Shown: in pieces, positions 1 through 64,000 of the stretch
Layout: each line of letters opens with the position of its first letter
Numbering within the stretch: position 1 is the stretch's first letter
Assembly: GCF_020745735.1 (NCBI RefSeq)
Contig: NC_083403.1
Coordinates: forward strand, 125,072,526 to 125,136,525
DNA length: 64,000 nucleotides
Direction: 5' to 3'
DNA from: Hemiscyllium ocellatum
Taxonomy: Eukaryota
Notes under the pieces: generated by a model
The model's database searches: none
What the model was told of the DNA's origin: nothing
Seen by the model: the letters and a program-made list of their open reading frames with translations, nothing else
Position numbers and translations under genes: made by a program

Positions 1-420
1 ACCCAATATGAATTTGGTCTCCCCACTGCAGAGAGAAGATCATATTGGGAGCAGTGAACATAATGCACAAAATGCAAAGAAGAACATTAATTCATTCCTT
101 CACCTAGTACAGGTGTTTGGTGCTCTGACAGCTGGAAAAAATGATCAGCGGGTGTTGTATTTTTTCAGCTTGCATTGGGAAGGGGTAAGGTGTTGGGTTT
201 AATTGGAAAGAGGAACATATTTTCACAAAGCTGAAAAGGGAAGACAGGGGAGTGTGTTTACAAATGATACCATGGTGACTGGGGAGGAGAAGGTGAGAAG
301 AAGGGAAATCTTATCATGATTCAGAGAGCTCTGGGGAGAAATGAGATAGACACAGTTAAAGTTTCTATTAGCCACAGTGAAACAGAATTAAAAGTTGAGG
401 AAATAGGGAGCCTTGAAGGA
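1..420 (-). mobile_element. Highly degenerate Penelope-like GIY-YIG endonuclease remnant
   Basis: Frameshifted minus-strand reading VHYVHCSQYDLL../SGETK resembles the VYCIxCxxCxLLYIGETK motif. Confidence 0.45.
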
Positions 421-2449
421 TGCAAAGAAATTGAATCACTGCTTTATGTATTAAGTTATCCATAGTTACTTTATTTTTGTTTATTTTTAATACATTCAAC
501 ACTTTATGATTTCTTGTTTATTCCTTAATCTTATTCTTTGCTTGTATGAAATTTACTTATCTCATATTCCTAGTTGAAAAATAAGGTACAAATGTCATCA
601 ACGTTCAAAGGTTAATGCAATATATCATGAAAAAGCTTGTGTTGTGCTGTTTAAAACACAATATTAATATGCAGTGGTTAGGCTAAATAGCTACCAGGTA
701 CTAAGAAATGAGGCTGGGCAAAGTTTTTGGGCTCAGGGTTAGAGAGATGGTAGTGAGGTGGTAATGTTGCTGGACTAGTAAGCCACAGCACAAGCTAATG
801 CTCTGGGTATAGGGGTTCAATTGCCACAGAAGCAGCTAATAAAAAATCTGGAACGTAAAACAGTTCTTTATAATGATGATAACTAGCATTGATTGATGTG
901 AAGAAAAATCTAATTCGCAAGGAAGAAAATCTGCCATCCCTACCTAGTATAGCCTCCATATGAATCCAGATGTCTGTGGTTAACTCCAAACTGTTGCCTA
1001 GAAAACCATTAATTTAATAGACAACTTTGGAAAACAAATGGAAAAAGAAACCGTCTTCAAGCTTCAATGACACTATCTGAAGCAACGTATATAGTTTCCC
1101 ATTGAATAACCATTGATTATTCACCAATAGAATTCTATTTTAAATAATGAAATTGGTTATTCAGTCTGGATTGAGCCTGCATCAAATGGACAGTTTGGCT
1201 ATCATTTTCACAGAATCAGTGTGAGGAACACAACATGATACAATTTTCCTAAATTCCACAGATTAAAATCCCTTTCAAACTATAATCTCATCCAACAAAA
1301 TTATCAGAAGGATTACTGTCTTATGATCAGTCTTAGCTATCTATTGTTCCTTATACAATCTCAATTACTCCACAAGCGAAAGAATCACCATCCTGCCTGA
1401 TCAGCAAGTCTAAACAATGTTGTCCATTTTGAGTAAATATCTGGCTCTTTGCAATTTTTACAATTCAAGTAATTTATTCTGGATATTATCAGCACGTGCA
1501 TTATCCAGGCGGTCACTAGCATCCCCTCATAACTCTGATAGATGAATAATTTTAAAAACAACTTCTTCCAGTGTGTGGTGGAAATCAGCAGAAAATCCAT
1601 TTTCATCTAACTAAATTTCTATTTAGTTTTTCAAGAAATCTAATCCATTGGATGTTTCTTTGAAATATGTATTCATAGCAGATGTCATAAGTACTGGAAG
1701 ATATGGTAATTGTTGCCTTTATAAAATAATTTAAGTACAATGCTTGATGTATTTTAAAGTAATAGAGAGATTCTGTTACTATCGATCTTCTACTTGCAAC
1801 CATTACAGCAAATAACATTTTTTGCAGACTCCCTTTCAGATCACTTCTTTCTTAATTTTTTTCTCCTCTGTAATTGCTGGCTTGCAATATTATTGATATC
1901 TTATTAAGCTGTCCTAAAATATTACTACATTTAATTTGCAAAAATCTTCCTCATTTTTGGAAAAATTATTGTTGGAGTCATTGAGAGGGTGAAAGCTCAA
2001 CAACAGTGAGCTTTCCTTAAGAAAATGAACTTAATGATCCTGATTTGAGTTTACAATGAGTAGATTTAACTATCGGGTTCCCCTACTTAATGATGAATTT
2101 AGAATTAAAGCCTTCCACAGAACTCCTAGAGTGGGATCAAATTCTCTCTGATTGCAACAGTCATGTATGTTCCATTAAATGTGCGTAACTAGCGTCTTTT
2201 CTTTATATTTTACAGAGCTTTAAAAGAATTTAAATGGTGAACAAAACACATTTCAATTTTATCAGATGACTCCTAGATATGAACAGGACGTGCTTGTTAT
2301 TGAAGTGGTTTGATGCACCATTACAGTCAACATTTTAGATTTTATCTGTCTAAAAGTCTTCTGTCTGCTCACTGTAGAAATCATGTCTGAAATAAACTTG
2401 GTTGCAACTCAGTTGTGGTGGACTTCATGTAGGCATGCATGAACTGCAA

Positions 2450-2784
2450 GGAGAAAGTGAAGTCTGCAGATGCTCGAGATCAAAGCTGAAAATGTGTTGC
2501 TGGAAAAGCGCAGCAGGTCAGGCAGCATCCAAGGAACAGGAGATTCGACGTTTCGGGCATAAGCCCTTCTTCAGGAATTGAGGAGAAAATGAGGTCTGCA
2601 GATGCTGGAGATCAGAGCCGAAAATGTGTTGCTGGAAAAGCGCAGCAGGTCAGGCAGTATCCAAGGAACAGGAGATTCGACGTTTCGGGCATAAGCCCTT
2701 CTTCAGGCTTATGCCCGAAACGTCGAATCTCCTGTTCCTTGGATGCTGCCTGACCTGCTGCGCTTTTCCAGCAACACATTTTCA
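2450..2784 (-). mobile_element. Hammerhead-bearing short element (family A): two tandem 132-bp units plus an inverted arm
   Basis: Units start at 2449 and 2581; inverted partial copy 2706-2784. 16-bp TSD catgcatRaactgcaa at 2434-2449 and 2783-2798. Confidence 0.85.
2543..2578 (-). ncRNA. Minimal type I hammerhead ribozyme
   Basis: Minus strand: AUUC CUGAAGA A GGGC-UUAU-GCCC GAAA CG UC^GAAU. Helix I AUUC/GAAU, palindromic ACGU helix III. Confidence 0.82.
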
Positions 2785-3209
2785 TGCATAAACTGCAATC
2801 AAGTTGACATGTCATCTAAAAGCTAGCATGCCCACTGTAGGACATGTAACATTTACAATGGTGCCGCATCAAGTGTTACCCTGAGGTCAAGGATAATGGA
2901 ACAGTGGAGATGAAGCAAGTTTGCATATGGTTTAGACATCAACTCTAAATATTTGCGAACATGAAATTTGGCTTTACAATGAATGACAGAGGGGTGAATA
3001 AATTCCTCTCTTATCATTCCTGAAGTTGCTTGAACAATATCTGAATATTTTTAATGATTTGACTTCTCAATTCATTATGTTTTGACCATATGATAAAGAG
3101 AAAGGTAGACAGATCTCAAGCTAACCAACATGTATGAAAATGATATTAATCGTCCTCTACAATCTTTGCTGGTTAGTCTGACAGATCTGGTATCATATTT
3201 ATACTCGTC

Positions 3210-6200
3210 GAATCATGGAGCCATAGAGTATTAGAGTCCTACAGCATGGAGACAGGGCCTTGTGCCCAAATTGGTTCATGCCAACCAAAATGTCAATCCA
3301 TGCTAACCTCATTTCTCTGCACTTGGATATCCTTCTAAACTTTTCTGATCCATGTATTTGTCCAAATGCCTTTTAGTTGTCATTAATGAACCCTCTAAAC
3401 CACACAACATTTTTGTACCCTCTTCAAAATCTCCACATCTTCTGGTCGTGTGACAACAGATGTGGCTGAACTAAAATTCAGCACAGCTGCAATATGATAC
3501 TAATTTTTATGTTCTATGTCCTGACCAATGAAGGCAAGCATGCTATATGCCTTCCTGATCACCATATCCACTCAGGTTGTCACTTTCAGGAACTGTGGAC
3601 TTATAGGTATAGATTCATCTCTATGTTGATGCTACTAAGAGTTCTGCCATTTACTGTATATTTCCCCCTGTATTAGATTAGATTCCCTACAGTGTGGAAA
3701 CAGGCCACAGACAGTCACCTGAGGCTGGACTTGAACCTGCGATCTGGGTGCTGTGAGTCATCATGCCACCCCATCTGCATTATGCAGCCCATATGTTCCA
3801 AAACAAATCACCTTGCTTATACCCAGGTTAAACTTCATCTGCCATTTCTCTGCCCACATCTCCAGCCTATCTCTATTCTACTGTACCCTCTGGTAGTCCT
3901 CCTCATGATCCGCAGATCCCCCAATTTTTGCAAGCTTACTAATCAGGCCATCTACATCCTTCCTCCATATCATTTGTATATATTACAAACAACAGGGATG
4001 CCAGCACTAATGCTTGTGGAACACCACGGGTCACAGATATCCAGTCAGAAAAATGCCCTTTTTCCACTACTCTCTGTCTTCTATGACTAACCCAGTTCTG
4101 TATCCATCTTACCAGCTCATCATGGATCTTACGTGACTTCACCTTTTGAATCAGCCTGGCAGGAGGGATCTTGTCAAAGGTCTTGCTAAAGTCCATATGG
4201 ACAACATCGACCAACCTGCCCTCGTCAATCATTTTTTTCACTTCCTTAAAAACACTCAATCAAGTTTGTGAGATGCGACCTCCTCTACACAAAGGCATGC
4301 TGTTTGTTGCTAATAAATCCTTCATTTTCCAAATGTCAGTAAATCCTATTCCTAAGAATCTTCTCAAATAATTTCCCAACCACTGACGTAAGTTTCAACG
4401 GCCTGTAATTTCCTGGATTATCCCTATTGCTATTCTTAAACAAAGGGACAACATTGGCTATTCTCCAATCCTCTAGGATCGCTTTTGTACCGAAAGAGGA
4501 TACAACGATTTCATACAAAGCTCCAGTAATTTCTTCACCTGCTCCTTCAGCATTCTGGGATAAATCCCCGAAGGGCTTGTCTACCTTTATGCTTTCTGAA
4601 ATACTGAACGCCTCCTACTTTTTTATATTATCATATGCTAGAATATCAACATACCCTCCTCTGACTCACCATCCACCATGTCCTTCTCCACCAATGCAAA
4701 TATTCATTCAGGACCTCACCCATTTCCTCCAGTTCCATGCATAACTTGCATCCTTTGTCCTTGAGTTGGCCTACCCTTTCACCCACTACCCTTAAACTCC
4801 TTATGTGTGTTTTAAAATGCCTTGATATTTTCTTTAATCTTGTTTGTCAAACACATTTCATGATCCATTTTAGCCCTTATAATTCCTTGTTTGAGTTCTT
4901 TTCTGCTATCATTTTACTCTTTGAGAACTTTATCTGTCTTATTTTTCCTAAACCTTATATGTTCCTTCTTTTTCTTTTTGATTAAGCTCTCAATTTCTTG
5001 TGTTATGCAAAGTTCCTGAATCTTGCCATCCTTATTCTTCATTTTCACAGGAACACGCTGTTCCCAAAATCTAATCAACTGACCTTTAAAAAATTCCCAT
5101 ATGCCAGGTGTGAATTTACCCTCAAACAACCACCCCCATCTACATTTCCCAGTTCCTGCCTAATATTGTGGTTGTTGCATTCTCCCACTTTAGTACTTTC
5201 AACAAAAAACTGATCTTATCCTTATCTATAAGTTACTTAAAACTTACAGAATTCCCCTGTTGGATTATTTGTATACTGTTTCAAAAGACTATCCTGGACA
5301 CACCGAACAAATTCTTTCCCAACCAAGCCCTTGCAACTTAGGGAGTCCCCACCAATACAGGGAAATTAAAATCACTCACCATAACAGCCCTTTTTCTTTG
5401 CATTTTTTCCATAATCTGTCACATATCTGTTCCCCTGTCACCCACTGGCTGTTGGGAGGCCTGGAGTACAATCCCATTAAGTTTCTATCTGGGCTCTACC
5501 CATCTGATCTTGCTGGATTAGCCCACCAAGGTATCCTCCTTTAGTATAGCTGTGATATTCTCCCTTATTAGTTACCCAACTCTCCCACCTCTTTTAAGCC
5601 ACTTTTTATCTTGCCTGAAATGTTTAAACCTTGGAATGTTAAGCTGCCAGTCTTGTCCCTCTCTCAACCAAGTCTCTGTAATAGCACAACACCATAATTA
5701 CCTGTCTTAATCCAACCTCTAAATTCATCTGCCTTACCTGTCACACTCCTCACATTAAAACAAGTGCACCTCGGGTTGCTGGCCTTGTCATGTTCAGTAA
5801 CCTCTCCCCGTCTATTTTTCCTTCCAGCCTTACTGGCCTTTGTCTCTGACTCCTCCTCAGGCACTTTACTTGCTGGACTACTGCTCTAGCTCCTGCCTCC
5901 TTCACCCCCCACCCCAATCCCGCGTCACCTTAGTTTAAACCCTCCCAGATGGCACAAGCAAATCTCCCTGCCAGCATATTGATGCCTCTCCAATTTAGGC
6001 ATAACCTGTTCCTCCTATCCTGGAAAATATCCCAATGATGCACGAACCTGAAGTCCTCCCTCCTACACCAGTTCTTTAGCTGCACATTTAACTGTACTAT
6101 CTTCCTATTCCTAGCCTCACTGGCACATAGCACAGAACATAATCTCAAGAATACAGGTCCACAGTCCTGATTTTCAACTTCCTACTTAACCCCATGAACT

Positions 6201-6230
6201 CTCTTTGCAAGACCTCATCTTTCTTCCTGC
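3210..6230 (-). mobile_element. Degenerate CR1 LINE (ORF1 esterase end, ORF2 fragments), SINE fragment inserted at about 3673-3770
   Basis: ORF fragments DWRIANVVPLFK..GNYRP, DFSKTFDKIP, WCRREDFRF. Confidence 0.88.
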
Positions 6231-8045
6231 TGACGGGAGTAAGCTATCCTAGTTCTGGATTAGTGGTGCTGGAAGAGCACAGCAGCTCAGGAAATATCCA
6301 CGGAGCAGCGAAATCGACGTTTCGGGCAAAATGACTGATGAAGGGCTTTTGCCCGAAACGTCGATTTCGCTGCTCCATGGATGCTGCCTGAACTGCTGTG
6401 CTCTTCCAGCATCACTAATCCAGAATCTGGTTTCCAGCATCTTTAGTCATTGTTTTTACCTCGCAAGCTATCCTAGATCTGGTCCTGTGTAATGAGATAG
6501 GAATAATTAATGGCCTTATAGTTAGGGATCCTCTTGGAAGGAGTGATCACAGTATGGTTGAATTTAGAATACCCATGGAGAGTGTGAAAATAAAATCCAA
6601 TACCAGGGTCCTGTGCTTAAACAAGGGAGCCTACAATAGAATGAGGGACGATTTGGCTAAAGTAGTCAGGAAACAAAGATTGTACAGTGGGACAGTTGAC
6701 GAGCACTAGACGACTTTCAAAGCAATTTTTCAAAGAGCTCAGCAAAAGTGTATTCCATTGAAAAGGAAGGACTGTAAGAAAAGGGGTAATCTTCCATGGT
6801 TATCTAAGGAAATAAGGAAGGGTATCAAATTGAAAGAGAAGGCATACAAAGTGGCCAAAAACAGCATGAAACGAGAAGATTGGGAAAACTTTAAAGGTGC
6901 ACAGAAAGCCACAAAAAGAGCTATAAAGAAAAGTAAGAGACTCTATGACATGAGAAAAAAACTAGCACCGAATATAAAGACAGATAGCAAAAGTTTCTGT
7001 AAATATATAAAATGAAAAAGAGTGGCTAAAGTAAGCATTGGTCCTTTAGAGGATGAGAAGAGGCATTTAGCTATGGGATATGAGGAAATGGCCAATGCAT
7101 TGAACAGGTATTTTATATTGGTCTTCACAGTGGAGGATACTAATAACACCCCAGTAATTGACAAAAGACAGAGGAAGGTGTCGACCTGGAAACAATCCTT
7201 ATTACAGAAGACATAATGTTGGGCAAGCTAATGGAGCTAAGAATGGACAGATGCAGCATGGATTCATGAAGGGTAGTTCATGCTTAACAAATCTTTTGGA
7301 ATTCTATGAAGGCATTATAAGCAAGGTGAACAATGGGGACCCAGTGGATGTGGTGTACCTAGATTTCCAAAAGCCCTTCGACAAGGTGCCACACAAGAGG
7401 CTGCTGCACAAGATAAGGATGCATGGCAAAGTATTAGCATAATAAGGGATTGGTTGACTAGCAGGACAATTTTTATCGAGATGCCTTGCTACTTCTTCTT
7501 TGATAATAGACTTAAGCATCTTCCCCACTACAGAGGTTAAGCTAACCAGTCTATACTTCCCCATCTTTTGTCAAACTCACTTTTTAAGCAGTAGCATCAC
7601 ATTTGCTGTTTTCCAATCTGCTGGGATTGCCCCAGAGTCCAGTGAATTTTGGAAAATTACCACCAGTGCACTTGCTATTTCTCCCATCATCCTTTTTAAT
7701 ACCCTAGAAAAGGGGTAATCTTCCATGGTTATCTAAGGAAATAAGGAAGGGTATCAAATTGAAAGAGAAGGCATACAAAGTGGCCAAAAACAGCATGAAA
7801 CGAGAAGATTGGGAAAACTTTAAAGGTGCACAGAAAGCCACAAAAAGAGCTATAAAGAAAAGTAAGAGACTCTATGACATGAGAAAAAAACTAGCACCGA
7901 ATATAAAGACAGATAGCAAAAGTTTCTGTAAATATATAAAATGAAAAAGAGTGGCTAAAGTAAGCATTGGTCCTTTAGAGGATGAGAAGAGGCATTTAGC
8001 CAGGAGACTTGTCCATTCTTAGCTCCATTAGCTTGCTCCCCATCA
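6230..8045. mobile_element. Rearranged CR1 ORF2 fragment (deletion, inversion, 295-bp duplication)
   Basis: Plus-strand RT pieces, inverted block 7463-7705, and 6777-7071 repeated at 7706-8000. Confidence 0.85.
6253..6464 (+). mobile_element. Fold-back hammerhead element (family A variant) inserted in a CR1
   Basis: Inverted arms. Core CTGATGA AGGGC TTTT GCCC GAAACGTC at 6335-6362. TSD aagctatcctag at 6241-6252 and 6465-6476. Confidence 0.82.
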
Positions 8046-9345
8046 ACTCATGGATCTATCCTGATGCATCTTAAATGAATCTACCGTGCCTGCGTCTACC
8101 ACCTCTGCTGGTAACGTATTCCAAATGCCCACCATCCTCTGTGTAAAGTACTTGCCGCGTGTATCCCCCTTAAACTTTCCACCTTTCACCATGAAAGCAT
8201 GACCTCTCGTTATTGATTCCTTCACCCTGGGAAAAAGCTTGTCTCTATCTACCCCGTCTATACCCTTCATGATTTTGTAAACCTCAATCAGGTTCTCCCC
8301 TCAATCTCCTTTTTTCTAATGAAAATAAACCTAACCTACTCAACCCCTCTTCATAGCTAGCACCTTCCATACCAGGCAACATCCTCATAAACCTTCTCTG
8401 CACCCTCTCTAAAGTGTCCACATCCTTTTGGTAATATGGCGACCAGAACTGTACACAGTATTCCAAATCCGGCTGAACCAATGTCTTGTACAATTTTAAC
8501 ATGTCTTGCCAGCTCTTATACTCAATACCCCATCCAATGAAGGTAAGCATACTATATGCCTTCTTGACCACTCTATCCACCTGTGCAGCAACCTTCAGGG
8601 TACAATGGACCTGCACTCCCAGATCTCTCTGTCCATCAACTTTTCCCATGGCTCTTCTGTTCATTGTATAATTTGTTCTAGAATTAGTCTTGCCTAAATG
8701 CATCACCTCACATTTGTCTGGATTGAAATCCATCTGCCGCTTTTCCACCCAACTCTCCAGTCTACCTATATCCTCCTGTATTCTCTGACAGTCCCTTATG
8801 CTTTCTGCTACTCCACCAATCTTCATGTCATTTGCAAACTTGCTGATCATACCAACAGTGCACTCTTCCAGATCATTTATGTACATTACAAACAACAGTG
8901 GCCCCAACACTGACCCCCATCGAACAACACTGGTCACCTTTCTCCATTTCGAGAAACTCCCTTCAATTACTACTCCCTGTCTCCTGTTGCTCAATCAGTT
9001 CTTTATCCACCCAGCTAGAACACCCTGCACACCATGTGACTTCACTTTCTCCATTAGTCTACCATGGGGAGCCTTATCAAATGCCTTACTAAAGTCCATG
9101 TATATGACATCAATAGACCTTCCTTCATCTATCAACTTGGTCACTTCCTCGAAGAACTCTATTAAGGTGGTAAGGCACGATCTCCCCTGCACAAGACCAT
9201 GTTGCCGATCACTGATAAGCCCATTCTTTCCAAAATATAAATAGATCCTATCCCTCAGTACCCTCTCCAGCAACTTCCCCACCACTGACGTCAGGCTCAC
9301 TGGTCTGTAGTTACCCGGAATATCCCTACTACCCTTCTTGTACAG
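8046..9345 (-). mobile_element. CR1 LINE RT/3' region
   Basis: ORFs 8995-9354, 8284-8994 and 8043-8270 with [28 protein letters not shown]. Confidence 0.92.
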
Positions 9346-11834
9346 TAAAAACACCTCCAGTTTTCATGTTAGCAGTAATCCCTGCTAGCTGCCCCCGGAA
9401 ATTATCCTCATTTTGATCATTTGAATCCCTGTGAGGCCGTCTCCAATCTGACGGCCATAGTGTACCTAGAGAACCCCAAAATATGACACTTGAGGCCCTC
9501 ATTTTATATCTTCTTAGTTACAAGTTGGTGTTGAAATCTAGTTTGTTCATAACGTGGTCATCTTCAATTCAATTTTATGTGTCCATGTGCATACATTGTT
9601 TTTTTTACTTGAAGACAGTGGAGTGTTTTAGAATGTTCACTTTATCTGAAAAATGAACAACCCTTTATTCATGAGTAGCTCTACTGTTTGAGTCTCAAGT
9701 ATAACGCGGTTAATGACACACTGGATGTGTTCTGCTGAGGGCTTTCCCACAGTCTGTTTTTACAATTTGATTAAAAAAAAGAAATGTAATCAGTAGAAAT
9801 TAATTTTATAAAGGCAGCCTTTATTGGCTACTGATTACTAATTGCATATCCTTCCATTACAGCATAATTAGGGTCCTTTTTCAAAACAATTGACTGTTGT
9901 TGGTCAGGTTGCTACATATAATTCTAGTTTGTTGGTGTTCCATATTCATTACTATGGTTGTATGGCAACACAAAATTATTTTTTGTTTTGTTAGCTAAGC
10001 AGAATGCATATGTTCATTAAAAAAAATTTAAATGACCAAAATTAAGCAAAACAAATATTTAACTTAAAAATTCCAAAATCCAAGATTACTTACACAATCT
10101 TAAATTTTGTAGCAGCTCTCAGCTGCATGGCCTATATCTCACAATTTGGTGATACCCATAAATTGTGACATTGTTCTTCTTGGTCCAAGTTGGTTTTCTA
10201 AAGATGGATAAGATTGGACCTAGACAATCCTTGTGAAACATCTCCTTACCATTTATCTGAGTGACTACCTTTAACCACTGCTCTCTGTTTTCTGGTTTGC
10301 ACTTAGTTATGTGAAATATCTATTACTTTTCCCCTGACTCAACATTCTCTCGCCTTAGTCACAGTCCTAAAATGCAAAAGGTTGCCAAAGGAAATCAGCT
10401 GCCTCATTGCATGAGTTCATCTTGATTTCTAAGTTTTGTACCTCCAAACTGTAGAGTGAGTGTGCTGTTTTCCTGCATGAAATAAGCCAAACTGTATTTA
10501 AAGGGGCAGTACCACAATGGAAATTGGACGTGTTCAGGATCCTGATTTAATCATGCTATGCTGGAATTACAGCAAGGTGCAGTCCAGAGCAAGAGGACTT
10601 AATTTTCTCCAATAATGGAAGAAGAAGAAATCTGCCATTCTCACTAAGATAGTTTAGTTGGAGAAAGCTAAGGAAGGTGAGCAATAAAACAGCATTGTGT
10701 CCATGTCATAGATGCAATGTAGAAAGCAGTCTAATGGCTTAAGTAGGTGAGAAAAAAATGGTACGCTTGTTGATTCACATAGATCGTATTCTCTAAGCTT
10801 GCCTTCCTTTCGGTTTGATTTGCAAAGCGTTCTCCATCACACAAATCTTCACACTCACTTAACTTGAGGAAGCATCCAGCCTTAGTTTTCTGCATGATTC
10901 AACAACTCCTCATTCTCCCAGACACCAGTGTCAGGCATCTCATTTCTTAAGAATTGTGATGCATGTACCTTATTGTCATCCTCACTGAATGTAATACATC
11001 CATTTAACAAATGCTTCATCTTCACTCTGCTTTTTCACCCACTCCTTGTGCAGAGCTGCACAAAATGCACAGCAAGTGAAATGGAATTGTAGGTGGGGTG
11101 CCATAAACAAGACAGCTCACAGATGCAGAAGTGGACTATATGGAAATAAATCACTTATCTGTATCCCTCTCAGTCAGAGTTCGAGAGTGGCAGACCTCCC
11201 AATTAAGCATGTGCTCCCTCCATTTTAAAAATGACTAATCGATGAAAAAATTGAGTTATGGTGATAATTAGAGTTGTTGACATTGCTTCAACTTAATCAC
11301 CTCCCCACAACGAAAATGAGAAAGTAAGAAATAGGAAACATTTCCTCCTGAGTGGTGTCCACTATTCAAGAGGATTTCTGCTGATCTTTGACCTCAATGC
11401 TATTTTCTCACGAAATTCCCAATGTCTTGTTTCCATTACAGTGTAAAATTTATCTACCTCAGCCTTGAGTACACTCTATATTGAACACTTGGGATAAAGA
11501 ATTCTTGTTATAATTGAAAAGAGCTTCGGTACTAAAACCAGTCTGACTCCAGGGTAAGAGACTGACAGACTCTAAACAAGGCCTCACACCTAAAATACAT
11601 TGGCTGACCTGTAATGTCACCTCTTTTATATTGATAAAACCTTAAATTATCTCGGGGCAGTGATTTGAAAGAAATTCTAGGATTTACATATTAATGAATC
11701 GAAACCTGAAGCTCCATTCTAACTGATTAAAGAATTAACAGTAATCCAGGTTTGCTCAATACATTTGCAGCAGTTGTGTGAACCTTTGATCTTTTATTTA
11801 TAAGTTCTGTGTCCAATGCATCCTCTCTCACTAG

Positions 11835-11871
11835 CTACCTGAAGAAGGAGTGAGGCTTTGAAAGCTTGTGG
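11835..11871 (+). ncRNA. Degenerate hammerhead ribozyme, family B, in a Penelope-type terminal repeat (about 11525-11940)
   Basis: CUAC CUGAAGA A GGAGU-GAG-GCUUU GAAA GC UU^GUGG. Helix I CUAC/GUGG, palindromic AAGCUU, helix II mostly G-U wobbles. Followed by AATAAA. Confidence 0.6.
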
Positions 11872-11940
11872 TTTCAAATAAACCTGTTGGTCTATAATCC
11901 GGTGTCATGTGAATTTTGACTTTGTCCACCCCAGTCCAAT

Positions 11941-12258
11941 CGGGCGGCACGGTGGCACAGTGGTTAGCACTGCTGCCTCACAGCGCCTGTAGACCCGGGT
12001 TAAATTCCCGACTCAGGCAACTGACTGTGTGGAGTTTGCACGTTCTCCCCGTGTCTGCGTGGGTTTCCTCCGGGTGCTCCGGTTTCCTCTCACAGTCACA
12101 AAGATGTGCGGGTCAGGTGAATTGGCCAAGCTAAATTGCCCCTAGTGTTAGGTAAGGGGTAAATGTAGGGGTATGGGTGGGTTGCGCTTCGGTGGGTCGG
12201 TGTGGACTTGTTGGGCCGAAGGGCCTGTTTCCACACTGTAAGTCTAATCTAATCTAAT
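11941..12258 (+). mobile_element. HE1/V-SINE-like tRNA-derived SINE, full length
   Basis: A/B-box head ggcacggtggcacagtggttagcactgctgcctcacagcgcc, V-type core ttctccccgtgtctgcgtgggtttcctccggg, (ctaat)n tail. Confidence 0.88.
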
Positions 12259-12702
12259 ATCAAACATTGGCACCGCAGCATAAAATGGTTGGCATGGGCA
12301 GGCAGATGAGAATGAGATGGCCATCTTTTTCAGAAAGACTCTGTTGAAAAGGCAAGAAGGCAGTGTGTACTTTTGGAGGGAGGATGGTGTGCTCTGTGTG
12401 TATTGCCCACACAAGTTATTTGCTCTCCTTGATTCCCCCCCAGTCGTGCCTTCAAAAACCCATCCACGATTCTCCTCCCAATGTCCCCAATCTCTGTTGT
12501 GCCTGAAAGGTTGGAATGACTTTAAATCAATACTCATTGTTCTTTTCCCAACCTAGAAATAACACCAGTGAGATTAGGCATTGTTTGCCTGTCTCTCGCC
12601 TGCTTACGGCTGACCATAGTGAATTATAATTTTAGGACAGCTGTGTTCCACATCACACGATGCAGCACTGAATTTTCCTTCTGGTGTTGGACAAGTAGTA
12701 TA

Positions 12703-12936
12703 CAAAGTCGAAGAGTGTGGCGCTGGAAAAGCACAGCCAGTCAGGCAGCATCCAAGGAGCAGGAGAATTGACATTTCGAGCATAAGCCCTTCATCAGGAA
12801 TGAGGGGTGGCTGATGAAGAACGTATGCTTGAAACATCGATTCTCCTGCTCCTCGGATGCTGCCTGACTGGCTGTGCTTTTCTAGCACCACAGTCTTTGA
12901 CACTGATCTCCAGCATCTGCAGTCCTTACTTCCTCC
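12703..12936. mobile_element. Older fold-back hammerhead element (family A), cores decayed
   Basis: Inverted arms homologous to 2450-2784, with CTGATGA remnants on both strands. Degenerate TSD aagYagtat. Confidence 0.75.
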
Positions 12937-13119
12937 AAGCAGTATGTAGTCACCCCTTCTGCAAATTTAAGCCCTGGTCTCTTCTAATGTCCTCAGAGAG
13001 ATAAGGGAAAGGTAAATCAAATATTGCCTCATCTAAAAGCACGTTTGCCTTGGAATAATATTTAAACTACAGCTTGTAGATTTCTGTGCAAAATCAAACT
13101 CAAAATATCATCTTTTTCA

Positions 13120-13390
13120 GGATGAGAAGAGAAGGCTTTAAAAAAAGACATGGGGGCAATTTTATTTTACATAGGGAATGGTTCGGGTGTGGAATGAACT
13201 TCAAGAGGAAGTGGTGAACAGTTATAACATTTGAAAGACATTTAGCTAAATACATGAAACAGAAATGTTTGGAGGGAGAAGGGCCAAATGCAAGCAGGTG
13301 GGACTAGTTCAGTTTGAGATTATGGTCAGCATGGACTGACGAGACTGAAGGGTCTGTTTCCGTGCTGTCTGAATCTATAACTCTATAACT
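13120..13390 (+). mobile_element. CR1 3' end fragment
   Basis: Homologous to the other CR1 3'UTRs; (ctataa/ctctat) tail. Confidence 0.75.
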
Positions 13391-13976
13391 TAGGTTGGCC
13401 AGTGCAAAGACAGTATAAACCTAATAGCTACCTTTAACAGCTCCATAATAATTGCCCAATCTGGATGCTCAGCAACATCCACTTTTTTCTCCATTGATTG
13501 GAGTGAAATATTTTGCTGATCGTGCTGTGTGGCTGTTCAAATAAATGATTAGAAAAATCCCGTCACTTTCATTCTTTTGATTGGAAAGTGTCAAGATGTA
13601 ATTTTCGATGTTACTGTCTGGGCAGTAACTTAGTAGGACAGAGCACTAGCTGTTGTAGAACAGGAATAAATAGATTAGCACACAGGGAAGAAGTTGAAAA
13701 TGACCCTAGGGTCTGAAGTGCTGGGAATCTACAATTGTGTCAGGATGCAAAGGAAGTAAGTATTAGGGCCCTGCATATCATTTTTAGCTTTTAAAAATAC
13801 ACCGTTCAATGTTGTGAATCATATCAGCTGAACATAACATTCTTTGCTTATTACTTCATTACAGTGAAAACAGCACATGTCTCATCTACATATGCAAATA
13901 AAAAGGCATCGCATGAGCAATATAGTTTCACGAGAGGTTGGTGCCATGTTGCAGTGCGCATTAAATAAAGGATTGA

Positions 13977-13982
13977 TTTATT
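13977..13982 (-). terminator. Candidate CMPK2 polyadenylation signal AATAAA
   Basis: AATAAA (overlapping ATTAAA) on the minus strand about 40 nt after the stop codon. Usage not demonstrated. Confidence 0.45.
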
Positions 13983-14021
13983 TAATGTGTTTCAGCAGTT
14001 GGATTTCACCAATGTATGAAG

Positions 14022-14151
14022 TCAAGTTTGTTCAATGCCACAATATCTCTTAATTACATGAAGAGTATTCTTGAAGACTACGTCCTTCGAAGGACTGGCA
14101 TCAACCACAACACACGCCGGATTCTCCATTCTTCTGTAAGTTGCTTCCACC
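14022..14151 (-). CDS. CMPK2: CMPK2 last coding exon with stop
   Basis: VEATYRRMENPACVVVDASPSKDVVFKNTLHVIKRYCGIEQT*. The spliced CDS totals 1299 nt (432 aa + stop) with no frame break. Confidence 0.94.
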
Positions 14152-14359
14152 CTATTGTACAAGAGATTATAAATGTGGTTAAAAAAAAAGGTTCTTGGTA
14201 TAAGCCACACAGTTTGTTTTAAGAGCTACATTTCTGTGACAAGTCAATAACCAGAAATGCTAGCCTTTGTTTCTTCTTCCGTACTTCGAGTTAGTATCTA
14301 AGTGACTACAGCATGTGACACCTACTGAGTCTCAATAAAGATTATTGGGGCTCTGAGGA

Positions 14360-15065
14360 TCAGAGAGTCAGAGATGTACAGCATGGAAACAGACCTTTCA
14401 GTCCAACTCGTCCATGCCAACCAGATACCCTAACTAAATTAATCTTGCCCCATTTGCCAACACTTGGCTCATATCCCTCTAAACCCCTCCTATTCATTTA
14501 CCCATCCAGATGCTTTTTAAATGCTGTAATTGTACCAGCCTCCACCACTTCCTCTGGCAACTCAATTCCATATATGTACCATTCTTTATGTGAAAATGTT
14601 CCCCCTTAGGTCCCTTTTAAATTTAATTCTGGACTCCCCCAACCCAGGGAAAAGACTTTGTCTATTTACCCCATTCATGCACGTCATGATTTTAAAAACC
14701 CCTGTAAAGTCACCCCTCAGCCTCCAACGCTCCAGGGAAAACAGCCCCAGTCTGTTCAACCTCTCCCTATAGATCAAACCCTCCAACCCTGGCAACATCC
14801 TTGTAAATCTTTTCTTGACTCTTTCAATTTTCACATCATTCTTCCTGTAGGAGGGACACCACAATTACACACTATATTCCAAAAATGGCTTAACCAATGT
14901 CCTGTACAGCCGCAACATGACCTCCCAACTCCAATACTCAATGCTCTGGCCAATAAAGGAAAACAAACCAAAGCTTCTTCACTATCCTATCTACCCGAGA
15001 CCCCACTCTCAAGGAACTATAAACCTGCACTCTAAGGTGTCTTTAGCCAGCAACGCTCCCCAGTG
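14360..15065 (-). mobile_element. CR1 3' fragment in CMPK2 intron 4
   Basis: RFTRMLPGLEGL..RERLNRLGLFSLE. Confidence 0.88.
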
Positions 15066-15975
15066 TTTAGCGCAGACCAGGTATGCAGAGTGCATCTTGC
15101 TGAAAGGCATTGTATTTTTAATAAATCATTAGAGACTAAATTATTTGGCATAGGCGCAATGAACTGCTTCCTTCTCTGCTGTATAATTTTATGATTAGCT
15201 AGTCCATAATTTTCAATGTGAACTGTTCCTTTGTACATACAATCTCCTATGGCACTGCTTACAGATGCCTGAAATCCAGTTTTTCATTTTGTCCAGGAGA
15301 ATAGATACAATTTCCCACTGATATCCAGCTGCTACTGTTGGAGTTGAGGGTCCAGCACCAATCCATCGTTTCAGGTTTTCCCATGCTGAGTTACTAGTCT
15401 ACCCGATTGTAGAAACATTTCAATGAGGAAGCAAGCACACCAAAACGGATCTCCTTTCTCTGATCATTATTCTAAAAGGCTTTCTTTATACTAAATTAAT
15501 ATCCAGCTTTTTGGTTGACTTCATTGAGGCTAGTCAATAAATGGAATAAGTGCTGTCAATTTAGACAGAAATATCCGTCAAAATATGTGTCAGTATATCT
15601 AATCTCTAAAATGTTATAACTATTACAACAAATATTTAACTTAACAATGTCCTAACACTGTACAAAACTGGAAGATAAACAGGAACTAAAGGAACTGGAG
15701 CAGGGAGAGAGTCAGAGAAGCAGAAGATGCAAACTTCTGGATAAAAAAATATGCAAGTGTTCAAAAACGAGAACACAAATCATGAAATACTGGAACTTCT
15801 TGTTGATCACTGATGAATTAAAACCCAAAGAGCAATTAAGTTTCTTATGGGGAAAAGTGATGGGTTTTAGGGAGGGATGTGAACAACCAGATGAAGCACT
15901 TAACTTTCAAGAAAATAAGTTAGAAGATGCTTCCCTGCCTCCTTATTCCTTATTTTCAAGTGAAAACTATCTTAC

Positions 15976-16209
15976 TTTTGTCGAAATATACTGTTTGCTT
16001 CCAGCTCGATTTCTTCCCTTGTTCTCATCTCTCCTCTTTGTTCTAGACGACGGACTCTCTCCTCTGCATCAACTGTGAGCAACAGCACCAAATCCGGTCG
16101 AATTAGATCCTGGGGCCACTGGTATAATTCATGATGTGGTGGTGGCAGGTTCTCTAGTTTTCCACTGACTTCTGTTGCGATAGCATAGGCTGCAGTGCTA
16201 TGCCAGAAT
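15976..16209 (-). CDS. CMPK2: CMPK2 coding exon 4 (234 nt)
   Basis: FWHSTAAYAIATEVSG...YQWPQDLIRPDLVLLLTV...ELEANSIFRQK, thymidylate-kinase-like domain. Acceptor ttctag|, donor |GTAAGA. Confidence 0.96.
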
Positions 16210-16872
16210 CTAGAATATAACAAAATGCACTCAAAACCTTATGAAGACATACAGAATGTATAAACAGTGAATTAGGCTGTGATACCTCATGGAAACAAAA
16301 CAAAAGTTTATGAATATCTAAACATACCAAAACCAGTCTTGTTTCTCAAATCAAAATTCTAAAAGGCTTACTTGTTGTCTTTCTCGAGGTTAGTCAGTAA
16401 AGGGAATAACTGCTGCCAATGTACACACAAAAAACGTAGGTTTCCACAGTAATATGGATTCCGTGGAGTCTGGGTAGCTCAGTTGGCTGCTTGGCTGATT
16501 TGGTGCCAACAGCACATGTTTGGTTCTCAATTTGGTTGGGGATAGATTCAGCACCTACCTCATTGAGCAAACTCAAGTTGAATCTTTGATGCTGTGAGTT
16601 GGATCCAAATATTGGGCAGGGAACTGAAGAAGGATTCTTTAATTTCAGGGTCACTTATAATTACAGAGATAAGCAGAAGTGTGAGCACAATTCCCTGGGG
16701 GAACCATTAGTCACAGTCTGCTAGTTTGAGTCTGTGTACCCACTATATTGTTTTCAATCTCCCACCTGTTAATCAATTCATTTACATAGGTCAACAGGTT
16801 GTTTCCAATCCCACTTACTTGCAATTTTGTTAAACCTCTTAAGTGGAACCGTATTGATTTTTTTTCTAAAAG

Positions 16873-17354
16873 TGAGAATGTTGGCATCTGGGAGCTAGGA
16901 CAAATGGCTGAAGAAGCTGTACAAAATGGCTTCTGCATTGTTAAACTGCACTGAACCATACAGAAATAAGAAACCGCAGACTGATGTAGATCCGATTAAT
17001 TGCAGAAGTAACGGCTTAACCCTAACCACTTGGCAGGACAAATACAATTTGTTTACAAGAAATCATGGTAGGCTAAGGTAAAAATGCATGAGGGCCTCGT
17101 GCAATTTGATTGATTGTTACTATGCGATCATGCTCCATGTCTAACTATGAAAGGTGTATATAAACCCTCAGCAAACTCTGCAAGTTGTCGGATTCTTTTG
17201 GTGGTCTAGGAGTACTCATACTTCTGAACTGATCAGAGTCTACCAACCCGGCTATATCAAAGAATAAATGATTGCTCATATGATTGACAGAGTCATTTGC
17301 AGGTGTATTTATTGACCTATCGCAGAAGAGAGACCCCCAGGGTCCAGATCTTCA
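16873..17354 (+). mobile_element. Probable solo LTR
   Basis: TG...CA ends, TATATAAA about 17157, AATAAA about 17263, imperfect 4-bp TSD aaag/aaat. Interrupts an old CR1 remnant. Confidence 0.5.
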
Positions 17355-17624
17355 AAATCACACATCAGTAACATCCACAAATACTCACTTCACCTCCAAG
17401 TTACTTAGATCAGAAACTTCCATTAGAATCATTCGAGATGACTGATCATTCATGCTGACTTCCTCTGATCAGTTCATGTTTATCTGTCATTCAGTCCTCC
17501 TTGTAATACACTTCTGAAACTTCCCTACAACAGATGTTAGATTAACGGAATAAACCGGTTACAACAGAGAATGAGGGCATTGAGCCCATCAAGTCCATGC
17601 TAACTTGCTGCAAATGAAATAGGT

Positions 17625-20600
17625 AACCACACTCTCTCAGCAGAGCAGGTAAGGGCTGTTTGGCAGTGGCTGTTTGAAGGCTCGGCGACGTTTGTTAAAC
17701 GGTTTAAATTTGAATTTTTTTTTTAAAAAGCGCGGAGCGGACCCGGAAGGTGGTGTAGCGCAAGCCTACCTGGGTAAGTTGTTTTCCTATAAAGGCACGC
17801 AGGAGAGGAACCCGAGGCACTACAGAGGTAGAGCCTCCCACCCGCCCTCCTCCTCTCACCTAATAATAAGACCCGTTGTGGTAAGAAGGTAAGTGCTGCA
17901 TTTTGCTTTTCTAGTTTTTTATAGGTTACTTTTAGAGGGATGGCAGTGAAGGCAGTGCAATGTTCCTCTTGCAACATGTTTGAGGTGAGGGATGCCATGG
18001 TCGTCCCTGCTGATTACACTTGCAGGAAGTGCACCCATCTCCAGCTCCTCCAAGACCGTGTTAGGGAACTGGAGCTGGAGTTGGATGAACTTAGGATCGT
18101 TCGGGAGGCAGAGGGGGTCATAGATCAGAGCTTTAGGGAAGTAGTAACTCCAAAGATTGCAGACAGATGGGTCACAGTGAGGGGGACTGGGAGGAAGCAG
18201 CCAGTGCAGAGACCCCCTGCGGCCGTTCAACTCAAGAACAAGTATACCGTTTTGGATACTTGTAGGGGGGACGACTTACCAGGGGTAAGCAATGGGGTTC
18301 AGGCCTCTGGCACGGAGCCTGTCCCCGTTGCTCAGAAGGGAAGGGTGGAGAAGAGCAGAGCAATAGTTATTGGAGACTCGAAATTTCGGGGCACAGATAG
18401 GCAGTTTTGTGGGGGCAAGAGAGACTCATGTTTGGTATGTTGCCTCCCAGGTGCAAGGGTTTGTGATGTCTCTGATCGTATTTTCCGGGTCCTTAAGGGG
18501 GAGGGGGAGCAGCCCGAAGTCATGGTCCACGTTGGCACCAACGACATAGGTAGGAAGAGGGATAAGGATGTTAGGCAGGCTCTCAGGGAGCTAGGTTGGA
18601 AGCTCAGAGTTAGAACAAACAGAGTTGTTGTCTCTGGTTTGTTACCCGTGCCACGTGATAGAGAGTCGGGGAATAGGGAGAGAGAGCAGTTAAATGCGTG
18701 GCTACAGGGATGGTGCAGGAGGGAGGGATTCCAGTTTCTGGATAACTGGGGTTCTTTCTGAGGAAGGTGGGTCCTCTATAAACAGGATGGTGTACACCTG
18801 AACCTGAGGGGTACCAGTATCCTTGGGGGGAGGTTTGCTCATGCTCTATTGGGGGGTTTAAATTAATTCTGCAGGGGCATGAGAACCTAGACTGTAGCTT
18901 TAGGGTGCAGGACCTGGAGTGTAGGGAGGTTAGGAACATGGCATCAATCTCGAAGGAGGGTGCCTGTAAACAGGAAGGTGGCTTGAAGTGTGTATACTTC
19001 AATGCGAGAAGTACGCGAAATAAGGAATTTGCAGCGTGGGTTGGTACTTGGGAGTTCGATGTTGTGGCTATTACGGAGACATGGGTGGACCAGGGACAGG
19101 ATTGGTTGTTGTAGGTTCCAGGGTTTAAATGTTTTAGTAGGGTCAGAGGTGGGGGTAAAAGAGGGGGAGGTGTGGCATTGCTTGTCAAAGATAGTATAAC
19201 AGCAATGGAAAGGAAGATGGATGAAGACTCGCCATCTGAGGTAGTTTTGGCTGAGCTTAGAAATAGGAAAGGTGAGGTCACCCTGTTAGGAGTTTTCTAC
19301 AGGCCTCCTAATAGTCCTAGAGACGTAGAAGAAAGTAATAGGGTGGTTGTTATGGGGGTCTTTAACTTTCCAGACATTGACTGGGAAAGCTATAACTCGA
19401 GTACGTTAGATGGGTCGGTGTTTGTCCAATGTGTGCAGGAGGGTTTCCTGACACAATATGTAGACAGGCCAACAAGAGCTGAGGCCATACTGGATTTGGT
19501 TCTGGGTAACGAACCAGGCCAGGTGTTAGAATTGGAGGTAGTGAGCACTTTGGGGACAGTGACCACAATTTGGTGACTTTTACTCAGTAATGGAGAGGGA
19601 TAAGTGTGCACTACAGGGCAAGATTTATAGCTGGGGGCAGGGAAATTATGATGCGGTGAGGCATGACTTAGGATGCGTGGCTTGGAAAAGTAGGCTTCAA
19701 GGAAAGGGTGCAATCGATATGTGGAGCTTGTTCAAGGAGCAACAACTGAGTGTCCTTGATAAGTATGTACCTGTCAGGCAGGGAGGAAAGCGTCGTGTGA
19801 GGGAGCCGTGGTTTAATAAGGAATTGGAATCCCTTGTGAAAGGGAAGAGGGCAGCCTATGTAAAGATGAGGCATGAAGGTTCAATTGGGACGATTGAGAG
19901 TTATAAGGTAGCCAGGAAGGATCTAAAGAGAGAGCTAAGAGCAGCAAGGAGGGGACATGAAAAGTCCTTGGTTGGTAGGATTAGGTAAAACCCAAAGGCT
20001 TTCTATAGGTATGTCAGGAATAAAAGGATGACGAGGGTAGGAATAGGTCCAGTCAAAGATAGTCGTGGGAAGTTGCGTGTGGAGGCTGAAGAAATTGGGG
20101 AGACACTGAATGAATACTTTTCGTCAGTATTCACTCAGGAACAGGACATTGTTGCCGATGTATATATTGAGTCACAATTAATTAGAATGGATGGCTTTGA
20201 GATATATAGGGAAGAGGAGGTGGAAATTCTGGAAAGGGTGAATGTAAATAAGTCCCCTGGGCCTGATAGCATTTATCCTAGCATTCTCTGGGAAGCAAGG
20301 GAGGAGATTGCAGAGCCATTGGCCTTGATTTTTATGTCCTTGTTGTCTACAGGAATAGTGCCAGAAGACTGGAGGATAGCAAATGCGGTTCCCTTGTTCA
20401 AGAAGGGGAGTAGGGATAACTCTAGTAACTTTAGGCCGGTGAGTCTTACGTCTGTTGTGGGCAAAGTCTTAGAGAGAATTGTAAGGGATAGGATTTATGA
20501 ACATCTGGATAGGAATAATGTGATCAAGGATAGTCAGCATGGTTTTGTGAAGGGCAGGACGTGCCTCACAAACCTTATTGAATTCTTTGAGAAGGTGACT

Positions 20601-21795
20601 AAGGAGGTGGACGAGGGTAAAGCAGTAGATGTGGTGTATATGGATTTTAGTAAGGCATTTGATAAGGTTCCCCATGGTAGGCTACTGCAAATATACGGAG
20701 GTATGGCATTGAGGGGGAGTTGGAGGTTTGGATTAGGAATTGGCTGGCTGGAAGAAGACAGAGGGTGATAGTTGATGGTAAAAGGTTCATCTTGGAGTGC
20801 AGTTACCAGCGTTGTTCTGAAAGGATGTGTTTTGGGACCATTGCTGTTTGTCATTTTTATAAATTACCTGGAGGAGGGGCTAGAAGGTTGGGTGAGCAAG
20901 TTTGCAGATGATACGAAAGTCGGTGAAGTTGTTGATAGTGAGGAAGGATGTGGCAGGTTACAGCGAGATATAGATAAGCTGCAGAGCTGGGCAGAAAGGT
21001 GGCAAATGGAGTTCAATGTAGCTAAGTGTGAAGTGATTCACTTTGGTAAGAGTAACAAGAAGATGGAGTACTGGGCTAATGGTCGGATACTTGGTAGTGT
21101 GGATGAGCAGAGGGATCTTGGTGTCCATGTACACAGATCTCTGAAAGTTGCCACCCAGGTAAATAGTGCTGTGAAGACAGCATATGGCGTATTGGCTTTT
21201 ATTGGTAGAGGAACTGAGTTCCGGAGTCCTGAGGTCATGTTGCAGTTGCATAAGACTCTGGTGCGGCCGCATCTGGAGTATTGTGTGCAGTTTTGGTCAC
21301 CATATTATAGGAAGGATGTGGAGGCACTGGAATGGGTGCAAAGGAGGTTTACCAGGATGTTGCCTGGTATGGTAGGAAGATCGTATGAGGAAAGGCTGAG
21401 GCACTTGGGGCTGTTTTCTTTGGAGAAAAGAAGGTTTGGGGTGACTTGATAGAGGTGTACAAGATGATTAGGGGTTTAGATAGGGTTGACCATGAGAACC
21501 TTTTTCCACGTACGGAGTCAGATATTACGAGGGGGCATAGCTTTAAATTAAGGGGTGGTAGGTATAGGACTGATGTTAGGGGTAGATTCTTTACTCAGCG
21601 AGTCGTGAGTTCATGGAATGCCCTGCCAGTAACAGTGGTGGACTCTCCCTCTTTATGGGCATTTAAACGGGCATTGGATAGGCATATGGAGGATAATGGG
21701 CTAGTGTAGGTTAGGTGGGCTTGGATTGGCGCAACATCGAGGGCCGAAGGGCCTGTACTGCACTGTATTTTTCTAAGGTCTATATTCTATGTTCT
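17625..21795 (+). mobile_element. Near full-length CR1 (HER1-like) LINE in CMPK2 intron 3, antisense to the gene, inactivated
   Basis: 5'UTR, ORF1 from 17940, ORF2 APE endonuclease + RT (QHGF, YMDFSKAFDKVPH, FADD) broken by stops and frameshifts, and a (tatgttc)-type tail. Confidence 0.93.
17940..18761 (+). pseudogene. CR1 ORF1p: zinc finger, coiled coil, SGNH/GDSL esterase
   Basis: CSSC...CRKC, heptad LQDRVRELELELDEL, IGDS, HVGTND. The DGVH motif lies just past a premature TGA. Confidence 0.88.
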
Positions 21796-24441
21796 TCCCT
21801 AACTTTGCCCCATAGCCTTGCAATTTTCCTTAACTTTTGAGCACTTGAGCTAACTCCCATCAGAAAGCAATGATTGCATCTACTCCCACCACCCTTTCAT
21901 GCAGTGCAATGCAGATCAACACAACTTGCTGCATAAAACATTCCTCATGTTGCATTTGACTCTTTTGCCTTAAATCACCTTCAATTTCTATTTTCTGATT
22001 CAAGATTCTTATGCCAATAGACACAGTTTGTCTCCAACTGTGCTGTCATAATCCCTTGGTATTTTAAACATTTCTTAATAAAAAACAAGCCAACCATTTA
22101 TTTTCTTAGGTTCCTAAATTATTGAGAAATATTGGCAATTTTCCAAGGCGAGGGCCTAATTCTGGATGAGAGTTCTGGAAGATCACAATTAGAGATCTTT
22201 CAATTTCCTCATTCATTCTTAATATCCTGTAATGGAAGTTATAAAAGCCTTGAGATTTGTCTGTCTTTCATCTCATTGGTTCCTCCATGATCGTGTTTTT
22301 TATATTAATACAGTGATTTTCTCAGCTTGATTTATTTTTACTTTTCCTCATATCTCCTTTTATTTTCATCCTCTATTGTGAAAATTCATACAAAGTACTT
22401 CGCAATTGTGTCCTGTCTTACTTTCAATTAAAGTATTCCCTGTGTGTGTCCTTAAAAGCTCCAGAGAGATCATTTATCCGTTTTCCTATGAAATAGTGTC
22501 ATGGGGGCTTTCATGTCAGTGTTCCAAACATTTCCCACTGTAACCCTATTTCAAGGCCTGAAAATTGTCACAATCCCTCAGAGTAGTGAGAGGGAGCAGA
22601 AGAAGTCATATGAAAGGGAAGGAGGGGGAAATAGGCATTTCTACCTCAGAGCTCATGACTCCAAATGTGCAGCTTAACCTGGGGTTCCCCACTTTGGGAA
22701 ACTCTGGCTTATTTCTTTAGTAGGCAGAATAGCTTTTCAGATAGGTGGGTTTTATACAGTTCCACACAGTATAATATTGGCTTTATCGGAAACCTTTTGT
22801 AAATGGAGCAAAGCCATTTGCACACTGCGCAAGCTTAATGCCAAAATAATGTTCAGCCAAGCTATTCCATGTGATAATGGGTCCCCAATCAGGTCATTGC
22901 TTGCTGTGTATTGCGCTCACTCACAAATAGTTCTAAGGCATTAATTTTTGAAATTCAAGTTACCTTGAAAAGGTAAAAGGTGTCTCAATAACGTAAGCAG
23001 CAGGTGAAACTAGCCATTTCACACTGCTGCTGGGCAGTAACAACAAAAATTATATTTTCCACTAACAAGAACCATCAAGCCAAACAAATGTTCTGCCTAC
23101 CACACAGAAAAGTAAAGTACAATGTGAATTTTGGTGTTTGTGCAACGTCAGCTACATAGGCTGCATGTCCCAATGAATGGCAAATCATCGTAAACAACGT
23201 GTCCTTCAATTCTTCCCAATAGGCAGACTACTGACTGAATTCAAACAGCCTGGACTTACAAAACTCAGAACACAGTATCTAAAATTAGAAGTGGTTCCTT
23301 GGTTGGACAGAACTAAATAAACAACACAGAATGCATCAAACATTACGTTTATGACTAATTTAAGATTATCAGTCAGGTTTGCAATACAGCTCACACTTAG
23401 CAGAAGCTACATACATTGGTATATAGAGATCAGTACTCATAAGGAAATGTTCTTTGAATTGCTCGAGAATTGCTCTTTTTTTGTAATTAAACAAAAGCAT
23501 GGTGGAATGATAGTTGCATTCTTCGTGGCAATGCTTCATCCAATCAGAGTTGCTTTACCAAATAAACTCATGCAATATAAATTCTGGCTTCCTGTGAAAA
23601 TACATCCTTGTGCCTGCACTGATAGAGCAAGGTGAAAAGTAGCAACAACAGAAACATGTTTCTTTTTCAGCAGTGCTCAAATTCTGTATCACCAAGCAAC
23701 TACTTCATCGCAGCTTGCTGAAGCAAGCACATTTCTTGATTGCAGTAATATATTACAGCAGTGATGTTCAAACAGAATGAGGTGTTTGAGTGGTTGTTCT
23801 CTTCTGTGACACAACATTAGGATTTTTGTTACCTTAATTGATGCACCAGCTAAAATGCCAGGGCTAGTTGGCAAAAACGGAATGGTGAGCCCAAGTGTAG
23901 TTAGTCAATATGAAGAGGGGCTGCACTATCCATAACTAAATATGGGAAATTATGCAATTAGTTGCTGCCTCAAGGTTTGTTTTTCAATATGAAAGCAGCT
24001 TTAGGTTTGTGAATTTTAAGTAAAATCCCTTGGTTCCAGTTTACAGTAATTTATCATCCTCATTGATTTCTTAAAGTTGCAGCATTTGTGTATCTGCACT
24101 AATGTTGGAAAAGGGATTTCATTATAAACTGCCTTACTACTTACTACAGCTGTAAAAATACTGTCAGTCAATCGTGCTTCAGAAGTCAAGGAATTTAATA
24201 TTGAAAATTGTACATTCATTAGTTTTTAATTGGAGAAAATATTATTAGACAGTGTTAGTTTTTCACTGGACACAACTGAAAGTTGCATACCAGTTATGCA
24301 TCCATGTCATAAAAGAAAGTTACATGCCACTGATCATTTTTGTCTACCAAAGAAAATCATATAACAACAGACCAAGTGAAGACGCTGTGAATGCTATTCA
24401 CCAATGACTGCTAACCAAGTACTTCTAAAGGCTATACCTAC

Positions 24442-24643
24442 CGATCCACAATTACCGGAGACTTTTCAGATTCTCTTGCTATGATGGAGCCAGTAATGTA
24501 ATTGCCCAATGCATAAAAAGCCCGTCGTATAAGAGGTGGCTTTGCATCAAACGTTTTTCTTAAGTGGCTAATGCAGTCTGGTGGGGATTTTAGAAGCATT
24601 GCTTGGAGGGAGTCTCTTAAAGCTTCAGTCAATGTACTTTTAC
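24442..24643 (-). CDS. CMPK2: CMPK2 coding exon 3 (202 nt)
   Basis: GKSTLTEALRDSLQAMLLKSPP...RRAFYALGNY...SPVIVDR completes the P-loop EGLDATGKS. AG/GT boundaries. Confidence 0.96.
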
Positions 24644-25124
24644 CTATAGATAAATACAAAGCACTATAAATTATGCCGTAATGCATTATATAACAGATCT
24701 TTTTCATTGCTTATTGTTCATGTAAAGTGAACAGGATATGGATAACCAAAGTTTCACAGCAATAAGAAAAGGAAATATTCTATTGAACATTCTACTTGCT
24801 CTTAATATAATGATTAAAAGTTTTCTAGTTAACTACAATGTATAGGTCAGAGGCCCCAAGTCAGATTGTCAATGTGATGTTATAGTTGGTATATGATAGC
24901 TGTCACAACAAGTAGCTGCAGAAAGAAAACAGGTCAGCCTGGGTCCTCACTCCATCTCCTAATCCCAGAAAGGTCATATTTTCTTATCACCCTGTTACAG
25001 AGATGCTGTAACACATGTCTCGAGAGAGTGAGACTTGAATTCAGACCCAATGGCCCGGCAGTAGGGCTGTTCTCACTATACCACAAAAGCCCCCAGAGGA
25101 AGTGGGTGAGGAGTGAATGACATT

Positions 25125-25512
25125 CACTTGTGATGCCCTCTACCTCAGGGCAAGGAGGCCTGGATTCAAGTCCCACCTGTTCCAGAAATATGCAATAATA
25201 TCTCTGAACAGATTGATTAGAAATTAAATATAAAAGTGACTCTTGAGTGAGGTTCCCTAAGAAAATTCAGTATATTTTGAAGAACAGACAAGAAACTTTT
25301 TCTGCACTCACCTGTATATTATGAGGAACTGAATGATCGCAGTGATCTGAAATGAATAACATTTCATCTACAATGTTTTAATGATCTAACCTAAACAAAA
25401 AACATGATAAGGGCTCTATTGTCCCTAACCCTGGACTGGGCAAACCCTGGGTTCAAGTCCCACCTGATCCAGTAGTGTGTAATAACATCTCTGAACAGGT
25501 TGACTTGAAAAT
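25125..25512 (+). repeat. Two copies of a short tRNA-like repeat (also near 35930-36020, 45745-45850, 54305-54385)
   Basis: Shared ggttcaagtcccacctg..ccaga..gtgtgtaataacatctctgaacagg motif with a B-box-like ggttcaa. Confidence 0.6.
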
Positions 25513-25719
25513 AGGTTAAATTTTTTAAAAGCATGATGACTTAATTTACTAATTTGTTATTCTTAAGGAAATTATTTAAATCTATTTTATTGATTTAATC
25601 ACTCCACAACACTGCTAGGATAGTCAAGATCAGTCTGATGAGACTTAAGACTTAAACTTCAGAAGGTTTAGTTACACTACATTAATGGAAGTAGCTCCTT
25701 AAATGGTTGACTGCCTGGT

Positions 25720-25844
25720 GAAGGGCTAATGCTCGAAACGTCGAATTCCCTATTCCTGAGATGCTGCCTGGCCTGCTGTGCTTTGACCAGCAACACATTT
25801 TCAGCTGTGATCTCCAGCATCTGCAGACCTCATTTTTTACTTAC
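25720..25844 (+). mobile_element. Family A monomer, 5'-truncated within the hammerhead core (CMPK2 intron 2)
   Basis: gaagggctaatgctcgaaacgtcgaatt...ctgcagacctc. 12-bp TSD tgactgcctggt at 25708-25719 and 25845-25856. Confidence 0.8.
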
Positions 25845-25869
25845 TGACTGCCTGGTCTGCCCATTGGGT

Positions 25870-26120
25870 GCCTTGGGTGACTGTCTGTGTGGAGTTTGCA
25901 CATTCTCCCCGTGTCTGCGTGGGTTTCACCCGAGTGCTCTCATTTCCTCCCACAGTCTAAAGACGTGCAGGTCAGGTGAATTATCCATGGTAAATTGCCC
26001 GATAGTGTTCAGTGCACTATTCGGAGAGAAAGGGGTCTCGGTGGGTTACTCTTCGGAGGGTCGGTATGGACGTGTTGGGCCAAAGGGCCTGTTTCCACAC
26101 TGTAGGTAATCTAACCTAAT
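25870..26120 (+). mobile_element. HE1-like SINE, head missing
   Basis: Core and tail homologous to 11941-12258. Confidence 0.8.
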
Positions 26121-26247
26121 AGTTTTAGGGATTCTAAGACAATACTAATCAACAAACTGAATCCACAGCATTTATCACAATAAAAATAAATATGTGGTAT
26201 TCCAATATTCCAGTTGAGTAGAACATAAAAATGTTGATGTTTCTTAC

Positions 26248-26362
26248 CTGTTGCATCGAGTCCTTCTATCACAATTACTGGATGTAGGCCCTTTCTAGGA
26301 GTTCTGTCATATTGATCCGCTAATTGCAGAATTTCCTTGGCTTTAGGAATTGTTTCAACACA
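26248..26362 (-). CDS. CMPK2: CMPK2 coding exon 2 (115 nt), start of P-loop
   Basis: CVETIPKAKEILQLADQ...VIVIEGLDATG. Acceptor ccaaag|, donor CAG|GTAAGA. Frame consistent with exons 1 and 3. Confidence 0.95.
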
Positions 26363-38710: not shown

Positions 38711-39544
38711 AAACTGGGGAACTAAAACAAAATTAGTATCAGTAAAGAATCAGGAGAACTTAGCAAGATTGTGGTCGATGAATCTCTGGGGCAAGAGTGT
38801 TGAAGAAAGTAGCAATAAGAGGTAGTAGGTGATTTGGTGATTATTAACGATACTGTATGTTCTGAAAAGGTTAGTGACAATTGGAAGGTAGCAAACATAA
38901 TATTTAGAAAGGGAAGAAGATGATGAAGAAAAAGCAGTGAATTACAAAGCTGTTAGAATTACATCCAAATTTATTAGAATTTATTATAAAGAATGTGATA
39001 ACTGGATATTGAGAAAAGAATGGCAAAATTAAGCAGAGTCCAGATGGATTTATGAAAAGGAGATCAAGTTGGACAAACTTTATTTGATGGTGTTACGTGT
39101 AGCATAGACAAAGGAGCATTAATAAATGCAGTGGGTTGGCACTTCAGAAGGCCCATACTAGATAAGGTCCCACACAAAATGTTAATGAAGAAAATTGAAG
39201 CACATAGGATCAAGGTGGACATAATATTCAGATAATGGACAGGGCATTAAAGACTGAGATTAGGGTGGTTAGATGGCATTGAATATTTGGAATTCTCTGC
39301 CCCAGAGTGCTGTGGAAGATCAGTCATTGAGAAAGGTTGAAAAGAAAAATTGATAGGTTTCTGGAGACTAATGACATTAAGGGATATGAAGATAGTGTGG
39401 GGAAAGGGCATTGAAGAAACAATCAACCATATCATCTAGAATGTTGGGGCAGGCTTGCCATGCTGAAAAGCCTATTCATGTTTCTATTTTCCTAACAGAG
39501 ACTATGGCGGGAAGAAAATGGGGGAATGATTCTTCAGAGAGGCA

Positions 39545-42360
39545 GCACAGTTAGAAACAGGAGAGAAGTCACCATGTTGGGAGTTTTCTATAGGCCTCCG
39601 AATAGTCCCAAAGATGTAGAGGAGAGGATAGCAAAGATGATTCTCGATAGGAGTGAGAGAGGCAGGGTAGTTGTCATAGGGGACTTCAACTATCCAAATA
39701 TTGACTGGGATCACCTACGAGTACTATAGATGGGTCAACTTTTGTCCAATGTTTGCAGGAGGGCTGCCTGACACAGTATGTAGACAGGCCTACAAGGGGT
39801 GAAGCCACTTTAGATTTAGTACTGGGTAACGAGCCTGGCCAGGTGGTAGATTTGGAAGTAGGTGAGCACTTTGGAGACAGCGATCACAATTCTGTCAGGT
39901 TTTCTTTAATCATGGAAAGGGATAGGTGTACTCCACCGAGCAAGAGTTACAGCTGGGGGAAGGGAAATCACGATGCAATTAGGAAAGATTTAGGAAGTGT
40001 AGAATGGGGAAGGAAACTGTAGGGGATGAGCACATTGTGTGCGGCACGGTGACACAGTGGTTAGCACTGCTGCCTCACAGTGCCAGAGATCCGGGTTCAA
40101 TTCCCGACTCAGGCGACAGACTGTGTGGAGTTTGCACATTCTCCCCGTGTCTGCGTGGGTTTCCTCCGGGTACTCCAGTTTCCTCCCATAGTCCAAAGAT
40201 GTGCAGGTCAGGTGAATTGGCCACGTTAAATTGTGTTAGATAAGGGGTATGGGTGGGTGGCGGGTTGGTGTGGACTTGTTGGGCTGAAGGGTCTTTTCCA
40301 CACTGTAAGTAATGTAATCTAAAAATGTGGAGCTTATTCAAGAAAAAGCTCCTGTGTGTCCGAGATAAGTATGTACCTGTCAGGCAGGGAGGAAGATATG
40401 GAACACGTGAGCCGTGGTTTACTAAGGAAGTGGAATCCCTGGTCAAGAAGAAGAAGGCTTATGTTAGGACAAAATGTGAAAACTCAGTTAGGGCGCTTGA
40501 GGGTTACAAAGAAGTCAGGAAAGACCTAAAAAGAGATCACAGAAGAGCCAGGAGGAGACATGAGAAGTTGTTGGTGAATAGGATCAGGGTTAACCAGGAA
40601 TAAAAGAATGACGAGAGTTAAATTAGGGCCAATCAATGATAATAGTGGGAAGTTGTGCGTGGAGTCAGAGGAGATAGGGGAAGCACTAAATAAATATTTT
40701 TCGACAGTGTTCACTATAGAAAATGAAAATGTTGGCGAGAAAGATACAGAGATACTTGCATCTAGACTAGAAGAGATTGAAGTTCGCAAAGAAGAGGTAT
40801 TAGAAATATGCAGAATATGAAAATAGACAAGTCCCCTGGGCCAGATGGGATCTATCCTAGGATCCTCTGGGAAGCAAGGGAAGAGACTGCCGAGCCTTTG
40901 GCATTGATCTTCAAATCATCATTGTCTACTGGAATAGTGCCTGAGGACTGGAGGATAGTAAATGTGGTTCCCTTGTTCAAAAAGAGTAGTAGAGACAACC
41001 CTGGTAATTACAGACCAGTGAGTCTCACTTCAGTTGTTGGTAAAGTGTTGGAAAAGGTTATAAGAGATAGGATTTATAACCATCTAGAAAAGATTAATCT
41101 GATCAGGGACAGTCAGCACGGTTTTGTGAAGGGTAGGTAATGCCTAACGAATCTTATTGAGTTTTTTGACAAAGTTACCGAATAGATAGATGAGAGTAAA
41201 CCGGTTGATGTGGTGTATATGGATTTCAGCAAGGCGTTCGATAAGGTTCCCCACAGTAGGCTATTATACAAAATGTGGAGGAATGGAATTGTGGGAGACA
41301 TAGCAGTTTGGATCAGTAATTGGCTTGCTGAAAGAAAACAGAGTGTTGCAGTTGATGGAACATGTTCATCTTGGTGTCCAGTTACTAGCGGCGTACCACA
41401 AGGATTGGTGTTGGGTCCACTGCTGTTCAGTATTTTTATAAATGACCTGGATGAGGGCTTTGAAGGGTGGGTTAGTAAATTTGCGGACAACAATAAGGTC
41501 GGTGGAGTTGTGGACAGTGACGAAGGATGTAGTAGGTTGCAGAGAGACATAGATAAGCTGCAGAGCTTGGCTGACAGGTGGCAAATGAAGTTTAATGTGG
41601 ACAAGTGTGAGGTGATACACTTTGAACAGAGTAATCGGAATTCTTGGGACTGCAGATGAGCAGAGAGATCTCGGTGTCCATGTACACATTTCCCTGAAAG
41701 TTGCCACCCAGATTGACAGGGTTGTTAAGAAGGCATACAGTGTTTTGGCCTTTATTAATAGAAGGATTGAGTTCCGGAACCAGGAGGTTATGCTGCAGCT
41801 GTACAAAGCTCTGGTACAGCCACACTTGGAGTATTGTGTACAGTTCTGGTCACCGCATTATAAGAAGGATGTGGAAGCTTTGGAAAGGGTGCAGAGGAGA
41901 TTTACTAGGATGTTGTCTGGTATGGAAGGAATATCTTACGAGGAAAGGCTGAGGGCCTTGAGGCTGTTCTTGTTAGAAGAAAGTTGAGAGGTGACTTAAC
42001 AGAGACATATAAGATAATCAGAGGGTTAGATAGGATGGACAGGGAGAGCCTTTTTCCAAGTATGGGGACGGCAAATACGAGGGGACACAACTTTAAAGTG
42101 AAGGGAGATAGGTATAAGACAGATGTCAGAGGCAGTTTCTTTACTCAAAGAGTAGTTAGGGTATGGAATGCTTTGCCTGCAACAGTAGTAGATTCGCCAA
42201 GTTTAAGTGCATTTAAGTCATCATTGGACAGGGAAATGGACGTACATGGAATAGTGTAGGTGGGATGGGCTTCAGATTAGTATAACAGGGCAGCAGCAAC
42301 ATCGAGGGCCAAAGGGCTGGTACTGCGCTGTAATGTTCTATGTTCTATGTTCTACATTCT
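39545..42360 (+). mobile_element. 5'-truncated CR1 LINE with nested SINE
   Basis: APE and RT fragments, (tatgttc)n tail at about 42331-42360. Confidence 0.92.
40040..40322 (+). mobile_element. HE1-like SINE nested in CR1
   Basis: Interrupts CR1 ORF2 sequence; has head, core and tail. Confidence 0.88.
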
Positions 42361-43192
42361 ATACAATATGCTGACTTGCCTCTCCTTTGCTGGAACCACA
42401 TTGTGACTTTTTTTAAGTTGACAAGACACTGCATTTATCGGGAAGGTTTATAGGGTTTTGGGGATATAGCAGTAAAGTGACAGCTCTGGAGTCAACAGAC
42501 ACATACGCTGAATGGGCTCCTTCTGAACTGCATTAAATCATGATTCTACGGTGGGCTTCATCCAATAGCCAGTGCCCCTACCCCACTCCCAAAACAGAGT
42601 GGAGATCTGGATGCAGAATTAGTCCACACTTGTAATGAAGGCAATGACCCACTGTTTTCAATTATTTCAGCTTCCATCCAACACTAACTGCCAACTGATG
42701 GCCTGAATAGTTCAGCAGAGTTCATTATGATGGGTTGCAACCTCATTCTCCACTTGCAGATCTGTGGGGCTGCTCTGTCATATTCTGTGTGTGTGGTGGG
42801 GTTGGTGGGGGGGGCAACAGTTCTTGGAGAAAAGGTTCTATTCTAAAGCATTGCAGCCAACAAAGTAAGGCCCCTGCAGGTGTGGATCTTCAGATTGCAG
42901 CAACAATCCCACAATTGAAATGTCTGATGGGGCATGCATTTAAGGTTAGAAGGGGAAGATTCAAAGGAGATGTGAGGAGCAAGTTGTTTTACAAGAGAGT
43001 GGTAGTAGTCTGGAATGCACAGCCAGGGATGATGGTGGAGGCAGATACAATAGGGGCATATAAGGGACTTTTAGATAAGTACATGAATATGCAAAGAATG
43101 GAGAAGTATGGGCTAAGGGCAGGGCAGAAGGGATTAGTTTAATTTGGTGTCATGTTCAGTAAAACACCTTGGGCCAAAGGGCCTGTTCCTAT

Positions 43193-43495
43193 GATTAGAT
43201 TAGATTAACAGTGTGGAAACAGGCCCTTCGGCCCAACAAGTCCACACCGACCCACCGAAGTGCAACTCACCCATACCCCTACATTTACCCCTTACCTAAC
43301 ACTACGGGCAATTTAGCATGGCTACTTCACCTGACCCGCACATCTTTGGACTGTGGGAGGAAACCAGAGGAAACCCACGCAGACACGGGGAGAACGTGCA
43401 AACTCCACACAGTCAGTCGCCTGAGTCAGGAATTGAACCCGGGTCTCAGGCGCTGTGAGGCAGCAGTGCTAGCCACTGTGCCACCGTGCCACCCA
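43193..43495 (-). mobile_element. HE1-like SINE
   Basis: Reverse complement of the same family. Confidence 0.88.
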
Positions 43496-43679
43496 ATGTG
43501 CTTTACTGTTCTATGTTCTATCTATGATGGAACTTCTGCCAACTCTGCAAAATTCTGATTGTTGTCTCCAATCCCCTGCCATTTTCAGGCAATTATTAAT
43601 ATTGAAAAGAGAAAGTGCTGGAGAAACTCAGCAGGTCTTGCAGCATCAGTGGAGAGAAAATAGACTTAAAGGTATGACT

Positions 43680-44392
43680 TAGAGTCATAGAGATGTACAT
43701 CACAGAAACAGACCCTTCAGTCCAACCCGTCCATGCTGATCAGATATCCCAACCCAATCTAGTCCCACCTGCCAGCACCCGGCCCATATCCCTCCAAACC
43801 CTTCCTATTCATATGCCCATCCAAATGCCTCTGAAATATTGCAATTGCACCAGCCTCCCCCACTTCCTCTGGCAGCTCACATGTACCATCCTCTGTGTGT
43901 AAAAGTTGCCCCATAGGTCTCTTTTATATCTTTCCCCTCTCACCCTAAACCTATGCCCTCTAGTTCTGGACTCCCCCACCCCAGGGAAAAGACTTTGTCT
44001 ATTTATCCTATCCATGTCCCTCATGATTTTATAAGGTCACCCCTCAGCCTCCAACACTCAAGGGAAAACAGCCCCAGCCTGTTTAACCTTTCCCTATAGC
44101 TTAAATCCTCCAACCCTGGCAACATCCCTGTAAATCTTTTCTGAACCCTTTCAAGTTTCATAACATCTTTCTGATAGGAAGGAAACCAGACTTGCACGCA
44201 ATAGTCCAACAGTAGCCTAACCGATGTCCTGTACAGCCGCAACATGACCTCCCAACACCTGTACTCAGTATTCTGACCATTAAAGGAAAGCATGTCAAAT
44301 ACCTTCTTCACTATCCCATCCACCTGCGACTCCACTTTCAAGGAGCTATGAACCTGTTCTCCAAGGTCTCTTTGTTCAGTAACACTCCCTAA
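43680..44392 (-). mobile_element. CR1 3' fragment upstream of the RSAD2 promoter
   Basis: ORFs 44021-44341 and 43809-44024, plus 3'UTR. Confidence 0.9.
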
Positions 44393-44702
44393 GAAATCAG
44401 GGAAATTCTTGTTGTTTACGTGTCATTTGCAGTTAGAAGTTTCTTTGAATAAACAGGGCCATAGGTTCTACCACACAGTGGATTACATTTCTGTCTCTGA
44501 GCCAGAAGGTGAAGTCTCATCCAAAGACTGAATGGCCACAGAAAGTCAAAATGGGGCCAAACAGATTTACCACTTTGTAATTTTTTCCCAAGACACAATA
44601 CAATGTGATAAGAGTGGGGAAGATCATGGTTCAGTATTTCGGACGCTGAGTGAACGCGTTGACAGGATACTCGAGGAAGCTATGATATCAGGTATTGTTT
44701 TG

Positions 44703-44797
44703 GCTTTCGATTTCTGTTCTAATGAAGTGAAACTTTGAACGAAGCATGGTCTGAGTGATTACTAGTCATCCCGGTTACGTCAGAGACAGTATATATA
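44703..44797 (+). promoter_or_regulatory. RSAD2 promoter: ISRE, IRF-E, CRE-like element, TATA box
   Basis: GCTTTCGATTTC (=GAAATCGAAAGC) 44703-44714, GAAGTGAAACT 44724-44734, TTACGTCA 44775-44782 and TATATATA 44790-44797, about 80 nt before the ATG. Confidence 0.8.
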
Positions 44798-44874
44798 CAC
44801 CTAACCATCAACAATCTGTACAACCCTTGTTAGGAACACATTCCGAGTTAGCTGTGGTCAGGAGGGGAAAAAAA

Positions 44875-45178
44875 ATGTACGTGGTGGTTATTTGCATTAA
44901 ACTCCTGCTGCAAGCTTGTATTGACAAAGCGGGCGAAATCTCGCGCTGGTTGATGAGGCTGGTAACCTTGAGTCAATGTGGGCTCATTGAGTGGAGACGG
45001 GGAAGAGTCACAAGCAGCGATGGGACCCAAGAGCGGAGTGTGGTCCCCACCAGTGTCAACTATCATTTCACTCGGCAATGTAACTACAAGTGCGGCTTCT
45101 GTTTCCACACCGCCAAGTCATCATTTGTGTTGCCCCTGGAAGAAGCCAAAAGGGGACTAGAGCTACTAAAGGCAGCCG
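44875..45178 (+). CDS. RSAD2: RSAD2/viperin coding exon 1
   Basis: Hydrophobic N-terminal helix [13 protein letters not shown]..., then [24 protein letters not shown] (radical SAM CxxxCxxC). Donor G|GTAAGC. Confidence 0.96.
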
Positions 45179-45324
45179 GTAAGCAAGCAGCGGAATTAGG
45201 TTTTTGCAGGAGAAAGTTCAATTTCTCTTGGTTCAGAATGATGTTGTGGCTGCCCATTACCCGTTCAAAATTAATTGGGAGAGAATGCTGTTCTAATATA
45301 AGGGTTTTTAAAAATGATTTTAAA

Positions 45325-45456
45325 TAAAACTAAATGACCTGCGGATGCTGGAAATCAGAAACACAAACAGAAATTGCTGGAAAAGCTCAGCAAGTCCAGC
45401 AGCATCTGTGGAGAGAAATCAGAGTTAATGTTTCGGGTCCAGTGACCCTCAGAATT
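45325..45456 (-). mobile_element. Older related short element with decayed hammerhead (relatives near 27138-27228, 43605-43680, 46360-46560, 48620-48715)
   Basis: Shared gctggaRaaactcagcaggtc...gcagcatc...ggagaga body. The minus strand reads ctga-gggtc-actg-gaccc-gaaacatt with part of the core deleted. Confidence 0.6.
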
Positions 45457-45984
45457 GTTACTTACACCTTTTACAATTCACTTCTCTGGAGATGTTTTGG
45501 ATACAAGTCACAGTTGTTTATTTTGCATGATTGTAGGGATCTTATTAAAGTCGCTCATTGACATGGAACAATGCTCAGGTACAATGGGCAAAAACACAAA
45601 GTAGCATTGCTAATGCTGATATGCAATAGGGAGAAAAGAGATAGGGTGGAGAGTGTTCGACCAAATAGAGGAAACGATCGGTTGCAGCCAGCCATTGACA
45701 CACAATGTAATGTTTGGGTCTGGGATATTATTACTACAATGTGAGTAGTGGTGCATTGTGGTAGGGATACCTCTGGACTAGGAGGTCCAAATTCAGGTCC
45801 CACCTGCACAAGAACTCTGTCATTACAGTTTGAATAGCTTGATTAAAATATTCAGAAATATTTTCAGCTGAAGATGGACCATTGCTTCAAGAAATGTTAG
45901 TCTTTGCTCAGTGCTGCAGTTACTGGGAGCACCCACTCACCACACATTTGCAAAGTTTATTTTTCAAGTGTTTTAATATGGAAA

Positions 45985-46290
45985 TGTTGTGGTTCTGTTC
46001 GCCGAGCTGGAAGTTTTTGCTGCAAACGTTTCGTTCCCTGGCTAGGGAACATCATCAGTGCTATTGGAGCCTCCTGTGAAGCGCTGCTTTGATGTTTCTT
46101 CCGGTATTTATAGTGGTTTGTTCTTGCCGCTTCCGGGTGTCAGTTTCAGCTGTAGTGGTTTGTATGTGGGGTCCAGGTCGATGTGTCTGTTGATGGATGT
46201 TCTTAGAAACGTTTGCAGCAAAAACTTCCAGCTCGGCGAACAGAACCACAACAACGGACACCCGAGCTACAAATCTTCAACCAGACTTTA
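45985..46290 (-). mobile_element. Penelope-like element 3' fragment with terminal repeat, hammerhead and inverted arm (RSAD2 intron 1)
   Basis: Minus strand 46197-46108 reads SINRHIDLDPTYKPL...*, resembling the Penelope ORF C-terminus. Inverted arms about 45985-46032 and 46207-46254. TSD aatatggaaatg at 45975-45986 and 46291-46302. Confidence 0.8.
46022..46061 (-). ncRNA. Minimal hammerhead ribozyme, family C (Penelope terminal repeat)
   Basis: Minus strand: GCA CUGAUGA U GUUCCCU-AGCC-AGGGAAC GAAA CG UU^UGC. 7-bp helix II, palindromic AACGUU. Confidence 0.82.
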
Positions 46291-46894
46291 AATATGGAAA
46301 TGGAGTAATAGCGGTTCCAAACATTGCAGAAACGGAATGTTGGGAAATCTATTAACATACAAAAACAGGAAGTGCTGGAGAAGATCATCAGGTCTAGCTG
46401 CATCAGTGGAGAGAAGACCGTGTGAGCGTTTGGAGTCCAATGCCCCTTAGGTCAAAACTTTAACTATGTTTCTCTTTCCATGGATGCTGCCAAACCTGCT
46501 GAGTTTCTCCAGCAATTTCTGTTTTTATTTCAGATCTTCAGCAAAACTCAGTTCTTTGTTTTATTTGAAATTTCCATTTTGTTTTATTTAGCTACTGAAC
46601 TGGGAGGCTCACAAAAAATAATCTTTCCTCAAATATTCCTGTTAAGTATCTCATAGTTATGTAGACCAATTAATAATATTAATAAACCAATTCAGTGATC
46701 TTGCCACACTTCCAGAGGCATATTGACAGAAATACCTTCAGTGCCCATATACTTTAACCATATTGTTTATGTTCTGAAATCTGATTCCTATTTTCTAAAT
46801 ATGCTGTTCGACAAAAGTTTGGCAAGATTTTGTTAATTAACTGTTGGCATCTCATGATTCGATGCAAAACATTCCATTTGTCTTTCTTGCCTAG

Positions 46895-47056
46895 GTATGG
46901 AGAAAATTAACTTTTCAGGAGGAGAACCTTTTCTGGTCAATCGTGGAGAGTTTCTAGGGAAGCTGGTTCAGTACTGCAAGCAGGAGTTGAAACTGGCCAG
47001 TGTCAGCGTTGTGAGCAATGGGAGTCGGATCACCGAAAAGTGGTTTAAAAACTATG
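46895..47056 (+). CDS. RSAD2: RSAD2 coding exon 2 (162 nt)
   Basis: [13 protein letters not shown]...VSVVSNGS...WFKNYG (GGE motif). AG/GT boundaries. Confidence 0.97.
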
Positions 47057-47460
47057 GTAATATACCAATATCCAGGTCTGGGAATGGATTGTGCCTATCC
47101 ATACATTCTAATTAATCACTGTTGAGAGGAGTTAAGCTAATATGTATGTATAGATGAAATATTGCGACATCACACATTTCATAATTATTCGGTTTGATGT
47201 GTAATTAAGCCACAGACTAAGAAACTGGATGTAACATTAAATACCTAATATTTTCTTTGTTGAGTATTAAGGGCTACTCACAACAAAACCCAGCAGGATA
47301 CTAGTTTGTTCAACACTGGAGAAAATGTATTCGGGTGGAATACTTGATAAGGATATGTTAACATAACTAGGGGCAAAATGTCTTTCTTGAATCCTTTCAT
47401 TCAACAGTTTGAAAACTGAAATGTGTTTGAAAATGAATCCTTAATTTCATTATACTACAT

Positions 47461-47720
47461 TTAGATTAGATTAAATTAGATTAGATTAGATTACTTAGTG
47501 TGGAAACAGGCCCTTCGGCCCAACAAGTCCACACCGACCCACCGAAGCGCAACCCATCCAGACCCATTCCCCTTACATTTACCCCTTCATCTAAAACTAC
47601 GGGCAATTTAGCATGGCCAATTCACCTAACCTGCACATTTTTGGACTGCGGGAGGAAACCAGAGCACCCGGAGGAAACCCACACAGACACGGGGAGAATG
47701 TGCAAACTCCACACTGTCAG
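47461..47720 (-). mobile_element. HE1-like SINE (5'-truncated) in RSAD2 intron 2
   Basis: (ttaga)n tail at 47461-47495 and core. Confidence 0.87.
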
Positions 47721-48074
47721 TTACAACCCAATTAAAATATTCATTAATATCAGACCAAGTGCTCTGTTACATATTATACAATGAACTTTGAATCTATCTA
47801 AATGATTCCCTACTTAGGGGGCTCATAGTTTTACTGAGATAGTTAAAGAGCTGCCAACTATAGATGAGGAACCTTGTCTAAACTAAATAAAATTCCCAAT
47901 CAGTTTGATGGCAGTGCAAAGATTGTACAGTCCAGAAGAATTTTTTTTTGCAACATAATGCCAGGTAGTTTTTTTCTAAACAGTTATGCTGCACGCAAAA
48001 TTCGCAATTGTTATTAATCAGTTGTTAAACTATAACTGGAGCTCACTGTTTAACATAAAACATTAATGTTACAG

Positions 48075-48304
48075 GTAAGGACCTGGACATTTTGGCTATT
48101 TCATGTGACAGTTTTGAAGAGGACACCAATCGTCTCATCGGCCGTGGGCAGGGGACCAAAAATCACATCGAGAACCTCCTCAAAGTCAGAAGTTGGTGCA
48201 AAGATTACCAAGTGGCTTTTAAAATCAACTCTGTCATCAACAGATTCAATGTTGATGAGGATATGAATGAACAAATCAGGATGATAAATCCAATAAGGTG
48301 GAAG
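48075..48304 (+). CDS. RSAD2: RSAD2 coding exon 3 (230 nt)
   Basis: [13 protein letters not shown]...IGRGQG...[12 protein letters not shown]...NPIRWK. Donor AAG|GTAATT. Confidence 0.96.
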
Positions 48305-49736
48305 GTAATTCCGTTACTTCACCTTCCCTCTATTCTAAACTATAACCATTTGTAGGAACATGGAGGATAAGGGAAAGAACTCAAATGTGACTGTGCTGGA
48401 GAAAATTGCTATTTTGACTGGCCCAAAATCCTAAACTAGCAGACAAAGGTACTGTTTCTGCTCACTTGACATTTGGAAAAACTATTTGTATACATGTCTT
48501 GACAGTATATGTCTATCAGCTTTCTAGGGAGTTCTTAGCTGTTTAATCTGGTAGACTAAGTATAGAGCATCGCCTGAGAGCAACAATGATCTCATTGTTG
48601 CCATCAGAACAATGGCTTACAAAAGAGCTGGAGAAACTCAGCAGGTCAAGCCCCATTTTTGGAGAGACAAACTGAGTTAGCATTTCGAATTCTGTACACC
48701 TCATTTTCAAAACTGAAATTGTCTTTATTAGTCACAGTAACAAACATGGCAGTTGGGAAGACCTTTTTTTTAAAAAAAATAGCCTTCTTGAGTATACATT
48801 TTGGTTACAACTGGTTATGATTTCTTCTTGTTTCAGCTGAAGACTGGGTGGAACTTTCAAACTAAATTAATATGCCTTTAATATAGGTAATGTGATTAGC
48901 TTAACTTTGGAGAATGGAACAATTTATGTCCATAGTATTCAGTGGATTGTCTCTATTGTAGGTTTGAATATTAGTGGCTTTGTGAAAAACTAGTTACTTC
49001 AAGTCTTAGAATTTGAGCTGTGCTCTGTTTATTTAGTGGTGATCATTCTGGAGGTCTATTTTTGGTAATTTCCCCAATCTAGCAATGAGAATGTGTAAAT
49101 ATTTCATTAAAAGTAAAAAAAAAACACATGAAACCAGCAAAGGAAACAAAATTTCACTTAGAATTAACTTTATTGTGCTTTTATGGAAATCTGCACCATA
49201 CAATATATACATTTTAGACAAAAATGGCAAGGTATAGGTAATTTCAGAAGATTCTGCAGTCAGCTGTGGTGATCATGGAAACATCAAATGCTGAATGATA
49301 AGTACATCCTAGCCTCAATGTGCTCTGAATGATAATGCTGAATTGTGGTGATAATATTGTGGCTGATGGCTCACTGCATTCTCCTCCTGCTTCTGAGACT
49401 TTTCAAGTCCTGCTGAAAATGTTTGAATGTATTAGGCATTTCTCCTTTCTCTGTGGTTGGAAGGATGAAAGTGTGTGAAATTTGTGTTTTTTGTCAATTT
49501 TGGATTAAATCTTGGATTCAAGTGCACAGCAGCATACACTCAAAATGTATCACTAACTGACAATATTAAGGTAGTTTTACTCAGTTCAGCCTCATGAAGA
49601 GCTGGCATGGGAAGTACGATAAAAAATACATTATGCATAAATGCATGATCTCTCAGGCAACTGGACAACATGAGTAGGTATGATTGTGATAGCAAGTATA
49701 GTATTTTGAGTATTAAAATTATTTTCTTCAAAATAG

Positions 49737-49886
49737 GTATTCCAATGTTTGTTGATCGAAGGCGAAAATGCTGGAGAAGAAGCTCTGAGACATGCAGAAA
49801 CATTTATTATCAGCAGTAAAGACTTTCAGAGATTTTTGGATAGACATAAGGAAATCAAGTGCCTTGTGCCTGAATCTAATGAGAAG
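49737..49886 (+). CDS. RSAD2: RSAD2 coding exon 4 (150 nt)
   Basis: [18 protein letters not shown]...CLVPESNEK. Donor AAG|GTGAGA. Confidence 0.96.
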
Positions 49887-49930
49887 GTGAGATATATGGG
49901 AATAGATACTGAACCAGGTATATATATTTG

Positions 49931-50217
49931 TGGGCGGCACGGTGGCTAGCACTGCTGCCTCACAGTGCTAGAAACCCGGGTTCAATTCCCACCTCAGGCA
50001 ACTGTCTGTGTGGAGTTTGCACATTCTCCCTGTGTCTGCATGGGTTTGCTCTGGTTTCCTCCCACAGTCCAAAAATGTGCAGGTTAGGTGAACTGGCTGT
50101 GCTAAATTGCCCGTACTGTTAGGTGTAGGAGAATGGGTCTGGGTGGGTTGCTGTTCGGAGGGGCTGTGTGGACTTGTTGGGCCAAAGGGCCTGTTTCCAC
50201 ACTGTAAGTAATCTAAT
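49931..50217 (+). mobile_element. HE1-like SINE in RSAD2 intron 4
   Basis: Head, core and tail; 45 nt after the exon 4 donor. Confidence 0.87.
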
Positions 50218-51494
50218 CATATCACTTGAGCAGCAGGATTACATGAGGGAAACTGCTTCAGTTTTCCTTTATGATCAGATTCCATTCTCTGTGAAAATTA
50301 TTCATTTCAACACATCTGCTGTCACAGATTAAGCTTTTGTCTTCACTACTGTCAGTTACCAGTCAGCATGTTGCAGGATGTGACAGCTGCAGTCACATCT
50401 GGGACCCAAGTCCATCATTATACTGTCAAGAAAAATGCATCTCTAAGTTTGAAGGTCTGACTGCATACTTCTGTGAATTCAAATAAACACAATGAAACAC
50501 ATTAAGAACTTGTATCGCACTTAACATGATAAAGCACATCATAGAGGTTCACAGCAGCAATGTAAACCATACATACAAAAGCATACAAAGGGTGAGATTG
50601 GGACAGATTACCATATACTTAGTCAAATAGATGGGTTTTAAGTGGTACTTCAAGAATGAGAGTGACAGAGAAATTTCGGGGGCAAATTCCAGAGTTTAGT
50701 GCTTGTGTAGCTAAAGGTACAGTCATCAATGATATATTAAAATCATGGATGCTCAAGAGGTTAGAATTACAGGTAAGTAGTTATGGTATGAGAGAGGTGG
50801 ATTACATGTTTTCTGCAGCAAACCTATGAATCAAGCTGCATTTCCTTCCCAGTGCTAGGGTTCAGGACATCTGCTTGAGACTGGGCAAGAATTTGTAGTT
50901 GGAGGAGGATCCAGTTGCAGTGCTCCATATAAGTACTAATGACCTCGGCAGAACAAATAAGGAGTTTCTGCAAAGTCAGTATTAGAAGCTAGGTGCAATA
51001 TTAAAAAGCAGAAACTCAAAAGTCATCCTGTCTTGACTATGACCTTAGCATTGTACAATTTAGGTATTCTTTTTATTTTCTCAGAGGCTTGCGGTTTTAT
51101 GAAAAAGGCAGTGGAAACAGAGTCCTGGAAGATTTTTAAGGCACAACTAGATGGACTCCTCTTAAGTAAGGAGGTGAAAAGTTATCAGGACAGGTGACAG
51201 TGCAGAGTGGAGGTCAAAATCAGATTAGCCATTTTCTTATTGAATGACAGACCAAGCTTGAGGGGCTAAATTCCTTCTCAGAATTTCTTCTCTCATAAGC
51301 TAATGAATCTTTGGAGTTGTTTACTGCTGAAGACTGACAAGGTTGGTTCAGTAATTATGTTCATGGTTGAAATCAGCAGATTTTTAATAAGTAAGGGAAT
51401 CAAGGGTTATGGGAAAAACAAGTACAAAAGTGAAGTGGGTTATCAGATCAACCGTGATCTCATCGAGTAGTTGAGCTGACTGTTGGGGTGAATG

Positions 51495-51590
51495 CGGGGC
51501 TGAAAATGTGTTGCTGGTTAAAGCACAGCAGGTCAGGCAGCATCCAAGGAACAGGAAATTCGACGTTTCGGGCCAGAGCCCTTCATCAGG
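51495..51590 (-). mobile_element. Family A hammerhead element in RSAD2 intron 4 (antisense to the gene)
   Basis: Core CUGAUGA A GGGC-UCUG-GCCC GAAACGUC intact, helix I 5' strand truncated. 13-bp TSD gttggggtgaatg at 51482-51494 and 51591-51603. Confidence 0.83.
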
Positions 51591-52781
51591 GTTGGGGTGA
51601 ATGGCCCATTTCTGCTTCTTTGGTCCTATGGGTGTGACAACTATCCCAGAGTATTGCATGGCTAGACATAGGAGCGTGCTAAGTCATGGAGGAATGGGAA
51701 AATAAGAATTTCAAAATCAGATACTGTTTAACTGTGAGTCAGTGTAGGTCAGTGGATGGATTGTATTTGGTGCAAGTTATGAAGCTGACTGCACAGATTT
51801 TGATGACTGCTGACTTTCCAAGGCTGGAATATGGGATGCCAGATAATACATTGGAACAGGCAAGCTTAGACAAAAGCATCAAGGGCTTCAGTAGAAGAAA
51901 ATATGGGGCAAGGTCGAAGACTGGTGATGGCACAGTGGTGGACCTGCTAATATATATGAGGCACAGAAATATTTTGCTCAACTAGTCTATGCCGACACAA
52001 AAGCCTCCTCTCATCTGTCCTCTCCTAAATTTATTATCATACCTCCATACTGGGATCATCTGAGTAAACCTTCTCTGAACTGCCTCCAATGATTCAATAT
52101 CTTCCTTTAAGGGGACCAAAACTGCTCATTGTACTCCAAATGTGGTCTCACTAGTAGCCCATGCAGTTGCAGTAAGACTTCCCAACTCTTATACTCCAAC
52201 CTCCTTGAAATAAGGGCTAACATTCCATTAGCGTTGCTGATTACCTGCTGCACCTGTGTTCTAGTTTTCTCTGTTCTGTGCACAAGTACCCCAGTCCCTT
52301 TCTGTTGCAGTTTTCCAAGATTTTCTCCATTTACATAATATTGTTCTTAGTTCTCTCTTCAAAAATGAATAACGTCACATTCTCCCAGATTTGCCAACTC
52401 TTTGCCAAATTACTTAATCTTTCAATATCTCTCTGTTAACTGTTTGCATTCTTCTCGCAGCTTGCTTTATCACCTATTTTTGTGTCATCTGCATACTTAT
52501 GCTAAAGCCAAGAATTGTTGAAAAAGCTTGTCACTCTTTCTGTTGTTGATTTCTATTGATGGTTGTAGCTAACAACCTGTCCATACTGAGGACATACCCT
52601 ATTGCTAATAATACAGACTAATATTGCTAATAATCCTGTTAGTTCTTTAGTTCTGTATTTGTTTCATTGGTGTGGTTTTGACTTTTGTACATAATCCTAC
52701 ATAACTTATTTTTAAAAACTGGTAATTCTTATCTTATGAACAACTAAAAGATCCTAATATATGTTTGTGATCGCTCTACAG

Positions 52782-52814
52782 ATGCGAGATTCCTATCTCA
52801 TCCTTGATGAATAT
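52782..52814 (+). CDS. RSAD2: RSAD2 coding exon 5 (33-nt micro-exon)
   Basis: ctacag|ATG CGA GAT TCC TAT CTC ATC CTT GAT GAA TAT|gtaagt = MRDSYLILDEY. Too short to appear in the ORF track. Confidence 0.95.
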
Positions 52815-53106
52815 GTAAGTACTGTGCTATTAAACCTAATAGAATACAATGCTCTCTTGTTAAGTTTTCATTGCTACGTATCATAATTTGCATTTTTTAA
52901 TATAAGTGGACACATTAATACAACACAAAGACATTCACCCCAGCTATACATTATGAGAAAACTAACTTAAAGTGGGTTCTGGAAGAAAATTCAAAGTAAT
53001 ATTCTGAAGAGAATTGGACATTCACTTAAAATATGACCACTACGTGGAAAGAGCAGAGAAATGGGACTAACTGGATAGCTATTTCAAAGAACCAGCACAG
53101 AAATTT

Positions 53107-53412
53107 GGGCAGCACGGTGGCACAATGGTTAGCACTGCTGCCTCACAGTGCCAGAGACCCAGGTTCAACTCCTGCCTCAGGCAACTGTCTGTGTGGAGTT
53201 TGCATATTCTCCCCATGTCTGCATGGGTTTGCTCCGGATGTTCTGGTTTCCACCTACAGTCCAAAAATGTGCAGATTAGGTGAATTGGCCATGCTAAATT
53301 GTCTGCCGTGTTAAGTGTAGGGGAATGGGTCTGGGTAGGTTGCTCTTCGGAGGGTTGGTGTGGACTTGTTGGGCCGAAGGGCCTGTTTCCACACTGTAAG
53401 TAATCTAATCTC
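53107..53412 (+). mobile_element. HE1-like SINE in RSAD2 intron 5
   Basis: Head, core and (taatc)n tail. Confidence 0.87.
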
Positions 53413-55080
53413 TCTCTAAAAAATTGTGTAATAAATTATTTCTTTCTGTAATGATTGATTGTGTCTGATAATAGTTTCTAAAAATCTATTTAGAGGATAT
53501 AAAAGAATGATTGCCAATTCCACATGCAACAGTGTTGCACTAACATCATTTCTTTTAAATAGAGAAGACTACTTAATCCTCTACTGTAACATGTTTAATT
53601 TATGATGATTTCTGCATTTGACAAATGTGAGCAAATTAAGTGAGGGGACATGATAACATTAGTGAAGAGAGAATGATAGATGAATTGTTCCCAGAACTAT
53701 ATTCACTATTATACACATAACAAATCTATGAAACAAATATTCACTAATACTTCAAATTCTGTTTGCACTGGAAAAATACTAAAACTGTTGAAATGGCAGA
53801 GATAAACTGAAGATCAAAATTGCATCCAGAATTGTAATGTTTGTGTTGCCTTCTAAAGTTACAAAGACACTGAAAAATTGAAATAGATCACAGAATCTGT
53901 AGTACTGACATTATATATGCAATAAGTTTTGTCATACAGTTACAGAATTTAGATGTCATTGACTAGGTATTTATTACTGTTCTGTAATTGCCCTTGAGGA
54001 AGTGGTAGTGAGGTGCCTGCCTGAACAGCTGTGGTTCATGTGTGCTTCAGCCATGCAATACTGATTGCTTGACTTGCATTTTGGCTTGGTTAGCTCAAAT
54101 AGTGGAAGGCTGATTTGTGACGTAGAGTGACGTAAATAGTGTGGTTTCAATGATAAACCAGCTGAGTTTATCATGATGCGCCCACCTTCGCAAACGTGCT
54201 CCCCACTTAAGGTATCATAACTCTCAGGTTAAACCACCACCAGTTGTCTCTCACTCCTCTCTCTTTTAGAGGGGGAAGCCATATGATGATGTTACCTTCA
54301 TGACCCTTGTAGTGAAGTGGTAATGTTCTTATCTCTAGGCTAGGGTTCAGGTCCCACATACTCCAAGAGGCGTACAATAATAGTTAGGAAATAACCAGTG
54401 CTGTCTTCTAAAATGAATGACTTCATAGTTATCCAGGTCTTGCTGCATTTAGACTGGCTTAGTATCTGAGAAACAGAAACATTGTAGTCCTAGGTTCTTT
54501 ATATGCATTTGTGTTGTCACATTGCAATGAAATAATACTATCATGATCCTGTACATATGACATCACAATGAAGCTCAATTACTTTGCTTGTATATCAGTT
54601 TCCAGATATGCAAATAAAGACTCAATACTGCAAAACTTTACACAAATATCCTTGTACAGACCATAGCTGACTGGGTTTTCTGCCAACTCTTCAAATATAG
54701 AAATGTCTTGAAATTTATTCATATTTTCAGAACACACAAATTCATTGAGAACCGGGCAAATAATGTGTGCACACATACACAATTGAACAAATTGGGGCAT
54801 CTTAAAATTTGATGTTGTTTCAAAATAAATTGTGAAAACTAATAATTTCACAGTTTTTACTTGTTGGAGGAACAACAGTGGCACACATTCACTGGAACCT
54901 AGTTCAGCAGTGATATAAAACAGGCAATGTCCGAAATGCCCAAACTATCATCTCTGGAATGAACAATGCATGCACCTCCATGGTGAAGTAACCAACATAC
55001 CTTAGAGATGATGTGTACTGTATAGTTTATTGAAGAATTTTATGATTCATAATTTTTATCTTTATGTAAATATTTTTCAG

Positions 55081-55245
55081 ATGCGCTTCCTAGATTGTAC
55101 CCAAGGCAGAAAAGATCCATCAAAATCTATTTTGGATGTAGGTGTTGAGAATGCAATTAAATTTAGTGGGTTTGATGAGAAAATGTTTTTTAAACGTGGA
55201 GGTAAATACACATGGAGCAAAGCAGATATGCTTTTGGAATGGTAA
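55081..55245 (+). CDS. RSAD2: RSAD2 last coding exon with stop
   Basis: [22 protein letters not shown]...[16 protein letters not shown], with the conserved terminal Trp. The spliced CDS totals 1044 nt (347 aa + stop). Confidence 0.97.
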
Positions 55246-55540
55246 CTATTGCTCTATATTCTTGCCTGTCTCAGTTATGAAATATTCAAGCAATACACAT
55301 TTTATGGATTCAGAAAATGATTTTGAACACTGTCAAAGTACTATTGTCCTCAGCTGTCAGCATTGTAATTCTTTTCTTAAAACAAACAGTGCAGTATTTA
55401 GGATGATATTAACAATTGAAAATAATATGGCATTCAATGCGATGTCCATACAATTGAAATACCTGAAAGATTTTTATTGGCTGAATTGTAACGTGAAGCT
55501 GTAATGCTAGAGTTTAAGAAAAGATTTGATGCGCCCAGAA

Positions 55541-55546
55541 AATAAA
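55541..55546 (+). terminator. First candidate RSAD2 polyadenylation signal
   Basis: AATAAA about 295 nt after the stop. Further copies at 56296, 56842 and 57341. Confidence 0.4.
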
Positions 55547-58500
55547 CATTGTTGACAATGCATTACCGCATGTAAAAATAATTACCAGTTGCATTATGGA
55601 CAGGTAAATTTTGGGAGGCTGGGTGTATTTTGAATGGTTGGTGGTTTTACTTGATTCAAACAGTTTATAATATGACTGATCAAAATATAACAGTAATAGC
55701 TCAATTTATTTGAAAAATTTTCAAAAGTCTCTCATTGACTTCTGCTTTCTGGAAGTTGCTGCTGTGAATGAACCTCAGAGGTTGCACACTGGCAGCAAAA
55801 ATTAGAGGAACAGAGTTCTCCATTTGTTGAACTCATACTTGGCACAAAGGAATCGTGGTTCCTGGATGTCAATCATTACAGACCCTGGCAATTGTTGCAG
55901 GAGCTCCTCGGTAGGCCCCCAAGTACAGTGCACTCTGGTATAATGCATGATGGCTCTGGAGAAACTGTACCCACTTGTGAAATGATCAGGAAGAGAGCAC
56001 AGATTTAAAATAATTGGCTAAAGAAATAGATATTATGGAATTTTCTTTGGGGGAGCCGTTGCAAACTGTGTGTAGGCAGACAGTATTACTTTAGAACAGC
56101 ATCATGGTCAGTACAGACATGATGGGCTAAAGGGCCTGTTCATGTGCTGTACTGTTCAATATTCTATTTTCTGACACAAGATCAAATATTGATTTTTCAT
56201 TTAAACATTCAACTTTGGATTTATGAATAACATGGAAAACTAATTTTTTACTTCACCGTTTTTAAAATGCTTTCATTAATGAATGTTTGAATTGTAATAA
56301 ATGCACGACGTATAATACCTCGAAGTATTCATACTCTGTTATGTCAGTTCGGAGTGAATATTCACTTTAATATTGTTTACTTTTTGAATAGAAATATCTC
56401 ACTTGTCAGAATTTATCAGAATTTCATTTTCATTTATTTATGTCACAAATGTTTTGCTTAAAGCACTATTGGGACTATACAGCCTCACAATTCCAGTTTC
56501 TACAAGATTCTATTTCCATTACTGTGACATTCTGATAATAGGCAGCAATTGCAGAAAACATTTATGTGTTACAGCAAACACAGAAAACAGTGGTTTATTT
56601 CGAATCTTGGCAGTGCACAATAAGAGGAGCTGATATTTAATTTATTACTAACCAACTTGACGCTAAGCAAAATGTCTAACCAAAAAGACAATTAACGGAA
56701 GCTTTATATCTTTCTTTTATATTCACCTGCTATTGTTTCCTATGGAATACCATACAACTCCTCTCAAATTATCTCTAACTTTCAATGATGCATTTTCACT
56801 GACATTTTTATTTTAGGTTAGAGCCAATCACACCCTGAAAGAATAAAACATTACCTTTTGGTCTTTGTTTCACTTACTCATTGGTTTGTTTGTCTTAGCT
56901 GTTGCTAATTTTTCTCTGCCTCCTTTTTTTATGGTCATTTTGCACCTTACAGTATTTGTTTACCCCTTTTCAATGCTCTCTAATCAAAATAGTTTACTTT
57001 GCTTTTCCATCCAACTCTTTCACTCTTTACTAAGCAACTTCTATTAATTCCCCCATCTGCCTCTATAATTATTCATTGTGACCACTTAGCCTTATACTGA
57101 AACTTGTCATGTATTTTACTACATTATTAAAACTAATCTCAGTCCAAATAAATTTCCTCACAAGCACATGCTAAGTCTGATGTTTAGTTAAGTGTAAGAG
57201 TTCGTAATTTTTAATTGTATATAACTTATGCAACATTTTGTGCAATACAATTTAAGTATATGTTAACCATTATATTTTGTGTAAATAATGCTGGCATCAA
57301 CTTGCAATGTTTTGTATCAATTAGTAACTTAAAAAGTTTGAATAAAGTGAAAAAAAGTGTGTAATGCCGACATTTGTATTCAATTTTGTTTTGCGTAAAT
57401 TTATTTTCCAGTAAGGCACCACTTGTCTTTTCATTTATTTAATATTAAGTACATTTCCAATGTATTATTGTAACGTGAGTTATAGAACTATAGACTGAAA
57501 ATAGTCTCAATGAAATTATGGCAAACAAGCAAGAGAACATAAACTTACCTTAGAGCCGAGTGGTTCCAGCAATTTGCTTCCAATTTTAGCATATGCAGTA
57601 TTTTAATGTTTCCTTCACCTTGCTAGATATACTGGGAATCCTAAGTAATCCTTGAGCAAGATAAGCTTGAATTTTCTCCACAGGTGTGCATTAGGCACAA
57701 CATTAACTTAGAGCTTTACAGTGCAATACAGGCCCTTCGGCCCTCGATGTTGCGCAACCTGCGAAATTAATCTGATCCTATCTAACTTGCACCATTCCAT
57801 TATTAAGAATATGCATTTTGAGGAAACTATGCAACCTTTATTGTGAATTATACTAATGTGATTCAAAATGCATTCATAGAACCAAAAAGTGCAGTGCAAA
57901 TCTCAATACGTATTCAAAACTTCAATAAAACACCATAACAATAACTTGGTTTCCTGCTACACTTTGAACACATCCCCTAAGCAAATGTAGTGTACTTTGT
58001 GAATGGGACCTATAGAAAAGTGAAGATTAAGGAGTGATCCTTAGAGCGATGTTGGATCACATGGAGTGTACACATTGGTGTCAATGAGTTGAGCTAAATG
58101 ACTTGGTTTATCAGAATATTTAATGCTCGGAGTATGGTCAGAGATATTGAGATTTTGGGGTATATTGTACTGGCACACAAGATCCTTAAGGCTAAATATT
58201 TATTTTGAATTCAGATTGCAGACGGCTGGGGTGAAAACAGAGAAGAACTTCTAGTCTTTGATTTTTTTTCATATCAACTACTGTAAGAGTCAACATCAAG
58301 ACAGTTCCAAAACCACAAAGATCATCAATGTCTACCTGCTGTAGATAGCACTATGCCCTTTGCAATTCTGGAAAGAGCAAGGTTCCAAAGGAGAGTGGTT
58401 GCCCTTGCCGACACCAATATTTGATTGATTTTGGCATCAAAGAATCCCAACAAACTCGAAGTCAATTTGACTTGAGGAAAACTCTCCACTGGTTGGTGTC

Positions 58501-59764
58501 ATAGATCTCACAGTGATCAGTCTCAGTCTCATATGCATAGGTCATAACCCTAGACCACCTATGGACAAAGCATATACCTTTTTAAAAGAGGACTATTACA
58601 GTCAAAGGACTACGGTTGTAAATTCAGTGGTTATCTGCAAAGCTCCTGGAATGTCACTCTTGGTCAAGTGTGAAAGCAGCTTCAAAAGAGCTGAGAGAAA
58701 AGGGAGGAATGCACTACAAACTGAACCATAGCATCCTGGAAATTGTCTCAAACTAATAATACCTGTGGACTGGGTGAGAGACATTTCAATTTCTCCCCTT
58801 TCAAAAATTAACAAGAACATGTGTGCTAGTGGAAGAAGGTATCCTTATGGGCTGAGGTACTCTTGTGCAGTAGTCTGGTTTGAATGCTAGTGCACTGTGA
58901 AGGTCACATTTGAAAAACCACTCATTAGGCATTCCTCAATTGCAGGTAAGTCATTTTCCCTCTCAGACTCCTAGAACCCTGTTGATTAACAAGCCAGTCA
59001 AAAGGAAACAGCACAAGAAATGGATTGTCTCACTCTAAGTGTAGCCACTATCAAAATGAAACAGACAAAAGGGTTTCAACTAAATTGCAAAGCCAAGAAT
59101 CCCAAAATTGACTATTTGACTATTAATGTTCCACGATAAATTCTTCACAAATGACACAGGGACTGATCTTTTAAGTGTCTGTTTTGGACTTACTCGTCCA
59201 TTCGAATCTGTGTGAATGGATGTTGCATTATGATTTCTTCTTGCATCTAGGAGGACCGAATAAACACAGTTTCTCATATTTATGATTAACTTTGCTCCTT
59301 TTCAGTCTGGGAGAAAAGGCAGCCTTTGTAAATCAACCTTATTACAGTCAACTGAGGAGACAGGTGAATAAAGAAGGGAAGCCAGTACATCACTCCTCAC
59401 CCAGGAACTTAATAATTTGGGGTATCCCATCTAGAATAATGATAATTTAGGGAACTTCACCCAGGGTCTGATCATAACAAATTAGGGACTCATCTGGGAT
59501 CTAGTAACAAGGATAGTCTCCCAAGCCCAAAAATCTTCAGCTTCATTAATGACCTTCCCTGCCAAAAGATAAAAAATGGCAATGTTTGCTGATAATTGCA
59601 GAGTATTCAACACGGTTTGAAATTTTCCACATACTGAAACAGTTTGTGTTTCAAAGCAGCAAGACATAGACAACATTCAAATTTGGGCTAATAAACAGCA
59701 AATAATGTTTCCACTGTTTACGTACCAGGCAATAACCATCTTCAACTACATTTTTACTCCAACT

Positions 59765-61078
59765 ATTTTTACAAATACATCAAAGACAAAAGGGTAATTA
59801 GGGAGAGAATAGGGCCCTGAAAGTTCAGCAAGGCGGCATGTGTGTGGAGCCGCAGGAAGTGGGGGAGATACTAAATGAGTATTTTGCATCAGTATTTAAT
59901 ATGGAAAAGGACATGGAAGATATAGAATGTTGGGAAATAGATGGTGACATCTTGCAAAATGTCCATATTGCAGAGGAGGAAGTGCTGGATGTCTTGAAAT
60001 GCATTTGATCAAGTGTACCCTAGAACTCTGTGGGAAGCTAGGGAAGTGATTGCTGGGCCTCTTGCTGAGATATTTGTATCATTGATAGTCACAGGTGAGG
60101 TGCCAGAAGACTGGAGGTTGGCTAACATGGTGCCACTGTTTAAGAAAGGTGGTAAGGACAAGCCAGGGAACTACAGACCAGTGAGCCTGACATTGGTGAT
60201 GGGCAAGTTGTTGGAGGGAATCCTGAGGGACAGGATTTACATGTATTTGGAAAGACAAGGACTGATTAGGGATAGTCAACATGGCTTTGAACATGGGAAA
60301 TCATGTTTCACAAACTTGATCGAGTTTTTTGAAGTAACAAAGAGGATTGATGAAGGCAGAGTGATTGATGTGATATAAATGAACTTCAGTAAGGTGGGAG
60401 ACTGGTTAGCAAGGTTAGATCACACGGAATACAGGGAGAACTAGCCATTTGGATACAGAACTGACTCAAAGGTAAAAGGCAGAGGTGGTGGCGGAGGGTT
60501 ATTTTTCAGACTGGAGGCCAGTGACCAGTGGAGTGCCACAAGAATCGGTGCTGGGTCTACTACATTTCATAATTTATATAAATGATTTGAATGTAAGCAT
60601 AAGAGGTACAGTTAGTAAGTTTGTAGATGACACCAAATTGGAGGTGTAGTGGGGATGCAATGGTAATGGAAGATTTGAGCTATAGGAGAGGTGTAATAGG
60701 CTAGGGTTGTATTCCCTGGAGCTTTAGAGGCTGAGGGATAACCTTATAGAGGTTTATAAGATCACGAGGGGCATAAATAGGATAAGTAGACAAAGTCTTT
60801 TCCCTGGGGTGAGGGGGGAAAGATATTAACGAGACCCAAGGGCAACTTTTTCATGTCAGTGTTGGAACGTGTATGGAATGAGCTGCCAGAGGAAGTGGTG
60901 AAGGCTAGTACAATTGCAACATTTAAAAGGTATCTGGAAGGGTATATGAATAGGAAGGGTTTTGAGGGATATGGCCAGGTGCTGGCAAGTGGGACTAGAT
61001 TGGGTCTGGATATCTGGTCAGCATGGACAAGTTGGACCGAAGGGTCTGTTTCCGTGCTATACCTCTCTGTGACTCTGT
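59765..61078 (+). mobile_element. CR1 fragment, internally deleted
   Basis: YPRTLWEARE..PEDWRLAN..QHGF and a 3'UTR tail. Confidence 0.9.
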
Positions 61079-61653
61079 AACTAGAACCTATCTAAACATC
61101 TACCCTCGACACTTAATAGTATTAACAGGGCTGAATCCCCCAGTGGCCATAAACGTAAATACTTTGCAAATACTTTGGCTACTTCAGAATTCTAATAATG
61201 GCTCCTGACAGTATTGTGTATATCCCTGCATCATTTGCACAAAGTAAAGGTGGCGGTCCCATAATCCATCTTCATTTCTGAAAGGTAGTTAGAGCCGGGC
61301 AACGAAACGGTGCCTTTGCCAGTGCCGGTAATGTCCGATGAAAGAATAAAATTAAACTTTCCCTTTCACTCACTGCGTAAAAGAGCCCCAGTGGCGTTTC
61401 CTAAACATTGCAATGGATGTGTCCCTGTTTTAGTTTTTGCAACCGCATTAAAACCCGCGTGCAGTAATTAACCTCGCGGGGGAAGGGAATCAGTGCCACG
61501 ACTCTCTTAGGGGGACAGATGGAACCAAACCCTTCATCCCTTCCCTTATCCCACCAATGCAACTTCGACAACAAGACTATAAGGCCAGGTCGAGTCGCTA
61601 TCACCTCAATACAAGAGGCAAACGGCAGCAAGGGGCCGCGTTCCAGCCGCTGC

Positions 61654-61940
61654 TGAGCAACAGTCCACCCGGCGTTGCATTACCACTGTACACCCCACTT
61701 AGCAATGGTTCACCCGGCGTTCCATTACCACTGTACCCCCCCCCCCACCCCACTTAGCAATGGTTCACCCGGCGTTCCATTACCATTATAACCCCCACTT
61801 AACAACGGTTCACCCGGAGTTCAATTACTACTGTACCCCCCACTTAACAACGGTTCACCCGGAGTTCCATTACTACTGTACCCCCCACTTTGCAACGGTT
61901 CACTCGGCGTTCCATTACCACTGTACCCCCCCCCCCACAC

Positions 61941-61974
<34 letters not shown>

Positions 61975-62272
61975 TTAGCAACGGTTCACCCGGTGTTCCA
62001 TTACCACTGTACCCCTACTTAGCAACGGTTCACCCGGTGTTCCATTACCAATGTACCTCCCACTTAGCAACGGTTCACCCGGTGTTCCATTACCAATGTA
62101 CCTCCCACTTAGCAACGATTCACCCGGCGTTCCATTACCACTGCATCCCCACTTAGCAACGGTTCACCCAGCGTTCCATTACCACTGTACCCCCACTTAG
62201 CAACGGTTCACCCGGGGTTCCATTGTTACTGTCCCGCTGACCGGTTCACCCGGTCTTCCACTGCCATTGTAC
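61654..62272. repeat. Minisatellite, about 13 units of 44-45 bp, with an internal (CA)n tract
   Basis: Unit TTAGCAACGGTTCACCCGGYGTTCCATTACCACTGTACCCCCAC. (CA)n at about 61936-61974 extends from the unit's C-tract. Confidence 0.95.
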
Positions 62273-62274
62273 AC

Positions 62275-63070
62275 ATTGCTTCTCCCCCACCCTACACACA
62301 GACAGATACACGTTCTCCCGGTTCGATGGTGGCTGGGGTTTCATTGGCCGCTGGTGCAGCAAGCGCAGCCCAGGAGGTGGGCTGGCTGGCGATGCTGGCA
62401 ATGACGCAGCTAGTCGCCCATGGAGTGCAATCTGTGTCGCGTTTCTACTGCCGGGTGCAGCAAGTGCCACCTATGTAGACAATAGGGAAGCGAAGCAAAC
62501 ACACAGTCTCACGCACAAAGATACACAACACTCGAATTTGAGCAGAGTATCCGGGAGCGGAGAAAGAACAGGGCTTTACTGAACAGCTTTTGTTTCGACA
62601 GGTTTTGCAACTGAACCCCCAACTAAAGAGACAAAGGTGGGTCTAGTGTGTGTATGTTTGTGCGCGGAGTGGAATCTGAAATGATCCACGACTCCGGATC
62701 CGCTCTCATTACGGTTTATGCATTTGCCAACTTTATCTCCGAAATGGTCAGAAATGTGGTAAGCTTTTATTTTGAAACCAGGCGGACAACGAAGGAGGTT
62801 CTGCACCCATTGCTTTGTTTCCCTGCACCGAGATCGCGTCTAGCCAGTCAAAATCGCATATGTGTCACATTAGTACCAATACAGTACATGTACTTAGTTA
62901 AGATGACAGTCGGACGGACGTAGGCGAATTCGGCACAAAGGAACTGCTTGCCGTGATTTTTTTATTTTCTCTCTGAGTCCTTACTTGTCGCCTGACGTTG
63001 GCACTTAACCGTGTTCCAGTTGTAATGTTTGCGAAATCATAAGAGGTGGCGGTGCATCAGTGGTAAGCAG
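62275..63070 (+). promoter_or_regulatory. CpG-rich promoter/first-exon-like region of a downstream gene (RNF144A expected by synteny)
   Basis: CpG enrichment in non-repeat sequence, inverted CCAAT (attgg) about 62343, donor-like GTG|GTAAGC at 62759 and 63063. No coding sequence seen. Confidence 0.45.
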
Positions 63071-64000
63071 ATTGCTACTTCGTACATTTCTCTTAAGCCA
63101 AAGACTTCCATTTCATCAGAATGCACCGAGTGCTTATTTAAGGAAATGCCTAGACGTTGTAGAATTGATTCCATTTTTAGCTTTAATTTGCAGATGTACT
63201 TAATGATCCAGGATGCGAGCTGCCAAATCCTTTCTAAAATCGGGCATATATAGTAGATTTCATCCCTGTCTTTCTAAATATTACAGATAATAGCATTGCT
63301 ATTTTTGATATCATCCTGATTTTGTCACATATTTCGTTTTATACAAGTGATCAATTCATGGAAAATAACCAGACTTTAACGCCACTTGCTTCTTGTTTAG
63401 AGAGGTTCCTATATAGCTTGTGCATCATGGTCCATATATGGAGTTGTCAGTATCTATGGGTTATGTTTTGACATGAACAAATGTATTTTCACGAAATGAG
63501 TGAACATTTAGATATATAGTTTGTTATGTAGAATCCTCTTCAGGGAGAGGTAATTAATTTTGAACATTGGATAGACTACAGTTAAATCTTTAGCATGAGC
63601 TTGAATTTTAAAATCTATTCACACTGTTGAAAAGCAAACCTCACTTTAAAAAAATAAAATTCTTCCCTAAATATTCACAAGGGATGGTACTATCTTCGAG
63701 TATCTTATTTTTTATTCTGAAGGTGCAAGTCAGGGCAGGAAGTCTAAAGTGAAATCATGCATTTTTAAATGGATGTAGACAAGGACTCATGGAGGAGAAA
63801 GGTTAAAGTGAGTGCTTGGTTGGCACAAAGAGTCTGTTTCCGTGCTGTATGATTCTATAAGATTTTTAAAGAAAGGGAATTCAATTTAGGAGTTTGTGAC
63901 TAAGGTTGCTGTCAGTTTTGCCACTGGTGTGACTGAAAAAGAGTCTGAAATAAGAAGACAGAATGGGAAGAGATGTCATACTTCATGAGGCAAGTATGAG

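Follow-up and report, generated by a model that had tools for sequence, protein, structure and literature searches.

The window (the whole 64-kb stretch of DNA that was analyzed) carries, at positions 2434 to 2798, a non-coding insertion of 333 bp that is enclosed by a 16-bp TSD. It is built from a hammerhead-bearing repeat of 132 nt, present as two head-to-tail copies plus one partial copy in inverted orientation (Table 1). No ORF was found anywhere in the element. The reverse transcriptase genes present in the window are of the LINE type and are accompanied by AP endonuclease and GDSL ORF1 sequences. A Pfam search on the ten largest ORFs, combined with a regular-expression search for motifs in six frames, retrieved no Penelope-like (PLE) reverse transcriptase or GIY-YIG gene from the window.

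Table 1. Positions of the insertion's features in the window
Feature	Coordinates	Strand	Remarks
TSD, left copy	2434..2449		CATGCATGAACTGCAA; 15/16 match to 2783-2798; abuts the repeat exactly
Unit 1, full 132 nt, hammerhead sense	2449..2580	-	Position 1 is 2580; position 132 is 2449, also the last TSD base
Unit 1 tail, positions 95-132	2449..2486	-	TSD-side end is the outer reverse-transcription start point; private changes at positions 98 (T), 106 (G), and 120 (T)
Hammerhead core 1, minimal	2547..2574	-	CUGAAGA, unpaired A, 4-bp helix II with UUAU loop, GAAA, CGUC; predicted cut 2547/2546
Core 1 helix I 5' strand, AAUUC	2575..2579	-	Pairs with GAAU 2546-2543, 4 bp only; read from the sequence
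Junction-specific 5 nt CAAUU, positions 1-5	2576..2580	-	Unit 1 only; interrupts the 132-nt periodicity
Unit 2, positions 6-132	2581..2707	-	5' end short by 5 nt; private changes at positions 55 (2658), 94 (2619), and 124 (2589)
Hammerhead core 2, minimal	2679..2706	-	Core intact; inverted-arm sequence in place of the helix I 5' strand; predicted cut 2679/2678
Spacer (loop) between inverted arms, 8 nt	2698..2705		Adjoining GG 2706-2707 common to unit 2 and the inverted arm (2-nt microhomology)
Inverted arm, positions 16-94	2706..2784	+	Hammerhead sense on the plus strand; lacks the CUGANGA box and the tail; ends at the inner start point, with CA common to the TSD
TSD, right copy	2783..2798		CATGCATAAACTGCAA

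Anatomy of the insertion

Read in the hammerhead sense, the 132-nt unit is composed, in this order, of a minimal hammerhead, a body of ∼60 nt, the inner start point of reverse transcription, and a tail of 38 nt that ends at the outer start point. The direct repeat aligns 2449-2575 with 2581-2707 at 95% identity and a start-to-start spacing of 132. The periodic stretch nevertheless covers 127 positions, not 132; the 5-nt junction CAATT (2576-2580) occurs only once in the insertion, and the head-to-tail portion amounts to 1.96 units. Units 1 and 2 differ at six sites, five of which fall within the 38-nt tail. The rest of the insertion has a single change in 257 nt (Fisher p=0.003), and all of the body CpGs in the insertion are intact (12/12).

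The inverted arm (2706-2784) is 100% complementary to 2487-2565 in unit 1 and 99% complementary to 2620-2697 in unit 2. It lacks the private change of unit 2 at position 55 and matches unit 1 exactly, not the unit that it adjoins. The two TSD copies are identical at 15/16 positions, with a G/A mismatch at the eighth base. The preliminary description had reported one TSD around two tandem units and an inverted partial copy; this arrangement was borne out, with the TSD being imperfect. No empty-site paralogue of the flanks was found within the window. An assembly fold-back artifact was considered and rejected: the arm stops at the TSD, it matches the non-adjacent unit, and older, mutated copies are built on the same plan.

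Hammerhead cores and predicted RNA folding

On the minus strand, both cores read CUGAAGA, A, GGGC-UUAU-GCCC, GAAA, and CGUC. The sequence of the conserved hammerhead core (CUGANGA, GAAA, and a cleavable GUC) is thus intact at 2574->2547 and 2706->2679, and helix II is in both cases GGGC/GCCC with a UUAU loop and an unpaired A on its 5' side. The 31-nt core pattern occurs five times in the window, compared to zero expected, and is therefore not due to chance. Only core 1, which is preceded by AAUUC, keeps helix I (4 bp). Core 2 is preceded by sequence from the inverted arm (..AUAAGC), which leaves a helix I of 1 bp. These observations agree with the earlier account of a complete first hammerhead, a second one without most of its helix I 5' strand, and GUC sites (plus-strand "gac" at 2547-2549 and 2679-2681) exactly 132 nt apart.

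Rfam returned no hammerhead match for the whole window at the gathering threshold, nor for positions 2300-2900 at E<=10; weak miRNA-family matches were all that came up. The missing hammerhead match is expected, as the motif has no helix III, while the miRNA-family matches reflect the 79-bp hairpin.

An intramolecular helix III is absent from both cores, and each contains an ACGU palindrome, the two lying 132 nt apart. It had been proposed from these palindromes that the tandem copies form a double hammerhead and release a 132-nt monomer. The palindrome is present in both cores as described, but release of a 132-nt RNA by this copy appears unlikely, because in the double hammerhead geometry helix I is available only at the composite site cutting at 2679 and because the complete core is predicted to be buried by the inverted arm. 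In the predicted fold of the full-length transcript (MFE −205.9 kcal/mol), this arm pairs perfectly with unit 1. A co-fold of the two isolated hammerhead domains gave a predicted dimer that is not recognizably a double hammerhead. As a linear molecule, the 132-nt RNA folds no better than shuffled sequences (z=+0.66); as a circle, it has a z of −0.5 and is 58% paired.

Related copies in the window and the route of insertion

Besides the studied insertion (copy A), the window contains seven more TSD-flanked copies of the family (eight in total, A to H) and one copy of a second family. Searches with blastn and nhmmer located ∼20 family arms in the window, while exact-pattern scans of metagenome contigs for further family copies gave 0 matches. 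The TSDs of the eight insertions are 7 to 18 bp long. Most of the copies are monomers or hairpins, and 7/8 insertions lack a tandem arrangement.

The 3' ends of the family fall into two classes. The inner class ends at positions 91-101 (the inverted arm of A; arms of B, C, E, and F; monomers G and H) and the outer class at positions 129-137 (unit 1 of A, and B, C, D, E, and F), with the gap between them corresponding to a tail of 31 to 41 nt. Every two-armed insertion of this family in the window (5/5) has exactly one tail-bearing arm. The second-family hairpin (45971-46302) likewise has its tail, of 33 nt, on one arm only, which brings the count for both families to 6/6. At the other end, 13/13 5' ends of arms map between positions -10 and 19, clustered at the 5' edge of the hammerhead, and none of these 13 arms in the window ends at the ribozyme cut site (34|35). 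Tail-bearing arms in the window each span one turn of the unit (two in the studied insertion) minus 3 to 11 nt. The inner-start arms measure 79 to 110 nt and terminate at a shared sequence position, short of a full 132 nt. A native 5' end, ATTC before CUGAUGA, is seen in independent copies at 36916 and 12801 and matches the 5-nt junction of the studied insertion. The tail-to-head junction sequence itself is found in A and, in a short form, upstream of copies C-left and G.

PLE insertions are characterized by partial tandems, an adjoining inverted 5'-truncated copy, and a 30- to 40-bp tail, often at one end only (PMC8557442). The studied insertion has a partial tandem arrangement of the pseudo-LTR type. 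An inverted copy adjoins its 5' end, lying upstream of unit 2 in the element sense and truncated at position 16, and a 38-nt tail is present on the direct side, with none on the inverted arm. We consider it likely that the insertion is a PLE-type mini-element that is non-autonomous, PLE derived, young, and probably dead on arrival, and that it displays the standard PLE insertion pattern in miniature, having been made by the route outlined below. As the element has no ORF and the window has no PLE gene, any such PLE relative would be non-autonomous. The lack of a PLE gene, and of a sequence link to an autonomous PLE within the 64 kb, also counts against a PLE reading. Taken alone, the locus is what a known process ordinarily yields.

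The insertion most likely arose on a template that contained two or more units head to tail, with both DNA strands serving as primers. A PLE enzyme provided in trans would nick the two target strands 16 bp apart. The plus-strand 3' end would then prime at the outer start point (position 131/132), and copying of the multi-unit template would cover ∼1.96 units (259 nt) before stopping at position 6. This template would most likely be a linear read-through transcript from a tandem source. The minus-strand 3' end would prime at the inner start point (position 92-94) and copy back to position 16, after which the two antisense cDNA ends would join at the 2-nt GG/CC microhomology and subsequent fill-in would make the TSD. 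Hammerhead cleavage would play no part in making the template, since every arm reads through the cut site. Some observations weigh against this account. The 5' ends cluster beside the outer start point, which suits a circular template as well as a linear one, and the concentration of unit differences in the tail (5/6) is unexplained by neutral divergence of source units, because the family as a whole shows no excess variation in the tail relative to the body.

A multimeric or circular template had been suggested in the preliminary description. What stands is that more than one head-to-tail unit came from the template or from the process; the insertion does not by itself demonstrate a circle, and because tandem, inverted, and one-sided-tail features make up the ordinary PLE pattern (PMC8557442, PMC11167929), circular RNA is not needed. 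A 132-nt circular template is possible but disfavored. Under this scheme, a 132-nt RNA would be excised by the double hammerhead and ligated, and reverse transcriptase would travel about twice round the circle to yield the dimer. Tail-bearing arms with lengths just below one turn, or two turns here, are consistent with this idea, as are the tail-to-head junctions of A, C-left, and G and the reading of all arms through the cut site, which a religated circle allows. Circular RNAs are also documented for animal retrozymes (PMC7229834). However, one circle copied twice should yield identical units, and the two units differ at six sites, mostly in the tail, against a nearly unchanged remainder with its CpGs intact. 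The inner-start arms stop at a common sequence position and never complete a turn, and the monomer RNA is not unusually structured in either the linear or circular fold, whereas retrozyme circles are described as highly self-paired. In addition, minimal PLE hammerheads are poor cleavers (PMC4209133), and the anole PLE uses unprocessed RNA, with no reads ending at the cut site (PMC11167929). We thus regard the circle as unlikely. It is quite unlikely that, more specifically, a Penelope-type reverse transcriptase ran twice round a hammerhead-processed 132-nt circular RNA and that the tail differences reflect a low-fidelity initiation mode. If true, this would be the first vertebrate genomic evidence for retrotransposition templated by circular RNA.

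The inverted arm could also have formed without second-strand priming if the first cDNA folded back on the helix II palindrome and copied itself. Consistent with such a snap-back, the arm junction, with its 2-nt GG/CC overlap and 8-nt loop, lies in the helix II region, and the arm junction of copy B is in the helix II loop. Snap-back ends would fall anywhere, though, while the tail-less arms and monomers all end at the fixed inner start point, and the arm lacks the position 55 change of unit 2; we view snap-back as a rather unlikely origin. It is solely the arm end positions that argue for two-strand priming in its place. A single outer TSD, for its part, is no proof of a single event, because the same outer TSD would be left if a second copy homed in next to the tail of an earlier one. 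Two events would require that a hairpin (unit 2 plus the inverted arm) inserted with the TSD and that a PLE endonuclease later nicked the tail end, where unit 1 was added with almost no new TSD. Unit differences above the expectation for one very young event and the longer 5' end that unit 1 alone possesses (positions 1-5) are in keeping with this history, as are the reports that the PLE endonuclease depends on the tail for recognition and that elements do insert into their own repeat (PMC11167929). It is nonetheless improbable, as it demands a TSD of 0 to 1 bp when 8/8 insertions in the window have longer ones, and it predicts neither the confinement of differences to the tails nor an inverted arm identical to unit 1 instead of its supposed birth partner, unit 2.

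Within a single event, template switching could join the units if the enzyme, on reaching the 5' end of a monomeric RNA, began anew on another RNA at its outer start point. The shared 5' end position of both units would follow, and so would unit-specific tails, provided that each tail was made in an error-prone initiation mode. Yet the junction is precise, like the leaders of C-left and G, with no untemplated bases, and such activity is undocumented for PLE enzymes in the cited PLE literature; we find this explanation improbable. Later local duplication, the alternative offered originally on the grounds that the units differ, has in its favor that they lie side by side and are 95% identical. 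However, slippage or unequal exchange in an inserted monomer predicts 132 periodic positions and fewer unit differences than a shared origin does, and the single CAATT junction matches the native 5' end of the family. The 127-position periodicity and the unique CAATT exclude a simple later 132-bp duplication, and post-insertion tandem duplication is barely credible. For L1, Ostertag and Kazazian reportedly described in 2001 a 5' inversion by twin priming, in which both strands of a staggered cut prime cDNA and an inverted segment comes to lie inside one TSD. The two segments produced by twin priming derive from neighboring stretches of a single RNA. In the studied insertion, the arms share one portion of the element (positions 16-94) and start at two fixed sites; L1-type twin priming was rejected on account of this overlap.

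Comparison with known systems

Current accounts still leave undefined how PLE insertions come to be tandem and inverted. The 333-bp copy displays a TSD, a tandem junction, an inverted arm, a one-sided tail, and both start points within a length short enough for base-by-base reading. Such mini-elements permit a purely computational test, in that arm end points, tail usage, and unit differences can be counted genome-wide. These counts can separate linear concatemer, circular template, homing, two-strand priming, and snap-back models, and they also bear on what role, if any, the hammerhead has.

With the PLE pattern described in 2021 (PMC8557442), the insertion shares the partial tandem, the inverted 5'-truncated copy at the 5' end, the one-end tail of 30 to 40 bp, a hammerhead in the repeat, and variable TSDs. 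It differs in having no ORF and a repeat unit of 132 nt, such that a kilobase-scale pattern is squeezed into 333 bp. Animal non-LTR retrozymes, which have been argued to be non-autonomous PLE derivatives (bioRxiv 10.64898/2026.07.22.740005), are likewise short non-coding repeats arrayed head to tail, with one type I hammerhead in each unit, TSDs of >4 bp, and a proposed PLE dependence (Cervera and de la Pena 2020, PMC7229834; Li, Clavereau and Pollet 2026 preprint). In contrast to retrozymes, the present insertion is only a dimer in a family of mostly monomers or hairpins. The unit is also smaller than the 170- to 400-nt retrozyme RNAs (PMC7229834), the hammerhead is minimal and not canonical, and the RNA is not highly self-paired. 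Of the two hammerheads in the dimer, the upstream one lacks a proper helix I (1 bp).

The predicted hammerheads themselves resemble the minimal ones of PLE repeats, in which helix I measures 4 to 5 bp, a base on the 5' side of stem II is unpaired, and helix III is missing (Cervera and de la Pena 2014, PMC4209133). Both have the type I layout, and in both a palindromic ACGU is able to pair between two copies; the helix I here is 4 bp. Helix II is 4 bp here and 7 to 8 bp in the Schistosoma family hammerheads (PMC4209133).

A mechanistic parallel is the Poseidon PLE of Anolis carolinensis (PAc), as analyzed in vitro (Frangieh et al. 2024, PMC11167929). The PAc enzyme initiates reverse transcription within the RNA at two neighboring sites, and the sequence that separates these sites is the tail. 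Both DNA strands are cut and extended by this enzyme, hammerhead cleavage is not required, and the proposed template is a transcript with multiple copies (PMC11167929). In the studied insertion there are similarly two adjacent internal start points, both located downstream of the hammerhead and separated by the tail, and the inner one sits beside an AC-rich stretch (here AGCAACACA), as in PAc. Extension of both strands and a template left uncut at the hammerhead would be further likenesses, as suggested here by the arm ends. The start points of PAc lie 111 to 118 nt into the ORF, whereas those of the present element lie ∼60 and 98 nt past the cut site, in non-coding sequence.

Structure and hammerhead cores of insertion A

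On the plus strand of insertion A, a target-site duplication (TSD) encloses three repeat segments (see the table of features). Re-examination of the direct repeat, the inverted arm, and the GUC spacing confirmed the structure given in the preliminary description, with a small correction to the 16-bp TSD, the copies of which differ by one mismatch. Units were numbered in the hammerhead sense (position 1 = 2580; position 132 = 2449), which places CUGAAGA at positions 7-13 and the cut site between positions 34 and 35. Several miRNA precursor families in Rfam matched 2647-2756 below threshold (best E=4.6e-13, 60.8 bits versus a gathering score of 90); the long perfect hairpin produces these matches artefactually, and they provide no evidence for a miRNA gene.

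Both units carry a minimal hammerhead core on the minus strand (CUGAAGA, an unpaired A, GGGC-UUAU-GCCC, GAAA, and CGUC), with GUC triplets at 2547-2549 and 2679-2681. The 31-nt core pattern occurs five times in the window versus zero expected. In core 1 (2574 to 2547), AAUUC upstream pairs with GAAU past the cut site to give a helix I of 4 bp. Upstream of core 2 (2706 to 2679) lies inverted-arm sequence, and helix I is reduced to 1 bp, bearing out the earlier observation that the second hammerhead falls short in this helix.

The tandem copies had also been proposed to free a 132-nt monomer through a double hammerhead. Judging from the standard hammerhead layout, each composite site would take its core and the 5' strand of its helix I from one motif and its cut-site strand from the other. 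In A, helix I is present only at the composite site cutting at 2679, since the 2547 site depends on the strand missing from core 2. In the predicted fold of the full-insertion transcript (MFE -205.9 kcal/mol), the inverted arm pairs perfectly with unit 1, and the complete core is therefore buried. The monomer does not outperform shuffled sequence in folding (linear z=+0.66; circular z=-0.5, 58% paired). Taken together, these models make monomer release unlikely from locus A itself, as distinct from any source arrays that may be intact in other parts of the genome.

Related insertions and other hammerhead families in the window

Blastn and nhmmer retrieved ~20 family arms in the window, which group into eight TSD-flanked insertions (A to H; TSDs of 7-18 bp). 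Their 3' ends fall into two classes. One, at positions 91-101, comprises the inverted arm of A, a single arm of each of the hairpins B, C, E, and F, and the G and H monomers; the other, at positions 129-137, comprises unit 1 of A, the remaining arm of each hairpin, and the D monomer. A tail of 31-41 nt distinguishes the two classes. Exactly one tail-bearing arm is present in all two-armed insertions of the family (5/5); with the second-family hairpin at 45971-46302 included, the chance of this pattern (6/6) is p ~0.016, assuming that the start site is chosen independently per arm with equal usage. For either 3' start site, the arm 5' ends lie at the hammerhead 5' edge (positions -10 to 19; 13/13), and none of these 13 arms in the window ends at the cut site.

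Features of the window
Feature	Position	Strand	Description
A	2434-2798		Locus under study; dimer + inverted arm
A, TSD 16-mers	2434-2449 / 2783-2798		15/16 positions match
A, unit 1	2449-2575		Direct repeat with unit 2; spacing 132, identity 95%
A, unit 2	2581-2707		Direct repeat with unit 1; spacing 132, identity 95%
A, inverted arm	2706-2784		Complementary 100% to 2487-2565 (unit 1), 99% to 2620-2697 (unit 2)
B	6259-6464		Head-to-head hairpin
C	about 12702-12935		Head-to-head hairpin
D	25720-25844		Monomer
E	34591-34806		Head-to-head hairpin
F	about 36344-36581		Head-to-head hairpin
G	36826-36920		Monomer; beside CMPK2 exon
H	51495-51590		Monomer
Second-family hairpin	45971-46302	-	Young; minimal-hammerhead core at 46058 on the minus strand, 7-bp helix II and GAAACGUU
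LINE	17940-21449	+	GDSL-type ORF1, AP endonuclease, RT
CMPK2 exon 1	37031-37681	-	Placement from the preliminary description
Viperin (RSAD2) exon	44755-45327	+	Confirmed against PDB sequences

Between the arms of hairpin F (36433-36458) lie an extra 18-nt antisense hammerhead fragment (positions 8-25) and 8 unmatched bases, an arrangement that suggests multiple template switches at this junction. The sequence GAATG, whose complement CATTC includes ATT, occurs in three of the eight TSDs (34576-34590 in E, 36818-36825 in G, and 51482-51494 in H), directly at the priming end in G and H and four bases away in E. This motif recalls the preference for ATT that has been reported for cleavage by the enzyme of an anole Penelope-like element (PLE).

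The second-family hairpin is unrelated to the family of A. Its 48-nt arms (45985-46032 and 46206-46253) are 100% complementary, its TSD copies (45971-45986 and 46287-46302) match at 15/16 positions, and only one of its arms bears a tail (33 nt). Diverged copies at 45337-45452 and 46359-46550, a short way downstream of the RSAD2 exon and partly in the form of inverted pairs, represent a related family with the same layout of body and tail. A CUGAAGA...GAAAGCUU motif that includes an AGCU palindrome (11839-11875, plus strand) may represent a third minimal-hammerhead family. The window corresponds to a vertebrate RSAD2/CMPK2 locus and contains many LINE fragments.

Origin of the dimer and the inverted arm

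Later local duplication had been raised as an alternative origin of the dimer. Only 127 positions of the tandem are periodic, and the CAATT at the unit junction (2576-2580) is absent from unit 2 and matches the native leader that two independent copies (36916 and 12801) carry ahead of the core. These features exclude a simple 132-bp duplication, to which we give a negligible probability. Further upstream of the leader, the same two copies have a small number of bases similar to the end of the tail. Thus, templates with a tail-to-head junction exist, either multimeric or circular, and that part of the original proposal stands.

A faithful double pass around one circle fares less well. Six positions (55, 94, 98, 106, 120, and 124) distinguish the units. 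Five of these differences fall in the 38-nt tails (2449-2486 versus 2581-2618; Fisher p 0.003-0.005), and the rest of the three arms (257 nt) shows one change. All body CpGs of A are intact (12/12), and two of the differences create CpGs; in comparison, the CpG of ACGU is gone from both arms of the older copy E. Divergence sufficient for the tail differences would almost certainly have hit CpGs; the two tails were therefore probably already different at insertion, which argues against such a pass. A circular RNA template is considered improbable. We consider a linear concatemeric template to have roughly an even chance, while template switching between two RNAs and sequential homing are each slightly less probable than the circle. 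The tail bias is accounted for by none of the models tested, as the tail is no more variable than the body across the family in the window.

On the plus strand, the left flank and TSD are followed by antisense sequence starting with the tail complement; on the minus strand, the right flank and TSD are followed by antisense sequence starting at position 92-94. This layout is that expected if both 3' ends of a 16-bp-staggered cut primed cDNA synthesis. Synthesis from one strand would have begun at an outer start point and run for 259 nt, and that from the other would have begun at an inner start point and run for 79 nt; the two antisense 3' ends would meet at a common GG/CC (2706-2707). Snap-back of one cDNA is a less likely source of the inverted arm than this two-primer route, given that ends without a tail are confined to positions 91-101 and that the inverted arm lacks the private change of unit 2 at position 55.

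Comparison with Penelope-like elements

PLE insertions are partial tandems, which often carry a 5'-truncated copy in inverted orientation at the 5' end and, on one side only, a tail of 30-40 bp (Craig et al. 2021, PMC8557442). In vitro, the anole PLE enzyme reverse transcribes from two adjacent internal RNA sites, the tail being the stretch between them, and cuts the two DNA strands and extends each of them (Frangieh et al. 2024, PMC11167929). In the same study, hammerhead mutants inserted normally, no RNA-seq reads ended at the cut site, and a multi-copy transcript was proposed as the template; the endonuclease needs the tail sequence for recognition, and the element was envisaged to insert into its own repeat (PMC11167929). 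In the minimal hammerheads of PLE repeats, helix III is absent, helix I is 4-5 bp long, and a base 5' of stem II is unpaired; the single motif is inactive and the dimer weakly active (Cervera and de la Pena 2014, PMC4209133). The sampling of Li et al. included one cartilaginous fish.

No PLE gene was found within the window. Insertion A displays all noncoding hallmarks of PLE insertions but lacks any ORF. It is real and reproduces the known pattern of PLE insertion very cleanly in miniature, and its main value is as material for testing models of PLE integration genome-wide.

What the first reader, a model, noticed from the sequence alone, without database searches (positions are those of the whole stretch)
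2450..51590. Dispersed family of short mobile elements built around a minimal hammerhead ribozyme (Penelope-driven retrozyme-like system)
Seen: at least 8 insertions of an approximately 130-bp element (2450, 6253, 12703, 25720, 34591, 36343, 36824, 51495). One end folds as a type I hammerhead: helix I AUUC/GAAU, core CUGA(U/A)GA, one extra A, helix II GGGC/GCCC, then GAAA-CG-UC^. The helix II loop varies freely (UUAU, UUUU, UUGU, UCUG, UAAU) while the stem is largely conserved. Five insertions have clear 8-16 bp TSDs. There is no ORF, no tRNA head and no poly(A). Established: Penelope-like elements and animal retrozymes (newt satellite 2, schistosome Sm-alpha) carry minimal hammerheads with a palindromic helix III that cleave as dimers; an extra nucleotide after A9 is tolerated. 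Inference: this is an abundant non-autonomous ribozyme retroelement mobilised by Penelope RT/GIY-YIG, whose remnants are in this window. I cannot tell from here whether this family has been described.
Basis: partly seen in the sequence, partly recalled or inferred. Interest (0 to 1): 0.92.

Follow-up and report, generated by a model that had tools for sequence, protein, structure and literature searches.

The report
Penelope-type hammerhead stub insertions, shark-like genome
The window holds eight real insertions of a short repeat that carries a minimal hammerhead ribozyme motif and has the insertion scars typical of Penelope-like retrotransposons; this is a known kind of element, most copies have an incomplete ribozyme, and no Penelope gene lies in the window.

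Summary
All eight listed sites carry one family, as 14 copies ("arms"). Six intact minimal hammerhead (HHR) cores occur against 0 expected by chance. Five target-site duplications (TSDs) are clear and three are weak.

The anatomy is richer than reported. Five insertions are head-to-head inverted pairs, one of them with an extra tandem copy, and three are solo. Every arm begins within -7 to +13 nt of the CUGAUGA box. Arms end at one of two sites, 59-68 nt or 98-103 nt after the GUC cut site. Each pair has one long and one short arm.

This matches the Penelope-like element (PLE) signature: tandem/inverted copies, a 30-40 nt "tail" at one end, and two internal reverse-transcription start sites (about 55 and 89 nt after the cut in Anolis Poseidon).

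PLE mobilisation is therefore well supported. The retrozyme/circular-RNA reading is not, and most copies lack the 5' strand of helix I. No PLE RT or GIY-YIG remnant was found; the RT remnants are CR1/L2-like LINEs. Rfam hammerhead models do not match.

This is a new member of a known kind (PLE minimal hammerheads, described in 2014). Interest is moderate to low.

The parts
2450..2782 (.). Insertion I1: two tandem long copies on the - strand (1a 2450-2580, 1b 2581-2707) and an inverted short arm on the + strand (1c 2706-2782). TSD at 2434-2449 and 2783-2798.
   Evidence: The TSD is 16 bp with 1 mismatch. 1a and 1c are 100% identical; 1a and 1b are 95% identical.
6253..6464 (.). Insertion I2: short arm 6253-6331 (-) and long arm 6335-6464 (+). 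TSD at 6241-6252 and 6465-6476.
   Evidence: The arms are 91% identical. The junction lies in the helix II loop.
12702..12935 (.). Insertion I3: short arm 12702-12802 (-) and long arm 12811-12935 (+). Weak TSD at 12692-12701 and 12936-12945.
   Evidence: The arms are 80% identical, so this is an old insertion.
25720..25844 (+). Insertion I4: solo long copy. TSD at 25708-25719 and 25845-25856.
   Evidence: The core is mutated to CUGGUGA.
34591..34807 (.). Insertion I5: long arm 34591-34713 (-) and short arm 34712-34807 (+). TSD at 34577-34590 and 34808-34821.
   Evidence: The arms are 95.5% identical.
36344..36581 (.). Insertion I6: short arm 36344-36432 (-) and long arm 36451-36581 (+), with an extra 18-nt hammerhead fragment at the centre. 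Weak TSD at 36334-36343 and 36582-36591.
   Evidence: The arms are 78% identical.
36826..36920 (-). Insertion I7: solo short copy with a complete hammerhead (core plus a 5-bp helix I, at 36885-36917). TSD at 36818-36825 and 36921-36928.
51495..51590 (-). Insertion I8: solo short copy with an intact core at 51562-51589 and no 5' strand for helix I. TSD at 51482-51494 and 51591-51603.
2547..2579 (-). Most complete main-family hammerhead: AAUUC, CUGAAGA, A, GGGC-UUAU-GCCC, GAAAC-GUC, then GAAU after the cut.
   Evidence: The minimum-free-energy fold of the isolated 54-nt segment is exactly helix I plus helix II, at -9.1 kcal/mol.
45987..46286 (.). Second hammerhead family, a young PLE-type insertion. 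The - strand copy has about 145 nt upstream of the hammerhead (46025-46058) and ends at CACAACA. The + strand arm (46206-46286) starts at GAAAC and carries a 33-nt tail. TSD at 45971-45986 and 46287-46302.
   Evidence: The two 48-nt arms are 100% complementary.
45339..45438 (-). Older related copy with a decayed hammerhead (helix II GGGUC/GACCC), body and tail.
   Evidence: nhmmer E=1.1e-11; sequence.
46372..46515 (.). Older related inverted pair: 46372-46411 (-) and 46453-46515 (+).
   Evidence: Inverted repeat of 54 nt, 80% complementary.
27140..27218 (-). Older related copy.
   Evidence: nhmmer E=1.5e-06; sequence.
43615..43654 (-). Older related fragment (body only).
   Evidence: nhmmer E=2.1e-05.
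48627..48664 (-). Older related fragment (body only).
   Evidence: nhmmer E=0.0095; sequence.

Best explanation
These are insertions made by the RT/GIY-YIG machinery of a Penelope-like element (PLE), copying a short RNA module. The module is a minimal type I hammerhead, then a body of about 60 nt ending in a small hairpin and an AC-rich stretch (CAACACA), then a tail of about 37 nt.

Shown here:
- Every arm starts within 20 nt of the 5' edge of the hammerhead.
- Every arm ends at one of two discrete sites, S (59-68 nt after GUC) or L (98-103 nt after GUC).
- Each inverted pair has one L arm and one S arm, joined head-to-head at the hammerhead.
- TSDs vary from 8 to 16 bp, and there is no poly(A).

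Established for Anolis Poseidon (PMC11167929):
- The PLE protein cuts both DNA strands and extends both.
- It starts reverse transcription internally at two sites about 34 nt apart (the 'tail'), about 55 and 89 nt after the hammerhead cut site.
- It does not need hammerhead cleavage to insert.

Inferred:
- One nicked strand primed at L and the other at S.
- Both cDNAs ran to the 5' end of the RNA, or to a strong stop at the folded hammerhead.
- They were then joined, often through the palindromic helix II.
- An occasional template switch from the RNA 5' end to a new L site produced the tandem copy in I1.

The hammerhead is a feature of the source RNA. In most genomic copies it is incomplete and decays neutrally. 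Because all 14 arms stop at the hammerhead, while the second family's copy runs 145 nt further upstream, I lean (about 55:45) to a discrete short non-autonomous template rather than random 5' truncations of an autonomous PLE.
For: - End mapping: 5' ends lie at -7 to +13. 3' ends lie at 59, 59, 63, 64, 66, 67, 68 nt (short) and 98, 98, 98, 99, 102, 103, 103 nt (long) after the cut.
- All five pairs combine one long and one short arm, and the inverted arm lies on the 5' side of the long copy. These are the PLE hallmarks described in PMC8557442.
- In Anolis Poseidon the cut is at +30, the tail spans +85 to +119, and the main start site lies in ACAACACA at 111-118. The main family here has CAACACA at site S, and the second family ends at CACAACA.
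- The second family shows the same tail asymmetry, 33 nt at one end only.
- The hammerhead meets all the minimal-hammerhead features of PMC4209133.
- By direct reading, helix II differs between families yet stays paired: GGGC/GCCC, GUUCCCU/AGGGAAC, GGGUC/GACCC.
- The LINE 3' tail (GGGCCGAAGGGCC hairpin plus ATTCTATG) and the true LINE-tailed SINE of this genome share nothing with the element.
- Related modules occur in ray and sawfish loci, with weaker matches in stingray and catshark.
Against: - No PLE ORF is present in the window or in the 96 kb of other elasmobranch DNA fetched, so the link to an autonomous partner is indirect.
- In Anolis the AC-rich start site is the distal one; here it is the proximal one.
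- There is no statistical covariation for the hammerhead or for the hairpin before site S.
- The whole-unit RNA is no more stable than shuffles, z = -0.2.
- Rfam hammerhead models give no match even at E <= 10.
- Minimal PLE hammerheads cleave poorly in vitro.
- Three TSDs are within the range expected by chance.
Confidence: 0.72

Rival explanations
1. The copies are dead-on-arrival stubs of an autonomous PLE. On this view the PLE transcript begins, or the RT always stalls, at the hammerhead. RT started at the 5'-proximal S/L sites and produced 95- or 131-bp products. There would be no family of short masters.
For: - Reverse transcription starts internally. In Anolis the template needs RNA up to +172, beyond the L site at +119. 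Inserted copies would therefore lack downstream sequence needed to be copied again.
- PMC4209133 interprets solo minimal hammerheads as truncated PLEs.
- The frame through GAAACGUC (E-T-S), which is the ORF frame in Anolis, is open through the unit in young copies.
Against: - All 14 of 14 arms stop at the hammerhead, whereas the second family's copy continues 145 nt upstream.
- The reading frame across the conserved body differs between the main and older families, by direct reading, so the body is not a conserved coding N-terminus.
- An open 43-codon frame is expected by chance about 13% of the time.
Confidence: 0.33
2. One reading: a retrozyme-like element. Tandem units would be transcribed, cut by dimeric hammerheads, circularised, and copied by rolling-circle reverse transcription.
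For: - One tandem dimer of 132-bp period exists.
- ACGU at positions 15.1-16.1 is palindromic, as needed for a double hammerhead.
- PLE-derived retrozymes are reported in vertebrates, including one chondrichthyan.
Against: - Only 1 of 8 insertions is tandem, and its upstream unit lacks the 5' strand of helix I.
- Copy ends never coincide with GUC^G.
- S-initiated copies carry no tail upstream of the hammerhead, which a circular template would give.
- The hammerhead is the minimal variant, not the canonical one with loop-loop contacts, and the unit is below the 170-400 nt range.
- The intended double hammerhead (-17.1 kcal/mol) is not the dimer's minimum-free-energy fold (-22.5 kcal/mol).
Confidence: 0.1
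3. A SINE mobilised by the CR1/L2-like LINEs that fill the window.
For: LINE remnants cover at least 15.6 kb of the window. Several insertions lie in or next to LINE fragments.
Against: - There is no tRNA, 5S or 7SL head.
- The element has no similarity to the LINE 3' tail and no microsatellite end.
- The genuine LINE-tailed SINE of this genome is a different repeat of about 310 bp.
- Two fixed 3' ends 35-40 nt apart, paired in inverted arms, are not a LINE trait.
Confidence: 0.04
4. A MITE or foldback DNA transposon with long terminal inverted repeats. Alternatively, the hammerhead match is a chance motif in a hairpin repeat.
For: Five inserts are long hairpins flanked by direct repeats. They draw sub-threshold miRNA-like Rfam matches.
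Against: - TSD length varies from 8 to 16 bp.
- Arms are systematically unequal by 35-40 nt.
- Solo arms and a tandem copy also have TSDs.
- All 13 or more core positions of the hammerhead are satisfied in three sequence-unrelated helix II contexts, against 0 chance hits.
Confidence: 0.02

Closest known systems
Minimal hammerheads (min-HHR) of metazoan Penelope-like elements (Cervera & de la Pena 2014, PMC4209133)
   Same: - Type I topology with a 4-5 bp helix I.
- One unpaired nucleotide between A9 and 10.1, and a G10.1-C11.1 pair.
- No real helix III, with a palindromic ACGU that implies a dimer.
- Thousands of solo copies per genome, and 'dual motifs close to each other on opposite strands'.
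   Different: Here helix II is only 4 bp, against 6-8 bp typically. No flanking PLE ORF is seen. The copies end sharply at the 5' edge of the hammerhead.
Poseidon_Ac (PAc) of Anolis carolinensis: internal RT initiation and the 'tail' (Frangieh et al. 2024, PMC11167929)
   Same: - GAAACGUC and an extra nucleotide after A9.
- Two 3' end classes about 34-40 nt apart, at comparable distances from the cut: 55 and 89 nt in PAc, 59-68 and 98-103 nt here.
- An AC-rich ACAACA(CA) motif at a start site.
- Both-strand priming, which explains the inverted arms.
   Different: In PAc the AC-rich site is the distal one and the region is the start of the ORF. Here it is the proximal one and the region does not look coding. 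PAc copies include a 126-nt pLTR upstream of the hammerhead.
Animal non-LTR retrozymes (Cervera & de la Pena 2020, PMC7229834; Li et al. 2026, bioRxiv 10.64898/2026.07.22.740005)
   Same: Non-coding, carries a type I hammerhead, has long TSDs, is presumed PLE-dependent, and occurs in non-mammalian, non-avian vertebrates.
   Different: Retrozymes are tandem arrays of 170-400 nt units with canonical hammerheads, expressed as circular RNAs. Here the copies are mostly solo or inverted, the unit is 131 nt, and the hammerhead is minimal and mostly incomplete.
Schistosome Sm-alpha and newt satellite 2
   Same: Short non-coding repeats whose hammerheads have a weak helix III and act as dimers.
   Different: Those are units of about 330 bp with full helix I and helix II and loop contacts. 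There is no evidence here for tandem satellite organisation or for a pol III promoter.

Membership tests
PLE minimal hammerhead (min-HHR) | Conserved core CUGANGA ... GAAA ... U16.1-H17 | tested here: met
   Six exact cores and 9 within 3 mismatches, against 0 by chance.
PLE minimal hammerhead (min-HHR) | Unpaired nucleotide between A9 and 10.1, and a G10.1-C11.1 pair | tested here: met
   All 6 intact cores have the extra nucleotide (A or U), and helix II starts with G-C.
PLE minimal hammerhead (min-HHR) | Helix III absent or 1 bp, with palindromic positions 15.2-16.2 (acts as a dimer) | tested here: met
   A-CG-U in every intact copy. A 4-bp intermolecular ACGU/ACGU helix is possible.
PLE minimal hammerhead (min-HHR) | Short helix I (4-5 bp) | tested here: inconclusive
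   Present in 1a, 3a and I7 only. Overall 52% of cells are paired, because the 5' strand is usually not part of the copy.
PLE minimal hammerhead (min-HHR) | Lies in the pLTR of an element encoding RT and a GIY-YIG endonuclease | tested here: not met
   No PLE RT or GIY-YIG in the window or in the fetched elasmobranch loci. A genome-wide test is not possible with these tools.
PLE minimal hammerhead (min-HHR) | Self-cleavage after H17 | not testable with these tools
   Needs a transcription and cleavage assay.
PLE insertion signature | Partial tandems and an inverted 5'-truncated copy at the 5' side | tested here: met
   I1 has a tandem copy plus an inverted arm. I2, I3, I5, I6 and the second family are inverted pairs.
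PLE insertion signature | A 30-40 bp 'tail' present at one end only, arising from two internal RT start sites | tested here: met
   Long minus short is 35-40 nt in the main family and 33 nt in the second family. All 5 pairs are heterotypic.
PLE insertion signature | TSDs of variable length, no poly(A) | tested here: met
   TSDs of 8-16 bp. Ends read ...CUCC or ...UUAC.
Non-LTR retrozyme | Tandem array in which every unit has a complete canonical type I hammerhead | tested here: not met
   One dimer only. The hammerhead is the minimal variant, and the upstream unit lacks the 5' strand of helix I.
Non-LTR retrozyme | Expressed as a unit-length circular RNA | not testable with these tools
   No transcriptome data were available. 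The copy ends argue against a cleaved or circular template.
Rfam hammerhead families (Hammerhead_1, _3, _II, HH9, HH10) | Covariance-model score at or above the gathering threshold | tested here: not met
   No hammerhead match even at E <= 10, either on 64 kb or on an 81-nt slice.
LINE-dependent SINE | Pol III head and a 3' tail shared with a partner LINE | tested here: not met
   ARAGORN finds nothing. There is no similarity to the CR1-like tail. The real SINE of this genome is a different repeat.

The most novel reading that the evidence does not exclude
The 95/131-nt unit may be a self-sustaining minimal parasite of PLEs, in effect a 'SINE of Penelope'. It would consist only of a minimal hammerhead plus the RT entry module (hairpin, AC-rich site, tail). 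Its RNA 5' end would sit at the hammerhead, and its architecture would have persisted since before sharks and rays split. If so, it marks the minimal cis-requirements for PLE retrotransposition in vivo.
Probability: 0.3. Interest if true: 0.55.

Novelty: new member of a known kind. Interest (0 to 1): 0.3.

Why it matters
The class is established: PLE minimal hammerheads were described in 2014, PLE-derived retrozymes in 2020 and 2026, and internal RT initiation in 2024.

The window adds a clean natural record showing that the two-start-site 'tail' mechanism, demonstrated in vitro for a lizard Poseidon element, also left its mark in a cartilaginous-fish genome. It did so in at least two unrelated hammerhead families.

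It also shows that the PLE machinery can lay down copies as short as 95 bp. For annotation, such repeats should be filed under PLE. They are not SINEs, MITEs or microRNA hairpins.

Tried and rejected
- Rfam at gathering threshold, at E <= 10 on the whole window, and on an 81-nt slice: no hammerhead family matched. The only matches were spurious miRNA-like hits to the hairpins.
- A metagenome scan with a conserved 20-mer returned 17 loci, all chance matches in GC-rich bacterial contigs.
- Exact look-up of 5 window ORFs found none in the collection. A homology search with an ORF spanning an inverted pair found nothing. More copies from the source genome could therefore not be fetched.
- A LINE RT search gave elasmobranch hits. 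Six fetched loci held only diverged relatives of the module and no PLE ORF.
- Covariation tests on the hammerhead and on the hairpin before site S did not exceed shuffles.
- The whole-unit fold gave z = -0.2.
- A coding reading of the open E-T-S frame was rejected, because the frame across the conserved body shifts between families.
- A tblastn search with the published Poseidon_Ac protein was not run. Only short-motif scans were done.
- A Mobula locus holds two 410-bp inverted copies containing the module. Whether this is a longer element or a segmental duplication is unresolved.

Full report
CONTEXT. The window has 41% G+C and no N runs. It contains radical-SAM (viperin-like, RSAD2) exons and a CMPK2-like P-loop exon. 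CR1/L2-like LINE remnants cover at least 15.6 kb. These have a GDSL-esterase ORF1, an APE endonuclease and RVT_1. The best named relatives of the LINE RT come from rays, a sawfish and a catshark. I infer that the source is a cartilaginous fish; this was not shown directly.

THE OBSERVATION. blastn of 2450-2580 against the window, and an nhmmer profile, recover the family at all eight listed sites. The hammerhead pattern occurs 9 times within 3 mismatches, against 0 in 100 shuffles. A general minimal-hammerhead descriptor finds six intact cores, against 0 in 200 simulations. The 54-nt segment around 2547-2579(-) folds exactly into helix I plus helix II. Five TSDs of 12-16 bp exceed the 95th percentile of 400 random controls. 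Three are weak, with 9 matching bases. ARAGORN finds no tRNA, and there is no A-tail.

The eight inserts contain 14 arms:
- I1 has two tandem copies plus an inverted arm.
- I2, I3, I5 and I6 are head-to-head inverted pairs joined at the hammerhead.
- I4, I7 and I8 are solo.

I mapped each arm against the consensus, taking C3 of CUGAUGA as +1 and the cut as following +28. All 5' ends lie between -7 and +13. The 3' ends fall into two classes. Short arms end 59-68 nt after the cut, just past a small hairpin (UGCUG/CAGCA) and the AC-rich CAACACA. Long arms end 98-103 nt after the cut. Each class has seven arms, and the difference is 35-40 nt. Every pair has one long and one short arm, and the short inverted arm lies on the 5' side of the long copy. 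In three pairs the short arm begins in the helix II loop, which is a palindrome that could anneal two cDNA ends. That last point is inference.

COMPARISON WITH PUBLISHED PLE BIOLOGY. PLE insertions are characterised by 5' truncation, partial tandems, an adjacent inverted 5'-truncated copy, and a 30-40 bp tail at one end only (PMC8557442). For Anolis Poseidon, the purified protein cuts and extends both DNA strands. It starts reverse transcription internally at two sites whose spacing is the tail of about 34 nt (+85 to +119; hammerhead cut at +30; main site in ACAACACA at 111-118). It does not need hammerhead cleavage (PMC11167929). The geometry here is very close: 59-68 and 98-103 nt after the cut, against 55 and 89 nt. 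The hammerhead itself meets each feature listed for metazoan PLE minimal hammerheads, including the unpaired nucleotide after A9, G10.1-C11.1 and the palindromic 15.2-16.2 (PMC4209133). That paper also reports solo motifs and dual motifs on opposite strands.

A SECOND FAMILY CONFIRMS THE PATTERN. At 45987-46286 lies an unrelated minimal hammerhead: CUGAUGA, U, a 7-bp helix II, then GAAAC-GUU. It sits in an insertion whose 48-nt arms are 100% complementary. One copy runs about 145 nt upstream of the hammerhead and ends at CACAACA. The inverted arm starts at GAAAC and carries 33 extra nt before the TSD. The perfect arms suggest recent PLE activity in this genome (inference).

Five older, decayed insertions (six arms) of a third, related lineage are also present. 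Relatives of that lineage occur in Mobula and Pristis loci, and more weakly in Hypanus and Scyliorhinus. Helix II differs between lineages yet remains paired, by direct reading. This is the kind of between-family covariation reported in 2014.

WHAT IS NOT SUPPORTED.
- No PLE gene remnant is present. A GIY-YIG regex, fuzzy scans with eight Poseidon motifs, and Pfam on 20 ORFs gave only LINE domains.
- Copies do not conserve the ribozyme preferentially. Identity is 84% in the HHR, 82% in the body and 77% in the tail, and CpG transitions hit GAAACGUC.
- Helix I is paired in only 52% of cells, because its 5' strand is normally outside the copy. No covariation exceeds shuffles. Only two main-family copies are complete ribozymes.
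- Rfam hammerhead models do not match.
- The retrozyme model fits poorly. There is one dimer only, the ends never lie at GUC^G, and short copies carry no tail upstream of the hammerhead. The unit also lies outside the published size range and ribozyme type.

OTHER RIVALS. The LINE 3' tail (GGGCCGAAGGGCC hairpin plus ATTCTATG) has no similarity to the element. The genuine LINE-tailed SINE of this genome is a separate repeat of about 310 bp. A MITE is excluded by the variable TSD length, the unequal arms, and the solo and tandem copies.

OPEN POINT. I cannot tell whether the 95/131-bp copies come from short non-autonomous masters or are stubs of an autonomous PLE.
- For short masters: all 14 arms stop at the hammerhead, unlike the second family, and subfamilies of different age all keep the same limits (arm identities from 78% to 100%).
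- For stubs: internal initiation means copies lack any RNA needed downstream of L.
- The frame across the conserved body differs between lineages, so the body is not a conserved coding N-terminus.

I could not fetch more of the source genome or run a search with a PLE protein.

VERDICT. This is a real feature, correctly spotted, and correctly tied to Penelope-type mobilisation. It is a new member of a known kind. It is not a retrozyme, and it does not come with PLE remnants in the window.

Noticed in passing
window 44755-55242 (+) and 26114-26392 (-): Exons of a viperin/RSAD2-like radical-SAM gene (motif [10 protein letters not shown], weak Radical_SAM and Fer4_12 matches). A CMPK2-like P-loop exon (VIVIEGLDATGK) lies on the other strand. 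This is the usual vertebrate CMPK2-RSAD2 neighbourhood. The second hammerhead family and several older copies sit in RSAD2 introns.
   Followed up: partly
window 17925-21800 (+) and about 13 other fragments: CR1/L2-like LINE with a GDSL-esterase ORF1, an APE endonuclease and an RT. Its 3' end has a GGGCCGAAGGGCC hairpin followed by ATTCTATG. LINE-like coding remnants cover at least 15.6 kb of the window.
   Followed up: yes
window 11942-12255, 25880-26114, 40034-40320, 43193-43496, 47483-47722, 49933-50218, 53104-53412 (plus a fragment at 3675-3766): A SINE of about 310 bp with a tRNA-like head (GGCAGCACGGTGGCACAATGGTTAGCACTGC...). Its 3' tail matches the CR1-like LINE tail (GGGCCGAAGGGCCTGT...). 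It is the real LINE-dependent SINE here and is unrelated to the hammerhead element.
   Followed up: partly
window 36900-38100: CpG-island-like stretch: G+C 57% and CpG observed/expected 0.76, against 0.31 for the whole window. It has long ORFs on both strands and no Pfam match. It may be a promoter or first exon.
   Followed up: partly
window 61656-62224: Tandem array of a 45-bp unit, 12.6 copies at 79% match, with a (CA)n run at 61936-61974. The surrounding region is also CpG-rich.
   Followed up: no
TSDs at 34577-34590, 36818-36825, 51482-51494, 45971-45986: Four of nine TSDs contain or end with GAATG or AAATG (GTGAATG, CCGAATG, GTGAATG, GGAAATG). I7 sits in a LINE-tail-like hairpin (GGCCGAATGGCC). 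This may be a target preference of the endonuclease.
   Followed up: no
window 34664-34764, 36358-36533, 6307-6372: The inverted pairs draw sub-threshold microRNA-precursor matches in Rfam (33, 32 and 29 bits, far below gathering). They are long perfect hairpins that could be misannotated as miRNA genes or could feed small-RNA pathways.
   Followed up: no
L021 (Mobula, OY992610.1) 803-1220 and 3218-3634: Two inverted copies of about 410 bp, 86-88% alike and 2 kb apart. Each contains the hammerhead module with about 170 nt of shared sequence upstream and about 125 nt downstream. This is either a longer element carrying the module or a segmental inverted duplication.
   Followed up: partly
window 36418-36458: The centre of insertion I6 holds an extra 18-nt antisense fragment of the hammerhead between the two arms. 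It looks like repeated template switching at the ribozyme.
   Followed up: no
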